The notes under the pieces: model-generated
Databases searched by the model: none
What the model was told of the DNA's origin: nothing
Seen by the model: only the letters and a program-made list of their open reading frames with translations
IMG/VR virus record: IMGVR_UViG_3300028840_008185
Coordinates: 248,001 to 312,000 of that record
Strand: one strand, 5' to 3'
Length of the DNA: 64,000 bases
Position numbers and translations under genes: made by a program
Shown: positions 1 through 64,000 of the stretch, piece by piece
Position numbering within the stretch: position 1 is the first letter of the stretch
Layout of the letters: each line of letters begins with the position of its first letter

Positions 1-619
1 ACTTACCGGAGCTGGACTCGCCGCCGATAAGCATAAGCTCTCCTGGCTGCAATCCGTTGGTAATTCGGTCAAACTCCCTAAGCCCCAGATGGATCCCGCG
101 TCCAGCTTCTGGGTTGTCTCTTACAGTCTCATAAGTTTTCCAAGCATCTTTGGCTGTAGCGGACAGAGACCCCTCTTGGAAAATCTGGTTTCCATATATG
201 CTGTCTATGCCCGCAACAGTTCTCTTGAGGAGAAGGTTGGCCTCCCCTAAGTTGCGGAAGTTGTCGCCGTCCCAGTTTTCTTTGTAGATGGTTTTTCCAA
301 CCATCAGTAAGAGCTGAGAGTTGTAGCGAGTCTTAAGCTTTTCAAGGTCGGACGGAAACTCCCTGGAATTTATTTCAACTTCTTGAGCTGAGGTATAAAT
401 ATCAGCCATCTGTTCATTCCAGGCATCGCCGCCTTGCTCCTCCATAACTCTGGGGGTTGGTGGCTCCCGAAACTTATCAAAGCAATTCGCAAACAGCTTG
501 TAGAACGGTTGGGCATCCTTGTGCATGTATTCTGGAGTGATGGCCGTTTGAAGGCTCATAGACAGCCGCTTTTCTGAAATAGCATAAGCTATGATTTTTT
601 TGTCTAGCTCTGGAATCAT
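1..619 (-). CDS. dnaB: Replicative DNA helicase, DnaB family (5' part only; runs off the left edge; absent from the ORF track)
   Basis: Manual translation from the ATG at 619 (ATGA overlap with the upstream stop) is open to the window edge: MIPELDKKII...GIHLGLREFDRITNGLQPGELMLIGGESSSGK. This matches the DnaB pattern G-x-x-x-LD-x-x-T-x-G-L-x-P-G-E-L followed by Walker A. It lies directly downstream of a DnaC-like gene. Confidence 0.88.
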   Translation of the reverse strand, partial: MIPELDKKIIAYAISEKRLSMSLQTAITPEYMHKDAQPFYKLFANCFDKFREPPTPRVMEEQGGDAWNEQMADIYTSAQEVEINSREFPSDLEKLKTRYNSQLLLMVGKTIYKENWDGDNFRNLGEANLLLKRTVAGIDSIYGNQIFQEGSLSATAKDAWKTYETVRDNPEAGRGIHLGLREFDRITNGLQPGELMLIGGESSSGK

Positions 620-1287
620 AGTTTCTCCTCGTTCTTGCGGGCATCTTCCCCACCAGCCGGAACAACTTTCGTGAATTGCGAGCCTAGAGACTCGAACGAC
701 TTCTTGAACTCTCCACCGAATATTTGATTAACATCGGGTGAATTGGAACACAGTATCGTCGGGAGCTTGTTCTGCATCCTACTCCTCAACACATTCTCTA
801 ATTGGTTTCCGAAAAGCTCCATACTCATCTGCGTGGGGAAGAAGCGCTGATCAACCTCATCTATCACCACAAAATCATAACTTCTAATCCTCATCCTCAG
901 GGCTGGGTCAGTATTAATCATGTAAGTCACCAGATCGGATAGAGTGATGTAGAAAACACTATATCCAGACAGAATACCCTTCTTAAGAATAGAGCAGGCG
1001 GCCATAGTTTTGCCCCTGCCCCGCTCTCCTACAAGGAAAAGTGTAATGCCTCTTGAGTATTCGCCATCAAGATCTTCAATATATCCAAGTATGAAATCTC
1101 TAAAGTTCTCCTCGCCATAGAAATCTTCCATCCTACGACGCCAATAATCAACGGGAATGCGAGCCTCGGCCATCTGGTCTATAAAAGAGCAATAACTAAG
1201 ACACACGGGGCACCCCAATCCTTTGCACTTTTTACAACCAGATATGATTAATTTCTTTTCTATTTCTATTTTTCTTTCAGGGATCAT
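616..1287 (-). CDS. DnaC/IstB-like AAA+ ATPase, probable helicase loader
   Basis: Walker A GERGRGKT, Walker B VVIDEV, R-x-x-N-x-L-P-T-I-L-C-S-N motif, N-terminal Cys cluster; translationally coupled to dnaB. Confidence 0.85.
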   Translation of the reverse strand: MIPERKIEIEKKLIISGCKKCKGLGCPVCLSYCSFIDQMAEARIPVDYWRRRMEDFYGEENFRDFILGYIEDLDGEYSRGITLFLVGERGRGKTMAACSILKKGILSGYSVFYITLSDLVTYMINTDPALRMRIRSYDFVVIDEVDQRFFPTQMSMELFGNQLENVLRSRMQNKLPTILCSNSPDVNQIFGGEFKKSFESLGSQFTKVVPAGGEDARKNEEKL

Positions 1288-1716
1288 TTACTCTCCGCGT
1301 TTGGTTTTCCTCTCAAAGGTGGGGATCGAACCGCATGGGTTTTGATCTGGCTGAGACATGGGCATCGAAAACTCTGGCTCTCTTGGCCTATTCTTCACTA
1401 TAGCTGCCAAATCTGGTCTGGGGTTTTCGCCCACAAGATAAGCCCCGCCTGCTACAGGAGCCAAATCAACAGGAAGCTCATTTATCTCTTTAATATCAGG
1501 CTTAAGCTGAGCTTTCTTCATGGAAGGATTTCCAGGTGTGCCAACTTTAATGTATGCTACAGCATCGGGGTTCACATAAATTATAGCATTATCATAGTCC
1601 ACCAGCTTTATATAATCTTCCTCTACTACAACTATAAAACCACCCATACTTTCTTTGTTTCTCATACCAATAGTTACGTGCTTCTGCATGAGTTCTTCTT
1701 TAGGTATTTCCATCAA
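1288..1716 (-). CDS. Hypothetical protein with possible N-terminal Sm/LSm-like beta-barrel and a disordered Pro-rich tail
   Basis: The first ~60 aa (LMQKHVTIGMRNKESMGGFIVVVEEDYIKLVD...IYVNPDAVAYIKV) have Sm1/Sm2-like hydrophobic spacing; tightly packed in the operon. Confidence 0.5.
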   Translation of the reverse strand: MMEIPKEELMQKHVTIGMRNKESMGGFIVVVEEDYIKLVDYDNAIIYVNPDAVAYIKVGTPGNPSMKKAQLKPDIKEINELPVDLAPVAGGAYLVGENPRPDLAAIVKNRPREPEFSMPMSQPDQNPCGSIPTFERKTKRGE

Positions 1717-2450
1717 TCCTCCAATTTTCTATATTCTGGGCCTTCTAGAAGCATGCCTCTTCTAACGGCCTCTTCAATCACAGCGCCTTCGCCACCAGAC
1801 ATACCGTAAGCTTTTACTAAACCCACCAAGACATTAAGATCGTTCCAGGTTATGAGGTTGTGCTTTACCACTGTTTCGCAGCAATTGTCAACACACCACT
1901 GGATAAAATCCTCTGGTAGTGGCGTGGAGCGTCTAAGCACCTGGCTCCTCGCCTTAGCTGCCTTGAATTCGTTCACAAAGGCCGCATTAGCGAAGAAGCC
2001 AAAGCTCGTCACTGGATACTTCCTCGTGCGGACCTTCTTAGCAAAAACCCAGCGGATAAAGGTGCGTATATCTACTGTGTCGTTCTCGAACATAGTCAGG
2101 ATTCTACGAGCCATCACAAAATCCTTGCTTTTGTATGGAATCGGGTTCGACACATCTAAGGTGTATGGATAGTCGTAGAATTCCCTAAATTTGTTGCAAA
2201 AATATCCCATGACGCAAGATAGTCTATCCGCTGGGTTGTCCCAATAACGTCTCTCTCTCCAGCGTTCGCTATACATGTCCCACCAGATTTTCCACTCGTT
2301 TCGTTTATCAGGGCCGTGCTCTGGACATGAAAAAACGGGATACTTAACCCCGTCTCCTTCAAACGACACTTCTTTTTTAGCGCCGCAAGCTTTACACTTA
2401 GGCCCACCCGATTTTGCTTTTGACTTTCCGCGACCTTTTGATTTTTGCAT
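1713..2450 (-). CDS. Hypothetical protein with zinc ribbon, possibly a replication initiator/accessory factor
   Basis: CKAC...CPEH motif after a Lys-rich N-terminus; lies between the SF2 helicase and DnaC/DnaB genes. Start uncertain (2450 or 2498); either overlaps the helicase 3' end. Confidence 0.55.
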   Translation of the reverse strand: MQKSKGRGKSKAKSGGPKCKACGAKKEVSFEGDGVKYPVFSCPEHGPDKRNEWKIWWDMYSERWRERRYWDNPADRLSCVMGYFCNKFREFYDYPYTLDVSNPIPYKSKDFVMARRILTMFENDTVDIRTFIRWVFAKKVRTRKYPVTSFGFFANAAFVNEFKAAKARSQVLRRSTPLPEDFIQWCVDNCCETVVKHNLITWNDLNVLVGLVKAYGMSGGEGAVIEEAVRRGMLLEGPEYRKLED

Positions 2451-3930
2451 GGTCGAAACCTTTTGGGAATTTGATTCTAAACCTGGGTTCTGTTTCATAA
2501 ACCGAAATCCTTATTGCCGAATGTTTGTCTAAATACCTTGCATTGTCGATGAAGTCTACCACTATGGCGTCTTCTTTACCGTCGAAAATGCGAATAACTC
2601 GACCGATCCTTTGAAGAGCGCGAACCGTTGATTTGCCTCCTCCTCCCAATATAAGTGCGTCGAGGCTCGGAATATCGACACCAATATCGTAAACGCTCGA
2701 AGCTATTAGACATTTTAATTCGCCGCGCTCAAAAGATTCCTTGACTTCTTTGCGAGTTTCGCCGTCAACTTCACCATTAACAAAAAACAGCGGAATATCC
2801 GACAACTGAGATGCTAGTGCTTTACCATGAGAAATGTAGCGAACAAGAATCAGCACCTTTCTCCCTTTCTTAATTAGGGTGCGTGCTGCATCCTCTATCA
2901 TCTTATTACGGATATTATTAGTAGTTATATACTTGCTGTATACTGTTTGGTAATGCTTGGGCAATTCTTCGGCTAGTGGCGGCGTCTCAAACAAAACTAT
3001 TCCAGGCGACACCAAATATTTTTGATCAATTAGTTTTGAGGAAGGCATGTTGAAAATTCTTGGCCCGCATACCGACTCCAAAAGAATATCAGCACCGTCG
3101 TCGCGCCAGTCGGTTCCCGAAAGACCGAAAGAGTGACGACACTGTTTTGCTGCCTTAAATATGGATTGAATTGTATCAGTTGCTAAGAAGTGTGCTTCAT
3201 CATAAATAGCAACTTGCGCATTTTCTACAGCCAGCTTTATAGCCTTCTTCTCATCAATGTCTATTGATAGAACCTCTGGTGCCCAATCCTCATCGTCTAA
3301 AGAGACCTTGCCTTTGAAATCAAAAGCAGTTATGGCTGTCCAGACGGAGCACACGTTAAAACGACGGATGACGCACTTGCCATCTCCAATAATCCCCACC
3401 CTTTGACCCAAAGCCTTTTCCATTTCAGCATGAAACTGATATAGCAGATCCTTGCCTACCACATAAACCATAGTGGGCAAGTTGTATTTCGCTGCAAGCA
3501 TCGCAGCAACTAGGGTTTTGCCTCCTCCCGTGCCGATGCGGATAATGCCACAGCCCTTGTCCACTGCTTTTTGAACTGCGGCCTCTTGGTATTTTCTGGG
3601 AGTGTAATGCTTAATTGGGAGTTCAGGCTGCGGATCTATAGCTGGCCTCTTGTCCACTATTTCATATTCTACGTCATGTCTATCGAAGAACTCGCAGACT
3701 GTAGAAAGCAGACCGGTGGGGAAGACCATCCTCTTGGTTAGAAGATGTCTCTTACCGTCCCATTGGATGAATTGATTGGATTTCTTGTCCCAAAAACCTT
3801 CCCTGAAAGCCTTCGTAAATTGATAACCCTCGACATAAAAGCTTGTAATCTTGTCGAGGGTATCAACTAGGTCTATGTTTTTGAGGCCACTTATGCGGGA
3901 CCAGACATTATTTACAACTATCTTTACCAT
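2398..3930 (-). CDS. Superfamily 2 DEAH helicase (UvsW/XPB-like)
   Basis: Q motif PRKYQ, Walker A GTGGGKT, DEAH, motif III SGT, motif V DIGVDIP, motif VI QRIGRVIR. Start moved to the ATG at 3930, just after the tubulin stop. Confidence 0.9.
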   Translation of the reverse strand: MVKIVVNNVWSRISGLKNIDLVDTLDKITSFYVEGYQFTKAFREGFWDKKSNQFIQWDGKRHLLTKRMVFPTGLLSTVCEFFDRHDVEYEIVDKRPAIDPQPELPIKHYTPRKYQEAAVQKAVDKGCGIIRIGTGGGKTLVAAMLAAKYNLPTMVYVVGKDLLYQFHAEMEKALGQRVGIIGDGKCVIRRFNVCSVWTAITAFDFKGKVSLDDEDWAPEVLSIDIDEKKAIKLAVENAQVAIYDEAHFLATDTIQSIFKAAKQCRHSFGLSGTDWRDDGADILLESVCGPRIFNMPSSKLIDQKYLVSPGIVLFETPPLAEELPKHYQTVYSKYITTNNIRNKMIEDAARTLIKKGRKVLILVRYISHGKALASQLSDIPLFFVNGEVDGETRKEVKESFERGELKCLIASSVYDIGVDIPSLDALILGGGGKSTVRALQRIGRVIRIFDGKEDAIVVDFIDNARYLDKHSAIRISVYETEPRFRIKFPKGFDHAKIKRSRKVKSKIGWA

Positions 3931-3931
3931 A

Positions 3932-5386
3932 TTATCGCTTTCTTCTATCAATTATCCTCTTGCCCCCTGCACCGCCAGAAACCTTGTTCGTGGCGTTGTT
4001 GGTGAGCTTACCAAAAGAAGACTTCTTTTGCTTGATCATGCGGTGGACCTCTTGAGCCTTAGACTTCGTGTCCGTTCCAGACCCATAATCCACATTCATC
4101 TTGTCGGCACGATTCTTCTCTTTCTCTTGAACCATGGCCATCTGCTCACTCGCATCTTTTTGTAGGTTCTCAATCCTAGCCGCTGGCAGACCGAGGCCAC
4201 TAAACAGCGTGTAGACTCTAACGGCATCGTCGTCAATATCTGCTTCATAAACGCCTTGAACCAACTGCGGAGAGTCACATACGTCCGAGATAATGTGAGA
4301 AGCATAATTGATATTCACTGCCGGGAGCCTCTTGAGAACCTCAGGGCTGGCGGTAATAATGAAACCACCGAAGCGCGTATCTTTCAGGTTAAAATCGCTT
4401 GCTAAAAGCCCAGCTTCCAGATTTTCTATAATGGCTTCAGCAATCGCCGTGGTTTCCATATACTCTTCAACCCTGAGCATTCCATAAATCGTGCAATCTC
4501 CCGTAGTAAAGATGCGCCCAAAATCCATGGAGTCTAGGCTGTCATATGGTGTAGGCATAGAGGACAAATGGTTGAAAAGATGAAGCGGCTCAACAATCGC
4601 ATTGTTTGCCGTTCCCCAAAATTCTGCCTTGCTCAACCCTGGATATATTAGTTCGATCTTGGAATTATCGACAACGACGAGCGTAGTAATTGCATCGGTG
4701 CTTGCCATTTTCGCCAATTTCCCTAGCGTAACCAGGGAGTTGTGCTTGGACAAAGCATCCTCGGATTCCATCGGCAGAACGTAGATGACGCAGATTGGCT
4801 TACCCAATGTTGATAGCAGACCAAGTATGGCCTCGGCTCCTCCGGAGCCCGTTCCACCACCACCGGAGACCGCAAGAATAAGCATTTCCTGTCGTTCATC
4901 AAAGTTGGCGTTCAACTTGTCGATGATAAGCTGAGCATTATTCTCCACCGCCTGGCGTCCGTTGTCAAGTTCCTTACCTGCACCCCCGAGCGCAAAAGGT
5001 AAAAACACCTTCTTACTCTCAGGAAGGTTTATGTGCTCAAGATCCTGAGTGGCCGTGTTAAACACACAACCCTCATAGCCGAGTCCATAAAATGTTTCCG
5101 CGATACGCGAACCTGCTTGACCCAATCCTACCACGCCAAAATACAGGCTCCTATCTCTTTTACCAGTAGCCTTCATGGATTCCTCCTCTTGGGCTTTCTT
5201 CTTTTCTTTTAACTTCTCTAGCACACTTGTGTCTAGTTCCGGTTTCTCTTCCGTTTCCGGCTTAGCTTGTAGAGCTTGTTCTAGCTCTTCATTTTCCTTT
5301 ACAATCTCAGCGTCGGACTTCAGGCGAACAACCTCGCCCGTTTCTTCATCAGTAACTACGACGCGATTTTGAGGCTTTTCAGACAT
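3932..5386 (-). CDS. Tubulin/FtsZ-family GTPase (PhuZ/TubZ/CetZ-like)
   Basis: T1 loop VVGLGQAGSRIA, NTAxQD, GAGK, signature GGGTGSG, VVDN, T7-like LDSMD; acidic N-terminal extension and basic C-terminal tail; GGAGG RBS. Confidence 0.92.
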   Translation of the reverse strand: MSEKPQNRVVVTDEETGEVVRLKSDAEIVKENEELEQALQAKPETEEKPELDTSVLEKLKEKKKAQEEESMKATGKRDRSLYFGVVGLGQAGSRIAETFYGLGYEGCVFNTATQDLEHINLPESKKVFLPFALGGAGKELDNGRQAVENNAQLIIDKLNANFDERQEMLILAVSGGGGTGSGGAEAILGLLSTLGKPICVIYVLPMESEDALSKHNSLVTLGKLAKMASTDAITTLVVVDNSKIELIYPGLSKAEFWGTANNAIVEPLHLFNHLSSMPTPYDSLDSMDFGRIFTTGDCTIYGMLRVEEYMETTAIAEAIIENLEAGLLASDFNLKDTRFGGFIITASPEVLKRLPAVNINYASHIISDVCDSPQLVQGVYEADIDDDAVRVYTLFSGLGLPAARIENLQKDASEQMAMVQEKEKNRADKMNVDYGSGTDTKSKAQEVHRMIKQKKSSFGKLTNNATNKVSGGAGGKRIIDRRKR

Positions 5387-5482
5387 TTTGCATCCTCCGT
5401 GTATTTTTCACTTGACGAATCAAATTTCGAAATTAAGTTACATATAAAAAGCGAGGCACATAGCACCATTTTTTAATGATCA

Positions 5483-6334
5483 CTATACATTAAGAGCCCA
5501 CCTGTTGGCATTATACCATCTGGCCGTTTTAGCAACTAGCTCTTCAATATCTTCACAATCTGGTTTCCAGCCCGCAATGGAAGACTCACATTTGTAATCA
5601 GTAACTATGGGTTCCCAATTTCCACTGCCATATGATTCGATTTCATCATGCAGCTTGCTAACCACAGGGTTTGTTTCAAGAGCTGAGATGACCATCCTGG
5701 TCATCGCTTCCAGGCTGCACCAATCCAGGGGCGGCATTATGACCTGTCCCTTGACTCTGTTCTCTATGAGGAACCAAATCAAAGATGCAACATCTTCAGC
5801 ATACACCCAGGGCCACTTCTCGTCTCGCACATACGCTTTCCCCGCCTCTATAATCCCTCTAATATGGCTGGAGAAGAGACGGCGCTGCCTCATGCCAAAG
5901 CAGTTTGGTATAACCAAGTATGTTCCCTTCACATCTCTTATTACGATATTTCTAATGAGATTCCATACTCCATATGGATCAACTTCGTCTGGCCAACCCA
6001 GTTGAATAATCGGTATGTTGTATTGGCTCAAAGAAATAAGTCCGTCAAGCACTTTCTTGTGACCAAACACAGCCGGGTAGGTTTGCTTTGGGTTTGCCCC
6101 ATTAACGATTATGTCCGGTTTCTCAATCTTTATGATGTTTCCCATAAACGCATCATCATTAATATCGCCCAGGTAAAACTTTGCGTATCTGTGTACATAG
6201 ACGTTTTTCATTTCGCTTGCGGATAGATTATCCACACACACAAATTTGAAATCTTTAGTTTTGTATAGAGTGTAGCGGACAAGGTTGGACATCAGGAAAC
6301 CAGCAGCTCCGCACACTAGTATTTTCTTTGTCAT
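5483..6334 (-). CDS. Divergent NAD-dependent epimerase/dehydratase (RmlB-like), possibly catalytically inactive
   Basis: ILVCGAAGFLMSNL Rossmann start, VDNL, GDIND, WVYAED and TARWY match dTDP-glucose dehydratase-type SDRs; the YxxxK motif appears as PYGVWN. Confidence 0.7.
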   Translation of the reverse strand: MTKKILVCGAAGFLMSNLVRYTLYKTKDFKFVCVDNLSASEMKNVYVHRYAKFYLGDINDDAFMGNIIKIEKPDIIVNGANPKQTYPAVFGHKKVLDGLISLSQYNIPIIQLGWPDEVDPYGVWNLIRNIVIRDVKGTYLVIPNCFGMRQRRLFSSHIRGIIEAGKAYVRDEKWPWVYAEDVASLIWFLIENRVKGQVIMPPLDWCSLEAMTRMVISALETNPVVSKLHDEIESYGSGNWEPIVTDYKCESSIAGWKPDCEDIEELVAKTARWYNANRWALNV

Positions 6335-7128
6335 TTCTTCTGTCCCCATATAAAATGCTTCTCTTTGTTCATCTCAATAACAAAAGGCGGCAAATCATTT
6401 ACTACAGTTCCGTTGATCCCTCTTCTATCCAAAGCTCTTTGCAGGGCTTTCTTGGCGTTGAATTCCATCTTCAAGTGCTCCCTGCGCGAAGTCTGAGTTG
6501 GGTGCTGTCTATAGTGGTATGTGACAGGCTCCTTGATTCTATGAATCTTTGTAATCTCATCCACCCTCAGCGCCAGATCGTAATCCTCAGACGATCTCAT
6601 GGTTGTGTTGTGACCACCCACCTTCTCCATAATCTCCCGCCTAAAGAATCTTAGAGGAAAAAAACACATATATCGAAGAAGGACACTTGAATCAAACTCT
6701 CCACTGTTAGCCACATGTGGCAGAGTCCATTGTTTACCTTCATCACTGAAGCATATAAAGTTTCCACAGCAAGCTCCTATTTCTGGGTGTTCATCCATAT
6801 AATCCACAAAGGTCTGCAAGCAGTTCTCTGTAATTATGTCGTCCGATCCAACGTGGCAGACATACTTATGTTTGTCGCTAAGCTTTGAATACGCCTCGCT
6901 TTTCGTCAAACCAATCGTTCCGCAATGCTCCCTTCTATGGAAGCTCACCCTATTGTCCGACGCCTTTACGACTTTCTGCGCCGCTTCAAAAGTATCATCA
7001 TCTGAACCGTCATCAAGGAATACCAGCTCCCAGTCTTCGTAGGTCTGGTTGATTATACTTGAGATGGCGGCACCTACATACTTAGCTACATTATATCCGG
7101 GCATATAGACCCCAACAGAACTTTTCAT
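6331..7128 (-). CDS. Glycosyltransferase family 2
   Basis: VYMPGYN, LDDGSDD, SDD (DxD-like), SEDYDL, YRQH motifs. Confidence 0.92.
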   Translation of the reverse strand: MKSSVGVYMPGYNVAKYVGAAISSIINQTYEDWELVFLDDGSDDDTFEAAQKVVKASDNRVSFHRREHCGTIGLTKSEAYSKLSDKHKYVCHVGSDDIITENCLQTFVDYMDEHPEIGACCGNFICFSDEGKQWTLPHVANSGEFDSSVLLRYMCFFPLRFFRREIMEKVGGHNTTMRSSEDYDLALRVDEITKIHRIKEPVTYHYRQHPTQTSRREHLKMEFNAKKALQRALDRRGINGTVVNDLPPFVIEMNKEKHFIWGQKK

Positions 7129-7709
7129 AATAAACCTGCCTGCTTTGTTATTTTGTAACACAAATCGATGAATTCATTTTTGGACATTCTCGCCTTCGCG
7201 TGATTACACTTACTACAACATGGAGAACAATTTTCCAAAGTATAGCTTCTATTATTATCAATACGATCAACACCCACACGGGGAGGATCTTGAACATCTC
7301 TGTCACCGCAATAAACACAGGGTAACACTATTATAGATTCAAATTGTTCAATACTTATATTAAAAGAGATTCCTCTTATCTTGGCATTTCTTTTATATGT
7401 TGAAAAAAATCTTTTAATGGAACACTTTCTACCACAAGAATCGCAAAGCGGGGCGCCGTCATGTCTACTCACAACTGGTTTTTCGCGGCCACAAACATAG
7501 CATACTTCTGGAAATTTTTTCTGTCGGCAAGGGCTACATAACACCAAGTCACCAATCCTGCGGGCTACTGGTTTTACTTTTCCACAGCCTGCACACATTT
7601 CAGCGTTTCTTAGATTTTGGCAGCCCTGGCATACGGGTAGTCCGTTGTCTCTGGCCCACACTTTTTTATCTTTTCCACAAACAGAGCAGGTTTCTATTTT
7701 AACTCCCAT
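7125..7709 (-). CDS. HNH endonuclease with three N-terminal zinc-finger repeats (probable free-standing homing endonuclease)
   Basis: C-terminal CVYCG...GVDRIDNNRSYTLENCSPCCSKCNHAK is the phage HNH pattern; three ~31-aa CxxCG(K/R)xK...CxxC repeats precede it. Confidence 0.8.
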   Translation of the reverse strand: MGVKIETCSVCGKDKKVWARDNGLPVCQGCQNLRNAEMCAGCGKVKPVARRIGDLVLCSPCRQKKFPEVCYVCGREKPVVSRHDGAPLCDSCGRKCSIKRFFSTYKRNAKIRGISFNISIEQFESIIVLPCVYCGDRDVQDPPRVGVDRIDNNRSYTLENCSPCCSKCNHAKARMSKNEFIDLCYKITKQAGLL

Positions 7710-7742
7710 GTCTTTCTCCACGGTGCAATTTTTCAAATCTAC

Positions 7743-8732
7743 TCATATCAAAGGCTCCGGATCTGGAGTCTGTACTCCTAACAATTTACAATCATGATCC
7801 ACCATGCGTTTCACAAGCTCTTCAAACTTCACTTTGGGCTCCCAACCTATGGCTTCTGTAGTGGCTGAGTAATCTCCGCAAAGCTCATCAACCTCGGCTG
7901 GTCTCATGAAGAAACGATTCACTTTCACATAATCCTTCCAATTCAGCCCGACGTGACCAAAAGCAACCTCGCAGAACTCCCCAACCGTATGCATCTCGTT
8001 AGTGGCGAACACATAATCAGCAGGTTTTTCTTGCTGTAAGCACATCCAGAACCCCTCAACGAAGTCGGGCGCATAGCCCCAATCTCTCTTAGCATCCAGA
8101 TTCCCCAGCTCAAGAACATAATTGGGGTCTTGCAAACATTTTGCCACGCCCATGGAAATCTTCCTTGTTACGAAGAGGGGACCACGACGTTCAGATTCAT
8201 GGTTGAATGTCACACCAGCACAGCAATACATCTTGTAAGCTTTCCTATACAGCCTGATGAAATGGTGACTGGCCACTTTGGCAATTGCATAAGGGCTCTC
8301 CGGAATAAGCAGCGTATCAAGGTTTTGTGGCGCAGGCGAAGACCCAAACATCTCAGAGGTGCTGGCGTGAAAGATTCTAGTTTGAGGTCTTAAGCAGCGC
8401 ACCACCTCTAGTATATTAATTAGCCCGCTAGTGTTAATATCGACAGTTGCAAGTGGCTGTTCAAAACTTGTATGGACATGTGACTGAGCAGCCAGATTGT
8501 ATATCTCATGTGGGCGAATATCCTCGATCAGCCTGAGCATTGACGAGGCGTCTGTAATGTCACCCTCTACAATGTCAATAACCCCGTCGAGGTGTTTGGC
8601 GTTTCCTAGATCTCTGGTGGCGTTTCTTCGCATAACGCCAACAACATTATAGCTTTTTTCGTGAAGGAAGTCAGCCAAATGGCTCCCGTCTTGTCCGCAC
8701 ACACCAGTAATCAAAGCGGTTTTTCTCTTCAT
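7743..8732 (-). CDS. gmd: GDP-mannose 4,6-dehydratase
   Basis: ALITGVCGQDGSHLA, YNLAAQSHV, ASTSEMFG, SPYAIAK, FNHESERRG, FVTRKI, LGNLDAKRDWG, RPAEV. Confidence 0.97.
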   Translation of the reverse strand: MKRKTALITGVCGQDGSHLADFLHEKSYNVVGVMRRNATRDLGNAKHLDGVIDIVEGDITDASSMLRLIEDIRPHEIYNLAAQSHVHTSFEQPLATVDINTSGLINILEVVRCLRPQTRIFHASTSEMFGSSPAPQNLDTLLIPESPYAIAKVASHHFIRLYRKAYKMYCCAGVTFNHESERRGPLFVTRKISMGVAKCLQDPNYVLELGNLDAKRDWGYAPDFVEGFWMCLQQEKPADYVFATNEMHTVGEFCEVAFGHVGLNWKDYVKVNRFFMRPAEVDELCGDYSATTEAIGWEPKVKFEELVKRMVDHDCKLLGVQTPDPEPLI

Positions 8733-9715
8733 CTTAACTCTCCTTTTAGAATAGCTGCTCTATTCTTAACATACCATTTAACCGTTTCATCGATTCCATC
8801 CTCAAAGGAAGTTTGGGCTTCAAATCCAAAATACTCTTTAGCCTTTGACACATCTAAACACCTTCTAGGTTGGCCATCCGGCATACTGGAATCCCATTCA
8901 ACTTTCCCCTTGAAATCAATTCGTTTGGAAATGATATTCGCCAACTCCTTAATTGTGATCTCTTTGCCAGATCCTAAATTGACCGGCTCATCACCATCGT
9001 ATTTCTCCATAGCATCGACTATAGCCGTTGCCGCATCTTTGACATACAAGAACTCCCTACTAGCACTTCCAGTGCCCCACAGCTCCACCTTATCCTCAGC
9101 CTCGTAAAACTTCCTAATCAGGGCTGGAATGACGTGGGAGTTTTGTAAATCAAAGTGATCATTTGGGCCATATAGATTCACGGGCATGAGAAAGATGCCA
9201 CGAAAACCCCACTGCTGCTTGTAGGTTTTAATCTGCATATAGAGCATTCTCTTTGTTAGGCCATAGGGAGCGTTAGTCTCTTCCGGGAAACCATCCCACA
9301 GGTTCTCTTCCTTAAATGGAACCGAACAATATTTTGGATACGAACAGACGCTTCCCAGCCCAACAAATTTGCGGAATTGGGGAGAAGGGAACGGCATCGC
9401 CTGCATTCTACTTTGGACATGCCAGGCAGCGTCCACAACGTTCGTATTCATGGCAAGATTTTCCCTCAAATAAGTAGCAGGGCTCGCTCTATTCGCGCCT
9501 ATTCCACCACACTTGGCAGCAGCATGAATTATGAAATTTGGTCGAACATATCTAAACACAGATTCGGTTTCAGCCTTGTCCAGCAGATTTATATCTTTTC
9601 TGCCCAATGCTATAATATCCTCATACCCTCTGTTCCTAAGCTCTTCCTGTATGTGGGTGCCCAAGAAACCAGTCGCCCCTGTTATTAGTATTCTTCGTTC
9701 ATGATAATCTGTCAT
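8729..9715 (-). CDS. fcl: GDP-L-fucose synthase
   Basis: TGATGFLG, AAKCGGIGAN, GSVCSYPK, TNAPYGLTK, NLYGPNDHFD, SHVIPALIRKF, WGTGSASREFLYV, DGQPRR; adjacent to gmd. Confidence 0.96.
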   Translation of the reverse strand: MTDYHERRILITGATGFLGTHIQEELRNRGYEDIIALGRKDINLLDKAETESVFRYVRPNFIIHAAAKCGGIGANRASPATYLRENLAMNTNVVDAAWHVQSRMQAMPFPSPQFRKFVGLGSVCSYPKYCSVPFKEENLWDGFPEETNAPYGLTKRMLYMQIKTYKQQWGFRGIFLMPVNLYGPNDHFDLQNSHVIPALIRKFYEAEDKVELWGTGSASREFLYVKDAATAIVDAMEKYDGDEPVNLGSGKEITIKELANIISKRIDFKGKVEWDSSMPDGQPRRCLDVSKAKEYFGFEAQTSFEDGIDETVKWYVKNRAAILKGELR

Positions 9716-9723
9716 TTTTCATC

Positions 9724-10416
9724 CTATTTGTGCCAAACCTGAATGTCAGGAACTGAATTCACTAACAAATCATTATCTATTTCACTTCTTGAGGCAACGA
9801 AAACCGCCCTTGTTACTGGATATTTCTTTTCTGCTTTCCAATCGAGGGGATATAGCTCTTCAAACTTGGGCTGCGTAATCGGCATATACACAAAATCCAT
9901 ATGCTTTTTCAATTGGTCAAAAACCCACCTCCTGGATGGCCGACAGGCTTCCCCACTGACGCTCTGGGTTGGGTCATATGTGAAATCTTTGCAATAGTCG
10001 ATGCTTTTGCCACTATCGTATGAAACTATAGTCTCCAAAAGCAAGAGTGAATCGCACCAATTACACATACGCTCAAGAGCACCGAACGGGTCACCAAGAT
10101 GATAGAGCAGACCGTAGGAATAAACTATGTCAAACTTCTCATCAAATTCCACATTTGGGGTGTCAACATCAAGCAAGAAGGCTCTGACGTGGGGAAATCT
10201 TTCCCCAAACACCGCCAGATTTTCTGGTCTCCCCTCTGTGCTGGTTACATCACAATCACGGTCAAGAAAAAACTGCGTGTGATCTCCAATCCCTGCGCCA
10301 AGTTCTAGAACGGTTTTGTTTGTTAAATCAAGCCCCAGGCTTGCCAGGTGCTCAAAACGCACCTTGTTTACTAGCTGGTATCGTGGGGACGTAAAAGCTT
10401 CTTTAGGATCAATCAT
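9724..10416 (-). CDS. Class I SAM-dependent methyltransferase
   Basis: VLELGAGIG, FDIVYSYGLLYHLGDP. Confidence 0.88.
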   Translation of the reverse strand: MIDPKEAFTSPRYQLVNKVRFEHLASLGLDLTNKTVLELGAGIGDHTQFFLDRDCDVTSTEGRPENLAVFGERFPHVRAFLLDVDTPNVEFDEKFDIVYSYGLLYHLGDPFGALERMCNWCDSLLLLETIVSYDSGKSIDYCKDFTYDPTQSVSGEACRPSRRWVFDQLKKHMDFVYMPITQPKFEELYPLDWKAEKKYPVTRAVFVASRSEIDNDLLVNSVPDIQVWHK

Positions 10417-11197
10417 TTAAACCTCCGTAGCCTATAATTTCGGATATGGGGCCAGCAACTCTGGCAATTTCATTCTTTCGCGATTGTGGCGCCGCTGGCC
10501 AAGGAGGCAGTGGATCACTAACAACCGTGGGGGTCTTAGAATGTTTTATAGACGTGAGTCGTTGCACAGCCGTAGGATCTGGTGCTGGAATCTGCAAGAA
10601 AGCACAAAGCTCAGCAACTCTTTTGCCCTTTATCATGTCTTCAAACTTGTATCTAAAAATTCGCTCTTCTGGAACATCTTCGAATAATTCAAGTATGCTG
10701 CTATTTACGAGTCTCCATGACCAAGCACACTTTTCTAGCTTGCTCATACTATCCCATTCATCGTAGTGTGGGTCACCTTTCCTGGGAGACGGCCACCACC
10801 ACATATTTTTCCCCGCGAACACCTCGTAGTCGAAAATGCCAGAATTATGAATGGATCTAATTTGTGTTCTTGGATCTCTCATCATATAAATGAATCTGGC
10901 GTCGGGAAAAACCTTAAAGAGTCCCTCCACGTAAAACGCAAGCATTCCATTTATTTCTCCAAAATCTTTGCCCGATTTCCACACTTCCTGGACAAGAGGA
11001 AGGCGCTCTTTTATAACAACCTCTTCGGCAGCCAACTCCCCTCTGTATACTTCCTGGTACTTGTCGAACATGGCCTTGGGGGAATCCTTGGTAATAATCT
11101 CATGATCGCAATACACAGAAGGCACCAAGTTCAAAATCTTGGCCAGAAGGTGCGTCCCACCATATCCATGACCGAAACCAAAAAATACCTTATTCAT
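10409..11197 (-). CDS. Sulfotransferase-family protein
   Basis: N-terminal FFGFGHGYGGTHLLAKILN (atypical 5'-PSB loop), HE, FPDARFIYMMRDPR..IRS (3'-PB), YKFED, LCAFL. Confidence 0.7.
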   Translation of the reverse strand: MNKVFFGFGHGYGGTHLLAKILNLVPSVYCDHEIITKDSPKAMFDKYQEVYRGELAAEEVVIKERLPLVQEVWKSGKDFGEINGMLAFYVEGLFKVFPDARFIYMMRDPRTQIRSIHNSGIFDYEVFAGKNMWWWPSPRKGDPHYDEWDSMSKLEKCAWSWRLVNSSILELFEDVPEERIFRYKFEDMIKGKRVAELCAFLQIPAPDPTAVQRLTSIKHSKTPTVVSDPLPPWPAAPQSRKNEIARVAGPISEIIGYGGLND

Positions 11198-12074
11198 TCC
11201 TTTCTCCCTCTTTTCTCAAAACGAGCTTATCCACTATGGAATCTGGGTTCCCCCACTCGTGGAAAGTATTTACTACAACCTTTCTCTCTTGCAGATTTTT
11301 CCGCATTATCCCTAAATTATGAGACTTCAGGACATTCCAATCAGGCGTAAACCTAACGCTATGATTGTCGGTCTTGTCCGGTATGCTGTGGTCCTGGTGT
11401 ATGCCGACCATACGATGCTCAAAGACGGGCTGAACGCCAGACATTCTCATCCTGTTGGCAAAGTCATCGTCTTCTCCACATATCCCGCCCAAAAACCTTT
11501 CATCTACTCCGCGCATGCGCAGGACGTATTCCCTTTTAACAGCCATAAAGAACCAGTATGCTGGCGGGTGCGGCGGGCGCGTCAGACAGTCAACCTTCGC
11601 TCCGGGATACTCCAATATTTCAACAAAGGGCCTGCTCTTCCATTCATCATTTTTGCTCATGTGATCATTAAACAGAGAGCTGCTTAAATACACCAAACCG
11701 TAAGCACACTGTTGTCTATTGACCATAGTTGAAGCAACAGCCAGGTTGTTTTCAGCTTGCAGGATCTCAGGTCCCGTGATGACCGCGACATCTCCAAGCG
11801 CACATCTAAAGCCAACATTATTGGTCAGGGCTGGAGTGAATGATTTAACATCGTAGAAGCTCTTGTTCTGATCCACCCAAATATACTGAAAATTAATTCC
11901 ACTTTCCTCGTGATACTTTTTGCACAAATAAAGCAAATCGTCGCGCTTGGCGTCATCCACCATCACAATTTCAAAATCATCTTTGGACAAAGTTTGTTTA
12001 GCATAGGTATGAAGCGCCCTGTCGAACAGTTTTTCTCTATTATCACATGCAGATATTACCACCGAAACTTTCAT
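11190..12074 (-). CDS. Glycosyltransferase family 2 with GT7-like C-terminal region
   Basis: VSVVIS, FEIVMVDD, NVG, GVDERFLGGICGEDDDFANR, HQDH. Confidence 0.88.
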   Translation of the reverse strand: MKVSVVISACDNREKLFDRALHTYAKQTLSKDDFEIVMVDDAKRDDLLYLCKKYHEESGINFQYIWVDQNKSFYDVKSFTPALTNNVGFRCALGDVAVITGPEILQAENNLAVASTMVNRQQCAYGLVYLSSSLFNDHMSKNDEWKSRPFVEILEYPGAKVDCLTRPPHPPAYWFFMAVKREYVLRMRGVDERFLGGICGEDDDFANRMRMSGVQPVFEHRMVGIHQDHSIPDKTDNHSVRFTPDWNVLKSHNLGIMRKNLQERKVVVNTFHEWGNPDSIVDKLVLRKEGERNE

Positions 12075-12712
12075 CCATTCACCTTAGGGGCGCACACAAA
12101 GATACTTGACGTGCCGAAATGTTTTCTAAACCAATTGTTTTCACTCATAAATTTGGGCAAATACTTGAAAGATTTGGGCATCCTTCTTCCCGTATCCTTT
12201 ATAATACGGAGATTCGATTTACCTATGAGCTTTTTCCAACGCCTATGATACATAAAGCGCTCATCCCCATACTCCTTTGTCTTGTCCCACCTTCGGGCGT
12301 TTGGAATATCAAAAATGACTTTTTTGCCCACACGGGCAGACTCGTTCAAAAGTTTGATAATATCCTCATCACTGAAGTGCTCTAAGAAACCTTGGTGAAA
12401 AATACAATCTATGCTGCCATCACCATAAGGCATGTCGAATGCGTCAACTTTTTCCACCATAAGCTCTGGCATCTTTTCCTCGATGTCTTCGAGTAACTCA
12501 TCCTCTATGTCCGATGCCGTTACGTTGTCTCTACCACTGTATAGCAGGACTAGTGATGTATAACCGCTCCCAGATGCTATTTCCAGCAACGAGTCACCCT
12601 TCTTGGTGTTTTTCAAAATCTCATTGATGTAATGTTCCTGGATTAGAACAGTCCTAAAGACTGTGAACTTGTCAAAAAAGCCCTTCCACTTTCCTATTTC
12701 AGCCAATTTCAT
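12071..12712 (-). CDS. Class I SAM-dependent methyltransferase
   Basis: LLEIASGSG, ASDI, DAFDMPY, IDCIFHQGFLEHF. Confidence 0.9.
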   Translation of the reverse strand: MKLAEIGKWKGFFDKFTVFRTVLIQEHYINEILKNTKKGDSLLEIASGSGYTSLVLLYSGRDNVTASDIEDELLEDIEEKMPELMVEKVDAFDMPYGDGSIDCIFHQGFLEHFSDEDIIKLLNESARVGKKVIFDIPNARRWDKTKEYGDERFMYHRRWKKLIGKSNLRIIKDTGRRMPKSFKYLPKFMSENNWFRKHFGTSSIFVCAPKVNG

Positions 12713-12747
12713 GTCTATGCTCCTTTCATTTTTGCATTATTTTTTTC

Positions 12748-13740
12748 CTAACCTTGCGTTTTTTGGATTCCTTTTTTTGGATTCCTTTTTTTGGGACTCC
12801 TTTTTTTGGATTCTTTTTTTGGATTCTTTTTTTGGACTAGTTTTTTAATCCCGTCGCCCTTAATAAACCTTAGACACTCTTTTAGACAAAAATCGGGGAC
12901 ACCTCCATTCATTATATTCCATCTAAAATCTCTGCACCTTTTGCTGTTCCAAATAGTTAATACTTCTTGGTTTAAAATGTTTCCCATTCTGCCCTTGGCA
13001 TTATAATCAAAACAGCACGGACCCACAGTTCCATCGGAAAATATCACAAGGCGGTGCCGAAGCTCACAGTCCTTTATAGCGTTATGGACACTCGTAAGGT
13101 TGTCGCAACGCACCCGCTTAAACTCTGGAAGGCTAGATTCTTCTAGATTGTTACTCACGAAGATTGGAGTAATAAGGGCGCTTTCTGCGCCAATCTCCTT
13201 GCACTTTGCTTCAAAATCTTCAATTTGATCTTGGTTGTGTTTGAAAACTATAAACTGTCCCACAATTTTTGCATTACTTTCATATTTATCTCTAAAATGA
13301 ACCAAATGCCTTAATGAATCAAAGGCTTTCTCTAAGCTACCGCCAACACGAAGTTTTTCATATACCTCCTGCGTCGTTCCGTCTATGGCTATTCTTATGT
13401 CGTCCGTCCCAGCCGCTATTATTTTTTCGGCCATGTCCGCATCAATTAAGTTGCCGTTGCTGGAAATACCCACCTCCGCGAATTCTTTTGTGTATTTTAT
13501 CATTTCTATCAAGTCTTTGTTAAGAGTTGGCTCACCCCATATGTAGACGTAAACTCTTTTCGCATAGGGTCGGAGTTTATCGGCTATTTTTTTATATGTT
13601 TCTAGGGACATATGCCCCTTTTTTCTGTCAATGAGGTCCGTACCTAGAGCACACTCAGAGCAACTGAGATTACAGCCTAGGCTTATTTCAACGTAAAATA
13701 TACTCGGAAGTATTTTTTTAAAGCGTCCTTTAGGGATCAT
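12748..13740 (-). CDS. Radical SAM protein with SPASM/twitch domain
   Basis: CNLSCSEC (CxxxCxxC), WGEPTL, SSNG, AIDG, C-terminal C...IFSDGTVGPCCFD...GN...W...CLKEC. Confidence 0.92.
   Translation of the reverse strand: MIPKGRFKKILPSIFYVEISLGCNLSCSECALGTDLIDRKKGHMSLETYKKIADKLRPYAKRVYVYIWGEPTLNKDLIEMIKYTKEFAEVGISSNGNLIDADMAEKIIAAGTDDIRIAIDGTTQEVYEKLRVGGSLEKAFDSLRHLVHFRDKYESNAKIVGQFIVFKHNQDQIEDFEAKCKEIGAESALITPIFVSNNLEESSLPEFKRVRCDNLTSVHNAIKDCELRHRLVIFSDGTVGPCCFDYNAKGRMGNILNQEVLTIWNSKRCRDFRWNIMNGGVPDFCLKECLRFIKGDGIKKLVQKKNPKKESKKRSPKKRNPKKGIQKTQG
12759..12837. repeat. Six imperfect tandem units of T6-7GGA(T/C)TC(C), 13-15 nt each, in the 3' end of the radical SAM gene
   Basis: Plus strand: ttttttggattcc / tttttttggattcc / tttttttgggactcc / tttttttggattc / tttttttggattc / tttttttggac. 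Confidence 0.9.
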
Positions 13741-13758
13741 AAATTTTGGTCCTCTCCC

Positions 13759-14718
13759 TTAGCTGTTCAAAAGTTTCTTCCCAAATTCCATCGTGATTTC
13801 ACCGCCCTCGCTCGTCAATAATAATTTGCGATCAGGGCACACAACCACAACTAGATCGAACTTATTCCATGCGGCTCTGGGCGCAGCATCTATAAGATTT
13901 ACGTAACTCAATTTGTCCGATATGTTTTTAGAACTTTCACTCTTAAGGACATGAAAATTCATATTTTTATAATGCTTATGCACCGATTCAACGGCAGCAA
14001 TTAGCATCTCCTCGGGAGGGTTATTAACTGGTATAAATGCCGTCACCGGATACATGTATTCAGATCTCACACCATACCTGCGAAAGTATATGATTTGGAA
14101 TTTTTGTGCGTGGCCCTGAGACCTGTAAGCTTCTACATTGCCACTTTTAAGGCTGTCCCTGCAATCCAGATGGTCTATTTTAGCGCCAGGGCAATTTACA
14201 ATTTTTCCTCCAAGCCGCAAAATCCTGGCATCAAATTCATTGTCTTGGCCATAATAGGGAAAATCAGTGTTCCAGTAATTCATTGTTTTCATGGTCTCAT
14301 TGAGAACACAGCCTATAAGTGGAGAGGGAAACCCTCTAATCGCACCATCTCCCTGTGTGGAAAAGCCGCCCATATCTTTTGGCCCAAGTTTTTGCATAAG
14401 GTCGTGCATTAGAGTGAGTGAGTTTCCAAGAGGCACGGTGTCATCGCTTAGCCAAGTGATATACTTTCCTGAAGCCTTCTTAAACCCCTCGTTGTAAGCG
14501 TGGGTAATGTTGGTCTTTTTGCCGCTAAATATGGGTACAACATTTCTGGTTTTTCGCACCTGTTCCAACCACTCAATAGTGCCATCGGTTGAGCCGGCAT
14601 CATTTATAACCATTTCTATAGACATGTTCGGAGTACTCAGTACCTTTTGCACTACTTTTTGCAAAAGCTCCAGCCTATTACATGTTCCCATTACAACACT
14701 TAAATCTGAATTCGACAC
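13759..14718 (-). CDS. Glycosyltransferase family 2
   Basis: LSVVMGTCNR, INDAGSTDGT, YNEG, WLSDD, YGQDNEF; GTG start with GGGAG RBS. Confidence 0.9.
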   Translation of the reverse strand: MSNSDLSVVMGTCNRLELLQKVVQKVLSTPNMSIEMVINDAGSTDGTIEWLEQVRKTRNVVPIFSGKKTNITHAYNEGFKKASGKYITWLSDDTVPLGNSLTLMHDLMQKLGPKDMGGFSTQGDGAIRGFPSPLIGCVLNETMKTMNYWNTDFPYYGQDNEFDARILRLGGKIVNCPGAKIDHLDCRDSLKSGNVEAYRSQGHAQKFQIIYFRRYGVRSEYMYPVTAFIPVNNPPEEMLIAAVESVHKHYKNMNFHVLKSESSKNISDKLSYVNLIDAAPRAAWNKFDLVVVVCPDRKLLLTSEGGEITMEFGKKLLNS

Positions 14719-14739
14719 GATTACTCCCTTATTTGTTTA

Positions 14740-16812
14740 TCACCCAGCATTTGCTTTCTCAATTACCAATTGAACTTCTTCTATAATGTCTCTTCTATCC
14801 TTCTTTTCTAAAAACTTATCGGCGTAGAGACGAACGACCCGCACATCATCTTCCATTTCTGGTTGCGGCTTGCGAACTATTATATAGTCAAAAAGGCCAA
14901 ACTTATCTAGCGCTGCTTTGCCAAGAGCATCAGAAAAGCAAGTGAATACCATATCGGGCATTCTACGTCGCAGGGTAACAAGCCTATCATGAAGTCGTTT
15001 CACCAAGGCTGAATCAACATAAAGTAAGTCGGGTTGATACTCAGCCACTCGCTTGACTACGTGCGAGTTACAAAATATGCCTTGAAAATCTACGTTGGCG
15101 AAAGAAATTCGGTGCTCATACCTTCTGTCCGTTGATTCTTCAACAATTCCCATAACCCTATATTTTCTTTCCTTTGTGCGAAGCAGGCGGTGCTCCGCAA
15201 TCTCTTCATCAGAGGCCTCCTCCACCATGCCGATCCTTATAGCAAGTTCTTTTACTCGTCTGTAATCAGAATGTTGTTCTATAACTTTTGCAGCGCCCCT
15301 CTTGCCCATTTCAGCAGCTTCAACGGGGTTATTGAGATAGTGTCCAACAAGTCTTTTACACTCACTTAAATCTTTAAACCAAGCAACATCCTTTCCATTT
15401 TCAAAATACTTTTCTAGCCCTGGTATATAGTGACAAACCACCGGAGTCCCAGACGCCATAGTGATTAGTTGTCTATCAGAAAAATACATTGGTATGTTAT
15501 TAAAATGGTTTACATTAATAGCAACTTCTGCGGCATTATATACCTCGTTTTGCGTGTAGTATCCGATAGCTCCTCTGCAAGAATTAGTTCTTTTCCAGCC
15601 AGACCCGTAAAGTGCAAATCTATTCCCGAAAGTATTATAAAGTTCGCACACTATTTTTTTTCTCAGGTTGCTGTCAGGAAAATGGCTTGAGCACAAGGCA
15701 CAGAACACCACATCATGATCGTATTTTGCACGAAGACTGGCTCTTTTTTCTTTGCTTAATGGTAGAAACTTTTCGGTATTTACGCCTATCTGCCAGTAAT
15801 CTACATTGGGACACCCTGCATTTCTATACAGTTTTACTTGCCCCTCACTACTAAGCAACGAAAAATCCACCTGTTTGCCAATATCAATGAAATATGGGTT
15901 AACGGTTGCCCTTACATCCCCAGTCCAATTTGTTATTATTACATCGGGCAACACCCTCCTAATGTCATTTATAACGCTCGCCGGAATCATACCAGTAAAC
16001 TGAAGCTGCATATGAATCCAATCGGGCCCAAAAGTGTGACATATGTTCTTTAGAGTCTCACTTGTCTGAGCGGCGCCGTGTCTTGCAAAAAAATTACGAA
16101 AATCGAAAGTATATAAATCAAAACCATTTTTTATAAAGGCGTTTTCCATGCCTGTTTGAAATATACTTATGTTATTGGCTGGTAAATACAGCACCTTCTT
16201 GCCACCCTCGTTGACCTTGTGATTTTTAGAAACAACGAGGCCTACTGGCGGAATTGGAAGTTTTGACTTTGATTTTCTTCTCTTAGGGTTCCTAGGAGGT
16301 CTAGCCTTCCTATCTCTTACTCTTTTCGATCTGGGTTTCTTAGGATTCACCCTTTTGGGAGGGGGAGGAGGGGGAGCGACAGAATCAGTCGAAACCAATT
16401 TAGCTGTGGTCTGTGGCTTTACCTTCTCGCCCTTAACAAGTTCGACTTTAACCTTCCTAATCAACATCGTGCCGGTTCCTTTAGACCCTCTCCACACCCT
16501 GAAGGTCATTGGAACGGTTGGCGGAAAACGCCCGGTGACAACATCTATACTATATGTTGACCACTCACCCCTATCACATGTTATTTCTGAGGCGGCAAAG
16601 TCGAAATTCTTGTTGCCATATATATTACAACGCACGATGCCGTTTCCACTTTCTCTGCATAGCTCTATAGTCAAGTTGTATACAGCCTTTGGAAGAACGT
16701 TGACTGGGATATACAACATTGACTTAGGGCCTATCATTGCTGTATATTTGCCGCCCCCATCCTTACGAGTCTGAATATCTCTTCCTCTCCAAGAAGGTTG
16801 TAGTATTTCCAT
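14740..16812 (-). CDS. Multidomain glycosyltransferase: CBM-like N-terminal domain, Pro/Lys/Arg linker and CgeB-like GT-B domain
   Basis: WTGDVR, LYGSGW, YNAAEVAINVNHF...YFSDRQL...MASG, PGLEKYFENG are CgeB-type GT motifs. The N-terminal ~130 aa are beta-rich (galactose-binding-like), followed by PPPPPP and a basic linker. Confidence 0.8.
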   Translation of the reverse strand: MEILQPSWRGRDIQTRKDGGGKYTAMIGPKSMLYIPVNVLPKAVYNLTIELCRESGNGIVRCNIYGNKNFDFAASEITCDRGEWSTYSIDVVTGRFPPTVPMTFRVWRGSKGTGTMLIRKVKVELVKGEKVKPQTTAKLVSTDSVAPPPPPPKRVNPKKPRSKRVRDRKARPPRNPKRRKSKSKLPIPPVGLVVSKNHKVNEGGKKVLYLPANNISIFQTGMENAFIKNGFDLYTFDFRNFFARHGAAQTSETLKNICHTFGPDWIHMQLQFTGMIPASVINDIRRVLPDVIITNWTGDVRATVNPYFIDIGKQVDFSLLSSEGQVKLYRNAGCPNVDYWQIGVNTEKFLPLSKEKRASLRAKYDHDVVFCALCSSHFPDSNLRKKIVCELYNTFGNRFALYGSGWKRTNSCRGAIGYYTQNEVYNAAEVAINVNHFNNIPMYFSDRQLITMASGTPVVCHYIPGLEKYFENGKDVAWFKDLSECKRLVGHYLNNPVEAAEMGKRGAAKVIEQHSDYRRVKELAIRIGMVEEASDEEIAEHRLLRTKERKYRVMGIVEESTDRRYEHRISFANVDFQGIFCNSHVVKRVAEYQPDLLYVDSALVKRLHDRLVTLRRRMPDMVFTCFSDALGKAALDKFGLFDYIIVRKPQPEMEDDVRVVRLYADKFLEKKDRRDIIEEVQLVIEKANAG

Positions 16813-16846
16813 ATTTATTTGACCTCTCTAGGTGGTATATTTGCCT

Positions 16847-17410
16847 TTATACTTTATAGCATTTTAGGTGTATAGCTGGATAAAAATTGATATTCTCTAG
16901 TTCTTCAAAGGACGCGAAACCATGCACAAATAATAAATCCTCTAAAGTTTGACGCGTATATCCACAATAATGATGATCCCACTTGGTTCTTTGTGTTCCG
17001 TGTATACAACGTATATACCATTCGTCATCGAATTCTGGAGATTCAATCCACTCCTTGGCAAATCCCTTCAGATCGGGAACTGCCACATAAAGCGAGCCAT
17101 GCTGTTTAAGAACTCTGTGCATCTCTTTAATATTTTTGTGTACTTCATATTGGGGGATGTGCTCCAAAACATGCAAAACTATTATCTCATCGACCTCACC
17201 ATCTTCGTAAGGAAGTTTTTCAATCTCTGCTCGAACGTCGGACACGACATACGTGGGCGACTCGCCCCAGTCATGTTTGTAATAGTTGTCCAGAGTTGTT
17301 TTATTATCCTCAAAATCCAAATTGTCGTTTGCTATAAAATCGGGAGCAGCATCTATATTTACGAACCCCTCAAGATATATAGTTCCACAACCTAGATGCA
17401 ATCTTAACAT
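16847..17410 (-). CDS. SAM-dependent methyltransferase (type 11-like)
   Basis: RLHLGCG, FVNID, LPYEDGEVDEI, HVLEHI, RVLKQHG, VPD. Confidence 0.9.
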   Translation of the reverse strand: MLRLHLGCGTIYLEGFVNIDAAPDFIANDNLDFEDNKTTLDNYYKHDWGESPTYVVSDVRAEIEKLPYEDGEVDEIIVLHVLEHIPQYEVHKNIKEMHRVLKQHGSLYVAVPDLKGFAKEWIESPEFDDEWYIRCIHGTQRTKWDHHYCGYTRQTLEDLLFVHGFASFEELENINFYPAIHLKCYKV

Positions 17411-17414
17411 AGAT

Positions 17415-19691
17415 TCACCTCCTAGCCCCTTTAAACATGGCATTATAGATGTGATTTATTGTAAACTCGTTGCCTTTCTTTTCCATAGCTTTTGCAAAGT
17501 TCTTGCTATTGGCAGAGAACTGTTCCCAGAGGCCCTTGTCTTCTTTCATCTTTCTGATTGCTTTGGCAAATAGAAGATAAGCATTTGGGTTCCAAACTAA
17601 AGAGCCATTAACCCCGTCGCTCACTACCTCTGATACAGCCCCAACATCTGAAGCTATTACTGGAGTGCCGCAAGTCATGGCTTCGAGAATGACGAGGGGC
17701 AATCCTTCCATATTTGATGGAAGTATTAGAGCATCAAAAGCCGCATAGAACTTCTCAACATCCTGTCTGTGCCCAACAAAGTATACATTTTTGAACTGCG
17801 CCGCTGCCTGTTTCAACGCGGCACCTTGTGGGCCATCTCCTACAAGCACGAAAGCCGCATCGGTGACTACCTGGGCGCACTTAAGTATCACTGCCAAATT
17901 CTTTTCTGGCGAAAGTCTGCCCACATAACCAACGACAAAATCTTCTTTCACGTCAAGATCTTTTAGTATTTCTTTTGAACGAGGAATCTTGAAACGATCC
18001 CAATCCACTTGTTGCGGGAGAACCGCCACGTTTTTATTTCCGTCTTTCAGGAGCTTTCTACCCATATGTCCGGAAACAGAGATGAGTGTAGCTACTAGCT
18101 TGTCTCTCGCCGCAACCTTGCACATAGAATCTTGCCACATAAGCTCGCTGTGAACAGTCTCGATTACGCGACACCTGAAGCCTTGCTGCCATGCCTGCCG
18201 CAACACGTTGTATACTCCAAAGCTATTGTAGAAATGGACTATACTGTAATTGTAGGATTCTACGAAGCACTTTAGGGCGTATCCTTTGCCCTGTCCCGAC
18301 AGATCTTGATATATAGCTCCAGTATCCTTGAATAGTTTATCTAATTCTTCACTAATGCCGGATATAAAAGCTATATGTGGCTCATAAATGCTTTTATCTA
18401 ATTTGTCAATTGTGTGCTTGATCCAAACTTCTCCTCCGCCGGCCATTTTGTATGGGACAATGTAAAGAACCTTTCTTTTGTCATTTATTCTACTACTCTT
18501 TTTGGGAATAGGTAAATCTAAAATCATCTGGGCAGCATTTTCCCAAGAGAACTCTTCAGTTGTCTTTTTCGCCGCCTCTTGGATTCTGGCCTTTTCTACG
18601 TCCGCGTTTTCATAGACCCGGCGCATCAATTCGGCACAGTGCCTCGTGTCTGGGTCGCCCACCACCGCATCTTTGTTGTGAACCCAATACTGCATGGAAG
18701 CAGGTGCTTGCATTTCACCCGTATTTATTAGTAGAGAGTTGTCATCATTGAGAAATTCAAGCTGGCCACCGTGACGTGGCGCAATAACAAGCATCCCGCA
18801 GGCCAAAGCCTCTAATCCTGGGAGCCAGAAGCCTTCGCAGGAACTCATGCTCACGACCGCATCACAGGCAGTATAAAGCGATCCAATGTCGGGAATATAT
18901 GTGTTGATAATCTCCACTTCTGGAGGGTTCTTTCTGCCCTTAAATGCCCGTTCTAACACGCTTTCTACGTCTACCTCAAACGGTTTGTCTGCATCGGGTT
19001 GCTTAAATTTTGTTTTCATCACAAGGCAGACATCATCATCGCCAGAAAAGGCGCTCAGATAAGCTTCTAGGACCCTCTCATGCAGCTTTCTGTGGTGAGG
19101 TATGGCGTTGTGTAAAAATTTCACTTTCTTTTCTGTTCGCAGCTTGAACGGAGTAATTTCTGGGTTGAACATATTGGTGTCTACGCCATGAGGCACTACC
19201 AACATCTTGCTCTCGGGTATGCCATTCTTGGCGAAAATATCATAGGAATATTGACTGGATGGAAGCACATAGTCAATTGCATGATGGTAGAGATGCCAGC
19301 CCGGAGGTAGAATAGAACTCTCAAAGTTCCATATTCCTGCGCGAGCTAGGGATTGTGGGAAAAAGCGCCTTGGAAATTGATAGAAAATTGTGTAAGCGAT
19401 CTCAAGGTCATACGGAAAGTTCTTGTCCGCCACTTCTGGCAACTTGTTTTGGGGAGTGGCTTTTATCTGCTTGCCATCTTCCATTAGGTAATCCACTGGA
19501 CCTTGGCTAAGTGAGCCGTGGTAACCAGGGACCAAGTATGGACGAAGATCGTCAGGAAAGTGTTCAAGATTGTTGGTGGACCTCATGTGAATTTCATGGC
19601 CCCCGATGTTCACCATCGCTCGGGCCAGATATTGCGAGACAAAGCTCCATGAGTGCTGAGTCCCTAGCATTGTATGCCATCTAACTTTCAT
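17415..19691 (-). CDS. Tandem double GT4 (GT-B) glycosyltransferase
   Basis: Domain 1: VVPHGVD, HHRK, EGFWLPGLEALACG. Domain 2: GGGE, VGRLSPEKN, EGLPLVILEAMTCGTPVIASDVG. Confidence 0.93.
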   Translation of the reverse strand: MKVRWHTMLGTQHSWSFVSQYLARAMVNIGGHEIHMRSTNNLEHFPDDLRPYLVPGYHGSLSQGPVDYLMEDGKQIKATPQNKLPEVADKNFPYDLEIAYTIFYQFPRRFFPQSLARAGIWNFESSILPPGWHLYHHAIDYVLPSSQYSYDIFAKNGIPESKMLVVPHGVDTNMFNPEITPFKLRTEKKVKFLHNAIPHHRKLHERVLEAYLSAFSGDDDVCLVMKTKFKQPDADKPFEVDVESVLERAFKGRKNPPEVEIINTYIPDIGSLYTACDAVVSMSSCEGFWLPGLEALACGMLVIAPRHGGQLEFLNDDNSLLINTGEMQAPASMQYWVHNKDAVVGDPDTRHCAELMRRVYENADVEKARIQEAAKKTTEEFSWENAAQMILDLPIPKKSSRINDKRKVLYIVPYKMAGGGEVWIKHTIDKLDKSIYEPHIAFISGISEELDKLFKDTGAIYQDLSGQGKGYALKCFVESYNYSIVHFYNSFGVYNVLRQAWQQGFRCRVIETVHSELMWQDSMCKVAARDKLVATLISVSGHMGRKLLKDGNKNVAVLPQQVDWDRFKIPRSKEILKDLDVKEDFVVGYVGRLSPEKNLAVILKCAQVVTDAAFVLVGDGPQGAALKQAAAQFKNVYFVGHRQDVEKFYAAFDALILPSNMEGLPLVILEAMTCGTPVIASDVGAVSEVVSDGVNGSLVWNPNAYLLFAKAIRKMKEDKGLWEQFSANSKNFAKAMEKKGNEFTINHIYNAMFKGARR

Positions 19692-19692
19692 A

Positions 19693-19881
19693 TTACTCGT
19701 CTCCCTTGACTACGACTGGTGGCTGCTGTTGGCGCTGCTTATGCTCCTTGAAAAGATTGGCAATCAACTCCCTAAGAACTCCCGTCACTGTTTTGTAATT
19801 CTCTTTCGCATATTGCGACAAGAATTCATATAGTTCGGGCTCCAGACGAATATTGATTTGCCTTCGTTTTTCTGTGCTCAT
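19693..19881 (-). CDS. Ribbon-helix-helix (Arc/CopG-like) DNA-binding protein
   Basis: QINIRLEPELYEFLSQYAKENYKTVTGVLRELI has the alternating beta-strand plus two-helix RHH pattern; GAGGAG RBS; first gene after a terminator. Confidence 0.8.
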   Translation of the reverse strand: MSTEKRRQINIRLEPELYEFLSQYAKENYKTVTGVLRELIANLFKEHKQRQQQPPVVVKGDE

Positions 19882-19929
19882 AGTTGCTCCTCACTAGATA
19901 AATATTACCTTTCAAAACTAATGATGATA

Positions 19930-19951
19930 TATTGATAGATTTTGATAGATT
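19930..19951 (-). promoter_or_regulatory. Candidate promoter/operator: tandem ATCTATCAA copies including the CTATCAATA motif
   Basis: Coding strand reads aaaATCTATCAAaATCTATCAATA, ending about 49 nt upstream of the RHH start. The same motif occurs twice at 54585-54657. Confidence 0.5.
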
Positions 19952-19969
19952 TTTTCTAACTTTTTGCAA

Positions 19970-19998
19970 GAAAAAAGGGAGGCTGTGAGCCTCCCTTT
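19970..19998 (-). terminator. Rho-independent terminator ending the structural module
   Basis: Minus strand AAAGGGAGGCT-CAC-AGCCTCCCTTTTTT, about 20 nt after the stop at 20018. Confidence 0.85.
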
Positions 19999-20017
19999 AA
20001 TTCTGTGTTTTTTCTTT

Positions 20018-21802
20018 TTATGTCCACGTATTGAAATCAAATGGCGCAAATAAAGTGCTTGGAGCCACCGTTCCATATAGATTGCCAGGAACTCCCGCAC
20101 CAACATCTCCTATGGGAATGCCACCCAAAGAGTTTAACGTATTGTTAGCAACGACGCATATATTACAGCCTATCAGCCCGACAAGTGGGCCAGTACCCCC
20201 TCCAGATATTTCATCAACCATATTGCTATTTATTGTGGCATTGGTTGCAATGATCACAAATATTATGCCCACAGTGGGGGCGATGGGGTTCAAATCATTT
20301 ACAAGAAAATTATTGCCGTTTATCTGTATGTTATATATTCCAGGACCCAATGATGGAGCCGCTAATATCGCACTGCCAATTGCCGCTACACCTTGGAACT
20401 TGAAGCTGTTATCTAACACTCGTGTTCTATGTGAATCCGACAGGGCTATTACGGCGTCCCAGTTCCCTCCGGTAAATGTGCATCCATGGATAAGAGAACC
20501 TTCTTGCACGTTACCAACCATGTATTTAGAATCTCCTGAGTTCCAGTTTGTGCTTGAAAAGCCTTGAATAGTAACGTTTTCTAATTCCGTAATTCCAAAT
20601 GGGGTGGCGGGCTCAAGAGCCCCTTGTCCTCTATCACCAACTATAACTATATTCATCGTGCCAGCAGGTGCGTAGCCGTCCGTGGGAGATGATATCATAG
20701 CATTAATCAATTTAACTCTACCCTCACTCACAGTATATGCCGGGTCAGCAGCTGGTCTACCAGAAAGCTGTATAACTGGATAGTCTGTGCTCAGGGTAAA
20801 TCCATCTCTGATAGATGTTGGGATCCAGCCGCCATACATAAAAAGCCCATCGATAACGGCGTCAGCCGAAGAGATTAATATTGGACTATTACCATCGCCA
20901 TAACCAAGAACATTCTCGTTCATATTTATGCGAAGATTTTTAATTCTGAGAATATCCATTTCAGTACGTATAAAACTAGTATTTATTATCCCAGGTCCAT
21001 AAGTATACATATACAACCCATTAGCCTCAACCCTATCACCTCCAAAATCAATAACCGGAATGTTCGCTTTATATGGCTCACATCTCACAGCGCAGTCGTG
21101 TATTTTAAGGCCCGAGCTAGCTCCAGTGCTTCTAATTGCCTGACTGCCGTAGCCATCCAAAAAGAGACAATAGTTTACTAGACACCCAAAACCACTGTGT
21201 TCTAATAAAGTTGTGCCTTCTCCAATAGGCTCAAACTGGCATTGGGAGACTTGGGTCAAAATAGCGCCGGGGCCAGTAGATAAACAATAATCTTTATTAA
21301 CCGGAGCAAGTCTTGTTTGCTCCACTCTTGCTTTGATCCCAGCTTGTATGTAAATAGATCCTTCTATATCACATTGTTTAATTAGAAGATTGTCTGCATC
21401 GCTCACAACAGCCTCATACACGCCAGCGCCAAAATTAATAATCCGTATGTTTTGCATCAAAGACCCAAACGCATCTCCCGTAAAAGTAAACATAAAGGAA
21501 CCTACCTCATTTACTATTACAGGACGCGCTTCAACTCCAATTATCCTGACAGGCTTTGCAAACTCATGGGGAACCGTTATATTATATTCACCACCCCTCA
21601 CCAGAATGGTTCCACCTGACAATGCAACATCTAGGAGGGCCCTTTCCAAAGCATCTTGACCATTATACATTCCGCCCTCGGTGGCCACACCATCAGTGCA
21701 TGAAAGCACAGTTCGAGAATGGTGGTCGTTAGCCTCTATGCGTAAATCCAGGCTTGGGAAAGTGCCGCCACCAATACCACCTATGGGGCTAAAAACATCG
21801 CT
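20018..21802 (-). repeat. Diverged direct repeat, copy A (paralogous beta-helix coding region; copy B at 61742-63514)
   Basis: Colinear protein similarity from SD(V/I)FSP to the terminal WT; identical 52-nt stretch at 20679-20730 and 62394-62445. Confidence 0.9.
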
Positions 21803-22225
21803 TGATCTTGCAACTTCAAGTTCACCAACAGCGCTGGTAGCCAAAACACGCAATATGTTAGTGTTTTTTCTTATTGCTGCCTGCCAGCCATCAAACTCAT
21901 CTGCTTCTTCGTCGGCTGGAGGGCGTATGCCCTCATCTGTCTTGACCGCCGCAAGAACCCTACCTTTAATACGCCCATCTAGAGTCAGCTGTATCAAGTA
22001 AGTTCCAGCGACATCGGGCGTAAATGAAGCTGCGTCGGTTGTGGCACCTGCCATTACTGCCGCTGATCCAGATGGTATATATATAAACTCCCACTGAAAA
22101 GAAGTAACGCCGGTATTATCAAGATTGGTTAAGGCAACAAGAACACCGTCTACAATATCGTCCCTGCTCTCATTGGGCCCGCCGCTTACAGCGTTTTGCG
22201 TTATAACTATTTGTATACTAGGCAT
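20018..22225 (-). CDS. Fibre/spike-like virion protein: N-terminal PKD/Ig-like domain plus right-handed beta-helix
   Basis: SFQWEF..PSGS...ASFTPDVAGTYLIQLT (PKD-like), GGTILVRGGEY (beta-helix cap), Asn/Ile-rich coils; the C-terminal ~595 aa are paralogous to the gene at 61742. Confidence 0.72.
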   Translation of the reverse strand: MPSIQIVITQNAVSGGPNESRDDIVDGVLVALTNLDNTGVTSFQWEFIYIPSGSAAVMAGATTDAASFTPDVAGTYLIQLTLDGRIKGRVLAAVKTDEGIRPPADEEADEFDGWQAAIRKNTNILRVLATSAVGELEVARSSDVFSPIGGIGGGTFPSLDLRIEANDHHSRTVLSCTDGVATEGGMYNGQDALERALLDVALSGGTILVRGGEYNITVPHEFAKPVRIIGVEARPVIVNEVGSFMFTFTGDAFGSLMQNIRIINFGAGVYEAVVSDADNLLIKQCDIEGSIYIQAGIKARVEQTRLAPVNKDYCLSTGPGAILTQVSQCQFEPIGEGTTLLEHSGFGCLVNYCLFLDGYGSQAIRSTGASSGLKIHDCAVRCEPYKANIPVIDFGGDRVEANGLYMYTYGPGIINTSFIRTEMDILRIKNLRINMNENVLGYGDGNSPILISSADAVIDGLFMYGGWIPTSIRDGFTLSTDYPVIQLSGRPAADPAYTVSEGRVKLINAMISSPTDGYAPAGTMNIVIVGDRGQGALEPATPFGITELENVTIQGFSSTNWNSGDSKYMVGNVQEGSLIHGCTFTGGNWDAVIALSDSHRTRVLDNSFKFQGVAAIGSAILAAPSLGPGIYNIQINGNNFLVNDLNPIAPTVGIIFVIIATNATINSNMVDEISGGGTGPLVGLIGCNICVVANNTLNSLGGIPIGDVGAGVPGNLYGTVAPSTLFAPFDFNTWT

Positions 22226-22240
22226 TTTTCAAATCTCCTA

Positions 22241-25099
22241 TTATATTCCCAGTAAAGCTCTCATCTGGGATCTGCTTATTTCTCTGGTTGCGTTGGCGAA
22301 GCCCGCCCTCTTAAGATAAACAACAACCAATATCTTCATGCTTAGGGCTGGAAGTAAATTACCATAGCCATCGTTGTATAGATCATCAACATATATGTTG
22401 AGCAATGATGTGAGAGGATCGTAATACAACCCAACCAAATCTCTGATGGTGCTTCCAAACGTTACATTATACTCATTAGCTATTGATTGCAGCGCCGCAG
22501 AGATTTTAACCTTCCCCGAAGTGAAGTCTGAAATCTGCACGAAACTTCCATCAGCATATCTCATAGCATCTTGACCACTAGCAGTTAAACCACTGGAAGA
22601 TTCAGCCACAAAATTATCGAATAGTAGCACTCCAGAATATCCATCTAGAAACGTTGGATTTCCATATGAGTCTGTTATGGGAATGTCCAATGCTAGGTGG
22701 TTTATTTCAAGATCAACGGAGTAAAACGTTCCATCCGGATTCAAGATATTACCCGCATCAATGATCAGATTTCCCGGCACAAACCAATCATTTTGGCCAG
22801 ACGGCAAATCATCTGTAATATTTTCTGTGAAGGTTGTTGGCAAAAGCCTTCTCAAATCGAACACAATTAGATTGTCTGGAATCCAGGTTGCATAATATTC
22901 GATTTCCCAAGTTATACTTGGAAATGGCGTCGTGGTAAATCTTGAGCACGTTCCCGGAATATCGACGGTGGTAGTGAGTGGATCTAACAAACTTTCCACT
23001 TGAAGTTCCATTCTTGTGAAAGTAGAACCTGCTGGGAAAGTGCTTATAACGCCATTCACAAAATCCAATATCAGGGCCGAATCAGTAGCGTTCACTATGC
23101 CGTCCGCATTAACATCTGCCCTAAAGAATTCCGCAGCCGACATATATCCATCTATAATAAACTGCTGGCCATTGACGGTTGAAATATCGATGTTAGAGGA
23201 GCCGTATAAGGTGTTAAATGCAACGATAAGATCATTAACCGTGCTAACATCTGTCAAATTTACATCTCCATCCCCATTAACGTCTCCATAGGCATCAATG
23301 ACCTCCGTCTGACCAATTATCCTATACCTTTCCGAACAAGACGGTTCATCGGGGCTTAAAATAGAACCAACCCAATTATTTTGGGTCAGATCTGCATCAG
23401 GCACTAGCACATTGAATACATCTCCAACGGCCAACCCTGGATAAACGGTTGATCCCGTAATGCTACTAGCATTTCCTCTTGGATTCTGATCTCTTGCTCT
23501 GCCGAGAAGAACTGGGTCCGGATCGGAAGTCAACAAGGTGGTAAGAGAAGATTGATTGATTAAAGAAATCGCAGGAACGGTCGTCACTCTTGAGTATACC
23601 TGGTTTCCTGTTCTCTGATCCTGTTCTGGATCGGAAAACTCATTTGTGGCCTCTAGCAACACAAAATTATAGGTATCGCGAGTAACTGTGTAGTATGAAA
23701 GTGGCCCCTCTACATATGGAACCTCTGTGTTGGTCGCATCTGGAGCGATACGGGGCACCTCTAGGCCAAGGCCATCGTCATAACCTATTCCGTCGGAAAC
23801 CTTAACATAGCTGCCCTCGACACTGAACCACATATCGCTCGTGGTTACATTAATCCACTGCGAGCCGTCAAACACAGTCATATAGCTATTATCAGTTCTA
23901 TCGCTTGCCTCTTCTAGGAGTATATCACCTATGCTGGTGTCTCCAGATCGACCAACGGTGAACACATAATAATTTCCTGAAATTATTGGCGACCTAACCG
24001 GATCAGAGATTTCAGAACCAGTAAACACAAAATCCACTATCTGTGGAGTTCCATCTAAATGAATGCCTTGATTTATTAGATCAGCCTCATCTAATACAAG
24101 CTGAGCAATAATAGAAGGATCTGGATCAAAATCTATGGCGTCATCGGGCGTAGGAGAAACTGGGCAACTTACTTCAGTCTGGAGCGCATGCAGGGTCATA
24201 ACAATTGAACCAGACCACTCGTAGCCATCGTTCCCTGGAACTGCAGCCGAAAGTGGATCATATTCGACAGAAAGCAGAACAGAAATCTTTTGGATATTGA
24301 CGCCGCTGGCTTCAAACTTCTGGCCAATTCTGGTGGTTACGTCATCTTTAGGTATTTCCCGCTGTGTCACTGAAGCCAAACCAATGTTCAGATCAGAAAC
24401 TGATTTGTCGGGTCCAACAGCGTCTATAAGCATTTGAGAAATGCTCAGAGCCGCAGCAGGAATAAACGATCCAAAAAACTTGCTGGGTTGCCCAACTTGA
24501 GATACGACAACAGGATCCGGCGACACTTCCATAGACATAGCCTCACTAATGACACAGCGCCCGACCAAATTGTATCCATCCGCCGGGGAAGCAAGCTTCT
24601 CACTTCCATTAAGGTTTCCAGCAAAATTGTTGAAAAGAATACCCCTTATGCTTTTGTATCTGCCCCTGGTAACTTGAGTTCCGTTCTCGTTGAAGGTCAG
24701 CTCATCATGAACCAAATCACCACCAAAAGTATCTCCAATGATGGCGACTCGCGTCTGAGCCGCGCCGGCTAATCGCAAACCTGTTAGAGTGACTGCAAGC
24801 TGAACTCCCTGAACCTCATCAGAAACAGAGGTAAGGGGTGTGCCCACATATATGTTTTGACCATCAAACTGGTAACCGTCCAACAAGGTTTGCTGGGACG
24901 AGTTCAAGTCGCTACTATCAAAGATTTCTTGTCCCGTTTTAAACTCAGGAAGCACACCGCTCCCAAAGAAGTTGTTTTCGAGGGCAGCATCAATGCCTAT
25001 ATTTCTAGCCTGCTCGTCATCGAAGTCTTCCTTATCAACTTGTTGCCCGTCGTACCAATTGACCCTTTTAACATCAACGGATAATAGTTTCCTAACCAT
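22241..25099 (-). CDS. Baseplate-associated virion protein with an inserted dockerin-like domain
   Basis: N-terminal RVNWYDGQQV..EDF..EQ resembles contractile-tail peripheral/fibre-attachment proteins; paired GDVNGDGDVNLTD and ADVNADGIVNATD loops; follows the wedge genes. Confidence 0.65.
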   Translation of the reverse strand: MVRKLLSVDVKRVNWYDGQQVDKEDFDDEQARNIGIDAALENNFFGSGVLPEFKTGQEIFDSSDLNSSQQTLLDGYQFDGQNIYVGTPLTSVSDEVQGVQLAVTLTGLRLAGAAQTRVAIIGDTFGGDLVHDELTFNENGTQVTRGRYKSIRGILFNNFAGNLNGSEKLASPADGYNLVGRCVISEAMSMEVSPDPVVVSQVGQPSKFFGSFIPAAALSISQMLIDAVGPDKSVSDLNIGLASVTQREIPKDDVTTRIGQKFEASGVNIQKISVLLSVEYDPLSAAVPGNDGYEWSGSIVMTLHALQTEVSCPVSPTPDDAIDFDPDPSIIAQLVLDEADLINQGIHLDGTPQIVDFVFTGSEISDPVRSPIISGNYYVFTVGRSGDTSIGDILLEEASDRTDNSYMTVFDGSQWINVTTSDMWFSVEGSYVKVSDGIGYDDGLGLEVPRIAPDATNTEVPYVEGPLSYYTVTRDTYNFVLLEATNEFSDPEQDQRTGNQVYSRVTTVPAISLINQSSLTTLLTSDPDPVLLGRARDQNPRGNASSITGSTVYPGLAVGDVFNVLVPDADLTQNNWVGSILSPDEPSCSERYRIIGQTEVIDAYGDVNGDGDVNLTDVSTVNDLIVAFNTLYGSSNIDISTVNGQQFIIDGYMSAAEFFRADVNADGIVNATDSALILDFVNGVISTFPAGSTFTRMELQVESLLDPLTTTVDIPGTCSRFTTTPFPSITWEIEYYATWIPDNLIVFDLRRLLPTTFTENITDDLPSGQNDWFVPGNLIIDAGNILNPDGTFYSVDLEINHLALDIPITDSYGNPTFLDGYSGVLLFDNFVAESSSGLTASGQDAMRYADGSFVQISDFTSGKVKISAALQSIANEYNVTFGSTIRDLVGLYYDPLTSLLNIYVDDLYNDGYGNLLPALSMKILVVVYLKRAGFANATREISRSQMRALLGI

Positions 25100-25114
25100 A
25101 GGAATATCCTCCTA

Positions 25115-28100
25115 TTATTTTATATAGCTCACAAAGGCTCTGGTGTGTCCAGGCCTCAGTCTGTTTATCAAATCTGTCAGTAATCCTTGAGCCAATGATG
25201 TGTCTATTAGCTCAAAAGTATCAATAACTTCTACCCAGAAGTCAAATATTCCTCTTGCAAGATCTCTCACAGTGGCCAGGTGCTCAACCTCAGTTGGGGT
25301 TGTGTCAAAATCTAGCAGAAGTCTCGTAAGCGCATCGCTGATAACTGGTTGTGCCGTGTTCACATTTCCAGTGTAGAGCAAATCCTTACCAATAAGCTGT
25401 CCTGGGCCACTTCCGCCCAAATAGGTAATTGTTCTCATTTCGCTTGAGAATCTCATATTGTCGAACCTAGCCATCGCCGTAAATTGGCCCGTGAAATCTG
25501 CGCCAATATGAACCGTATTGAATAGATCCTCTAGATTAATATCAGCGAGTATATTCCTAGCAGAGATAGTTCCAGCGGTCGCAGAACCCCATACTGTTGG
25601 TGAGCCATACAGATGGCCCTGGCCATAGAGCAAGCCTGTTCCGTAGCGAATAACGCCAGCCTCAGTTCCATCTACCATTAGAACCAGCCTATCTTGGTTG
25701 TCTATGTTGTTCAAATCCCAACCCACCCAGACTCGATGCCACGTATTCTTTTTCCAATAAACGGGCGCTCTTATCTGGAAGTCAGTTCCTGAAGCACTAA
25801 CCGACAACGTTAGGAAGCCAGTTTCACTCTTGTAGATGCTGAATCTATCCCCTTGGGCTGTAAGCGGCACATAAATCACATTAACGACACGAGAGTTTCC
25901 AGGCAGAGCCTGCCCAAGAGTAATGGTTATGCCGTCGCTAGCCAAACTACCTCCAGTGAAGTAGTTTGTATCACCACTGCCACCCGATATGGTCACCGAT
26001 CTCACAGTTCGAGCCCGAACTGGAAGAATTACACTAACGGCAGAGACCGCTATGGTTTCCAACTGTTGTTCAGGAGCTAAATCCACATAGAACCTTCTTG
26101 TCGGATCGTTATATGTATCCAGTATTGGGCTCACCCAAAACTCAATTGTGCCCTGATCGTTGCTGAATATGGATGCATTATCATATTGCAACGATTTTTG
26201 CTGGTTGAAGACTCCAGACTGGCCAAAACTCGAATTAACACTATTCTCACTCTGCCTAAAGGAATCGGAGAAGCTTGCGTAAAACGATGCGCTATTGGTC
26301 ACAGCGTCATTGAAATGGAATAGGCCAAGCGTTTGTATGCTGTCTTCGTATTCCTGAACAACGAGGGCGTCTGTTGTAATGGATCTTCCAGAGCTGGGAG
26401 TAAGTTCTCCACGGCCAGTATCATCTGAAACTTCGTCCAAAATACGCATCTCGTCTATTACCGCATTCGCCTGATTAGCTGAATTTAGATCAGAGCCGGT
26501 GTATAAATTATCTGGCATTTGTTCCCAAGGAACAGTCAAAAATGTTGGGAAGTCAACTTCATACCAACAGCTATGAAGCAGGAATGGCTGCCCACCACTT
26601 CGGGCAATTTCCAAAGTAATCAAACCGTTTGCGAAACCACTGTCGCCGTGCGAGGTGGTAAGTTGTCTCCAAGCCACATTTGAATAGGAATCGGCCCAAG
26701 TTGTGTTGAGAAAAATTGTGTCAGAGTCTTTAACGGTGCCCGACGGATCTAAATCAACATTGGTAATTGTATAACTGCTGGCTATGGAAGCCGGCGATGT
26801 AATATTGATAATCTTACCTATATCTTCGGCATCCCATCTGGAATAGGCATCTGAGAACTGGGCGGTTCCAACAAGCGTCTGGCCGTTTGCTCCAGCCTGC
26901 TCCTGAACTGACAAATGAACTTCCGCATATTCCCCATTATTCTCCTGCCAGTTTAAAGGATTGGCCTCTCTAACTTCCAATGTCCCAGCGGACAGCGTTG
27001 TATCAACTGGAGTGAACGACGCCAGAATATCCGTTATAGAAGTAAAAAAGCGAGTTGTAGTTTGACTACCAACAGAGGTGAAGGTCAAAGTTTCCATGCC
27101 GTAACCGTCAGTGGTATTTCCAGTTATTATAACTCTATTAAGCCCTGTGAAATCAAAATTGTCTCCGGATATAGTAGCTTTAAGCTTTCTGCCCGTTACA
27201 TTATTAGATGGTTGACAGAAATCAAATGCCCCAGCGACAAGCACTGGGATTATATGGCCACCAACGACTGTAGCCACCAGAGCGAAAACTCCCGGATCCA
27301 TTTCTACCTTTTCCACTATAATGCTTGTGATATTAATCTTGGAAATGTCCGTAGGCTGCGGCATTATTGTGTTTAGAATGTTGGTTTGCAGGTCTGGCCA
27401 AATATATACAAGCTGCCTACACCTAGCTGTAGTTAATCCATAAGAACGTAGAATAACACTATCACCGATACTTACACCATTATATATGTCAACGATTTCT
27501 TGGTAGCCATCCTCACTAAAGCCATAATCAGGAGTTAAAGTGTCTGGTGAATACAGCTCAGTCTCGGTGCCGAGAGCATCTATGGAGAATACACGAACTT
27601 TTTCGAAGCTTGGGTCACTTACCGTATCAGCCTCCATGGGATTTACAGAGAATCTTATGCCGGTCAAACTAGACACTGCTGTATAGGGAACGCCCGAGCC
27701 CGCTGGCCCAACTTCCATCCGCAGTTGATTTTCGCCAACAACAGCTCTCACAAATACGAAAGGAGATGTTTGAGTGTTGGTTCCGTCAGTCGTATCATCC
27801 AATATCATAAATTTACTTCCTACAACAACGCCCTCGGTCACAAACTGAGATCCGCCAGAGGTAAATAGATCTGAGCCAGCGACAGTTCTTCCGTCAAAGC
27901 CGCCGATGATTGGAGCGGTAGCCGAAGGTATTAGAATCTCACTAGCCTCGTCCATATATAGTGCCCCACTTGGCGGCTCCAAATATCCTCTAAATCTATA
28001 TGTATTGGGAACCTCTACGCCATCCACAAACAAGTGGAGTTCGTCGCGCATCTCTATTGTGCTAATTTTCCAAGATACTGCAATGTGATGAGTTTCCGAT

Positions 28101-31100
28101 CTTTCCCAATCCTGTATGTTTGTGCTCAACATTTTAAGGCGAGTGTTATCGTCATAGACCTTAAAGCGCAAAAATCCTTTGCCATCTTTGAATAAAGACA
28201 TGCGGCAACGATTTTCTGTGAAGCCAGTATCAAAGAAGTAATGTAGATTGTCAGATGTGAAATCTATCCCATCAAAACCAGCCAGGGCTCCGTTATAAGC
28301 GTCGTAGGCGTCGAAAGCCATATTCATGGAGTCATAAGCATCGACTATGAAGGCAAAGTTCACGGATTCATCAGTGGATCTCAGGGAGTCGTTTACTTCG
28401 TCAATACTATAGCCATCGTAGCCATCATAACCATCTGCGGTCGAGGCTTCAATTACATCGTAAAACTCGCCAGTCGTAGCCAAAGTTCCAGTGAATTCTC
28501 TGCTTTCGGCAATAGGTGCTCTAACACGCAATCTCCACTTATTAGAAGTGGAATCAAACCAAATGAAGTATCCAACCGCACTGTGCAGGTTGCTGGGTCT
28601 TCCCAACACGGAAGTATCAGTGCGCTCTAGCGTAAAAGGTATTTCAATTGGGTTCGCATTGTTCGAGCCGATATACACCTTGTCCGGTTGATATGTGCCC
28701 TCAAACTTTATGTCGAAAGTTATTGCAGCATCATTGTCTATACCGTCCCACTCAGGAATTACGAAAGCTTCCCAAGTTCCCTCACTGAACCTAAGATTGG
28801 AGTTTGCTGGAAGGCTTGCACTTTGTCCGTCAGTGTCGAGCAGCAAACCATCTCCAAACTTTCCAGGAACAAAAGTGGGCAATTCAGAATCAGTATTAGC
28901 GGCCAGTTCCATTTCCATCAGGTGGAAGAAATCTCTACCCAAAATCCACTCTAAGAACACAGACTCGATTATGTTCGGATCTATTTGAGTCAAGCTGCTT
29001 ACAAGCTGTTTAATAGATGGAATAGTTGGGCCCTTTGGAAACGTTTGCAGGGAGCCCTTCACCGCATTACGGTAGGTTTCTCTATCCAACAGCTCCGGAA
29101 TTGTGGAAAGCTCTTCTATGCCCGTGAGCACACCAAAGTTGTCCCTAAGGCTATTTCTCAATGCGCCATAGCGATATGTTACAAAATATGTTTCGTCTTC
29201 ATCTAGCGTGCTGGAAATGCTCCAGTCAAGAACGTTGTCACCATACTCATAGTCGATCAGTATCTCGTCGGAGGTATATGTGTAATCCAAATACATACGG
29301 CCAGAAATGTAGTCAACCAATACAGCCGCTCCAGCTCTAAGCTTCGCTTTGTATACAGCCTTAGCTAAAGAGCCTGCCGTGGCGGTTGTGGTCGAGGGCA
29401 GGTAAATCCTGTTATTGACGGCATCAATATATCCGTTGGTGCCCTGCGAAAAGTAATTTATAGAGTTGTTCAAGCCGCTTACATTGCTTGCCGAAACCAA
29501 GGCAACTAGGCTGCTTGCAAACATAGAGGCTATTCTCGCAGCGTTTACATATAGGCGAGAGCCATCAGTTTGAATGGTGAGACCCGCGCCGTCGTTGTCA
29601 TCGTCTATGGAAACGCCATCGGCACTCATTACGATTGTATTGCCTGAAGTTGAAGATACAACTGCACCCTCAGAAAAATCTATTGGATCTGGTCTAACCT
29701 GCAAATCGGTCACTTGGAAGATGTGATCTACGCGAGATATATTGTCTCTCACTGTGACCGTGTTTCCATTAGTTCCTGCTACAACCACAATAACAGTGCC
29801 ATCTGTCAACGTTCGCTCTCCAGCTGCTTCTAGATCTGGAGTTTCAACAGTGGTGTCAGTAACAGTTCCGACTCTAAATACTTCAGTATTGGAAACGCTA
29901 ACCGACGGGCTCCTGTAAATATCATCAACTCTTATGATATGGTCGTTACGAGTTTTAATCAAACCCCTTCTATACGAGGCATCTCCAATGTCGGAGCTTG
30001 ATCCAGAATTTCTAGCCAAATAGGCAACCCCGGATTCATAATCTACCATATAATCACCAAGCTGTTGCAACCTCTGAAGGTTGTCCGCTATGGAATCATC
30101 TGGGTCATAAAAGAACTCTCGCAGAAAAATATCAACATCAGAAAAGGTTAGGGTGGTGTTGAAACTCGAACCTATGAAGCTTCCTATGGCCGAGCCAATG
30201 TCTGTATCTGGAAGCTCTATTCTGAATGCCACAAATGTTTTACCAGTGATCGTAATCTCTTCGGTCACGACTATCTGCGCCTGAATTACTTGGTCGAATT
30301 CCGCAGCCTCTCGCACCACATCCACTATGTTTGGAGGAGTCACTGAAGAGAAGTATACTTGGTTCCCCGTGATTCTGGTTGGGGTATATATCTCTCCGGT
30401 TGTTTCATTAAATATTCTGAATACTTCTTCTACCTGGTTATTCTCGGTGACCAGACCAATGGTGTCAATTAATCTGTTCTCTACGCGCTCACCTATGACC
30501 TCAATGTGAGTTAGTAGCTCGTAATCAGTGCCTTCTGCATAGGTGTCCTCATAGTCGAACGTAACGGTTGCCGCATTGCCCCTTAAATCTCTGCCCGGCA
30601 GAGAAGCTATTTCGTTAAGATCAGAGAAGAACACATAATCTAGCCCTTCCTGGAATGTCTGTTTGAACTTATATGTGGCCACTGGAGGAACTGTGGTTGT
30701 TCCATCAGTCCCCGAGCCATCTACACCATACACAAACGCTTTGCCAGTAGTATAGTCGATTGAATATTGACCTGGCGAACTGGGCAAGCTGGCCTGATTG
30801 TATACAATCTCAGTCACAAACGCCGGGTGTTTTTGTGTTGGGTCAAAGTTTTTAGCAGGATCCAAGAAGGTGACTCCATTCAACCTGGGCACAGCACCAG
30901 TGGAATCAACTATGGGTGCATGGTCAAAGAAGAAAACTGTAGCAACCGCTTCTACGCTTTCTCTAACTATATCGACGGTTGTGGCCACCTCAACAGTGTC
31001 TGGGTCTATAATACGCCCAAGACGCTTATATTGATAAGAGATTACGAACTTATCATTTCCACTTGGAAATGGAAAAGTTGGACCAATGGCCGAGTTGGTT

Positions 31101-31981
31101 AATTTGATTTGATTGTCTTCTAAGGTCAGGAAGTCATATGAGTTCTCGGAGTCAAACCTGCTGTCCAGAATACCATATTTATATAGGGCAATGTTGTAGG
31201 TATATTCGGTGGTTCCGCTGACCAGCTTAATAGATTGCACTGATATAACAGGGCCTTTGGACAGTGTGATTGTCAGGCCTGTGAAGCTATTAGCGTCGTT
31301 TGCCGTATTAGAAACTTCTTCCGCAGTTACGGATATTTGTTGCAAGCTTACTGGGTCAGACGGAAACTCATCATAAGATAGTGTATCTTGGGTAGTGGCC
31401 CCTGTGACTGTACTTCCAACTCTAAGAACCTGGAAAACACCCTCGTTGGCGAAGCGATCAAAGGCTCCAGAGCCTCTTGTAATCTCTTCGTCCACCACAT
31501 CTATAGAAACATAGCTAGCACTACCAACTTCTCCCGAGTCGTGTGCAAGATCCAAGAGATTTTTGGCGCTGGCATCTATAGAGTCAAAAACCAAACTCTC
31601 GGACTCTTTGTTGTAAATATCTGGAATGTCTTGTAGTATTTCATCTCTAATTGCATTTTCTTCAATCTCGCCAACAAAATATACAACGTTAGTGGCTCCA
31701 TCCTCTAGGAACCTTTCTCCACGCGCCCCCTTTATTATATCTGTTGTGGTTGAGGCGAGGGTAAGTTTGTAGTAAGCCCTAGCCACCATGGGTCGGGTGG
31801 TAATAGTCAATACATTGGTGGCTACAGAAACAGACAACACATCTAAATCTGGCGTGCTGCTGTTCGCGCCCGCGATAGTAACGTTGTTTGTTGTAATGCC
31901 AGTGTCGAGAGTAGCTGTAAACTCTATATCTATTTCTGTGCTACTTTTAACTACCAGCCTTTTTATGCGAAGATTAGCCAT
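25115..31981 (-). CDS. Giant (2288 aa) baseplate wedge-like protein with Ig-like and LamG/ConA-like domains
   Basis: Directly downstream of baseplate J. LRDNFG...RETYRNAV...KGPTIPSIKQLV and terminal LINRLRPGHTRAFV resemble gpI/gp7-type wedge motifs; GTWEAFV, HHIAVSW, LFVDG, IDEMRI, GTIEFWV and FDNMRFS are LamG-like. Confidence 0.7.
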   Translation of the reverse strand: MANLRIKRLVVKSSTEIDIEFTATLDTGITTNNVTIAGANSSTPDLDVLSVSVATNVLTITTRPMVARAYYKLTLASTTTDIIKGARGERFLEDGATNVVYFVGEIEENAIRDEILQDIPDIYNKESESLVFDSIDASAKNLLDLAHDSGEVGSASYVSIDVVDEEITRGSGAFDRFANEGVFQVLRVGSTVTGATTQDTLSYDEFPSDPVSLQQISVTAEEVSNTANDANSFTGLTITLSKGPVISVQSIKLVSGTTEYTYNIALYKYGILDSRFDSENSYDFLTLEDNQIKLTNSAIGPTFPFPSGNDKFVISYQYKRLGRIIDPDTVEVATTVDIVRESVEAVATVFFFDHAPIVDSTGAVPRLNGVTFLDPAKNFDPTQKHPAFVTEIVYNQASLPSSPGQYSIDYTTGKAFVYGVDGSGTDGTTTVPPVATYKFKQTFQEGLDYVFFSDLNEIASLPGRDLRGNAATVTFDYEDTYAEGTDYELLTHIEVIGERVENRLIDTIGLVTENNQVEEVFRIFNETTGEIYTPTRITGNQVYFSSVTPPNIVDVVREAAEFDQVIQAQIVVTEEITITGKTFVAFRIELPDTDIGSAIGSFIGSSFNTTLTFSDVDIFLREFFYDPDDSIADNLQRLQQLGDYMVDYESGVAYLARNSGSSSDIGDASYRRGLIKTRNDHIIRVDDIYRSPSVSVSNTEVFRVGTVTDTTVETPDLEAAGERTLTDGTVIVVVAGTNGNTVTVRDNISRVDHIFQVTDLQVRPDPIDFSEGAVVSSTSGNTIVMSADGVSIDDDNDGAGLTIQTDGSRLYVNAARIASMFASSLVALVSASNVSGLNNSINYFSQGTNGYIDAVNNRIYLPSTTTATAGSLAKAVYKAKLRAGAAVLVDYISGRMYLDYTYTSDEILIDYEYGDNVLDWSISSTLDEDETYFVTYRYGALRNSLRDNFGVLTGIEELSTIPELLDRETYRNAVKGSLQTFPKGPTIPSIKQLVSSLTQIDPNIIESVFLEWILGRDFFHLMEMELAANTDSELPTFVPGKFGDGLLLDTDGQSASLPANSNLRFSEGTWEAFVIPEWDGIDNDAAITFDIKFEGTYQPDKVYIGSNNANPIEIPFTLERTDTSVLGRPSNLHSAVGYFIWFDSTSNKWRLRVRAPIAESREFTGTLATTGEFYDVIEASTADGYDGYDGYSIDEVNDSLRSTDESVNFAFIVDAYDSMNMAFDAYDAYNGALAGFDGIDFTSDNLHYFFDTGFTENRCRMSLFKDGKGFLRFKVYDDNTRLKMLSTNIQDWERSETHHIAVSWKISTIEMRDELHLFVDGVEVPNTYRFRGYLEPPSGALYMDEASEILIPSATAPIIGGFDGRTVAGSDLFTSGGSQFVTEGVVVGSKFMILDDTTDGTNTQTSPFVFVRAVVGENQLRMEVGPAGSGVPYTAVSSLTGIRFSVNPMEADTVSDPSFEKVRVFSIDALGTETELYSPDTLTPDYGFSEDGYQEIVDIYNGVSIGDSVILRSYGLTTARCRQLVYIWPDLQTNILNTIMPQPTDISKINITSIIVEKVEMDPGVFALVATVVGGHIIPVLVAGAFDFCQPSNNVTGRKLKATISGDNFDFTGLNRVIITGNTTDGYGMETLTFTSVGSQTTTRFFTSITDILASFTPVDTTLSAGTLEVREANPLNWQENNGEYAEVHLSVQEQAGANGQTLVGTAQFSDAYSRWDAEDIGKIINITSPASIASSYTITNVDLDPSGTVKDSDTIFLNTTWADSYSNVAWRQLTTSHGDSGFANGLITLEIARSGGQPFLLHSCWYEVDFPTFLTVPWEQMPDNLYTGSDLNSANQANAVIDEMRILDEVSDDTGRGELTPSSGRSITTDALVVQEYEDSIQTLGLFHFNDAVTNSASFYASFSDSFRQSENSVNSSFGQSGVFNQQKSLQYDNASIFSNDQGTIEFWVSPILDTYNDPTRRFYVDLAPEQQLETIAVSAVSVILPVRARTVRSVTISGGSGDTNYFTGGSLASDGITITLGQALPGNSRVVNVIYVPLTAQGDRFSIYKSETGFLTLSVSASGTDFQIRAPVYWKKNTWHRVWVGWDLNNIDNQDRLVLMVDGTEAGVIRYGTGLLYGQGHLYGSPTVWGSATAGTISARNILADINLEDLFNTVHIGADFTGQFTAMARFDNMRFSSEMRTITYLGGSGPGQLIGKDLLYTGNVNTAQPVISDALTRLLLDFDTTPTEVEHLATVRDLARGIFDFWVEVIDTFELIDTSLAQGLLTDLINRLRPGHTRAFVSYIK

Positions 31982-31983
31982 GT

Positions 31984-34900
31984 TTATCGATCCTCAACCT
32001 CGACGGTTACGGTTCCTGGAGCGAGGAACTCGCTCTTCTGCGCTGAAATGCTCAGCTTGGTCCCGCTTACGTTTGCTTTGTTGAATCTTGAAATTGTAAT
32101 TCTATCGAGACCTTCTACGTTATACGCATTGTTAATTATGTCTGAAGAATCTAGCGTTGTTCCCAAAGCACTTGCGCTCAGGGTGGCCGTAATGTTGTCT
32201 GCTACGTCTTGTCGCACCGTTGTCTCTCTATCTCTATAAGCAGTCGCTACAACAATTTTAGCATCTACATCAAGCTCAACCTTTGTAGCGCCCTTCACCA
32301 ACACATCAGCGGTAATTGGCCTATTATCTTCTACGACATCTGTGGCATCCACAATTAGCTTGTTGTATTCAAAATTTACTGTAATCCTTTCGTTTTCCTT
32401 AGGTGCAGTATAATCATAATCTGCGAAGTATGCAGCGTTTGCCTCTGGCTGATTGAAAGTATCAATCTGCATGGACCCCGAAATTGTAGCTCCAGAGTCC
32501 TGGAATCCAGATTGGCGGTTTATGGAAGATATATAGCCAAACACCTTATTGGTATAAGCGGCCCCATCTCTGGAATAAAACATATCTTCGTAGTCGTTCT
32601 CCTTGGCGTAGTAGAACGTAACTCTGAGATCAGTTCCAGTGACTATAGCATTGGTGCCGGTATTAGCAGCGGTAGCGGCCAATTGCACTTCGGTGCTAGT
32701 TAGAGTGGAAATCTCTATTGCGTCTGCACGATCCCAGCTCGAATCCTTGAGGCCATAGTTGGTCAAATCATATGTGGTGTCCACACTTTCAACCAGACCT
32801 GCAACCGTTAACGATACTTCTTCAACCGACTCCACTCTAACTACCGAAATGGTGCTTGGAATGACCGCCGTGTTGGCGAGCCCCTCCGCTACCCTTATTG
32901 GTATAGAAAGATCTAGGCCAGCAGAAGTAGCAGTATATATAGCGGTGACCTTATTAATGGTTGTGCCGACTATCCGTAAGGTTCCGTTTGACGGCAAGTT
33001 AGATGTAGTTAGCTTCAATATCGTAGGAGATCTGCGCTGGTTCGAAACGACAGTTGTTCCAGAGAACAGGTTTTGAACCGGCTGGTAACCATCAACTCCA
33101 ACAAAAGAATTGAACCCATCTCCAGAGATGGGCAGTGATGAAATATCAGAATCAGGAACCAGATTAAAGAAGTCTGCCACATAGTTTGCTCTTACCGTTG
33201 TTCCAGAAGTAACTGCGGTAGAGGGAAGAATTGTAATAATGTTATTTATCACTCCAGCACTGCCGTATTCATCGCTGGTCGAAATGTCAACTAGATTGTA
33301 TACAACCGTCACATTGTCACCAACTTGCGCCAAAGTATCCGATGGTAGGGTAATAAGCTTATTAGCGAATGTGCCGTCGGAAAGCGCAGTGTTGAATACT
33401 TCTGGGTCTCCAGTCAAAGTTGTGTCCGTGATGCTGTGGATGTTGCTTACGGCCCTAGTAACTTGAACGGTAGATTGAGCCCCCACTACGGCGGATTCTG
33501 AAACGAAAGTATTTACCGCAAGCACACGGGTAATTGGGTATTCTGTCGTCACAAGCAAGTTGTTGTAGGCGTCCAGGTTGGCAGTGGTAATCTCATCTCT
33601 TATGTAATTTGGAAAGCCCCATTCCACTGAATCCTGAGCCGTGTTTAAAACGTCCGCAGGGTCGAAATTATCAAAATCTGTATACTGATCATACTCGCGA
33701 ACCCAAATGTAATCAACCTGTAGAACGTCACTTGAAGTAGGCAAAGTTCTACCAGTTATGGTGATGCGGCCAGTTGGATTCAAATCTGCGGTGCTGTCTG
33801 GGTTCTGATCTGAAATCGTATATCTTTCGCCCGTAGTTAAGTTGAAAACACGACTCACGGTTTTTATTGGAGTGTGGTTCACAGTAACAGAACTTCTAGT
33901 GCTCCCGACTGTAGAGTTCTCATTCGTCACTTGAACATCCTGCCTAACTGCCGGAATATCAATCACATCGGTAAATGATAGGGCGTCAATTCCGTTGAAA
34001 GGCCCTTTAACAAGAGACTCATCAGTGAGTTCAATTTGAGTAGATGTCCACCTAAGCTTATCCAACCCAAACGCACTTCCACCAGCAGATCCTGTATCCT
34101 TGACCAACACATAGTTTCCCTGTAAGTTTCCAGTCTCGTCTAGGTATTGCTCAACGAAATTAGGGCCAGAAGAACTGCCGCTTACGGAAGTAATTTCATT
34201 TACGGGCTGCGTAGGTATTTCTTCTCCATCCACAAATACACCAAGTCTGCGCGAGTTGAGCGTCAGATTTGTGTCGGGAGTTAAGCTGCTCTGACCCAAA
34301 ATGAAATCATTGTCCGTATCGGTGGCCAGTTGCGTTCCGCTCTGATCGTAGTATATAAAGCTGTCTGAATCGCTTTGTAGGTTCTCACCCATCACATAGA
34401 TGTCCACCCTGCCACCAGTTCCTGGTTCCGATACTATTAGGTTTCCATCACTATCAGTGGTGGTGATAGTTCCATCTCTGATCATAAGGGGATCGCCCGG
34501 TTCAACCACCAAGGCGTCAATGGCATCAGCCAAACCTAAAACAAGGCTTCTGTAAGCCAATGAAGTTCCAACATTGGCCCCAGCAAAAGTGGCCAAAACC
34601 CTGGTTCTGTAGGAAGGATCGTCTTCCAAATCTGTGCCGCCTGTGAAAGGAGCGACATTGGTCACAGAATTCACACCAGAAACATTATGGTTAATCACGG
34701 AATAAGTTGAAATGTTGGCAGCAGAACCAATACTCTGCGCTTGGACCGACGCCTCAATGGCGAACTCATCGGTAATTCCAGCGGTGTCCAGCTCGTTACG
34801 CAGACGAGTTGCAGTAGCTCTCAGCGAGTTTGATTGAGTTTGTTGCACTACGATAGAAGAGACCGTAAGAAAAGGAATGCCATTTCTTGTGCGAACTACC

Positions 34901-35220
34901 GAGTCCTGAGGAATGGTAATGTCCGTATCTATTGACCTAAACGTAAACACCACTGTCCCGATTGCCCTGGTCCCAGTCCTTCTTGTGACGCCAAAGTTAG
35001 AGCCATAGTTGGTTAAATCCTGTCCAGATAGGTTCGAAACAGATTGAAGGGCAGAAATCTCCCTTAAAGCATCATAGATGTTGGACATCTGGAATGCCTG
35101 AGCATCGACAAACAAATCCCTGGCCACAGAATTGGGTTTGGTGTCCAAACTTGGTTGGGTCAACCTTAGTCGGTCTAGTATGTCTAATACTATATCATTA
35201 AAGCTTTTAAATGTAACCAT
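31984..35220 (-). CDS. Baseplate J/gp6-like wedge protein, enlarged to 1078 aa
   Basis: LSGQDL..YG.NFGVTRR.GT.A.G.V.F, G..AN, VTN..PFTGGTDLEDD.SYR.R, GRVDIYV and the C-terminal LG..L..SDII motif; follows a gp25-like gene. Confidence 0.88.
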   Translation of the reverse strand: MVTFKSFNDIVLDILDRLRLTQPSLDTKPNSVARDLFVDAQAFQMSNIYDALREISALQSVSNLSGQDLTNYGSNFGVTRRTGTRAIGTVVFTFRSIDTDITIPQDSVVRTRNGIPFLTVSSIVVQQTQSNSLRATATRLRNELDTAGITDEFAIEASVQAQSIGSAANISTYSVINHNVSGVNSVTNVAPFTGGTDLEDDPSYRTRVLATFAGANVGTSLAYRSLVLGLADAIDALVVEPGDPLMIRDGTITTTDSDGNLIVSEPGTGGRVDIYVMGENLQSDSDSFIYYDQSGTQLATDTDNDFILGQSSLTPDTNLTLNSRRLGVFVDGEEIPTQPVNEITSVSGSSSGPNFVEQYLDETGNLQGNYVLVKDTGSAGGSAFGLDKLRWTSTQIELTDESLVKGPFNGIDALSFTDVIDIPAVRQDVQVTNENSTVGSTRSSVTVNHTPIKTVSRVFNLTTGERYTISDQNPDSTADLNPTGRITITGRTLPTSSDVLQVDYIWVREYDQYTDFDNFDPADVLNTAQDSVEWGFPNYIRDEITTANLDAYNNLLVTTEYPITRVLAVNTFVSESAVVGAQSTVQVTRAVSNIHSITDTTLTGDPEVFNTALSDGTFANKLITLPSDTLAQVGDNVTVVYNLVDISTSDEYGSAGVINNIITILPSTAVTSGTTVRANYVADFFNLVPDSDISSLPISGDGFNSFVGVDGYQPVQNLFSGTTVVSNQRRSPTILKLTTSNLPSNGTLRIVGTTINKVTAIYTATSAGLDLSIPIRVAEGLANTAVIPSTISVVRVESVEEVSLTVAGLVESVDTTYDLTNYGLKDSSWDRADAIEISTLTSTEVQLAATAANTGTNAIVTGTDLRVTFYYAKENDYEDMFYSRDGAAYTNKVFGYISSINRQSGFQDSGATISGSMQIDTFNQPEANAAYFADYDYTAPKENERITVNFEYNKLIVDATDVVEDNRPITADVLVKGATKVELDVDAKIVVATAYRDRETTVRQDVADNITATLSASALGTTLDSSDIINNAYNVEGLDRITISRFNKANVSGTKLSISAQKSEFLAPGTVTVEVEDR

Positions 35221-35229
35221 TTATCAACC

Positions 35230-35661
35230 TCATCCTACAGTGAGAGAAAACGTCTCTTCCACTATAGTTAATTTTTTCGTTAATACCGAAACAGTAATTT
35301 GGTATTGTCGCGGATCTGTCTCGTCTCTGGTAACTGAAATGTCCCTAACAGCCGCTATGGTCTCGCCAGCAGAAACATATTGAAACTGAGCTTGTGATTT
35401 CTGCAAAGCAATCAAGTTGCTAAGTGTGTTGGAGATGGCGCTTTCCGCCTCTATCTCTGCCATACTGGCGTCTAAGACCTGGCCAATCATAGCTGAAGAC
35501 AGCAAGCTGCCATACCAGTTATGGAACCTATTGGAACCCAATGTTGTCAAGATTGCCTTAACAATATCTTGGACCAATTTCTCATTGTCCCTGACCGTCT
35601 GTATGGTCCCATCGGGATTGATTTTCAAATCATTGGCTTCAATTCTCAGATCAAAAGACAT
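35230..35661 (-). CDS. GPW/gp25-family baseplate (sheath initiator) protein
   Basis: 143 aa; KLVQDIVKAILTTLGSNRFHNWYGS.L pattern; immediately upstream of baseplate J. Confidence 0.8.
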   Translation of the reverse strand: MSFDLRIEANDLKINPDGTIQTVRDNEKLVQDIVKAILTTLGSNRFHNWYGSLLSSAMIGQVLDASMAEIEAESAISNTLSNLIALQKSQAQFQYVSAGETIAAVRDISVTRDETDPRQYQITVSVLTKKLTIVEETFSLTVG

Positions 35662-35675
35662 TTAGAAAGCCTCCA

Positions 35676-37313
35676 TTATTTGTTTTCGACACTTGATGCT
35701 CGTGACTTTTTCTTTTTACGAGTTCTTGCCTTTTGCTGTCGTCCCTGCTTCGTTCTGTCTTCTACAGTCTTCACAATGCTATTCAAAGTTTTATACCAAT
35801 CATTAATAGCCTCAGTCAAATCCTCAATCGCGCCCACGGCATTATCAAGGCTGGGCTCATTAATTTCCAGAGATTCCAGTGCTGCCTTTAGCCTTTTGTC
35901 TTTCTTCATATTATCTACAGCATCGGCATCTAGCAACCCTATCAAAGCGTCCACATCAATCACAAAAAGGGCCGATATAACGGCCAGAACATCTGGGATC
36001 GAAAGACCGGTGAACTCACCGGTCATTGTGTCTATCTCGACGCGCAGCTTCTCAATCGCCCCGACCTGTTTCTTAATGAACTCCTCCTCTCTGCTTACTG
36101 CTTTTCGCAATTGCTCAGAATTAAAAGTGATCAGCTTGCTGAACTGATCGGTAAGCGCAGAAAAAGAGGTATTCTTCGTGTTGGCGGTCTTGGCATTGGT
36201 TTTGAGCAGCGTATCTTCAGTGGGCAACAAGGAAAGCAATATTTCTTCCCTGGCCAATTTATTCTGGAGATCCTTAAGTTTTCTTATGGCATTGGAATCA
36301 GATTCAAAATCAGCCTCAATCCGCTTGCCAAAAGGGCTTGCCCTTGAGGAAGAGGTCTTTATTGAGACTTTAAAATCCACCGACTTTGTAACAACCTCTT
36401 GTTTTTTCTTAATTTCCTTCCATTTTATTGCGAGCTGATAAAAAGCAGCAAGTAGCTTGTCTATTATAAAATACTCTAGCAACCCGGCTTTCAAATTATT
36501 AAAGGACTCTATGTTTTCAGCACTCGTGACTGTTTCAACAGAATTCTGAAACTCTTGGTTTTTGGCCTGATCCGCAGCGGACTCAGCATTCGCAGCTGAT
36601 ATTAGTCGTATCCTCACCACCGTTTCTATAAATGGGAGTTTGAGAGTTGTTTGACTATCAACCTTTTTATCATTTTCTTCTAGAGTAAAAGGTCTCGCAA
36701 CTTCATTTCTCACAGGTAATATCACCTTATAAGAAGTCACAGGAGGTAGAAGTTTTTTAAAAGCCTGCCGCTTAAAATTGGTGTTTCCTACGGTTACAGG
36801 ACCATATCTTTTGCTGTTCTTTTCAGAAACATTTGCGATCAAAGGAAGCGCATCTTTGAGGGCTTTAGTCATATTATCATTACTATCTTCTGTGCCTACT
36901 GAGCTTTCTATTATAGATAATTCGCCTTCTCTTATGTTTAAGATAGTGCTTATTTTTCTGTTATTGCCCTCAACCTTTATCTCCGTTTCAGAATTTTTGA
37001 TCTTTTTGCCACTAAACTTACCTCCAAAGAATCCTGGGCTCAAAACCCTAGCGGCGCTCGCGCCTTCGTTGTTGGCCACTTTCTCCCCATCTTTTTTGTT
37101 CTCATCCTCTATTGTCACCAACATAGGAAGACCCACAAGCCTATAAAAAGCATTAAGACGCGACTCAGAGGGAACTTTAAGCCCCTCCTTTGTCTTATCA
37201 TCTGGAATGCGCTCATAGGCACGAATCTGATCTACTTCCGCCAACATATCTTTGGCGAACTTTATTACATCAAATTTATCTAAAGCATTAGCATCAGGAG
37301 TATTAGAACCCAT
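35676..37313 (-). CDS. Hypothetical helical protein in the baseplate cluster
   Basis: 545-aa ORF tightly packed in the operon; coiled-coil-like segments and a very basic C-terminus; no recognised motif. Confidence 0.6.
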   Translation of the reverse strand: MGSNTPDANALDKFDVIKFAKDMLAEVDQIRAYERIPDDKTKEGLKVPSESRLNAFYRLVGLPMLVTIEDENKKDGEKVANNEGASAARVLSPGFFGGKFSGKKIKNSETEIKVEGNNRKISTILNIREGELSIIESSVGTEDSNDNMTKALKDALPLIANVSEKNSKRYGPVTVGNTNFKRQAFKKLLPPVTSYKVILPVRNEVARPFTLEENDKKVDSQTTLKLPFIETVVRIRLISAANAESAADQAKNQEFQNSVETVTSAENIESFNNLKAGLLEYFIIDKLLAAFYQLAIKWKEIKKKQEVVTKSVDFKVSIKTSSSRASPFGKRIEADFESDSNAIRKLKDLQNKLAREEILLSLLPTEDTLLKTNAKTANTKNTSFSALTDQFSKLITFNSEQLRKAVSREEEFIKKQVGAIEKLRVEIDTMTGEFTGLSIPDVLAVISALFVIDVDALIGLLDADAVDNMKKDKRLKAALESLEINEPSLDNAVGAIEDLTEAINDWYKTLNSIVKTVEDRTKQGRQQKARTRKKKKSRASSVENK

Positions 37314-37316
37314 TTT

Positions 37317-39371
37317 TTATTCTCCCGCTGATGAGCCAACACCAAGTGGCTCTGGAATTCCGTCGCCAGGACGACGCTCTAGCGCGGATGGCAAAATAAA
37401 CTCGACAGTTACATAGCGAGTGCTGAAATTATATCCATCAAAGTCACTTACTTCATATCCATCTAAATCTGCTGAAATGTTAATTACGAGCGGCACATCG
37501 CTAGTTAGTGTCGCCGTATATTCTCCAGTTGGGGCTCCATATTCATCCAAAACTTCTGTGGTGGAAGAAATAGTGCCGCCATCAGCAGATATTTGTGCAT
37601 TTAAGGTTCCTGCTGGAAGCCTCAGACCCATTATTCCGCCCTGCAAATCGATTGGCGTGAAATAACCATCTATCTCTCCACCAACGATCTGGAAAAGCGG
37701 GTCGGCGCTCAACAGCGACTCCTCCTTGTCCATAATTGGAGGATAGATCTCATTGACATAATCAATCATATCGTCTTCGAAAGATTGAATGGCGTTTGTT
37801 ATACAGGCAGCAACGCCAGGGGCTGCTTGGGCCATGGCGTCGTAATTATCCAAAACATATTGAGGATCCACTGTAATTGGTGCCAGCTGGGCCAAACAGG
37901 CATTGGTCTGGTTGATGACTGTATTTATATCCGGCAGTGGCGGCAAACTTGCTGGCAGTGTAAACTTCGCATTTGTCGAATCTCTTGAAGCACTAACAGC
38001 TGGATGGCATCCGACGCCAATCAAACCATACTTAAGGAGTTCCTCATGATTGATGTCCAGACTAAAGAAATATCCGCTTCCCGCTATGGAAGAGGAAAAA
38101 TAATTAGCTTGTCTCCACTCTATATATGCTGCCGGATCTGATCCGCCTGGATATGTCCAAATAGTGCTGCCATCATTAAGCCTAACATTATAGCCATCAT
38201 AGACCTGTTGAATTCTATACGTTCCGCTTTGGGCAGTATTAAAACTATCCACTATTTCCAAGTATCTTCCAACCCAGCTACTGTCAAAAGTGTCTGTATC
38301 CGTTCCAAACCTAATGTCTTGGTTGCTTACGAGTGCCACACCACCCACTAAGTTGGAAAGGTAGCCATCAGAAAGAAACTCTCTTTGTAGTGCCTCTATT
38401 TCTAAACTTCCATTGCTCCTAACAGATGTAACCACATACGATTCATCATTTACAACACTAGGAGGAGTGCCAGTAACCTGATAGGCATCCAAAACATAAG
38501 CTATTTTATCCCTGTCCGTAATGGAACTATAATCAACGCCCGGAGGAAAGAAATCTCTAATAGTTAAAAAGTCATTTCTACGAGCTGTTGAAGAGAACCT
38601 AAGTTCAAAATCAAGTGGCCCTGTTCCTGTGGTAAAAAAGGTTAATACGCCATCGCTTCCGTCGAGACTTCTTTGTTTTATTGCTGCTGGGCATTGATCA
38701 TCACCACAGCCAAAACAGGCACCCCCAGCACCACCACAAGGAAGGCTGAAATCCTTAAGCAACTCCAATAGCGCCTTAATCATTATAAATAAGGCGGCTA
38801 GAGCGGATAAAATACCAATAACATTATACAATTCTTTCATAAGGCCAGCTATTTTAAAAGCAAGGGCAGCTTGGGCGTCAGCATTTCCACTATCAAAGGC
38901 ATCCACGATTATCGACAAATTCTCTATAATATCAAGCAAAAGTGGAAGCAGAACCTCTAGTATATACTCCACAATTGCTAGAATAATCTTGAGCAGGCAA
39001 ACTATAATTGCTGGAACAGCAAGTTGCGGAAATAAAAGGATAAAATCTGGAAGACAGGTCCCAAATAATCTAATTAGCGCCGGAATGAGAAGAAAGGGGT
39101 TGTTAATGGAGCAAAGAACCTCTATAATACACCCAATCATCTTGAGTATCGTAATAATCATGCTGTAGGCTGATGTAAATGATGACAAAAGCCTCGATTG
39201 GTCAGCAATTACGTCGCCTATGTTCACAGTAGCGCTTGGGAGCGGCGACGGTTTTATTTTAGCCCCGCCGGGACAAGTGCATTCAAGTTTATCAACCCAC
39301 TCTGCATAGGTATTTTTAATCATGCCTTCATCTGGCAATGGAAATTGTTCTGGTTGATCTTGTGATGTCAT
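37317..39371 (-). CDS. Baseplate-cluster protein with hydrophobic helical N-terminus and C-terminal invasin/Ig-like domain
   Basis: Residues ~60-205 contain several long apolar helices flanked by Cys clusters; C-terminal SLLSADP...D.QG...GTISST...TGEYTATLTS resembles bacterial Ig/invasin domains. Confidence 0.6.
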   Translation of the reverse strand: MTSQDQPEQFPLPDEGMIKNTYAEWVDKLECTCPGGAKIKPSPLPSATVNIGDVIADQSRLLSSFTSAYSMIITILKMIGCIIEVLCSINNPFLLIPALIRLFGTCLPDFILLFPQLAVPAIIVCLLKIILAIVEYILEVLLPLLLDIIENLSIIVDAFDSGNADAQAALAFKIAGLMKELYNVIGILSALAALFIMIKALLELLKDFSLPCGGAGGACFGCGDDQCPAAIKQRSLDGSDGVLTFFTTGTGPLDFELRFSSTARRNDFLTIRDFFPPGVDYSSITDRDKIAYVLDAYQVTGTPPSVVNDESYVVTSVRSNGSLEIEALQREFLSDGYLSNLVGGVALVSNQDIRFGTDTDTFDSSWVGRYLEIVDSFNTAQSGTYRIQQVYDGYNVRLNDGSTIWTYPGGSDPAAYIEWRQANYFSSSIAGSGYFFSLDINHEELLKYGLIGVGCHPAVSASRDSTNAKFTLPASLPPLPDINTVINQTNACLAQLAPITVDPQYVLDNYDAMAQAAPGVAACITNAIQSFEDDMIDYVNEIYPPIMDKEESLLSADPLFQIVGGEIDGYFTPIDLQGGIMGLRLPAGTLNAQISADGGTISSTTEVLDEYGAPTGEYTATLTSDVPLVINISADLDGYEVSDFDGYNFSTRYVTVEFILPSALERRPGDGIPEPLGVGSSAGE

Positions 39372-39380
39372 CCTGTCTCC

Positions 39381-41954
39381 TTAAAGAACTACTCTTCCAC
39401 TTCTACTTAAAAATCTGGGATTATCTTCAAAAAATTGTATAGTTTCGCCATTTAATATAATCCTGGGAGCCTTAAATACCATATCTTGGTCGCTTACAAG
39501 ATTAAGCCTTGAGGCAGTTTTTATAGTTAATCCGGTTTCATCAATTACAAGAAACGTATCGTCCCCGTCCTCGTCTGGTCCATCCCTATCTTCATTTGCT
39601 CTTCTCACTCTTATGATTATTTTACCGCTTCTGAACTGCCTTTGATCTTTTGGAAGCGATACTGGACGCCCTTCTCCACGTCCAACAAATCTGGTGTCTG
39701 TTTCATCTCTGGCGCTCTCTCCCACATAATCAAAGCCGCCCACTTCTATGGCAATGTCTCCATCAGCATGAATTATAGCGCTTCTGCCAAATCTATCGCG
39801 CCCAAGGCGACTAACAACTGCTCCAGCTGTGTCTATAACCCAAGAAACCCTGTCTATGGTGTTGGCCCCAATCGACATTTCTAAGCTTCCATCAAGATTA
39901 AGTTGGGCACTGCGCCCACCTGCATTTGGCTGTCCCTCAATCAAGCCAGTGAGTTCTTTATCTCTGACTGCTGCCGTTGTTCTAAGCGGGCTCACTTCGC
40001 TCGCTATGGCTGTTGGCCCAGCCTCTTGTGGTCTTATGGAAAACGAAATGCCTAGATTAGATTCTTCTGCATTATAAGAATTACCAGAGCCCCGTGGGCC
40101 CTTTTCAAGCAGCAATGTCGTGTCGTCTTGAATGGTTTTTACGTATACAAAAGGGGCAATCTTAGTGTTATAACCATCATCAGTATCGTCTAGTATCACA
40201 AATCTATCACCGACGGCAACTTCATCATCTTCAATAAACTTTGAAGAACTGGAAATGAATGTGTTGCTGCCTTTTGTGGTTCTACCGTCAAAACCACTTA
40301 CGGTGGCGTTCCACTTGTCATCAAGGAATACAGTGGAGGCTCGCTTATTAACTATGTCCTCTTCCAAAAGTGTTTTGGCAGTATTCACTATGTTGTGAAA
40401 TGCAGTGCCTGCTTCAATAAACTTTTCGAATCGAACTTGTTCGACATCTTCTCCATCTGAGCTTTCTTGCCAATTTCCTTGTTTTTTGCTAAGCCTATTC
40501 TCTACTTGTTGTGGAGAAGGTCCCTTGATTGTAATACCACCGGGACCAACCTGCTCATGAAAAATATCCTTGTTCTTATCATTTCTGAAGAGAAATCGAG
40601 TATCGTCTCTAGCGCGTCCGTCTTCAGATTTTATCCTGCCCTCATCGTTTACATCCAATACACTTGAGGTTTCTTGTCTGGTAAGCAGTGGTATGTTTCC
40701 TGTCTCGGAAGTCGCCGGAATGTTAATTGTCGTCAAACCCTCTTTATCTACTCTCATAGCCCAACGGCTTCTGTCCCTAGCATTATTGGCGAACACTTTT
40801 ATCTTGGGCGCAGATCTTAATAAGTCAGGTTTAACTTTCACTTCCTCATTATATCTCCAGCCCTTTCTGGTGTTTATTTCCATATGATACGCGACACTTC
40901 TGCGCGTATTTTCCATGATATTTTCCAATAGCACTCTTGAAGTGGTGCCCTTTGGAACGGGTATAACGTTCTTGTTTATATCCAAAACATTACCAAAAAC
41001 ATCTACGAGCGTGCCGGTCACATTCTCCATAAGCTCATTTGGATGAGTAAGCGACAGGCTCAGCACATTACTTCTTCTCTGCCTGCGCTCACTTAAATCT
41101 ACAAGCGGCTTGTTTTTGTCGGTCTCAAGTCTGTCCAGTTCCTCTGTATAATCTTCTACATCCCAGAGCCTTCCATATTCAAGGATGGTCTCCCTCTTCT
41201 CAACGAACCCTGGGTTCCTTACTCTTTTATCTTCTCCAGAGTCGGTGCCACTAGCTGATGCTTCTCGGGAAAAATATACAACATCTCGGCTTGGATCCCA
41301 ACCCACTTCCTCTAGAACTGCCTCAGAATCCAAATCAATTAAGAAATCGGTGAAATCATCCTCTCCGTCCTCAACTCTTATATCCCTTCTGATGAGACCT
41401 TCAGCACTGATTCCTGTTTGAGATACGCTATATTCGACGGGAGTGGGTTGAAAAACCGAGGCTCTGGTTGAGTCGTCGGGATCTCCACTTATCGTGAAAC
41501 CCTCGCCAAGGCCGTTGTCCAAAATTACGAACCCATCACCATCCAATCTAAACTGTGCATTGTCTGCACTCTGCAAAACAACATCGCCATCATCCAGGAA
41601 CGGAAAGCCAGTATCATCAAATTGTGCTTCGTCCACTGAAGCCACATCACTAGAATACATACCAGGTAATGGAACAGTGGTGGCCATAACGTATCTTTCA
41701 TGGGAAGACATAGCTACGGCAACCACGGTGCCTGGGCGAATTCCCACATAAACACCCTCACCGGCTCTCCCGGCAAAAGGATGAGGAATGGGAATGTCAG
41801 GCCCAGACTGTCCTGCCTGATCCATCCACTCGGTAGAAACAATCCCTCTGCCGTAGTCCACTTCGCTAACGCGACATAAGCGAACTACATTTGAGACCAT
41901 CCTACTGGGGCCTGTGCCATTTGTGCCACCCAAATGAACGTCAATATTAACCAT
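39381..41954 (-). CDS. Central baseplate spike (gp5/gpV-like)
   Basis: N-terminal OB-fold-like RVSEVDYGRG...P.PG..VAV, C-terminal short beta-strand repeats (FLVIDETGLTIKTASRLNLVSDQDMVFKAPRIILNG); follows the hub gene. Start set to the ATG at 41954. Confidence 0.65.
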   Translation of the reverse strand: MVNIDVHLGGTNGTGPSRMVSNVVRLCRVSEVDYGRGIVSTEWMDQAGQSGPDIPIPHPFAGRAGEGVYVGIRPGTVVAVAMSSHERYVMATTVPLPGMYSSDVASVDEAQFDDTGFPFLDDGDVVLQSADNAQFRLDGDGFVILDNGLGEGFTISGDPDDSTRASVFQPTPVEYSVSQTGISAEGLIRRDIRVEDGEDDFTDFLIDLDSEAVLEEVGWDPSRDVVYFSREASASGTDSGEDKRVRNPGFVEKRETILEYGRLWDVEDYTEELDRLETDKNKPLVDLSERRQRRSNVLSLSLTHPNELMENVTGTLVDVFGNVLDINKNVIPVPKGTTSRVLLENIMENTRRSVAYHMEINTRKGWRYNEEVKVKPDLLRSAPKIKVFANNARDRSRWAMRVDKEGLTTINIPATSETGNIPLLTRQETSSVLDVNDEGRIKSEDGRARDDTRFLFRNDKNKDIFHEQVGPGGITIKGPSPQQVENRLSKKQGNWQESSDGEDVEQVRFEKFIEAGTAFHNIVNTAKTLLEEDIVNKRASTVFLDDKWNATVSGFDGRTTKGSNTFISSSSKFIEDDEVAVGDRFVILDDTDDGYNTKIAPFVYVKTIQDDTTLLLEKGPRGSGNSYNAEESNLGISFSIRPQEAGPTAIASEVSPLRTTAAVRDKELTGLIEGQPNAGGRSAQLNLDGSLEMSIGANTIDRVSWVIDTAGAVVSRLGRDRFGRSAIIHADGDIAIEVGGFDYVGESARDETDTRFVGRGEGRPVSLPKDQRQFRSGKIIIRVRRANEDRDGPDEDGDDTFLVIDETGLTIKTASRLNLVSDQDMVFKAPRIILNGETIQFFEDNPRFLSRSGRVVL

Positions 41955-41965
41955 TATTTTACACC

Positions 41966-44900
41966 TTAGCTCTCGTTTTCTTTTGGCCACCCGCCAACTG
42001 GCGGCTGCCTTAGTCTTATTTCTATTACATTTTGCAATGTTGAATCCAATAAGTGCGATTCTGGCCCGGCAACAATACCCTTACTAACCAAATCCCTTTC
42101 CGATTTGTTCAAATCCTTGAGATCTAGGCACTGACGAAGAGATAGAATTTTAACCACAGATGAACTAATTTGATATTTTGAAATATCGTTTGGGTCGTCA
42201 GAGGCTTGCGAAGACATAGCAGACGTGGCGCCACCAAGACCATCTTTGCCAATACCCCCACTGGCAGCTCCCGGTTTGGTCGGGCTATTAAACCAGTCTG
42301 TAATATTGCTGGCCCTAGTGCTTTGGGTCGAAGAATCACCTGCAAAATATATAACATATACTCTAGAACTGTTTTGTGCATCACTTGGATCTATATCGCT
42401 TTTGGCACTAACTGCTGCGTTCTTAAGCTGCTCAAAATTCCTGACCCCATGTGAGCCGCCAAACAAATCAGTATCGCCTTCCTCGAATTTTAGAGAGCCT
42501 AAATATGTATCTGCCCTGGCCGGCTCCCTTCTAATTCTATAGGCGCTTTGTTTGTTGCCCGAGTTGGTTAAAGCCTTTCCAATAATGTCCAGAGGAGTTG
42601 GAATATAATCTCCAGGCGGATGGCCGTATTTCAAAGTTAGAGTGGTTTTGAAATCACTTTCATATCCAATACTGTGCTGGATTCTTTCCACATAATATAG
42701 CATTTGTCTATGAGCTACATAAACAACATCACCCAATTGATAATACTCATTACCTATAACTGTAACACTTCCAGTCACAATATTTCTTCTTTGTCTGGAT
42801 AGAAGCATCACAGCATATGGGGCACATTGAAGCTCTGCACTTGAAAAGTATGGGATATGAAACTCCCTATCTGCTCGCCAGCCGTATTGCCTCCATAAAT
42901 CATAATCAGCACCCACGGCAACAAATTCTGGAACTCCAGCAAGATTTCCTGTGGCTCCCTCACCTATAAGTGGAAGTGTTCCTGTTACTTTAACGGTTGT
43001 TAGCTCTGGAGGTGTCTCTGTGAAGTTCGAAGTAAATATGTGCTCATCTTTGATGGTAAATCTATCCCCAGATAAATGACCGAGATAATCTCTTGTATCA
43101 TCCTCCACAAGCCTATTAAATATGTCAGAAGGGAGATTGCCTACACTTCCCAAAAGTCTTGGCTGTAGCCCGAATTTTCCATCTGAGCTGAGCTGCCCTA
43201 GTTCAACATTTTGCTCTAGGACTCTGCCCAAAGCTTTGAGAGATTTTGCTCTCTGGCTTACCAAAGCGGATATTTCAGAAATTTGGCTAGCTATATCGGT
43301 CGCGGGTGTTTTTTGGCCATTTTTGGAAGCCCCGACCTTCGCCTTTTCAAACTCTGGAAAGTCTCTTCTATTTTGACCTGTTAGATTCACAATTTGCTTC
43401 ACCGCATTGTCATAAGCGGTTTCATCTCCAATGTTCTTATTTGTTCCACCAGCTAACAAATTGTCCTGTAAATTCCTCTGCGCCTTGGATGAGAACAACC
43501 CTACCGAAGATTCGTCCAACTGAGTATTGATTTCTGCGCCAGCAACCAGAACCTGTAAGTTTAGGCGATCATCTGGCTCAAGCGCCGAACTTCCTTGTAT
43601 GGCTTCATTAATTTGTGAGCTTACTCCGCCAGCGTCGTTAGTTAAAAATGTAACTTGATTTCCAGTAGACCCTTCTAAAAGTTGCTCAACTTGCAATACG
43701 GTGCTCTTCCCCAAGAGAGCTGCTGCCTTTCTGATTCTCCATTCGTTGAGCACAACATCTCTTAACAATGCTGTCTCACGACTCTGAAACAAAGCGCTGA
43801 CGAACTTTGGAAGTAGGTCAATACCTCCCGCTTTCGATAGAGAAAGCATAGCATTCATAACCGAGGCTGGTGTTCTGTTGTATTGTGGCGGCCTAAACAC
43901 AATATGGCCCTGAGTATCACAATAAAGCTCAAAGTTTAGGTTCTGGGCCACTGTTTGGCAAAGTTCCCAGACAGGAAGCCAGGATTTACCCCAAATATCA
44001 GGAGATTGCTGCATCATATTAAGAACAAAGGCTTGAATATCGTAATCTTTGTCGTATTCGTCAGAAACTATGAAATAATTGAGATCTCTGTTGGCTACTA
44101 CATCCTCTCTTCTTCTAAGAGTTGAATGCGTCAGCCTATCACCAAATACTTGAAAATCATCTTCTTTTGAGAGACTTGTTATATCAAAAGATATATCATT
44201 ACCAGCTACTTGTATGATGTTAGTAGACAACTCGCTGGCGTCTTTTTGAAGTGCAGAAATTTTGCTCTCTGCCGTGCTTATTTTATCACCCAGCGCCTTG
44301 TTCTTTTTCTCCAGGGCGGCTTTCAGATTTTTATCAACAACGCTTGGTGAAGAGTTGTTTATTTTGTCAAACAAACTTGCCCTTTGGTTTCTAAGCTGAG
44401 TTAATTCAGAAGACTTACCAGAGAGTTGATACTGAATCCTAATAGCTTGTGCCAATTCAGCTGGACTCACTGTGATGCGTTTGAAGGGTGTGAAATTTCC
44501 TGTAGTTCTGATAAAGCTGCGCTGCACATCTAATAGCGAATGGAAATAATCCCGTCCACTATTTATTGTGGTGTCTGGCCTATAAGCTCCAGTATTGCTG
44601 GCTGTTTGCACAAAAGTGCTGAAGTTGTAAGGGAATCCTGTAATTAATATGCTTAAGACATTCGCGGCGTCCAAACTTTCAAATGGTTTATTAGAAGCAA
44701 AAAACCCTATTTCTCTGGTAAGTTGTCTCACGTTCACGTTGCCCTTATTTAGTGGATCGCCAAAGGACATGTTATACACGCCGGTCATTATGCCATCTTT
44801 CCATTTATACAAAAGGCCAGGAGCGTGTTGATACTTGTTTATTGTGGTTCCACCCATCAATTGTATGTCTTGCTTCATAGCATCAATATTCTCAAAGGGA

Positions 44901-46720
44901 GATCCTACTTTTGGCCCTGAATTAAAATACAACTTGCAGTCGCCGCCAGATAGTTTGTTCTTATTCGCAGTGCTTAGATCTGGAATTCCAGTGGGCAACC
45001 CAGTAGCATCATCGGTCTTGAAATCAAATGGCGTTAGCGGATCGAAGATAAACCCAAGTGGGTTCTGCTCCAAAGAAGGCTCCTGGTTGAATCTCGTAAG
45101 TTTAAGCCACTCAAGGTTAGAACTGCAATTAACGCTTAGTGTGAACTTGCCGCTGCTTGCGTCAAAGTTGTCGCTCACGCTTTTGATGAGACCGCCAAAT
45201 ACGTGAGTTGCATTGTCGGTGGAGAACTGCATGGTTCTCAGTTTCTTGAAATCTTCAAACCTAAGATGCTGCCCCTCTCTTTTCCACTCCTCTTTAATCA
45301 ATGCTTCGTCTGGTCTATTACCCCTCTCGCTTAGGCCAAGCAATCTACCAATATCTTTGGGAAAGTCTTTAAGCTGATCGTATTCTGGATCCTCTCCCTC
45401 GCCGCTTTTCCTTGTGCCACCACACAAAAACACATTTATGCTATCCATTGGTTGGATTATTGATTTGCCCAGATGAAACTTGCGCATTACTTTTCTTGCA
45501 TATTGCATCTGGCTCGCAAGCTCGCCCTTGGTATTCATATTGGAGAATCCACCCAACAAGTTCTTTTGCATAGCGGCCCCATAGGTTTGCAGGCTACTCA
45601 AAACAGATTTGAACAAGGCCTCTTCATTGTCATCCAGATCCTGGCCATCAGGAACGTCATCCAAATTTTCTTCGTTAATCTCAAGACCTATGGCGTCTAT
45701 GATGGCCGTTACGCCGCTGCTTCCGCCCACACCAAGCGTAAAGCTAATCTCACTTCTGCCCCGACTAAGCCTGGCTTGAGACAGCCGTTGATCGTTCTTC
45801 TGAGCAGTAGACAGGGCCAAGGAAGCAGCAGAACTCAAAGCATCGACAAGACCAGACAGAGCCGTATCTCTAAGTGACGCCTCAATATCTTCCTCGGTTA
45901 CTATTAGAATTCTATAAGGATCTTCGATGTTGAAATTGCAAGTTCCATCCCCACTCAGGCTTAGATCTGTGCTCAAAGAGCTGATGGCCGTAATCTCAAA
46001 CACTCCTTGACCAATCCCAAGCTCTTCCAAAATCGGTAGTGAGGGATCTGAAAAGTAGGTAGTAACTTTGACTGGCTGCCTGTCTCTAAGCGCCTTTTCA
46101 AAAGCTGCTGCCTGGGTAAAAGCATCAACGAATTCTCCTTCTGCTCCTGTGCCTCCACTTAAAATTCCATCTTCGGCAGCGTTAGTTATTAGGCTACTAA
46201 GAATTGCCGCTGGGCTCGCTCCCAACTGGGCAAGCCTGTCTATTTTTGTAAGCCTCTCATAGTCGGCCATAACCGCACATTTGCGTGCAAGCAGCCGCTT
46301 GGTGGCTCTAAAGAGCCATTTTTCAGCGGGATCCATCCACTTAGGATCATATAAGTGTTGCAACGAAGAGAAAGTTCTTTTCTTTATTAGGACAGTAATG
46401 TTCGGTGTTTGTGTGTAGATTTGACGAACGTTGGCCTCTTCAAGTGGGGGGACTTTACCACCTTGTATGCCGCCACCTATGATTGTCCGCTTGCCGCTCT
46501 CGACGTAGTTTGGATCAAACTTGGAACCTGAAGACCTTCCCAAAACACTATTCAACACATCATTCATTTTTCCTTGCAAGGCTTTTATGTCAGAAGTGAT
46601 TTTGCTGGTTCCACCTGGTTGTGGAAAGCCCGGAATACCGAGAGCATCGCCAAACTCACCGAGGATGCTTTGCGTAGTTGGATTGGATAGGTCAGCTTGC
46701 GTGGATAAAATAATCGCCAT
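41966..46720 (-). CDS. Large baseplate hub protein (gp27/gpD-like)
   Basis: VFGGLIKSVSDNF, FELYCDTQGHIVFRPP, YGWR and GSVTVIGN....LGDVV...YYVERIQHS....FKTTLTL are hub-type motifs; lies between the tube initiator and spike genes. Confidence 0.72.
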   Translation of the reverse strand: MAIILSTQADLSNPTTQSILGEFGDALGIPGFPQPGGTSKITSDIKALQGKMNDVLNSVLGRSSGSKFDPNYVESGKRTIIGGGIQGGKVPPLEEANVRQIYTQTPNITVLIKKRTFSSLQHLYDPKWMDPAEKWLFRATKRLLARKCAVMADYERLTKIDRLAQLGASPAAILSSLITNAAEDGILSGGTGAEGEFVDAFTQAAAFEKALRDRQPVKVTTYFSDPSLPILEELGIGQGVFEITAISSLSTDLSLSGDGTCNFNIEDPYRILIVTEEDIEASLRDTALSGLVDALSSAASLALSTAQKNDQRLSQARLSRGRSEISFTLGVGGSSGVTAIIDAIGLEINEENLDDVPDGQDLDDNEEALFKSVLSSLQTYGAAMQKNLLGGFSNMNTKGELASQMQYARKVMRKFHLGKSIIQPMDSINVFLCGGTRKSGEGEDPEYDQLKDFPKDIGRLLGLSERGNRPDEALIKEEWKREGQHLRFEDFKKLRTMQFSTDNATHVFGGLIKSVSDNFDASSGKFTLSVNCSSNLEWLKLTRFNQEPSLEQNPLGFIFDPLTPFDFKTDDATGLPTGIPDLSTANKNKLSGGDCKLYFNSGPKVGSPFENIDAMKQDIQLMGGTTINKYQHAPGLLYKWKDGIMTGVYNMSFGDPLNKGNVNVRQLTREIGFFASNKPFESLDAANVLSILITGFPYNFSTFVQTASNTGAYRPDTTINSGRDYFHSLLDVQRSFIRTTGNFTPFKRITVSPAELAQAIRIQYQLSGKSSELTQLRNQRASLFDKINNSSPSVVDKNLKAALEKKNKALGDKISTAESKISALQKDASELSTNIIQVAGNDISFDITSLSKEDDFQVFGDRLTHSTLRRREDVVANRDLNYFIVSDEYDKDYDIQAFVLNMMQQSPDIWGKSWLPVWELCQTVAQNLNFELYCDTQGHIVFRPPQYNRTPASVMNAMLSLSKAGGIDLLPKFVSALFQSRETALLRDVVLNEWRIRKAAALLGKSTVLQVEQLLEGSTGNQVTFLTNDAGGVSSQINEAIQGSSALEPDDRLNLQVLVAGAEINTQLDESSVGLFSSKAQRNLQDNLLAGGTNKNIGDETAYDNAVKQIVNLTGQNRRDFPEFEKAKVGASKNGQKTPATDIASQISEISALVSQRAKSLKALGRVLEQNVELGQLSSDGKFGLQPRLLGSVGNLPSDIFNRLVEDDTRDYLGHLSGDRFTIKDEHIFTSNFTETPPELTTVKVTGTLPLIGEGATGNLAGVPEFVAVGADYDLWRQYGWRADREFHIPYFSSAELQCAPYAVMLLSRQRRNIVTGSVTVIGNEYYQLGDVVYVAHRQMLYYVERIQHSIGYESDFKTTLTLKYGHPPGDYIPTPLDIIGKALTNSGNKQSAYRIRREPARADTYLGSLKFEEGDTDLFGGSHGVRNFEQLKNAAVSAKSDIDPSDAQNSSRVYVIYFAGDSSTQSTRASNITDWFNSPTKPGAASGGIGKDGLGGATSAMSSQASDDPNDISKYQISSSVVKILSLRQCLDLKDLNKSERDLVSKGIVAGPESHLLDSTLQNVIEIRLRQPPVGGWPKENES

Positions 46721-46722
46721 TT

Positions 46723-47559
46723 TTATTCTTTTTCCCCTTTAAAATTGAGCGGCGTGCTTGCGGTGTCTGCCTTATTATAACCAGTTGGATTTCCAGAGGC
46801 TGCATCGAAAGTGGCCGGTGAACGGTGCCATGGCATGAAGTTGCTTCTGACTCCTCTTCTGTCAGTTACTATAAATTCCATAGTGTAGTTAAACACTCCC
46901 ACTCCATTTGAAACTTCCTCTCTAACTTCAAATGATTGAAAATATCCCTTAAATATCCAGCCCTGAAAATATAGCTCCACGGCGACAGCCAGGGAGCCAA
47001 GTGTGGGAAGCAGTGGTGGATTTGCTGAACCACCGGTCAGAGTGCTTAGTAAAGTGCTTCCTACAGCGCCTATGCTCCCTTGGTTGGCATCCTGAATAAG
47101 ACCACTGATAAAACCTCCGGTAGTGACTTCGTTAAGCCTATCAGCTAGAGTTTTTTCTACTTGTTGGAAAGCATCTTGTTCAGCCCTATATACTTTGCGC
47201 AGAACATTAATGCCTTCGATTCCAGAGGCCCCAGTGCTCCCACCAATAGAAACAGTAATAAGTTCCTCTCCCCAATACTGTATGACGTAGCCACCCTTTG
47301 TTCTCTGCTTTTGAATTACCTTGGCTTCTCTAATATTCATATTCTGCGGGTTGATATACATATCCACAAAGCCCAGACCAGGCACTCGCCAACGAATAAG
47401 TTGCCGATTTCTTCTACCCAAAGGGGTTAGTGGGTTGGAGCTGATAATATCTGGAACTCTTGCTGGCCCCTCTCTAGATACGGGGTCTCTAAGCTCTTTG
47501 TTGTTTAGTGGGTCGGCTGACGGATCATTTTGAACCTTGTTGAAAATATCCCTTACCAT
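46723..47559 (-). CDS. Tail tube initiator / baseplate-tube junction protein
   Basis: MYINPQNM..., QRTKGG...QYWG, FKGYFQSF...FNYTMEF tube-like fold pattern; immediately after the tape measure gene. Confidence 0.65.
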   Translation of the reverse strand: MVRDIFNKVQNDPSADPLNNKELRDPVSREGPARVPDIISSNPLTPLGRRNRQLIRWRVPGLGFVDMYINPQNMNIREAKVIQKQRTKGGYVIQYWGEELITVSIGGSTGASGIEGINVLRKVYRAEQDAFQQVEKTLADRLNEVTTGGFISGLIQDANQGSIGAVGSTLLSTLTGGSANPPLLPTLGSLAVAVELYFQGWIFKGYFQSFEVREEVSNGVGVFNYTMEFIVTDRRGVRSNFMPWHRSPATFDAASGNPTGYNKADTASTPLNFKGEKE

Positions 47560-49662
47560 TTACTCCTGCCTCCCTAAAGTCATTTTGTAGGACTGTTCTT
47601 GAATCTGCTGCGCTCCCTCACCACCAATAATTCTAATAAGGAGAGTATTGGTAGTTCCTCCAGCTTCCTCGGTTGTAGGAGGTGTTGCACTTGGGCCGCC
47701 ACGAGCAGCTGCGCCAGTAGGACGTGTCTGCACCTCCAGCCAGTTTTCAAATGAAATATCTTTAATTTGCTGGAGCAGCCGAATTTTTCTCGCATCGCCA
47801 GAGCGAACCGTGGTTGTTAATGCTCTAAATGTAGGTGCTGCTGGGGCTCTTCCCGCAACTCTGGCTCTTAATGTTGGTCTTCTTGGGGCTCTTTGAGCTG
47901 CTCTGGCTCTTAATGTAGGTCTTGCTGGGGCTCTTTGAGCCGCTCTTCTTGTGGCTCCTGGCACTCCTGGGCCTTCTCTTATGCCTCTCATAACTCTTCT
48001 AAACGAATCAGTTATGCTCTCTCGTGGTCTAGCCACTCGTGTAGGAAGCGCCCTTCTAGGAAAAGCTGGAACATCACGACCAATCAATCTTGTCAGTCCA
48101 GACATCCACATGCCAGTTTGTCTTAAGCTCCTGCCAGTCTCCGTTTCTGCTGCACCTCGGGCTATTTGTCCCATGCCTGTTACTCTGTCAGGTTGCTCAC
48201 GAAGCGCCTCATCTATTTTTTCGATACCCTCGTCCATGCCCTCTCCGCCAACCATAGCTCTTAGATGCTGCTCCATGCGTTGTAGGGTTGTAAGCGACCT
48301 TTCCTGAATGCTTTTGCCAGTATCAAATGCTCTTTTCATAGCGTCAGTGCCTTCCACTTGAGACATGCCGCCACTCTGCACTTTGTTCAATACTTCAAGT
48401 ATTCTATTTTGCTGCTCAGCAGTTCCCTGAATTCCAAGCTTACCAAGCATCTGCCTCTGCAAAAGGAACTGTTGCTCCATGCCAGGCTGCCTTACTGCTT
48501 GCTCCAGAGTAATAATTCTACCTCCACCAAACCTAGAAAGAGTTCGCGTCAGGTCTTGAAGCTGCCTATTCATTCCACCAGGCTGCCTCATCTCAAGCTC
48601 CATCCTTAATGCACCGGCCAAGGCTCCTCGTCCACCACCTCTGCCGCCCATCATTGAAACAAACGCACGTTGCTGGACGCTCATTTTTGCTATTCCGCTG
48701 GTTACTTGGTTTACTATACCACCGATTTCTTTGATTGGAACACCACCACTTCTCAAAGCAGTCGTGAAGGTTCGCCATACAGTAGCCGCGCTTGCAGCAC
48801 CTCTGCCAAAAATAGCTAGGCTGTTGCTAGCTCGCATTATCTGTTCAGTGGCTGTCTTCGTATCCACTCCAGTATCTTCCGCCGCAGCAGCCATTTTCCC
48901 CATTGCTCTAACAGTTTCGGGGATTCTTTGACCAAAATTTGTCCAGGATCTTGCGGCCATACGACCAGCTTCGCTAGAACTGAAGCCCATGCCTCTCATA
49001 GCAGTTGCTAGAACTGCTGTAGGTTGAACTGATGCTGTAGCTATACTTCCAAGCTCTTTAAACTCGCCTCTAGTCGCTATTAGAGCCCCTGGAACTATCC
49101 TGGCTTGTTTGTTCATATCGTCTAGCTGTTTGGTGGTAATCCCAAAAGCCGAGGCCATTCTACGCAGAGTTTGAGGATATGGGGTCGCTGCCGCCATGGT
49201 GTCTTTCACAGTTCCACCAAACAAGGCTGAAGCCTCACGGGCAGTCATCTGGGCTGTGCGCAGAGCCAATATAGCTTGGTTTGCTGGACCCAACACTTTT
49301 CCATAATTACCAAGTGTTCCCAATGGATCAGCTAATCGTCGGCCAAGCTGAGTAGTCATTCCGAGGACGGGAACGATATTGCCAACCAACCTCTTGAACA
49401 TACCTCCAACAGCATCGCCCACACCCTGCAAAGGACCAAGACTTGTAGTGAGACTGGAGGCGACTCTATTACTCGCCGCCAAAGCCTGGTTTGTCCCAGC
49501 AGCGGCTTGGGCAGTCCCACCAAAAGCAGTGCTCAAGCCACCAAAGGCTATTCCCAACTCGGCAGCTTTGGCCTTCAGATCGTCCATGGTAATCAAACCA
49601 CTTTGAAGATCTGTAAGCGCCTGCTTCATTTCAGCTATTTTGGTGGGATCAATTTCAGCCAT
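47560..49662 (-). CDS. Tape measure protein (700 aa)
   Basis: Ala/Gly/Gln/Met-rich helical composition; canonical position after tube and frameshifted chaperone genes. Confidence 0.72.
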   Translation of the reverse strand: MAEIDPTKIAEMKQALTDLQSGLITMDDLKAKAAELGIAFGGLSTAFGGTAQAAAGTNQALAASNRVASSLTTSLGPLQGVGDAVGGMFKRLVGNIVPVLGMTTQLGRRLADPLGTLGNYGKVLGPANQAILALRTAQMTAREASALFGGTVKDTMAAATPYPQTLRRMASAFGITTKQLDDMNKQARIVPGALIATRGEFKELGSIATASVQPTAVLATAMRGMGFSSSEAGRMAARSWTNFGQRIPETVRAMGKMAAAAEDTGVDTKTATEQIMRASNSLAIFGRGAASAATVWRTFTTALRSGGVPIKEIGGIVNQVTSGIAKMSVQQRAFVSMMGGRGGGRGALAGALRMELEMRQPGGMNRQLQDLTRTLSRFGGGRIITLEQAVRQPGMEQQFLLQRQMLGKLGIQGTAEQQNRILEVLNKVQSGGMSQVEGTDAMKRAFDTGKSIQERSLTTLQRMEQHLRAMVGGEGMDEGIEKIDEALREQPDRVTGMGQIARGAAETETGRSLRQTGMWMSGLTRLIGRDVPAFPRRALPTRVARPRESITDSFRRVMRGIREGPGVPGATRRAAQRAPARPTLRARAAQRAPRRPTLRARVAGRAPAAPTFRALTTTVRSGDARKIRLLQQIKDISFENWLEVQTRPTGAAARGGPSATPPTTEEAGGTTNTLLIRIIGGEGAQQIQEQSYKMTLGRQE
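47822..47947 (-). repeat. Three in-frame 42-nt tandem repeats encoding RAAQRAPARPTLRA-like units
   Basis: Units start at 47822, 47864 and 47906. Confidence 0.9.
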
Positions 49663-49674
49663 TTACTAGAAACC

Positions 49675-50087
49675 TCACATAGGAGTAAATTTAATATCGT
49701 CCAAATCCATATTCAAATAAGGATTAAGCTTCAATCTTTCCTGTTCTTTCAGCAATTCCACAGGATCCATTTCCTGTCTATCTTCTTCTCCGGGAAGTTC
49801 TCTGCCAAACATTTGCTTAACTATGTGGCCGAAGTCTTCGTCTCCTGTCTTGTATGTATTATCTCTTGCGTCCCTTACTTCTTGGACACCTTCAGGATTG
49901 GAGAACATAGCGTTATATTCAGCAACGTCCCTCATAAACTCGTGCTTTTCTTTTTGGTCTTCAATAACCTGAGCCTGATACCAAGCCCATTGACTTTCGT
50001 TAATGTCTCTAAACATTTCGTGATCTACAGGCACCCGAAACGTTTTGCACAGTTGCCACCGGAGCCGGTGCCATTGCTCCGTGGCTA
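49675..50087 (-). CDS. Tail assembly chaperone, -1 frame extension (gpT-like part of a G-T fusion)
   Basis: The frame of ORF 49675..50034 is open upstream to the slippery site and reads LATEQWHRLRWQLCKTFRVPVDHEMF...; no obvious RBS in front of the GTG at 50034. Confidence 0.75.
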
Positions 50088-50094
50088 GTTTTTT
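50055..50094 (-). other. Programmed -1 ribosomal frameshift signal (A AAA AAC plus downstream stem-loop)
   Basis: X XXY YYZ heptamer at 50094-50088 directly before the TAG; followed by GCCACGGAGC-n10-GCTCCgGTGGC, which can pair. Confidence 0.8.
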
Positions 50095-50543
50095 ACTTCT
50101 TCCGCAGCATATTGTTCATCGCACCGTTTGGTAATTTCATCATAAAATTCGATCAATTTTCCAAGAACGGGACTCTGCATGCTAGCGAGTATCTCCATTT
50201 TCTTAGTGATGGGATCCCCTTCTGGCTCGGGATGCATGGTTTCCAAAGAAACACCATTAGCAGATATTATTGAGCTTGCCAACACCCTAATGTTAAACTC
50301 AAATAGTTCTTTAGCGTCTGGAGTTTCTTTATTCAATAGAATCTGAGAAATATCCAGTTTCTCTTTCTCACCAAGACTCCTCATAACAAAGGTCGTCCCG
50401 GCAATCTCTACCGAATCTTTTACACACCCCAGCTCAATAAGAGATCTGAGGTCAGCCACTCTGGGCTCCTCTTTTGGTTCTTCTTTCTTTTGTGCTTGGC
50501 TTGGATTGGAATTTCCAAAGACATTGTGCTTCAAATCTGTCAT
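50085..50543 (-). CDS. Tail assembly chaperone (gpG-like)
   Basis: 152-aa acidic protein between tube and tape measure genes, ending GTA AAA AAC TAG. Confidence 0.75.
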   Translation of the reverse strand: MTDLKHNVFGNSNPSQAQKKEEPKEEPRVADLRSLIELGCVKDSVEIAGTTFVMRSLGEKEKLDISQILLNKETPDAKELFEFNIRVLASSIISANGVSLETMHPEPEGDPITKKMEILASMQSPVLGKLIEFYDEITKRCDEQYAAEEVKN

Positions 50544-50639
50544 TACACACCTCTTCTAGTATTTGCCGAACGGCAGGTTATATTGTGAATCAAATAACAT
50601 AAAGGTAGGATAGTTTTCATCTTAGGTTTAAAGGGAGGG

Positions 50640-50669
50640 AAAACGGCGGGGAGAAAAATCTCCCCGCCG
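50640..50669 (-). terminator. Rho-independent terminator after the tube genes
   Basis: Minus strand CGGCGGGGAGA-TTTT-TCTCCCCGCCG-TTTT, a perfect 11-bp stem. Confidence 0.88.
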
Positions 50670-50684
50670 GATACTAACACATTC

Positions 50685-51320
50685 TTACGCGTTTTCTGTA
50701 AATGTCTGGTTAATCAGGTCGGCAACATCCAGAGTTCCTCTGAATCCGCCACCACCACCGGAACCACCGGAGCCACGGTCAGTAGCACGCTCACGTTCGT
50801 TAATCTGGAAGTTAATCCCACGAGCGCCGCCCTGAGCAGCGTTGGCCTCACTGCCACCAACGGTAGAGATAATGTCTTCACAGTATATAGTGGCCTCTTC
50901 TTGAATGATGTAGTTCTCAGATCTATAAGCTGGGTTGTAACTGTTAAACCAGCAGTTGACCAACTTATGTGTTACAGCTCCCTCATTTTCACCATTCGTT
51001 CTGTCGATGATTTCAATATCGAACGGAACGAGCTGAGATTTAATGTTGATGAAACCCCTGGCAAAAGCCTCAGGTAGCCTTAGTCTATCGAACACAATAC
51101 GAGTCACTCTAACCTCATATGTAGTGGCCTGGTTGGGGACAAGTTCCAAGACGCCATCGAGTCCAACTTCTCTAACTCTCTCTATGTTTCTAGTTTGAGT
51201 GATAGCTAGATTTTGGATTGCTCCAACAGTCTCAGTCCCAACCTTTACGATTATTTGAGTGCTCAGGCCTGTGCTAATGCTACTGGTTAGCGTTGAACCT
51301 GAAGTTGGGTAGGTAGCCAT
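50685..51320 (-). CDS. Tail tube protein, paralogue 2
   Basis: Downstream of the sheath; VGAIQNL.I.Q.R....VRE.G, PFDIEIIDR, NCWF..Y tube-like motifs. Confidence 0.78.
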   Translation of the reverse strand: MATYPTSGSTLTSSISTGLSTQIIVKVGTETVGAIQNLAITQTRNIERVREVGLDGVLELVPNQATTYEVRVTRIVFDRLRLPEAFARGFINIKSQLVPFDIEIIDRTNGENEGAVTHKLVNCWFNSYNPAYRSENYIIQEEATIYCEDIISTVGGSEANAAQGGARGINFQINERERATDRGSGGSGGGGGFRGTLDVADLINQTFTENA

Positions 51321-51347
51321 ATTATTTGTTCCTCCAAAGAGTTTTTA

Positions 51348-51974
51348 TTATGATAAACTTCCACCGAGTCCAGAATTGATCATATCGGTAAACGACATAC
51401 CGGCAGAGTCAAGCCTTCCTCTTATGCCCTTAACGTCTGTATTTCTTTCAATTGTATCTAGATCAAATGCTATGCCGCGCTTTCCACCTTGAGCTGCGCT
51501 TATAGCACCTCTCATTGTCGTAATATATTCACAAGCTAAATCAGACTGTTCCATGATGAGAAAGTTTTCTGATCTAAATGTGGGGTTATAGGTTTTGAAC
51601 CAACAGTTATTTAGCGTGTGGACAATGGCATCACCAATCCCTAGACTATCGCTTCTGTCTATAATATCGATATTGAAAGGTATTCTTTGAGATTGAATAT
51701 TGATAAACCCTCTGGCAAAAGCTTCTGTTATTCTTAGACCATCAAACACAAGTCTTTGTACTTGAACACTAATCTTAGCCGCTCCCTTGGGGTGAATCTC
51801 AATAACACCATCCGTCCCAATTTCCTCCCAGGTGTGCATTTCCCTATTTTGCTGAATGCTCAGGGATTGAACTGCGCCCACCGTGGTCGTGCCCACCTTT
51901 ATTGTTATTTGGGTGGACAGACCACTTTGGATCTCCGGGACTAAGAAACTTCCAGAATTGGGATAAGTCGCCAT
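51348..51974 (-). CDS. Tail tube protein, paralogue 1
   Basis: Directly follows the sheath; colinear with the next gene (MATYP.SGS, GLSTQI, EAFARGFINI.SQ, NCWF..YNP..RSEN). Confidence 0.78.
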   Translation of the reverse strand: MATYPNSGSFLVPEIQSGLSTQITIKVGTTTVGAVQSLSIQQNREMHTWEEIGTDGVIEIHPKGAAKISVQVQRLVFDGLRITEAFARGFINIQSQRIPFNIDIIDRSDSLGIGDAIVHTLNNCWFKTYNPTFRSENFLIMEQSDLACEYITTMRGAISAAQGGKRGIAFDLDTIERNTDVKGIRGRLDSAGMSFTDMINSGLGGSLS

Positions 51975-51988
51975 ACACTATTACTCCA

Positions 51989-54535
51989 TTAGAACAGGCC
52001 CACCGAGATGTCGATGAAGATCCAGTTTACTGGGTAGTTAGGCTGCACTTCAACCACGATGTTCCATTGTCTTGGTTCCACCTCATCCCGACCAACGGAA
52101 AGGTTCCTATAAGCCGTGATGTAGTTCTGTGAAACGAAGGCGTTAAGCAATCCCAGAGCCCTTGAAGTAAGAGATGGAATAAGCGTTGGATCTTCGGGCT
52201 GGCCAATGAACGCCTGGAAGCTACGACGCATCGTGCGAGCGATCTGGTCACGAATGAAGACAATCGACATTTCCTCTTCTTCCGGGAATCCGCTCTGCGT
52301 AGTAGTCTTAGCGTGTTGCACTCTTGCGCCGCCAGCGACTGGCTGAAGCACTGCAATACCAGCATCGCCTAGCTTGTTAAGTTGATTTTCTGTAAATAGT
52401 TTGTCATTAAGAATTGTAAAGCCTACAAGTGTCTTGTAGGTTAGTGGCATAGCTATGTTAGGCTCACCAGCAACTCTACCACCTGCGGCAGCAGCGATGT
52501 AATAACCAGGCAACGTAGTGCGTGAACCACTGATTACCTTGACAATTTCATCGGGATAGAAATACATTACCCTAAATGAATCTCCAAATGCATCAGCTAC
52601 GCCGTAGTTTGCAAGGTCTTCAATGTTGGAATCCAAGATTTCCTCTGGATCATCTCCCTGAATCCCCTCAAGAATTCCAATATCCTCAGGCGCGGCAAGT
52701 TCGTTTCCAAGCACTTGCTCGACAGTTAGGGTTTCTAAAGATCCCGTAAACAACAGCCTCTCCCTTCTGTAATAGGTTGAAGACATGCGGTCTACGTGAA
52801 CTCTAAATGCCTGTGTGATTGCAGAGAAAGTCTGTGCTGGAAGTGGAACAAGAATCTGTGCATCAACGGTTTCCAGAGTTTCCAACAATTCTGACCAATT
52901 GGCATCAAAGAAATCAGCATCTTCTACGTCGATGTAAGTAATTCTTAAGCCTCGTCCTGCTGCTAGAGCCAAGTCAGTCGTGAACAGAACTCTCTGTGAA
53001 GTGTCGCTTGGTGTGATAAGCTGCCATTTCAGATTGCTTTCCGTAGCAAAAGAACCTGCAGTTCTTTGAATCACTACAGTTGTGGTGTCCGTAACAGAAA
53101 TAATATCGAATCTTCCGGTGTTTGCCGCGAGCGCATTCACCAAGTCGATCTGTCTGTTGTTGGTTACATCTGCCTGAGTGAAGTTCCCAGACAAGCTAGT
53201 GAAAGTGGCTGTGGATCCGACTCCGATAGGAGCAAGAGCACCATCGGTAGAGGTCTGAATAATTCTATCGTCGGAAACTACCGTGTAGCTAAATGGATTA
53301 CCACTTTGACCAGGATCCATGAACCGCGCCATTAGAAGCGTTGAGCTTCCCGTTTCCTCATAGTTCGAGAAAGCCGCTGTAATATCAGCGTCATAGAAAG
53401 TAACCTTGTTTGGGAAGATCTGATCTTCACTTCCGTCAGTGTTAATCATGAAGAAGTGAACTTCTGTATCTGTGTCTGGAAATCCAGGAGCCGTGATTGC
53501 GAAAATCAAATCCTCCGCATTGGCATTACCAGTTGCCCCACCCTGGCCAGTAACACTATTAAGTGCTGGGAGAACAATTTCGGAGGTTCTCCTTGGGAGC
53601 GGAGGTTTGGCTTGCACAGCTAAAACTTCTGTTGCTCCATTCTCAAAGGCCATTTGGGCACCTAAGGATAAGGCATTATCCTCACTTGGATTTCCGTGTT
53701 TTTCAAATAGTTTCTGTGGATCGGTGAAAGTTTCGGGGTCATTGATGTCTAGAGTCGCAATGTAGCGAGCTTCTAGCTGATCTCCCACTTGTAAAACACG
53801 ACTCTGTACTTGGATGGTGAATTTATCTCCAACATCAAATGGCTGGCCCGGAGCCGGGTTAAAAATAGCGAAGGAAATTATGCCGTTGCTTACGGCTGTG
53901 CCATCGCTTTTCCACAGATAGGGCTGGCCATATTCATCAAGAATTTGACCGCTTGTGGTTCCACTGACTGAGAAAGTGGCTTGGCCGCGTCTTGGAGCGC
54001 CGTAGCTGTCCCTGAGGACGCTAGAGCAGCGAACCGTCCAAGTTTCACCAGGGGCATTACTGTCTATTAGGGTTGGGGTGGAAAGATAACCATCACCAAC
54101 ATTAGTAGATGCCGCTGAATAGTACTGGCCTCCAAGGTCTACCAACGAAGCGCTTTGAAGCTCAATCTCTCCTGTGGTTGGATCAAGTTTAGCATCATAC
54201 ATGGTTGAGAAGCTCGATCCATCAATTGTTCCTTCAATGATTCTCAATTCAGCGCTGTTTAGAAGCAGAGTAGATCTATTTTCAACCAAGGGGTAGGTCG
54301 CAGTACGGAAGAACCGCCCGTAACCTTCGGTAGGCGTGGTGCTGAAAGTTGGATCAAACCCGTCAGTTCCATCACCAACGGCAGAATCAACAATCACTTC
54401 CTCACGTCTTCCTTCACCTTGTATGCTCAATATTCTAAGCCCGCCTGGGATAGAAACAGCACGAGTTAGAGTTCTCACTCTTGTTCTAACAGAAGGCTGA
54501 ACATAGCCAACAATTCCGGGGATATTAGGACTCAT
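51989..54535 (-). CDS. Contractile tail sheath protein
   Basis: SLGAQMAFENGA, HVDRMS...RRER, AAAAGG, PLTYK, LNKLGDAGIAVL, TT...EE.SIVFIRD, FIGQ, VEVQPNYPVNWIFI; start at ATG 54535 with GGAGG RBS. Confidence 0.9.
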   Translation of the reverse strand: MSPNIPGIVGYVQPSVRTRVRTLTRAVSIPGGLRILSIQGEGRREEVIVDSAVGDGTDGFDPTFSTTPTEGYGRFFRTATYPLVENRSTLLLNSAELRIIEGTIDGSSFSTMYDAKLDPTTGEIELQSASLVDLGGQYYSAASTNVGDGYLSTPTLIDSNAPGETWTVRCSSVLRDSYGAPRRGQATFSVSGTTSGQILDEYGQPYLWKSDGTAVSNGIISFAIFNPAPGQPFDVGDKFTIQVQSRVLQVGDQLEARYIATLDINDPETFTDPQKLFEKHGNPSEDNALSLGAQMAFENGATEVLAVQAKPPLPRRTSEIVLPALNSVTGQGGATGNANAEDLIFAITAPGFPDTDTEVHFFMINTDGSEDQIFPNKVTFYDADITAAFSNYEETGSSTLLMARFMDPGQSGNPFSYTVVSDDRIIQTSTDGALAPIGVGSTATFTSLSGNFTQADVTNNRQIDLVNALAANTGRFDIISVTDTTTVVIQRTAGSFATESNLKWQLITPSDTSQRVLFTTDLALAAGRGLRITYIDVEDADFFDANWSELLETLETVDAQILVPLPAQTFSAITQAFRVHVDRMSSTYYRRERLLFTGSLETLTVEQVLGNELAAPEDIGILEGIQGDDPEEILDSNIEDLANYGVADAFGDSFRVMYFYPDEIVKVISGSRTTLPGYYIAAAAGGRVAGEPNIAMPLTYKTLVGFTILNDKLFTENQLNKLGDAGIAVLQPVAGGARVQHAKTTTQSGFPEEEEMSIVFIRDQIARTMRRSFQAFIGQPEDPTLIPSLTSRALGLLNAFVSQNYITAYRNLSVGRDEVEPRQWNIVVEVQPNYPVNWIFIDISVGLF

Positions 54536-54584
54536 TATACAATCCTCCAAAGATATTATATATCCTTTCAGGAATATGTTTGAT

Positions 54585-54657
54585 TATTGATAGATATTGG
54601 AATATCAACCGCTTATGGTATATCGGGCAATAAAAGAATTGTTGTTTACTATCAATA
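54585..54657. promoter_or_regulatory. Divergent promoter region with two oppositely oriented CTATCAATA motifs and a GATATT-GG-AATATC inverted repeat
   Basis: Motif on minus at 54585-54593 (toward the sheath) and on plus at 54649-54657 (toward 54684); inverted repeat at 54593-54606; AT-rich intergenic region. Confidence 0.55.
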
Positions 54658-54683
54658 TAAATTCATTTTGTTGGAGGTGAAAG

Positions 54684-55184
54684 ATGCCGGTGTGTAAAAA
54701 TTGTGATGAGAAATTTCCTAATAAAATCAAAGAGAATGGGCATACATACAGCCTGGCAGGCAGGAAGTTCTGCCCCAAATGTAGCCCAATAGGTGGTAGA
54801 AACACACGTACTTACATAATTGAAGTTGAGGAGGGAAAGGCATTTTGTGCGCGATGCCAAGACATCAAGAGCATAAAGGAGTTCTATATCCGCAAAGAAA
54901 ACGGCAAACCTTTCTCATACTGCCGAAAATGCCAAAAAGAAATTAAAGACTTGAAATTACAAGAGAAACTTGATAGAATAATAGAAGAAAGAAGCGGCGC
55001 GTGCTGCGATTGCGGCACCATGCTGCCTCCACCCATTTATGAGTTCTACAAAGATGGAAAGACATATCATATCAGTAGGGCGAAAAATATGTCTCTACAA
55101 AAGCTTAAGGAAGAATTAAGAGATCACTTGATGCTCTGTAAGAACTGTTGTGCGCTTAGAAAATGGGAATTAGGGAATGGGTAA
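54684..55184 (+). CDS. Multi-zinc-finger protein derived from an HNH endonuclease, apparently lacking catalytic His
   Basis: Six CxxC motifs; GACCDCG...EF...IS...S...LKEEL....LCKNC matches a phage HNH family, but EF-HH reads EF-YK and NCH reads NCC; GGAGGTG RBS; the only convincing plus-strand gene. Confidence 0.75.
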   Translation: MPVCKNCDEKFPNKIKENGHTYSLAGRKFCPKCSPIGGRNTRTYIIEVEEGKAFCARCQDIKSIKEFYIRKENGKPFSYCRKCQKEIKDLKLQEKLDRIIEERSGACCDCGTMLPPPIYEFYKDGKTYHISRAKNMSLQKLKEELRDHLMLCKNCCALRKWELGNG

Positions 55185-55952
55185 GGTAAGCACGCCATCC
55201 TCAAACATAAGAACCGTCACATCCGTAGAAAATCTTGTCCCACCCAACAAGCCGTAATTGAAACAGAAATTGATTGTATCCGCTATGGCATTTGCGTCTA
55301 CTGGAATCTCACGACGCCATTCGCTATATGTATCAACTGTGATGCTCTGTAGATAGACCTTTTCATTGCCCCAATCCTCTTCTCTTTCGCCACCCATACT
55401 CACTTTGTTGATGTGCAAGCCTGCCTCGTAAAGTGGCTGGCGTGCTGCTCCAATAAGGAAAGAAGAGACAATATCGGTAAGTTCTTCTCTATCGGGCGTG
55501 CTTTCCGCAGCTATTTGAACCTCAAAGCTTTGATTCCAAGCGCCCGCTATAACCTTATGAGTGGGAACTCTTACGAAAGAACGATTCCCATAACCATCCA
55601 AAACCAGATCTAACCTATATTTGTTTGTGAAGTTTTGGTTGAAGCTCACAGGATTGTATGTTCCAGATGAATGGCGAACCGTGACTGCTGGCCAAAATCT
55701 CTTGTCCAGGCGATAGATGTCCCCGATATACATGCGTGTGGTGCATTCGTTCTGAATATCTGGAGGTAAATCGGTGACGTTGGGCGTAAGCGGAAAGCCA
55801 AAGCCGTCTGATGTATAGCGATACAGCGTGTCCTGCTTGAAGTGCTCGCGCAAGACATCTATGAGCAGATTCTTACCCTGAGAAACTGCTACTTGCCTTA
55901 CAAAGTCTTCAAGAGCAAATAAATCGCTATAGACGCGATGACTAGTTGCCAT
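55170..55952 (-). CDS. Probable tail terminator / neck-completion protein
   Basis: Upstream of the sheath; WPAVTVR...FEVQIAAESTPDREELTDIV pattern is typical of gp15/gpU-like terminators. Confidence 0.55.
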   Translation of the reverse strand: MATSHRVYSDLFALEDFVRQVAVSQGKNLLIDVLREHFKQDTLYRYTSDGFGFPLTPNVTDLPPDIQNECTTRMYIGDIYRLDKRFWPAVTVRHSSGTYNPVSFNQNFTNKYRLDLVLDGYGNRSFVRVPTHKVIAGAWNQSFEVQIAAESTPDREELTDIVSSFLIGAARQPLYEAGLHINKVSMGGEREEDWGNEKVYLQSITVDTYSEWRREIPVDANAIADTINFCFNYGLLGGTRFSTDVTVLMFEDGVLTLPIP

Positions 55953-55963
55953 TTAGGATCTCC

Positions 55964-56473
55964 TTATATTTCAGGCTGAGAAACTCTGGTTATTGTCCCT
56001 GCCTGAACTGTGAAAGTGACATTGGCGTGTATCTCATCTTTCAAGTAATATTCCGCCGAGTATCTGCCCATTGGTAGAAAGGCCATCCACTCTCCCGCCC
56101 GATTCGTCTTCGTCTTCTTAACCACTTGATTCTTATCATCATATACGGTGATGTTCACCCCACCACGCATGCGCCCACTCTGGTCTTTGATTTTGCCTAC
56201 AGCTTTGTGAGTCGTCTTCTTGCTTACTTCCTCCCCAAATTGTTGCTGGGGTTTGATCTGTGGTTGTGCTTTTGGAGTCACTCGTGGCTTTAGCGATGGG
56301 AGAGCCACTTGTGGCTGGGGTTCAGGCTTCGCCTCGCCGCTTGGCGGCGCGAAGCCGTTGGCCCTGTTAAGTAGCTCCTTCATCATCTGCTCTATGATTA
56401 CATATCTTCTGTCAAGCAACTCAACTTTCTCAAGCAGCTCTTCTATCATTTCTATTCCTGATCTTTCTGTCAT
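55964..56473 (-). CDS. Small protein: N-terminal coiled coil, Pro/Gln linker and prealbumin-like (carboxypeptidase-regulatory-like) domain
   Basis: VGKIKDQSG....GVNITVYD.....VKKTKTNRAGEW...LPMGRY. Confidence 0.65.
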   Translation of the reverse strand: MTERSGIEMIEELLEKVELLDRRYVIIEQMMKELLNRANGFAPPSGEAKPEPQPQVALPSLKPRVTPKAQPQIKPQQQFGEEVSKKTTHKAVGKIKDQSGRMRGGVNITVYDDKNQVVKKTKTNRAGEWMAFLPMGRYSAEYYLKDEIHANVTFTVQAGTITRVSQPEI

Positions 56474-56483
56474 TATTTCTCCT

Positions 56484-59400
56484 TTATAGGGTGTAGTTAA
56501 CTCTTCCCTGCAAAACTGATATCGTATATGGGCCAGCAGTGTTTTGTGGCTCTAGTGATATGCCATGATGATCTTCGTATTGCATTATATTAGTTCCTGC
56601 CGGGCCGGCAGGTAATATCGTTTCATATTGATTGCCTGTGCCCTGTGCATTTTGTGCAGCCCTAAGGGTATAATAAGCTACCGATGGGCCAAATCCTCGC
56701 GACATGGACCAACCTAGTTGAAAATCACCCACTACACCGACTAAGTTATACCATATTTCAACATTGTTGATAGTAGCTCCCACAGGGACAGTTTCTGTTC
56801 CAAAACTAAAAGCCAAAAGATTAAAGGTGCTGTCATATATAGTTTTGGTGGCTATCCATCCCCCACCAAACACCAACCAACTGCATGCACCGCCGTTAAC
56901 GTCCATATCCACAACAGCTGAATGTGTAGGAAAAACAACCGAATAAGTCTGCCCCTTGTTATTTATGTCCGTATTGCCAGTTCCAGTCAAGTTTATCATG
57001 GTGGTGGCGGAAACGAAAAAGTAATTGTGTGCTACAAGGCAATCCGCCGCTCCCACTCCATTAATAACACCATCGCCACTGAACGCAGCCGCTCCTCTAA
57101 ACCAATTGTTACATATTATGTGATTGCTGGTATCCGTTACTTCTAATATTGCTCCAATCGTAGCACCAGCGTTGTGCCTGAACACATTGTCACTTATGAG
57201 ATATCCCCAAGCACCACCAGGACCAGATGCTGTAATATATACGATATCCTGTCCAGTATTGCCCTCACCAGTTACATAGTTGCCAGTGAAGATCACATTG
57301 CTCCCAGAACCTAGAGAGATATGATCCAGGCGTACCACATTTATATTCTCTGCTCCTTCAAAAAAGTTATCCGCAATCAATACATCATTAATGCCCCCAC
57401 TAATTGATAAGCAAAAACGACCGTCACGAACAAAGTTGTTGGATATAATAGATTCATTTAGGCCCTGCGAGAAAAACATGCCGTGCGATGCAGCATTACC
57501 ATAAAAGCCTGTAATAAGATTGCCAGAAATTAAAAAGTTGGTAGGCCCATCGTCAACCTGTATACCTGTCCCTATACCTTGGTCCGAGCCACCTGGATTC
57601 ACCAGAGTATTATTCGTTATCGTGAATCCATCATCTTGATTACCAGCATTTACCTCTGCACTAATCATTCTTCCATCAGCACCGGAAGTGTCTGTGCATT
57701 CTATATGATTTTTATCTATAGTTATTCTAGTTCCATCCTCAACTCTAATAAGTCTAGTTGCTGCCCCAGGAGCAGAGGATTTTAAAATGTAATTATTATG
57801 TATCAATACATCAGTCGGGTCTGTTGTAAGCACGATGGCATTATCTGAAATGCCAGTCATGGTATTATCATTTATGGTTAAGTTAGTTACAGAAGTAATT
57901 GACACGACAGTTGGAGCATCAAAAATATTGCCACTTATTTCCATGTTTGTAACATTGTTAAGAACCACAGCGATATCAACCACTCCTGTGAAAGCAGAGT
58001 TTTTAACAACAGAATTGGCCACACTGTTGTCACAATAAATAGCGCGGCCAGGATTGGTAAACAAACAGTTAGAAATCTTTATAACGTTCACGTCATCAGC
58101 CGCAATTGCAAAATTGCTTGCATTCGGATTGTCGAAAACAAATCTACAGCGTTCTATGCGTATGCCAGTTATGTCACTACCCAAGCCACCGATGAAGGCG
58201 CCTGTTAAAGTTGTTGAACCGGTTTGAAAACCCAGGTCTCTAATAGTACAGCCGTTACCAGGAATTATGGTGCTGAAGGGAGTGCTATTGGTAACGTAAA
58301 TAATTGAGTCTATTAGACTGTCACCCTCAAGTGTTGTCCCAGCAGGCAGTATAATAGTGTCAGCTGAGGCGGTTATTTCAAGATCAATTGTTCCCCTAAC
58401 GCGAATTCTCATTGGAACTGGCAAATCGGCATAAGCATTGATATAATTTACGGCAGCTTGTAACGAGGCAAAAGAGCCATGAGTTATGTCATTTTCCTCA
58501 ACGATCAGATCAATCTTGTTATCCAGCTTGTTGACAAATCTTCTCAAATCTCGTATAGCGTCCACAGTATTGCCAGCGTTAATATCCACCTGTGCTATGA
58601 TAGTCTTGTCATCACTGCTGAGAATTTCAGCAAGCGTAGGTGTGGTTAGAACACCAGACGCATAAAATCCGTCCTCAAGCATCTGAAACGCACCATCAGC
58701 ATCCACGAACACATTGTAGGTAACAGCAGCCCCGTTTTCTGGTATGGCTATGTTCTTACCACCTATAGAAAACACAGTGCCGTTTACCAGGATTTCACCG
58801 CCAGCGACACTAACCGTAGTAGTTCCGGCCACCCCAAAACCACGAATTATCCCGGCGCCGCGCAGCAAAGAGCGAGGGTATGTTATGTTGTCTCTAGTAA
58901 AGTCATCGCGCACATCTTGCCTTCCCACATTTCCAAACAGACGCAAATCTTCCAGATGTTTGAAGCTGGTCGTATTGTGAAGCACGGTGCCCACCTGCAC
59001 ATATAGCTCCTCACTAATTCTATCGAATATTTCTAAATCGATGTAGTTTATGTTGTTAGTTCCAGGATCGGCCGCAACTTCTATTTCCACATAATCTATT
59101 CCATTTACATCGTATAGCTTGAACCTAAAACCTTCAGAGTCCGAACTGGGTATTGTAACGCTCACACCAGGATTTATTATAGTCGCGCCCGATCTGTCTC
59201 CCAGGGTCACAACTCTACTTTCATACTGAATTCTCTTGTTGGGATTGGTTCTAAATGTTCTTGAGACGGCCACAATATCAAACCAGGATTCTGGATTGTT
59301 TGGCGTGCCCGCCGCATTTTGGTAGGTTAAACGTCTAGTTCCTCTCAATTGGCTGGTAACAAACTGATATCCATCCACAAACAGCTCATAAAGAGTGCGG

Positions 59401-61106
59401 TCGGTCGGAGTAGTGATGCCGAAGTAGTCAGCATATATGTCTATAGTTACATTCTCGTTGGTGCTAAAGTTATGTAGCACATTAAGGTTAGTGCTCAACA
59501 CCTGGTCAAATATCCAGGTGCCGTCGTCAGCTGTTGAGTTTTTCACCCTTACAATTCCATTCTCTTTAATGCCCAAATCATCCAGATTTACAGCAGCAAC
59601 GATTGTGTCAGAGCCATTTACTATTGCTCCCGTCGTGCTAACGATCTTTCTAACAGCAGCAATCTCATATCCATCGATATAAAATTTGCGCTCCTCAAGA
59701 CTTTGTGCTATTTCTCCTTCATTAAAGCCTAGTGCCTCCCAAGCTGTAGACCCTCCAGACGGAGCGAGAGCAGTCAGAGTCCCCTCAGGCTCGTCAAATG
59801 CCAGTCCCATCTCCCCTTTATAATGGAAAGCAATCAGCGGGCTGCCAGCAGTCGTAAAAGTATCGTTCAACACTTGCGTTAGATTTTCTGGAGTCCAATT
59901 GCTTGGGTTAGCTGAAAATGCTGTCATCGCTGCCAACACATCAATGTCTCCAGTATTTCCTGAGGCCCAACCAACTCTGATGTTCTGAACTCCAGCCGTT
60001 AAGGCTCGCACATCTAACCCACTACTTACAAGGAAAGGTGCAGCAGGTTGCACCAACTGAAGAACTTCGCCAGAAAAATCCGCTTTTTTAGTTGCAACTA
60101 TAAGATTGGCCGGCTCGGATGTTTCTTCAGAAGTTCTGTATACAGCCGCAGTGCCAGTGCCGCTAGCTGGAGAAGGATTGATAGTATTAACTAATGTGTT
60201 TGAGATTACTTCATCAATGCGCAACTTATAGGTGTTTGAACCCAAAGTTACATCAATCACATCTCCCCTGGCAGCAATCGCCAAGTTGGCTTGTGCGGCG
60301 CTGAATGTTACTCTGTTAACACCCTCCACCACTGTTGCGGCGGCAGAAGCAACAATACCAACATTGCGGTTGGTGCCAGGCAGAAAAGTTTCCTGTGTTC
60401 TTAGGATGCCATTGCTGTGTTGTCTGTCTTGGTGCTGCACCAAAGCCCTTACGCCAAGCTCATCAAGCTCTTCAAAAGCAGTCTGGCCGTCGGTTGCATT
60501 AATGAATAGGAAGTTTGAATTATCAACAGAGATTGCACTGGCGTCGTGGGCGTCTGTAGGATCCGCAATGTGATCGTCAATTCTACCTCTTATGTCCGTC
60601 ACAATCCCTTGGAGGTTTTGGGAAGCATATGGGGCCACATACCCATCAATATCACTGGTGTAGTGGCGCCCATATGTGCTTGGATGCGCAACATGCTGCG
60701 TTAGATTGTTTATATCGACAGCGACTTTGTTCTCCAAAGAGATGATGCGGACTCGATTCTCATCAATCCAAGTTTTGAGCTGGACAGTGCTATAATCCAA
60801 GTCTAGCTTGGACTCCTCTATTCCAGCAGTGGCAGCTATCATGCTATTGGTTATTGGCAATGCTACCAAACCGATAGTGGTGAGCGCCGAGGCTTTAATC
60901 GAGCCATCGGGGGCCAGCGACTGATCAAGTCGCGCAGCGACATCGGCAGCAGTTCCCTGCGGATCCAAACCAAGAGTTTCCTCAATCTGGAATACCGCAC
61001 TGCGCAAGCCGTTTATAGCATCGCCGCCAATTTCCGTTATGTTGTCGTCAACTCGCGGTAGTTCTTTATCAGTGTCGAGTTCGCCAGGATATTTGCTATC
61101 AGGCAT
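56484..61106 (-). CDS. Long fibre/tailspike-like virion protein with right-handed beta-helix
   Basis: N-terminal anchor motif INGLRSAVFQIEETLG.DPQG, H....DAHDASAIS repeat motif, FASLQAAVNY cap, many I.NN/I.GN beta-helix coils. Confidence 0.75.
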   Translation of the reverse strand: MPDSKYPGELDTDKELPRVDDNITEIGGDAINGLRSAVFQIEETLGLDPQGTAADVAARLDQSLAPDGSIKASALTTIGLVALPITNSMIAATAGIEESKLDLDYSTVQLKTWIDENRVRIISLENKVAVDINNLTQHVAHPSTYGRHYTSDIDGYVAPYASQNLQGIVTDIRGRIDDHIADPTDAHDASAISVDNSNFLFINATDGQTAFEELDELGVRALVQHQDRQHSNGILRTQETFLPGTNRNVGIVASAAATVVEGVNRVTFSAAQANLAIAARGDVIDVTLGSNTYKLRIDEVISNTLVNTINPSPASGTGTAAVYRTSEETSEPANLIVATKKADFSGEVLQLVQPAAPFLVSSGLDVRALTAGVQNIRVGWASGNTGDIDVLAAMTAFSANPSNWTPENLTQVLNDTFTTAGSPLIAFHYKGEMGLAFDEPEGTLTALAPSGGSTAWEALGFNEGEIAQSLEERKFYIDGYEIAAVRKIVSTTGAIVNGSDTIVAAVNLDDLGIKENGIVRVKNSTADDGTWIFDQVLSTNLNVLHNFSTNENVTIDIYADYFGITTPTDRTLYELFVDGYQFVTSQLRGTRRLTYQNAAGTPNNPESWFDIVAVSRTFRTNPNKRIQYESRVVTLGDRSGATIINPGVSVTIPSSDSEGFRFKLYDVNGIDYVEIEVAADPGTNNINYIDLEIFDRISEELYVQVGTVLHNTTSFKHLEDLRLFGNVGRQDVRDDFTRDNITYPRSLLRGAGIIRGFGVAGTTTVSVAGGEILVNGTVFSIGGKNIAIPENGAAVTYNVFVDADGAFQMLEDGFYASGVLTTPTLAEILSSDDKTIIAQVDINAGNTVDAIRDLRRFVNKLDNKIDLIVEENDITHGSFASLQAAVNYINAYADLPVPMRIRVRGTIDLEITASADTIILPAGTTLEGDSLIDSIIYVTNSTPFSTIIPGNGCTIRDLGFQTGSTTLTGAFIGGLGSDITGIRIERCRFVFDNPNASNFAIAADDVNVIKISNCLFTNPGRAIYCDNSVANSVVKNSAFTGVVDIAVVLNNVTNMEISGNIFDAPTVVSITSVTNLTINDNTMTGISDNAIVLTTDPTDVLIHNNYILKSSAPGAATRLIRVEDGTRITIDKNHIECTDTSGADGRMISAEVNAGNQDDGFTITNNTLVNPGGSDQGIGTGIQVDDGPTNFLISGNLITGFYGNAASHGMFFSQGLNESIISNNFVRDGRFCLSISGGINDVLIADNFFEGAENINVVRLDHISLGSGSNVIFTGNYVTGEGNTGQDIVYITASGPGGAWGYLISDNVFRHNAGATIGAILEVTDTSNHIICNNWFRGAAAFSGDGVINGVGAADCLVAHNYFFVSATTMINLTGTGNTDINNKGQTYSVVFPTHSAVVDMDVNGGACSWLVFGGGWIATKTIYDSTFNLLAFSFGTETVPVGATINNVEIWYNLVGVVGDFQLGWSMSRGFGPSVAYYTLRAAQNAQGTGNQYETILPAGPAGTNIMQYEDHHGISLEPQNTAGPYTISVLQGRVNYTL

Positions 61107-61124
61107 CTATTTGATCCTCCAAAG

Positions 61125-61505
61125 TTATGCTTCCCCTTCCTCGTTCGCCTTTATAGTAGAAGTAGTTGTTTTCGTTTTCTTTTTCTTCTTGTCATCTTGC
61201 GATTCTGTAGTAGATGTGCTCACTTCAGCATTGATTCCAGCACTAAAAGTAAGGCCGCCGTTCTGCTCAATTTTCTTCTGCCAGACATTTGCGCCAAAGT
61301 ATGCGGAGACTACCAGGGTAATTACCGAGACCCATTCAGTCCCGCTTAATAGGAATAGAGCAGACTTTGCCTTGAACACCCACGCACTAAGGAGTGGCGG
61401 AACAAAAGCGCCTAAAGTGGCCAAGATTATTACTAGCATAACTAACTGCCATTTTCTTGACTGATATTTTTTGTATTCTTTTCCGTTATATTTACCATTA
61501 GGCAT
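61125..61505 (-). CDS. Holin-like small membrane protein (2-3 hydrophobic segments)
   Basis: SRKW followed by hydrophobic segments, AYFGANV and a charged Lys-rich C-terminus; start set to the ATG at 61505. Confidence 0.55.
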   Translation of the reverse strand: MPNGKYNGKEYKKYQSRKWQLVMLVIILATLGAFVPPLLSAWVFKAKSALFLLSGTEWVSVITLVVSAYFGANVWQKKIEQNGGLTFSAGINAEVSTSTTESQDDKKKKKTKTTTSTIKANEEGEA

Positions 61506-61728
61506 CTTTTTTCTTGCTCCTGTTAATCGGTGCGTTTCTTGGCGCGGCATCCACCTGGGCCATTATTTCTTTCCTCTTTGCCTCTATCATATCTTTTACT
61601 GAGTTTTTTCTGGTAATGCTTGTTCTTTCGCCCTTTCTCATGGCTTTAAGTTCAAGTAGCCTACTACTAATAATTCCCAGCATTCTTTCATAGTCTTCTA
61701 TGAGTTCTTCTAGCAGTCTATCATCCAT
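61498..61728 (-). CDS. Small helical hypothetical protein
   Basis: Strong AAGGAGG RBS; its stop overlaps the next start. Confidence 0.6.
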   Translation of the reverse strand: MDDRLLEELIEDYERMLGIISSRLLELKAMRKGERTSITRKNSVKDMIEAKRKEIMAQVDAAPRNAPINRSKKKDA

Positions 61729-61741
61729 TTTTTATCCTCCT

Positions 61742-63514
61742 TTATGTCCACTTGTTGAGATCGAGCGGACCTAACACTCCATGCGTATATAGATTTCCTA
61801 TTGGACCAGGAGCAGCATCAACGAACGAAGGAAAACCAATGCGGGCATCTAAAACATTACTAAGTACGGTACTATAATCACAGGCAGTAAGCGAAACCAT
61901 TGGGCCAGTGCCGCCGCCACTTACATCGACTATAACATTGCTATTTATTGTAGCCCCATTAGCACCAAAAGCAAATATTGTGGCTACAGTGGGAGCAAGG
62001 GAATTCAGATCGTTTATAAGAATATTATTGTCGCTTATTTGCACATGCTCCACTACAGGGGCCAACGATGGGGCTACCAACACTGCACTCCCAATCGCCC
62101 CCACACCTGTGAACTTGAAGTAGTTGTTCTGCACTCGTGTTCTATGTGAGTCCGACAGAGCTATTACTGCATCCCAATTTCCCCCAGTAAACGTACATCC
62201 TTGAATAAGCGATCCTTCTTGCACATTCCCAACCATGTATTTAGAATCTCCTAGATTCCAGTTTGTGCTTGAAAAGCCCTGAATGGTAACATTCTCTAGT
62301 TCCATAATTCCAAATGGAGTCGCAGGTTCAAGGCCCCCTTGCCCACTGTCTCCAAGTATCACTATTGTCATATTTCCAGCGGGCGCACCACCATCCGTGG
62401 GAGATGATATCATAGCATTAATCAATTTAACTCTACCCTCACTCATAGTATATGTCGGGTCAGCAGCTGGTCTACCACTCAATTGTATCACTGGATGGTC
62501 TGTGCTTAGGGTAAATCCATCTCTAATGGTCATTGGTATCCACCCACCATACATGAAAAATCCGTCTATTACGAGATCGGCGCATGATAGTGATATAGGG
62601 TTGTTACTAGAATCACTATGACCAAGAACATTCTCGTTCATATTTATGCGAAGGTTTTGAATCTTAAGTATATCTGCCTCAGAACGTATGAAGCTAGTGC
62701 TTATTATTCCAGGGCCGTAGGTATACATATATAGTCCGTTAACTTCTGTTCTATCTCCTCCAAAGTCAATAACAGGGGTGTTTGCTTTGTATGGTTCACA
62801 TCTCACGGCACAATCGTGTATTTTAAGACCCGAGGTGCCACCTGCCCCTATAATTGCCTGAGCGCCGTAGCCATCTATAAAAAAAGTATTGCTTACAACA
62901 CAACCAAAACCATTATGATTAAGCAGTGTTACTTCTCCAACAGGTGCAAGTTCACACTGAGAAATTTCTGCTAATATGCAGCCAGGCCCCGTGCTTATGC
63001 AATCCACACCAACTGGGGTCACTCTTGTTTGCTCCACCCTTGGCCTGCGCCCGGATTGTAGGTATATTGTTCCTTCAATCTCGCACTGCTTTACCAAGAA
63101 GTCATCACAATCGCTCACGAAAGCCTGGTATGCACCAGCACCGAAGTTGATGATTTCTATGTTTTGTATTGTAGATCCATACGCATCATGCTCAAAAGTA
63201 AGCATAAATGTTCCAACTTCATTTACCACTGTAGGTCTTTGTTCCACGCCAATGATTTTTACAGGTCTTGGGAGTATATGAGGCACGGTTATATGATATT
63301 CGCCCCCTCTTACCAAGATAGTTCCACCTGTAGCAGCTACATCTAAAAGAGCCCTTTCCAACGCGTCCATGCCATTATACATGCCGCCTTCGGTGGTTAC
63401 ACCATCAGTGCATGAAATCACAGTCCGCGCATGATGATCGCCAGCCTCTATACGCTCATCCAAGCTTGGGAAAATGCCTCCACCAATACCCCCAGTGGGA
63501 CTAAATATATCACT
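61742..63514 (-). repeat. Diverged direct repeat, copy B (paralogous to 20018-21802)
   Basis: Same colinear similarity as copy A; differences are mostly at third codon positions. Confidence 0.9.
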
Positions 63515-64000
63515 AGCAGAGGCAGCATTCTGGCTGGCCAATAGAGTTGAAACATGATCCCTGACAGCACCGGCTGGCAAGCTAAGTGGGATTCCAGGCA
63601 CGAGTCCCGTCCCAATCTTTTCATATCCACCGGGACTGCCCAATTGTTCAACTATGTCATCTGGAGTGATGCGGAAATTCTGCACTCCTAGGCCTGCACC
63701 GTCAGCAAAGGTGGAGAAACTACCAGGATAGTCAAACAAAAGTAGTAGTTCTTCTAACTGGATATCCAGAGTTGGTCCAACCAAACCATTAAATACAGCG
63801 ACTTTCGGAGCCGTATCTATGTGATTATCGTTGTGTCTGAAAGCAACACCATTGACGTGCTCATCAAAGTTGGTTTCATTCACATTGATCCTAGAGCCGT
63901 AATCGTTCAGGCGAGCCACAACGGTTCCGTAAGCTCCATGTGGATTTACACCTAGCGTTTGCTCAAGTGCCAAGACAGCGCTTCTCAGATCATTGTGGTC
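61742..64000 (-). CDS. Fibre/spike-like beta-helix protein (5' end beyond the window), paralogue of 20018..22225
   Basis: Frame is open to the right edge (DHNDLRSAVLALEQTLGVNPHG...), so the TTG start in the ORF track is probably not real; the C-terminal ~590 aa align with the 20018 gene. Confidence 0.78.
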   Translation of the reverse strand, partial: DHNDLRSAVLALEQTLGVNPHGAYGTVVARLNDYGSRINVNETNFDEHVNGVAFRHNDNHIDTAPKVAVFNGLVGPTLDIQLEELLLLFDYPGSFSTFADGAGLGVQNFRITPDDIVEQLGSPGGYEKIGTGLVPGIPLSLPAGAVRDHVSTLLASQNAASASDIFSPTGGIGGGIFPSLDERIEAGDHHARTVISCTDGVTTEGGMYNGMDALERALLDVAATGGTILVRGGEYHITVPHILPRPVKIIGVEQRPTVVNEVGTFMLTFEHDAYGSTIQNIEIINFGAGAYQAFVSDCDDFLVKQCEIEGTIYLQSGRRPRVEQTRVTPVGVDCISTGPGCILAEISQCELAPVGEVTLLNHNGFGCVVSNTFFIDGYGAQAIIGAGGTSGLKIHDCAVRCEPYKANTPVIDFGGDRTEVNGLYMYTYGPGIISTSFIRSEADILKIQNLRINMNENVLGHSDSSNNPISLSCADLVIDGFFMYGGWIPMTIRDGFTLSTDHPVIQLSGRPAADPTYTMSEGRVKLINAMISSPTDGGAPAGNMTIVILGDSGQGGLEPATPFGIMELENVTIQGFSSTNWNLGDSKYMVGNVQEGSLIQGCTFTGGNWDAVIALSDSHRTRVQNNYFKFTGVGAIGSAVLVAPSLAPVVEHVQISDNNILINDLNSLAPTVATIFAFGANGATINSNVIVDVSGGGTGPMVSLTACDYSTVLSNVLDARIGFPSFVDAAPGPIGNLYTHGVLGPLDLNKWT

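What the first reader, a model, noticed from the sequence alone, without database searches (positions are those of the whole stretch)
20018..64000. Pervasive D-G-Y motif restricted to predicted outer virion proteins: candidate sequon for a phage-encoded tyrosine-modification system
Seen in sequence (manual count): exact DGY occurs about 26 times in ten structural proteins: 20018 (2), 22241 (6), 25115 (5), 31984 (1), 37317 (5), 39381 (1), sheath (1), 55170 (1), 56484 (3), 61742 (1). Variants DAY, DSYG and DEYG are also frequent. I found no DGY in the ~6,000 aa of enzymes at 1-19.9 kb, nor in the tube, tape measure, hub, tube initiator or chaperones. A rough composition-based expectation is only 3-5 copies across the structural module. 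The motif occurs in unrelated folds and appears to be gained and lost independently (SPTDGYAP vs SPTDGGAP in the paralogous fibres; DDTDDGYN vs DDTTDGTN in a shared domain), which is how a short linear recognition motif behaves. Established knowledge: Tyr O-glycosylation occurs on some Firmicute S-layer proteins, tyrosine sulfotransferases prefer acidic neighbours, and some phages and chloroviruses glycosylate their virions. Inference: DGY marks surface loops that the adjacent GT/methyl/sulfo/radical-SAM operon decorates, giving a shielded virion. Alternatives are a docking site for a decoration protein, a metal-binding turn, or a radical-SAM Tyr crosslink site.
Basis: partly seen in the sequence, partly recalled or inferred. 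Interest (0 to 1): 0.9.

Follow-up and report, generated by a model that had tools for sequence, protein, structure and literature searches.

The report
Asp-Gly-Tyr motif on phage tail surface
A three-residue motif (Asp-Gly-Tyr) is about 14 times too frequent on the outward-facing tail proteins of a whole clade of uncultured giant phages and nearly absent from their inner parts and enzymes. It behaves like a tag read by a phage enzyme, most likely the sugar-adding enzyme encoded next door.

Summary
The window, part of a ~452-kb uncultured jumbo myovirus, has 26 DGY in 14,252 aa of structural proteins, against 2.5 expected. Shuffles gave at most 10 in 1000 runs. DGY is the lone outlier among 8000 tripeptides. 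The 6,345 aa of enzymes have none.

The same holds in more than 200 loci from related phages:
- Outer tail proteins (sheath outer region, peripheral baseplate proteins, fibres, beta-helix spike): 461 observed vs 33 expected.
- Internal tail parts: 2 vs 14.
- Enzymes: 2 vs 8.
- Major capsid protein: 2 vs 4.7.

The motif is strict: DGF, NGY and EGY are not enriched, and only DAY is weakly enriched. It sits in loops. It is conserved 50% of the time where other tripeptides are conserved 13-18%. Yet it occupies about 200 different, non-universal sites.

This fits a short linear motif read in trans, not a fold element. A glycosyltransferase cluster follows the tail genes in essentially all relatives. 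Its only universal member is a divergent GT4, corresponding to the N-terminal half of the gene at 17415-19691. The sulfotransferase, radical-SAM enzyme and methyltransferases are lineage-specific and cannot be the clade-wide writer.

Best reading (about 45%): DGY is a sequon for glycosylation of the tail surface. No chemistry is shown.

The parts
22241..25099 (-). 952-aa peripheral baseplate protein with an embedded dockerin module. It has six DGY (window 24872-24880, 24572-24580, 24221-24229, 23144-23152, 22637-22645, 22364-22372).
   Evidence: The family shows 363 observed vs 14.1 expected (25.7x) over 33 distinct sites. Dockerin_1 hit at 30 bits, and Foldseek matches dockerins with TM 0.8. 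In the AF2 model all six DGY lie in loops or at the ends of secondary-structure elements, two of them in segments with pLDDT<50.
25115..31981 (-). 2288-aa baseplate or fibre-network protein with five DGY: the DGYDGYDGY tandem at 28409-28435, plus 27503-27511 and 27101-27109.
   Evidence: The family shows 462 observed vs 39.3 expected (11.8x) over 64 distinct sites, none universal.
31984..35220 (-). gp6/J-like baseplate wedge protein (1078 aa) with one DGY (33085-33093).
   Evidence: phrog_6 at E 3e-37. The family shows 83 vs 13.9 (6x), and 191 vs 23 in 120 database homologues.
37317..39371 (-). 684-aa baseplate protein with five DGY (38361-38369, 38190-38198, 37662-37670, 37455-37463, 37431-37439).
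   Evidence: The family shows 125 vs 7.0 (17.9x) over 22 sites.
51989..54550 (-). Tail sheath (853 aa) with one DGY (54086-54094) in the variable N-terminal half.
   Evidence: phrog_279. The family shows 200 vs 12.7 (15.8x). All 16 sites map to residues 47-486 and none to the conserved core at 490-853. The main sites fall in the low-confidence variable segments 64-78 and 133-251 of the AF2 model.
55170..55952 (-). 260-aa protein next to the sheath gene, with one DGY (55590-55598).
   Evidence: This single site is conserved in 54 of 58 homologues. The family shows 63 vs 3.9.
56484..61106 (-). 1540-aa beta-helix (tailspike-like) protein with three DGY (60639-60647, 59667-59675, 59367-59375).
   Evidence: Pfam Beta_helix. 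The family shows 231 vs 17.0 (13.6x) over 49 sites.
20018..22225 (-). Fibre-like protein (735 aa) with two DGY (21149-21157, 20672-20680). It is a paralogue of 61742-63973.
   Evidence: Its homologues in relatives carry 0-4 DGY each.
61742..63973 (-). Fibre-like paralogue (743 aa by ORF listing, 779 aa as called on the long contig) with one DGY (62867-62875).
39381..41990 (-). 869-aa baseplate protein with one DGY (40170-40178). Its family is not enriched.
   Evidence: The family shows 12 vs 9.8, and 7 vs 4.9 after redundancy reduction.
18513..19691 (-). N-terminal GT4 unit (aa 1-393) of the 758-aa double GT4. It is the only enzyme conserved next to the tail module in all relatives, and the candidate writer or reader of DGY.
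   Evidence: Pfam GT4/GT1. Family F1 is present in 62 loci. Single-unit homologues align to residues 1-393. 46 columns are at least 90% conserved, including an E-x7-E motif. All 61 further loci found through this protein have DGY-rich neighbours.
5483..18512 (-). Glycan synthesis and tailoring cluster: second GT4 unit, three methyltransferases, a 690-aa GT1-like protein, three GT2, a radical SAM/SPASM enzyme, a sulfotransferase, two epimerase/reductases and a GDP-mannose 4,6-dehydratase. It contains no DGY.
   Evidence: The gene content varies between relatives, and only the GT2s and an epimerase recur. The radical-SAM enzyme is closest to BtrN. The sulfotransferase's only weak hit is the CurM sulfotransferase.
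41966..51974 (-). Internal tail parts without DGY: the 1584-aa protein at 41966, tube initiator, tape measure, two chaperone-size ORFs and two tube-like proteins.
   Evidence: Clade-wide they show 1 vs 17.2. With the 35676 and 35230 families added, the internal parts show 2 vs 14.15 after reduction to 50% identity (P 8e-5).

Best explanation
DGY (with DAY as a weak variant) is a short linear motif displayed on surface loops of the phage's outward-facing tail components. These are the sheath outer region, peripheral baseplate proteins, fibres, the beta-helix spike and some small appendage proteins near the capsid gene. The motif is recognised in trans by a phage-encoded enzyme.

The most likely writer is the divergent GT4 glycosyltransferase encoded immediately after the tail genes in every relative. 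It would attach the first sugar, most plausibly to the Tyr hydroxyl, in the cytoplasm before or during assembly. The variable enzymes behind it would then extend and tailor a lineage-specific glycan. In this phage these are extra GTs, a deoxyhexose pathway, methyltransferases, a sulfotransferase and a BtrN-like radical-SAM enzyme.

The result would be a glycan-coated tail surface. Proteins that must fit inside the tail, and the enzymes themselves, avoid the motif.

Shown: the statistics, specificity, distribution, conservation, loop location and synteny. Inferred: that recognition is enzymatic, that the enzyme is the GT4, that Tyr is the acceptor, and what the coat does.
For: 1. Enrichment is extreme and unique in the window. 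It is absent from unrelated phages.
2. It is clade-wide: 1047 vs 100 in 79 loci, and 461 vs 33 in outer proteins after redundancy reduction.
3. Specificity points to chemistry, not turn propensity. DGY is 13.9x, against DGF 0.9x, DGW 0.4x, NGY 0.6x, EGY 0.3x and DAY 2.3x. At DGY sites, relatives rarely carry DGF. Pro never follows the motif (0 of 424), and Lys/Arg are depleted around it.
4. It behaves like a short linear motif. The four baseplate families alone have 131 distinct sites, none universal. Sheath, 55170 and spike add 66 more. Full conservation is 50%, against 13-18% for other tripeptides, at 40-70% identity. DGY-poor relatives carry unrelated residues at the same places.
5. Local structure is heterogeneous loops, some of low confidence. 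In the sheath all sites are outside the conserved core.
6. The topology contrast is strong. Internal tail parts show 2 vs 14 (P 8e-5), enzymes 2 vs 7.8, and capsid shell 2 vs 4.7. The depletion in internal parts and enzymes fits a promiscuous writer.
7. A GT cluster follows the tail module in nearly all relatives. The GT4 is its only universal member and keeps its catalytic-type E-x7-E motif.
8. The tailoring enzymes look sugar-directed.
Against: - No mass or chemical data exist, and no cultured isolate is available.
- The GT cluster could instead serve DNA or host-envelope modification. Its adjacency is only synteny.
- No relative without the cluster was found, so co-occurrence is untested. 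Relatives with weak DGY enrichment (L148 4.3x, L113 5.1x) still carry an apparently intact GT4.
- The GT4 matches no characterised protein-glycosylating family above threshold.
- Tyr O-glycosylation is rare, and no known sequon resembles DGY.
- The major capsid protein, the largest surface of the virion, lacks the motif.
- Solvent exposure could not be computed, because only secondary structure and pLDDT were returned.
- The depletion figures rest on related sequences even after reduction to 50% identity.
Confidence: 0.45

Rival explanations
1. DGY is a non-covalent docking motif. Exposed DGY loops would be bound by a phage protein (a decoration, cement or fibre-anchoring protein) or by a host surface component, giving multivalent attachment over the tail surface. 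No enzyme would be involved.
For: The same short-linear-motif properties apply, as does restriction to outer proteins. One DGY-rich protein carries a dockerin, a protein-protein docking module, which shows that modular docking is used in this baseplate. Several small DGY-rich or unknown proteins are encoded nearby.
Against: No candidate reader domain was identified, and no cohesin was found by Pfam. Depletion of DGY in cytoplasmic enzymes is less expected for a binding motif than for a promiscuous enzyme. About 30 sites per virion-protein set, multiplied by copy number, would need a very abundant partner. The conserved neighbouring genes are enzymes.
Confidence: 0.2
2. DGY is a structural or metal-binding element. 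It could be an Asp-Gly turn followed by a Tyr whose hydroxyl makes a stabilising hydrogen bond (similar to a tyrosine corner), or a Ca2+ site. It would be favoured in the beta-rich, environment-exposed domains of these proteins.
For: - DG is moderately enriched overall, and DGT, DGV and DGI are 1.4-2.8x.
- Hydrophobic residues often precede the D.
- One or two sites lie inside dockerin Ca2+-loop repeats of the D-x-D-x-D-G type.
- A hydroxyl-dependent structural role could explain the preference for Tyr over Phe.
Against: - Local contexts differ: end of a helix, long loops, low-confidence loops, start of a strand.
- There is no D-x-D-x-D-G flank in the logo.
- NGY, normally the better tight-turn former, is depleted at 0.6x.
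- Sites turn over rapidly and are replaced by unrelated residues or gaps in relatives whose proteins are otherwise conserved.
- Equally beta-rich internal proteins (tube, the 41966 family) have none.
- Unrelated phage tails lack the signal.
Confidence: 0.12
3. The covalent chemistry at DGY is something other than glycosylation. Candidates are Tyr O-sulfation by the 10409 sulfotransferase, a radical-SAM Asp/Tyr crosslink by the 12748 enzyme, Tyr phosphorylation or nucleotidylation by a host or unlinked phage enzyme, or spontaneous Asp-Gly isoaspartate formation tuned by the neighbouring Tyr.
For: An acidic, Lys/Arg-poor neighbourhood is typical of Tyr sulfation sites (established knowledge of TPST substrates). 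A Sulfotransfer_3 protein and a SPASM radical-SAM enzyme are present in the window. Asp-Gly is the most succinimide-prone dipeptide (PMC12447389, found).
Against: - The sulfotransferase and radical-SAM genes are absent from the cluster in most DGY-rich relatives.
- The sulfotransferase has no detectable similarity to TPST. Its only hit is the CurM sulfotransferase at E 0.014.
- Known Tyr-sulfation sites have the acidic residue directly before Tyr, not two before.
- The radical-SAM enzyme's best solved relative is BtrN, which acts on an aminocyclitol. PqqE scores only E 3e-3.
- No kinase or Fic-type gene was seen in the window.
Confidence: 0.1
4. The enrichment is an artefact of paralogy, internal repeats, composition or a DNA-level signal.
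For: Two fibre paralogues share one site, and one protein has a DGYDGYDGY tandem.
Against: - 23 sites remain after removing these.
- Flanks are unrelated.
- Codons vary.
- Shuffles and the Markov model do not reproduce the count.
- The signal replicates in redundancy-reduced families from more than 200 loci.
Confidence: 0.01

Closest known systems
Virion glycosylation in mycobacteriophages (Che8, Myrna and others; Freeman et al. 2023, cited in PMC12619734)
   Same: Phage-encoded glycosyltransferases next to structural genes are proposed, and in that case shown, to decorate virion proteins in the cytoplasm and give a glycan coat.
   Different: In the mycobacteriophages the glycans sit at the C-termini of the capsid and tail-tube subunits, as described in PMC12619734. 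Here capsid and tube lack the motif, and the candidate sites are a defined tripeptide scattered over loops of sheath, baseplate and fibres. No sequon of this kind has been described for phages. Nothing is chemically shown here.
General O-glycosylation of Bacteroidota with the sequon D-(S/T)-(A/I/L/V/M/T) (own knowledge: Fletcher, Coyne and Comstock work)
   Same: A three-residue sequon that begins with Asp and contains the hydroxyl acceptor. It occurs on many unrelated proteins and is gained and lost freely.
   Different: In that system the acceptor is Ser/Thr directly after Asp. Glycosylation is periplasmic, from a lipid-linked glycan, and acts on exported host proteins. Here the hydroxyl residue is Tyr two positions after Asp, with Gly between, and the targets are cytoplasmically assembled phage proteins. 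DSY and DTY are not enriched.
Tyrosine O-glycosylation of S-layer proteins in Paenibacillus alvei and Thermoanaerobacter (own knowledge)
   Same: Precedent for bacterial O-glycans linked to Tyr on a surface lattice protein.
   Different: That system uses a membrane oligosaccharyltransferase and lipid carrier, has very few sites per protein, and no DGY-type sequon is known to me. No homologue of such an O-OTase was seen in the window.
Cytoplasmic GT4 protein O-glycosyltransferases of Gram-positive adhesins (SdgA/SdgB on Ser-Asp repeats; GtfA/B on serine-rich repeats)
   Same: Soluble GT4 (GT-B) enzymes attach the first sugar directly to a hydroxyl side chain in a short, Asp-containing or repetitive motif of a surface protein.
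   Different: Only the second, ordinary GT4 unit of 17415 gives weak hits to the SdgA/SdgB models (58 and 48 bits against a cut-off of 800). The clade-universal unit hits no named family. The acceptor there is Ser in long repeats, not Tyr in isolated loops.
Chlorovirus PBCV-1 major capsid protein glycosylation by virus-encoded enzymes at atypical sequons (own knowledge)
   Same: A large virus carries its own multi-enzyme glycan pathway, including methylated and deoxy sugars, and uses non-canonical recognition sequences on structural proteins.
   Different: PBCV-1 is a eukaryotic virus with N-linked glycans on Asn of the capsid protein. Here the virus is a phage, the targets are tail proteins, and the candidate acceptor is Tyr.

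Membership tests
Sequon-directed protein glycosylation (generic) | A short linear motif with fixed residues including a hydroxyl or amide acceptor, occurring on many unrelated target proteins | tested here: met
   DGY is 13.9x enriched in seven outer protein families, with strict D, G/A and Y requirements. About 200 distinct sites with unrelated flanks.
Sequon-directed protein glycosylation (generic) | A glycosyltransferase or oligosaccharyltransferase that recognises the motif | not testable with these tools
   The candidate is the universal GT4, supported only by synteny. A scan for covariation between GT4 residues and DGY density was inconclusive.
Sequon-directed protein glycosylation (generic) | A glycan demonstrably attached at the motif | not testable with these tools
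   Needs mass spectrometry. No isolate is available.
Bacteroidota O-glycosylation sequon D-(S/T)-(A/I/L/V/M/T) | Acceptor Ser/Thr immediately after Asp | tested here: not met
   The enriched motif has Gly after Asp and Tyr third. DSY is 0.9x and DTY 1.2x.
Mycobacteriophage-type virion glycosylation | Phage-encoded GTs adjacent to the structural module | tested here: met
   A GT4, GT2s and further GTs lie directly after the baseplate and fibre genes in the window and in 62 related loci.
Mycobacteriophage-type virion glycosylation | Targets are the capsid and tail-tube subunits | tested here: not met
   Major capsid family 2 vs 4.65; tube families 0 vs 1.7 and 0 vs 1.1.
Tyrosine O-sulfation (TPST / RaxST type) | A tyrosylprotein sulfotransferase homologue present wherever the motif is enriched | tested here: not met
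   The sulfotransferase 10409-11197 has only a weak hit to the CurM sulfotransferase (E 0.014) and none to TPST. It has no homologue in the clusters of most DGY-rich relatives.
Tyrosine O-sulfation (TPST / RaxST type) | Acidic residue directly preceding the Tyr | tested here: not met
   Gly occupies the -1 position. DDY is 0.3x and DEY 0.9x.
Radical SAM/SPASM peptide crosslinking (PqqE or RiPP maturase type) | A maturase co-occurring with the substrate motif | tested here: not met
   The radical-SAM gene 12748-13740 has no homologue in the clusters of any sampled relative outside the window's own contig. Its best solved relative is BtrN at 2e-11, with PqqE at 3e-3. All NCBIfam hits are far below their cut-offs.
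EF-hand / dockerin-type Ca2+ loop (D-x-D-x-D-G) | Acidic residues at -2 and -4 relative to the D of D-G | tested here: not met
   The flank logo shows no such pattern. It applies only to the site or sites inside the dockerin repeats of the 22241 family.
Tight beta-turn (Asx-Gly) structural motif | Uniform hairpin context and tolerance of Asn for Asp and Phe for Tyr | tested here: not met
   Contexts are heterogeneous in the AF2 model. NGY is 0.6x and DGF 0.9x.

The most novel reading that the evidence does not exclude
A widespread clade of uncultured 300-480-kb phages encodes a cytoplasmic, sequon-directed tyrosine O-glycosylation system. A divergent GT4 would recognise D-G-Y on exposed loops and prime a lineage-variable glycan (methylated, sulfated and deoxy sugars in this phage) that coats the tail sheath, baseplate periphery and fibres. 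All other phage proteins would be purged of the motif. This would be the first defined glycosylation sequon in a phage and the first Tyr-specific sequon anywhere.
Probability: 0.4. Interest if true: 0.9.

Novelty: new variant of a known kind. Interest (0 to 1): 0.8.

Why it matters
If DGY is a sequon, it gives a simple sequence rule for predicting which phage surfaces are glycan-coated. It also points to a single candidate enzyme (the universal GT4) and a three-residue tag that could be tested and then used to glycosylate proteins on tyrosine.

It would show that giant environmental phages invest a multi-gene pathway in coating their tails. That bears on host recognition, on protection from proteases or from adsorption to decoys, and on how virion surfaces evolve.

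No paper in the searched library describes it.

Tried and rejected
- **DNA-level motif:** rejected, because nine different codon combinations encode the 26 sites.
- **Paralogy or tandem repeats:** rejected, because they account for only 3 of the 26 sites.
- **General property of phage tails:** rejected by phage G, Tunturi_5 and T4. T4 shows a mild 9 vs 2.6, spread one per protein and including non-virion genes.
- **A longer hidden motif:** none appeared in 424 de-duplicated sites.
- **Replacement motif in DGY-poor relatives:** none found.
- **Co-occurrence with the operon:** uninformative. Every relative with enough downstream sequence has the GT4 cluster, except L094, where it may lie further on. 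Searching with the GT4 family returned only members of the same clade among the best 80.
- **Gene presence or absence tracking DGY-poor loci:** none found.
- **GT4 residue covariation:** the three poorest loci deviate at the near-invariant Tyr100-Asp101. These columns rank only 9th and 10th of 188, so clade structure can explain the pattern. This is a lead only.
- **Annotation of the DGY-rich proteins:** PHROGs and Pfam give almost nothing. Foldseek of the 22241 model finds only the dockerin.
- **Naming the enzymes by NCBIfam or PDB sequence search:** nothing reached threshold.
- **Identity with the 'moraphage' lineage (PMC12619734):** not established.
- **Solvent accessibility:** could not be computed, because model coordinates are not returned.

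Full report
**What the window is.** All genes lie on the minus strand. The window is part of IMG/VR contig 3300028840_008185 (318 kb). The same phage occurs on a 452,619-bp ENA contig and a 452,631-bp JGI contig.
- No cultured phage is close. The sheath reaches at most about 30% identity to phage G, Tunturi_5 and others.
- In transcription order the window holds fibre-like and beta-helix proteins, then sheath, two tube-like proteins, chaperone-size ORFs, tape measure, tube initiator and a 1584-aa protein.
- Next come several baseplate proteins, including gp25-like and gp6/J-like wedge subunits, then two very large peripheral proteins and a fibre.
- A 14-gene sugar cluster follows. It holds a double GT4, a GT1-like protein, three GT2, three methyltransferases, a sulfotransferase, a radical SAM/SPASM enzyme, GDP-mannose 4,6-dehydratase and two epimerase/reductases.
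- The window ends with a tubulin/PhuZ-like gene, a UvsW-like helicase and an AAA protein.

**The observation.**
- Composition predicts 2.5 and a first-order Markov model 5.3.
- In 1000 real shuffles the maximum was 10.
- DGY is the single outlier among all tripeptides: p 5e-18, against 5e-5 for the runner-up. Shuffles never produced any tripeptide below 1.3e-6.
- 26 of the 42 Gly-Tyr dipeptides follow Asp.
- Codon choice varies, so selection acts on the protein.
- Unrelated phage structural regions show nothing comparable.

**It is a property of a whole clade.** The wedge protein has hundreds of homologues on environmental contigs of up to about 470 kb.
- Loci were fetched around the wedge gene (79 loci), the 22241 family (79), the sheath (80) and the GT4 (80).
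- In the first set DGY occurs 1047 times against 100 expected.

Observed vs expected DGY by orthologous family:

| Family | Observed | Expected |
|---|---|---|
| 22241 | 363 | 14 |
| 25115 | 462 | 39 |
| 37317 | 125 | 7 |
| wedge (31984) | 83 | 14 |
| sheath | 200 | 12.7 |
| 55170 | 63 | 3.9 |
| beta-helix 56484 | 231 | 17 |
| 41966 | 1 | 8.9 |
| 41966 (wedge-anchored loci) | 0 | 12 |
| tube initiator | 0 | 2.8 |
| tape measure | 0 | 2.2 |
| tube proteins | 0 | 2.8 |
| 35676 | 2 | 2.2 |
| 39381 | 12 | 9.8 |

After reducing each family to representatives below 50% identity:

| Class | Observed | Expected | Ratio |
|---|---|---|---|
| Outer proteins | 461 | 33.3 | 13.9x |
| Internal tail parts | 2 | 14.15 | 0.14x (P 8e-5) |
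| Cluster enzymes | 2 | 7.8 | 0.26x (P 0.016) |

- The major capsid protein, found by walking the long contig, has no DGY. 150 representatives of its family have 2 against 4.65 expected.
- Several proteins between the capsid gene and the window end are again rich. The 294-aa protein has 6, the 446-aa protein 4, the 518-aa fibre-like protein 7, the 672-aa protein 7, and a 99-aa protein 2.

**Anatomy of the motif.**
- Specificity is strict. In the rich families DGY is 13.9x, while DGF is 0.9x, DGW 0.4x, DGH 0.5x, NGY 0.6x, EGY 0.3x and SGY 0.8x. DAY is 2.3x and DSY 0.9x.
- In 424 de-duplicated sites the flanks carry no longer motif. Lys and Arg are depleted from -7 to +11, Pro never follows Tyr, and Asp, Tyr and Gly are mildly enriched nearby.
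- The four baseplate families contain 131 distinct DGY sites, the most frequent held by 35 of 62 members. Sheath, 55170 and 56484 add 16, 1 and 49.
- Where a member lacks DGY at such a site it has a gap (22%), DAY, DSY, DGV/I/T/N or unrelated residues, but hardly ever DGF.
- In pairs at 40-70% identity a DGY is fully conserved 50% of the time, against 13% for average tripeptides, 18% for other DGx and 16% for other xGY.
- A few relatives with all four families have nearly lost the enrichment (L063 2 vs 0.9, L079 2 vs 0.9, L077/78 4 vs 1.0). They show miscellaneous residues at the sites of their DGY-rich sisters. The motif is therefore not needed for folding.

**Structural context.**
- The AF2 model of the 22241 protein (pLDDT 80.7) places its six DGY in six different settings: at the end of a helix, in three loops (two with pLDDT below 50), after a helix inside the dockerin module, and at a coil-to-strand junction.
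- In the sheath family all 16 sites lie between residues 47 and 486 and none in the conserved core at 490-853. The most used sites (76, 154, 182, 189, 206) fall in segments the AF2 model cannot fix (64-78 and 133-251, pLDDT below 50). This is the variable part of the protein.
- By established knowledge of contractile sheaths, the conserved C-terminal domain forms the inner layer and the additional domains face outward.

**The neighbouring enzymes.**
- In nearly every relative the 22241 homologue, sometimes with a fibre gene after it, is followed by a GT4 of about 375 aa. After that come GT2s, two unknown proteins of about 270-340 aa and further variable enzymes, then an epimerase, the tubulin gene and the helicase.
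- Only the GT4 is universal (62 loci). It corresponds to residues 1-393 of the window's 758-aa protein, whose second half is an added ordinary GT4.
- The family has 46 columns at least 90% conserved, including an E-x7-E pair typical of GT4 enzymes. These are kept in DGY-poor relatives too.
- Searching viral contigs with this family returned only clade members among the best 80. All 61 scorable loci have DGY-rich neighbours at 8-30x.
- The sulfotransferase, radical-SAM enzyme, methyltransferases and GDP-mannose dehydratase are not part of the common core.
- The sulfotransferase has no detectable similarity to tyrosylprotein sulfotransferases. The radical-SAM enzyme is closest to BtrN, which oxidises an aminocyclitol. 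Nothing reaches an NCBIfam cut-off.

**Interpretation.**
- The motif combines strict residue identity (including the Tyr hydroxyl), loop location, unrelated flanks, many independently arisen sites, purifying selection on existing sites, and dispensability in some lineages.
- It also shows a roughly 100-fold contrast between outward-facing and internal or cytoplasmic proteins. Together these are the signature of a short linear motif recognised in trans. They do not fit a turn or metal site, for which Asn and Phe variants and internal beta-rich proteins should take part.
- The depletion outside the target set suggests that carrying the motif in the wrong protein is costly. That fits an enzyme acting on any accessible copy in the cytoplasm.
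- The only conserved enzyme genes next to the targets are glycosyltransferases. The only universal one is the divergent GT4.
- I therefore rank sequon-directed glycosylation of the tail surface first (about 0.45), with Tyr as the likely acceptor. A non-covalent docking motif is second (0.2), a structural or metal element third (0.12), and other chemistry on Tyr or Asp-Gly fourth (0.1).
The proposed involvement of the sulfo- and radical-SAM enzymes as writers is not, and the coat is a tail and appendage feature, not a whole-virion one.

**Limits.**
- No chemistry is shown.
- Synteny is the only link between the motif and the GT4.
- No relative lacking the cluster was available.
- Solvent exposure was inferred from secondary structure, confidence and domain position only.
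- The depletion statistics use related sequences.
- A hint that the three DGY-poorest loci carry substitutions at the near-invariant Tyr100-Asp101 of the GT4 did not stand out in a column-wise scan.
- Literature searches found no description of a DGY motif or of sequon-directed phage glycosylation.

Noticed in passing
window 23069-23290 (aa 604-677 of the 22241-25099 protein): A type I dockerin module (two Ca2+-loop repeats) is embedded in a phage baseplate protein and conserved across its family. The Pfam Dockerin_1 hit is above cut-off, and Foldseek gives TM 0.8 to cellulosomal dockerins. No cohesin partner was found in the window. It may anchor another tail component or bind a host cohesin-like protein.
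   Followed up: partly
window 3932-5386 and 2398-3951: A tubulin/FtsZ-family (PhuZ-like) gene and a UvsW-like helicase lie directly after the sugar cluster. This order (GT cluster, epimerase, tubulin, helicase) is conserved across the clade.
   Followed up: partly
window 17415-19691: The GT4 is a fusion of two GT4 units in this subclade (relatives at about 56-59% identity share it). Most relatives have only the first unit. The first unit also hits Pfam 'GT4-conflict' (PF20706).
   Followed up: partly
window 41966-46720: The family of this 1584-aa protein has essentially no DGY (1 vs 8.9 and 0 vs 12 expected) and matches no Pfam or PHROG family. Its position after the tube initiator suggests a hub or other internal baseplate component.
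   Followed up: no
window 28409-28435: A perfect DGYDGYDGY tandem in the 2288-aa protein. The 59%-identical relative has DGYDGYDSQ at the same place.
   Followed up: partly
window 54684-55184 (+): This is the only plus-strand ORF also called as a gene on the long contig (166 aa, between the sheath and the 55170 gene). It overlaps the start of the 55170 gene by 15 bases. Its function is unknown.
   Followed up: no
L102, L105, L115, L120, L132, L135 (family F12, about 340 aa, inside the GT cluster): A protein family encoded among the glycosyltransferases of some relatives is itself DGY-rich (8 vs 0.3 expected), unlike all the enzymes around it. It may be a structural or carrier protein.
   Followed up: no
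L133:17282-20002: A 907-aa fusion of GT2 and GT6 domains sits in a relative's cluster. GT6 (E 1e-40) is the family of blood-group-type galactosyl/GalNAc transferases.
   Followed up: no
L147:18843-19544: A GIY-YIG/NUMOD3 homing endonuclease is inserted between the epimerase and the tubulin gene in one relative.
   Followed up: no
L249:2553-6278: A 1241-aa protein upstream of the capsid gene has an endolysin-like segment (residues about 860-960) and no DGY. It may be an ejected or internal lytic protein.
   Followed up: no
L164 (phage T4, 75-124 kb): T4 has 9 DGY against 2.6 expected, one per protein and including non-virion genes. This is a mild excess, far from the present signal.
   Followed up: partly

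Follow-up and report, generated by a model that had tools for sequence, protein, structure and literature searches.

A clade-wide Asp-(Gly/Ala)-Tyr motif in the distal tail proteins of uncultured jumbo phages: a possible tyrosine O-glycosylation sequon

The giant baseplate protein of an uncultured marine-sediment phage of ~450 kb carries six Asp-(Gly/Ala)-Tyr units crowded into a single predicted surface loop. We show that the cluster represents a local, tandem amplification of a short linear motif (Asp, then Gly or less often Ala, then Tyr), which selection at the level of the peptide maintains in distal tail proteins throughout a clade of uncultured jumbo phages. Judged from sequence, the motif may be read by a phage-encoded enzyme, most plausibly one that O-glycosylates the tyrosine; we hold this reading tentatively. 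All coordinates refer to the window, the 64,000-nucleotide stretch of this phage's DNA that was analyzed (Table 1).

Table 1. Features of the window, in order of position; residue numbers refer to the translated proteins
Feature	Coordinates	Strand	Basis and remarks
GDP-mannose 4,6-dehydratase and GDP-L-fucose synthase genes	7743..9715	minus	Pfam and NCBIfam; predicted sugar-donor supply
Sulfotransferase	10409..11197	minus	Pfam PF13469; outside the conserved system
Double GT4 gene, 758 aa	17415..19691	minus	N-terminal domain is the clade-wide conserved enzyme that ends the tail module
N-terminal GT4 glycosyltransferase domain, residues 1-393 of the double GT4	18513..19691	minus	Pfam and NCBIfam
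952-aa tail protein	22241..25099	minus	Directly downstream of the giant gene; 7 isolated D-(G/A)-Y units
Giant baseplate protein gene P0001, 2288 aa	25115..31981	minus	ORF list and translation; 9 D-(G/A)-Y units
Isolated DAY, residues 1711-1713	26843..26851	minus	Loop following a strand
Isolated DGY, residues 1625-1627	27101..27109	minus	Inter-strand loop
Isolated DGY, residues 1491-1493	27503..27511	minus	Two-residue beta-hairpin turn (AF2)
LamG-like beta-sandwich, about residues 1042-1332	27986..28858	minus	AF2 model, pLDDT 84; hosts the motif loop
Variable insertion, residues 1170-1252	28226..28474	minus	Between conserved anchors TGEFY.V and FDGI.F.SD..HY.FD
DAYDAY, residues 1224-1229	28295..28312	minus	Helix end and loop, pLDDT 55-58; codons GAC GCC TAC GAC GCT TAT
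DAY, residues 1214-1216	28334..28342	minus	Strand end and helix start; codons GAT GCT TAT
DGYDGYDGY, residues 1183-1191	28409..28435	minus	20-residue loop between two strands, pLDDT about 70-80; codons GAT GGT TAT GAT GGC TAC GAT GGC TAT
gp6-like baseplate wedge protein (Baseplate_J)	31984..35220	minus	Directly upstream of the giant gene; PF04865 E 1e-25; PHROG 6 E 3e-37
gp25-like sheath initiator	35230..35661	minus	Pfam PF10934 E 8e-7, below the curated cut-off

The first-pass annotation had reported six D-(G/A)-Y units within 47 residues, and translation of the reading frame confirms both the units and the codons quoted for them. Over the whole protein, D[GA]Y occurs 9 times against 1.05 predicted from composition, and in 20,000 shuffles of its residues the fullest 47-residue window held 3 units (in 6 shuffles), against the 6 observed. 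The description of this cluster as the densest instance of the motif holds within the window but not genome-wide, where other proteins are richer or denser: 22 units lie in a 1635-aa protein encoded 17-22 kb upstream of where the window starts, and a 672-aa protein just past its end packs 4 into 18 aa. A homolog search with the 1635-aa protein, the richest in DGY, returned only 9 relatives.

The giant gene directly follows genes for a gp25-like sheath initiator and a gp6-like Baseplate_J protein, which is the position of gp7 in T4, and like gp7 it encodes a very large multi-domain protein. This gene order is in keeping with the earlier designation of the product as a wedge protein, but the protein is 2.2 times longer than gp7 and gave no sequence match to it, nor a fold match in the regions modeled. 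Searches with P0001 found no match in Pfam (E <= 0.1) or PHROG, nothing useful among PDB sequences (phmmer and profile searches) and no gp7-like family, whereas structure comparison with BFVD gave low-TM matches only, to generic virion structural proteins. Since tblastn and megablast against 50,697 GenBank phage records also gave no match, no cultured relative was found. The protein has 114 homologs, which are 31-81% identical and 2.2-3.3 kaa long and lie on contigs of up to 471 kb. The order of the Baseplate_J and giant genes is kept in 78 of 80 related loci, and the 952-aa tail protein, which contains a dockerin-like stretch, has a homolog in 69 or in 77 of the 80, according to two counts.

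Structure prediction bears out the earlier placement of the cluster in a loop inside a LamG-like region. The AF2 model of the domain is a jelly-roll sandwich, as in the LamG/concanavalin A-like lectin fold, and its top five VIA-align matches are agrin, neurexin, and laminin LG domains with moderate Z scores of 7.8-9.8 (agrin G2 best at 9.8, neurexin LNS and laminin LG at 7-9), superposed over about 112-116 aligned residues with an rmsd of about 3 A. Foldseek of the domain model against the PDB returned nothing significant; PF13385 (Laminin_G_3) is a precomputed match in many homologs, with none at E <= 0.1 for P0001 itself. The insertion that carries the motif array is 53-119 aa long in most homologs, and in two of them insertions of 262 and 575 aa, each a whole domain, occupy the loop position, which indicates that the loop is exposed. 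As modeled, the array is thus a surface loop inserted in the LamG-like sandwich and tolerant of both insertions and deletions. The agrin, neurexin, and laminin LG (LamG/LNS) domains share this fold and also carry variable inserts between strands, which sit at the ligand-binding rim in those systems; unlike them, the phage domain has no detectable sequence relationship to the group, and its insert is a Tyr/Asp repeat loop.

Among the 114 homologs, the same loop keeps D-(G/A)-Y with a copy number of 0 to 8 and variable spacing, so that copy number varies while D-x-Y is retained, as the first-pass annotation had anticipated. Neither a lack of conservation of the tyrosines nor burial of the segment as a structural element, which had been named as grounds for rejecting the idea, was seen. 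The column of residues 1214-1216 has DGY or DAY in 55 of 89 aligned homologs, and that of residues 1491-1493 has DGY in 42 of 89. Where a tyrosine is present at the hot columns of the alignment, it nearly always belongs to a complete DGY (44/49, 36/37, 42/47, and 25/26 sequences), and exchange of Tyr for Phe at these columns amounts to only about 4%. The alignment shows the three residues D, G, and Y to come and go together. DSSP on AF2 models places the hot motif sites in turns or loops. Of the isolated hot sites, nine were mapped on the model; every one of them lies at a turn between strands, and in at least four the tyrosine stands at or beside the first position of the following strand. 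At several isolated sites the tyrosine is the first residue of a strand and may be partly buried.

The motif extends well beyond the giant protein. No tripeptide in this genome's tail block is more over-represented than DGY (z = 16), which occurs 77 times against 7.2 expected from composition or 14.6 from dipeptides; elsewhere in the genome its count matches expectation (6 observed, 7.3 expected). In 20-kb bins, the enrichment is limited to tail blocks, the enzyme cluster having 0 against 1.5 expected; the sheath protein has one unit. Pooled over 80 related loci, whose relatedness by descent means that the counts overstate independence, DGY occurs 503 times in the giant protein (42.5 expected) and 645 times in 637 other proteins (52 expected), and when these loci are divided at the GT4 gene it is about 15-fold enriched upstream (874 against 56) and about 2-fold depleted downstream (17 against 32). 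The related tripeptides EGY, NGY, DGF, and DGW show either no enrichment or depletion in the tail block and in the related loci, and the reordered forms YGD and GDY are not enriched. After removal of redundancy, 467 motif contexts remain, which rules out inflation of the counts by paralogous domains; the flanks show no extended consensus and are depleted in K and R. At the DNA level, the pattern that encodes the motif has 100 matches in frame and 1-3 out of frame, which rules out a DNA-level signal such as a site, methylation, or a promoter motif. The motif is hence short and strict, its context is free, and selection acts on the peptide, as would be expected of a sequon. In the literature, a search for DGY motifs or repeats in proteins, phages included, turned up only unrelated mentions of an Asp-Gly-Tyr tripeptide, and the 'moraphage' lineage (PMC12619734) is different and smaller.

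The tail module is closed in nearly every relative by a GT4 glycosyltransferase. A GT4 homolog follows the giant gene at a median of 3.4 kb in 38 of the 43 loci that reach far enough, the giant gene lies upstream in 69 of 70 GT4-anchored loci, and the EX7E glutamates are invariant or nearly so. Each of the 21 large relatives also has GT1 or GT2 genes clustered immediately next to the giant gene. The GT4 gene is often followed by genes for GDP-fucose synthesis and by further glycosyltransferases; homologs of the GDP-mannose 4,6-dehydratase/GDP-L-fucose synthase pair lie less than 10 kb downstream of it in 37-39 of 80 related loci. The association between GT4 and the motif is one of synteny only; every clade member has both, and co-distribution therefore gives no contrast. 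A predicted complex of the N-terminal half of GT4 with the LamG domain scored 0.00, which gives no verdict and is evidence neither way. Because of an exception (L012), and because it represents a single evolutionary event, the apparent link between DAY usage and the double-GT4 fusion within the near subclade was not used as evidence. A further candidate, a radical SAM/SPASM enzyme that might cross-link tyrosines as a maturase, was dropped as a general partner, having matches in only 5 of 21 relatives (one clear homolog, E 2e-50, at a distant locus, and four weak ones).

A strict, context-free tripeptide that has been re-created at hundreds of unrelated positions points to an external reader of a linear motif. 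The most parsimonious reader would be phage-encoded and present across the clade, and the GT4 that ends the tail module is the candidate; given its conserved synteny with that module, it is a plausible acceptor-modifying enzyme for the motif. In the infected cell, GT4 would put a sugar on the tyrosine hydroxyl of exposed D-G-Y turns and loops, with the Asp at -2 serving as its recognition residue, and further transferases would lengthen the glycan. Loop residues 1183-1229 would then form a multi-site acceptor array that shows several glycans on the baseplate periphery. The proposal in its fullest form, which we hold more loosely than the general one, is of an undescribed Tyr O-glycosylation sequon that GT4 would write on baseplate and fiber proteins, using a GDP-6-deoxyhexose pathway of the phage, throughout a clade of 300-480 kb phages. 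Glycosyltransferase clusters of jumbo phages could, however, act on the host envelope or on DNA instead.

Two alternative accounts of the cluster are highly improbable. In one, the array would be a simple-sequence repeat, either neutral or of the contingency type, that arose when a 9-nt unit slipped during recent replication. TRF does find an array of period 9 here, its only one (27 nt, 3 copies, 83% matches), homologs differ in copy number, and DGYDGYDGY also occurs in low-complexity stretches of many cellular genomes, an occurrence that we count against glycosylation as well. The copies are, however, only 83% alike over 27 nt and differ synonymously, homologs encode the same peptide with other codons, the three DAY units are separated by unrelated sequence, and isolated single units are enriched too. 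Contigs from three metagenome runs (X1-X3), made from sediment and seawater samples that contain this phage, show no indel or substitution in the array, although contigs hide rare variants, X1 and X2 are possibly the source of this DNA, and only the low-depth X3 is independent. Neither near-identical DNA units nor length polymorphism in the population is thus seen, slippage is largely refuted already, and the earlier reading of the codon differences as a sign of selection on the peptide stands, with the frame test in its support. A scan of cellular genomes for the triple array returned many unrelated low-complexity stretches, about half of them in other frames, and no clue to the host. A collagen-like Gly-X-Y repeat was rejected: G-Y-D triplets number only three, the remaining units have Ala in place of Gly, and spacing in homologs is irregular. 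The sulfotransferase in the same gene cluster offers the other account, in which the motif would mark sites of tyrosine O-sulfation, and the acidic, K- and R-depleted surroundings of the motif would suit such an enzyme. The first-pass annotation had grouped this enzyme with the glycosyltransferases as a possible modifier of the motif; as a general partner it fails, since a protein search finds it in none of 21 related large genomes, all of which keep the motif enrichment, and sulfation would leave the clade-wide motif unexplained. A family search likewise gave 0 of 21 above the cut-off, with one weak sub-threshold match, and the gene is present in 1 of 80 GT4-anchored loci. The Pfam families that it matches are general sulfotransferases and it lies among sugar-modifying genes, which makes a glycan its likelier acceptor.

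The main rival to an enzyme-read motif is direct ligand binding, in which Asp/Tyr pairs, left unmodified, would contact a receptor or surface polymer of the host weakly but multivalently. The tyrosine ring would stack on sugars, Asp would hydrogen-bond their hydroxyls, and the array would boost avidity at the baseplate rim, by analogy with Tyr/Gly/Asp-rich antibody loops and lectin sites. This would fit the restriction of the motif to distal, adhesin-type tail proteins (with LamG, Big_5, BNR, and beta-helix domains), its place in turns and loops that are probably exposed, as judged from the AF2 models, the LamG-like fold around the loop, which is often ligand-binding, and a copy number and spacing that differ among relatives as they do on host-range surfaces. 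Binding sites normally need three-dimensional context, however, and here one ordered tripeptide recurs in 467 unrelated contexts, while its reordered and substituted forms (YGD, GDY, NGY, EGY, and DGF) are not enriched. The clade, moreover, spans many habitats and presumably many hosts with the same tripeptide throughout, and the apparent depletion in neighboring enzymes would go unexplained; we regard direct binding as possible but rather unlikely. Less probable again is a purely structural role, in which D-G would form a tight beta-turn, Tyr would staple the hairpin, and the loop array would be an inert by-product of beta-rich tail proteins. D-G is a well-known type I' turn sequence, and this propensity, together with the turn positions of all nine isolated hot sites and the nearness of Tyr to the next strand in at least four, speaks for such a role. 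So does a mild DGY excess in T4 tail genes (10 against 2.7 expected), which we also count against glycosylation; we know of no glycosylation of T4 tail proteins. Yet equally good turn formers (NGY, DGF, DGW, and DGV-type) are not enriched or are depleted, Phe seldom replaces Tyr at the hot columns, 22% of the units stand in tandem arrays within flexible loops that have no hairpin, and phiKZ structural genes have 0 DGY against 2.7 expected.

That hundreds of uncultured jumbo phages share a roughly 10-15-fold excess of one tripeptide in their tail proteins, and have a conserved glycosyltransferase next to these, gives a concrete and cheap hypothesis for the role of huge-phage glycosyltransferases and for how baseplates meet the host. 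If D-(G/A)-Y is indeed a glycosylation sequon, it would be a new protein-glycosylation code and the first case of sequon-directed Tyr glycosylation of a virus particle, with a glycan-coated baseplate; it would also make glycosylated virion proteins predictable from sequence alone and provide glyco-engineering with a portable tag. Should the motif turn out to be a unit of direct binding, it would mark the host-contact surfaces of proteins that are currently unannotated. Under either reading, loop residues 1183-1229 are a compact natural substrate or probe.

Several known systems resemble parts of the glycosylation proposal. According to Freeman et al. 2023, as cited in PMC12619734, mycobacteriophage virions are glycosylated by phage-encoded transferases. 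In the account given there, glycosyltransferase genes likewise lie beside structural genes, with virion proteins as proposed targets, but the glycans are on C-terminal extensions of capsid and tail-tube subunits, whereas the candidate acceptor here is a Tyr-containing tripeptide scattered over distal tail proteins, with no enrichment outside the tail. The staphylococcal enzymes SdgA and SdgB are GT4 glycosyltransferases whose acceptor is likewise a tandem repeat of acidic and hydroxyl residues, carried by a surface adhesin; unlike the phage motif, their targets are SD dipeptide repeats, hundreds of residues long, with Ser as the acceptor. The window GT4 matches SdgA/SdgB (NCBIfam) weakly and at the generic family level only. 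Sequons with an acidic residue upstream of the target are found in bacterial N-glycosylation (D/E-X-N-X-S/T) and in O-glycosylation of Bacteroidetes (D-(S/T)-(A/I/L/V/M/T)). As in the phage proteins, these are motifs of 3-5 residues with the Asp one or two positions before the target, in free context and enriched in surface proteins; the proposed phage sequon would differ in using a Tyr hydroxyl and a soluble, cytoplasmic GT4 rather than a periplasmic oligosaccharyltransferase. Tyrosine O-glycosylation itself has prokaryotic precedents in bacterial S-layer proteins (PMC2943079) and in the glycosylation of Rho by PaTox and by Afp18, the toxin of a phage-tail-like system (PMC4518317). The glycans of S-layers are added en bloc at two to four sites, in a transfer that takes place outside the membrane, PaTox and Afp18 modify a single host tyrosine, and neither case involves a D-G-Y sequon or a virion target. 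Both show that tyrosine can be a site of prokaryotic O-glycosylation, including by enzymes linked to phage-tail-like machines.

The cluster of D-(G/A)-Y units (the tripeptides DGY or DAY) in the giant protein P0001 is real, and its description in the first-pass annotation holds. DGYDGYDGY occupies residues 1183-1191, encoded GAT GGT TAT GAT GGC TAC GAT GGC TAT, and is followed by DAY at residues 1214-1216 and DAYDAY at residues 1224-1229. Nine D[GA]Y units are observed across the whole protein against 1.05 expected from composition, with a maximum of six in a 47-aa window, a count that never exceeded three in 20,000 shuffles. TRF reports a single feature in the array, of 27 nt with period 9 (three copies, 83% matches).

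The phage is a jumbo myovirus. Its IMG/VR virus record is 318 kb long, and the window covers bases 248001-312000 of it; the window also codes for a tail sheath, a tape-measure-like protein, and beta-helix proteins. A protein identical to the giant protein is found on a 452,631-bp contig of the same genome, and the phage DNA is present in both sediment and seawater metagenome runs. The gp25-like and gp6-like genes upstream place the giant protein in the gp7 position of the wedge module. Because it has no match in Pfam, PHROG, GenBank phages, or PDB sequences, the earlier name "wedge protein" is a designation by gene order alone. On the 3' side of the giant gene lie genes for two tail proteins, of 952 and 735 aa, then an enzyme block. 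The 952-aa protein contains a dockerin type I-like Ca2+-binding stretch at residues 604-677 (PF00404, 30.2 bits, above the cut-off), immediately preceded by a DAY unit. Two large right-handed beta-helix proteins (PF13229), by appearance tailspike or depolymerase candidates, hold three D-(G/A)-Y units each and are encoded upstream of the genes for the sheath and tube. The sugar cluster is immediately followed by a tubulin/FtsZ-family protein (PF00091, E 2.5e-12) and a UvsW-like helicase; such a tubulin, PhuZ-like and from a jumbo phage of marine sediment, may merit separate attention.

Genes of the tail and enzyme modules (window positions unless the genome is named; the L086 coordinates mark the same place)
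Feature	Position	Strand	Remark
gp25-like sheath initiator	35230..35661		upstream of giant gene
gp6-like Baseplate_J protein	31984..35220		upstream of giant gene
Giant protein gene (P0001)	25115..31981	minus	ORF, 2288 aa
952-aa tail protein	22241-25099	minus	
Double GT4, 758 aa	17415-19691	minus	enzyme block
Three methyltransferases			enzyme block
Four more glycosyltransferases			enzyme block; one of 690 aa, three GT2
Radical SAM/SPASM enzyme	12748-13740	minus	enzyme block
Sulfotransferase	10409-11197	minus	enzyme block
GDP-L-fucose synthase, GDP-mannose 4,6-dehydratase			enzyme block
Tubulin/FtsZ-family protein	3932-5386	minus	
UvsW-like helicase	2398-3951	minus	
Beta-helix protein	56484-61106	minus	PF13229
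Beta-helix protein	61742-63973	minus	PF13229
1635-aa tail protein	genome 225909-230816 = L086:11909-16816	minus	outside window

An AlphaFold2 model of residues 1040-1400 of the giant protein (pLDDT 84, 104 homologues) agrees with a second model covering residues 800-1800 (pLDDT 82). Foldseek against the PDB returned nothing significant for the LamG-like model; an exhaustive structural comparison placed LamG/LNS domains at the top (agrin G2, Z 9.8; neurexin and laminin LG, Z 7-9), and many homologues carry PF13385. The structural ranking and the PF13385 matches bear out the earlier placement of the loop in a LamG-like region. In the model, the DGY triple is part of a 20-residue loop linking two strands (pLDDT 70-80), DAY-1214 sits at the end of a strand and the start of a helix, and DAYDAY spans the end of a helix and a loop (pLDDT 55-58). 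Whole-domain inserts of 262 and 575 aa, bordered by DGY units, occur in the motif loop of two homologues (P0057 and P0069, respectively) at the equivalent of window positions 28226-28474. Such insertions mean that the loop must be surface-located, and it appears to be a domain-insertion hot spot. Precomputed Pfam matches for P0069 include LamG_2 and a toxin-receptor-binding-like family, their position in the protein not being specified.

A word search with residues 1040-1400 recovered 114 homologues of 2.2-3.3 kaa (31-81% identity, the window's own copy excepted) on contigs of up to 471 kb; at least 193 related loci are present in IMG/VR. Between two conserved anchors the loop measures 53-119 aa and holds zero to eight D-(G/A)-Y copies, at a spacing that also varies (distant relatives, for instance, have runs interrupted by spacers of one to four residues), and close relatives keep the triple with differing synonymous codons. 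Copy number varies while D-x-Y is kept, a positive outcome of the check proposed in the first-pass annotation; neither of the outcomes it had named as refuting, tyrosines without conservation or a buried structural element, was seen. Contigs from three metagenome runs (two possibly the source of the window DNA, the third independent but of low depth) show no substitution or indel in the array, though rare variants may hide in contigs.

In the tail-gene block, taken from 216 kb of the genome on and comprising 33.5 k residues, no other tripeptide comes close to the excess of DGY: composition predicts 7.2 occurrences and dipeptide frequencies 14.6, and 77 are seen (z = 16). For DAY the count is 23, with 6-8 expected. 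The remaining 58 k residues contain 6 DGY against 7.3 expected, and in 20-kb bins the excess is confined to tail blocks. No enrichment was seen in this genome for YGD, GDY, DYG, EGY, NGY, DGF, or DSY. Units are most numerous in tail proteins of adhesin type that bear Big_5, BNR-like, and LamG_3 domains; the tail sheath has one unit. One tail protein of 1635 aa, whose domains include Big_5 and BNR-like ones, holds 22 units, three of them heading N-terminal tandem repeats of ~24 aa that each start with DGY, and a domain containing '...TPT.VDGYDGYH.V.D' is found in four proteins of the block. Across 80 related loci, DGY reaches 503 against 42.5 expected in the giant proteins and 645 against 52 in 637 other proteins, with EGY, NGY, DGF, and DGW at or below expectation. 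Pooled counts overstate independence, the loci being related, but the direction is the same in every locus. Among controls, T4 structural genes (75-125 kb) contain 10 DGY where 2.7 would be expected, all of them single sites scattered over gp7, gp8, gp12, gp18, and gp27, and a phiKZ region contains 0 against 2.7; the mild T4 excess may reflect a weak general preference of myovirus tail proteins for a DGY turn. DNA coding for DGYDGYDGY also turns up here and there in many bacteria, and for roughly half of the matches the DGY frame is not the longest open one; these matches include a Streptomyces protein family with a conserved 'YDAYDGYDGYDGYEE' stretch and an Acinetobacter ORF (L151) with 18 successive DGY units. 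A literature search found DGY only as a tripeptide in unrelated settings, not as a protein motif or repeat.

GT1 and/or GT2 genes cluster directly beside the giant gene in all 21 related records above 200 kb. The N-terminal half of the double GT4 (residues 1-393) has an orthologue, a stand-alone protein of ~365-405 aa in distant relatives. This orthologue follows the giant gene at a median of 3.4 kb in 38 of the 43 loci that are long enough; of the remaining five, at least two have it just past the end of the stretch analyzed. Conversely, the giant gene is upstream in 69 of 70 GT4-anchored loci. Both glutamates of the EX7E motif, whose role is described in PMC2943079, are invariant or nearly so. 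By these comparisons the tail module is strictly syntenic with a GT4 predicted to be catalytically intact; none of the relatives examined lacks GT4, so the motif-GT4 link has no contrasting outgroup. Members of the near subclade (identity of 55% or more) have the conserved ~390-aa GT4 joined to a second GT4 domain (745-789 aa in total), as in the window and in loci L007, L012, L010, L019, and L038. D-A-Y use coincides with this subclade, L012 excepted, a hint from one evolutionary event only that acceptor preference may track the enzyme. GDP-fucose pathway genes lie within 10 kb downstream of GT4 in about half of the loci. The radical SAM/SPASM enzyme, amid the glycosyltransferases, is sporadic, being found in few of the related phages; NCBIfam places it nearest to maturases of cofactors and peptides, with every score well under its cut-off.

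Several explanations of the motif can be weighed against its distribution. There are 100 in-frame occurrences of GAY-G[GC]N-TAY, one and three in the two remaining frames, and five antisense, and motif codons follow background usage; with the synonymous codons within the array and between homologues, this shows selection on the peptide, as had been proposed. Replication slippage is largely excluded. Duplicated domains are ruled out as the source of the count: 467 distinct flank contexts are left once similar flanks are removed, depleted in K/R and otherwise without extended consensus. Across 89 aligned full-length homologues, the motif is spread over 131 columns. At the 13 most-used columns Tyr nearly always comes with D-G (44/49, 36/37, 17/17, 42/47, 25/26), Phe makes up ~4% of Tyr-plus-Phe, and motif-free lineages have unrelated residues, frequently S, T, V, or N. 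The motif is thus shown to be a peptide-level, clade-wide, tail-specific tripeptide, gained and lost as a unit; the alignments indicate that Asp and Tyr are each strictly required, Phe being no substitute. All nine isolated hot sites fall in inter-strand turns or short loops of the AlphaFold2 model, Tyr opening the next strand in several, and ~22% of units stand in arrays (neighboring unit within six residues). The models predict that the motif is displayed at turns and, in the LamG-like domain, in a surface loop that can expand. A purely structural turn motif agrees with the turn positions but is at odds with the exclusion of NGY and DGF and with the loop arrays, and we regard it as improbable.

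Our tentative reading is that a conserved phage-encoded factor would recognize D-(G/A)-Y as a linear motif. The most plausible reader would be GT4, which may O-glycosylate the motif Tyr with the Asp at -2 as determinant, and the loop at residues 1183-1229 would then be an array of multiple acceptors. Upstream of GT4, in the tail module, the 80 GT4-anchored loci (L209-L288) contain 874 DGY against 56 expected; downstream DGY is ~2-fold depleted (17 against 32), and the enzyme cluster of the window (5483-19691) has none against 1.5 expected. The shortage would be consistent with enzyme genes avoiding a motif that is recognized in the cytoplasm, though the loci are not independent. The main rival, in which unmodified Asp/Tyr pairs bind multivalently and directly, seems to us rather unlikely. 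Tyrosine sulfation is largely excluded. The first-pass annotation had also named the sulfotransferase as a partner of the motif, and here the comparative data do not support it, the enzyme being essentially confined to this phage among its relatives: protein relatives are present in 0 of 21 large records, the gene in 1 of 80 loci, and a family search gave one sub-threshold match. It is probably a recent addition modifying the glycan rather than the protein. Under the glycosylation reading, GT4 is a candidate for the first enzyme worth testing against the motif, and the wider pattern behind the cluster is both unexpected and directly testable.

Bacterial glycosylation sequons such as D/E-X-N-X-S/T and, in Bacteroidetes, D-S/T-hydrophobic place an acidic residue upstream of the acceptor. 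In its proposed role the motif is functionally closest to a sequon of this kind. The candidate system also resembles the glycosylation of mycobacteriophage virions by phage-encoded transferases (cited in PMC12619734). Tyrosine O-glycosylation itself occurs in S-layer proteins (PMC2943079), and Tyr is glycosylated by toxins of phage-tail-like systems (PMC4518317). The proposed DGY system would differ from the known systems in its acceptor residue, in its putative writer, a soluble GT4, and in its limitation to distal tail proteins.
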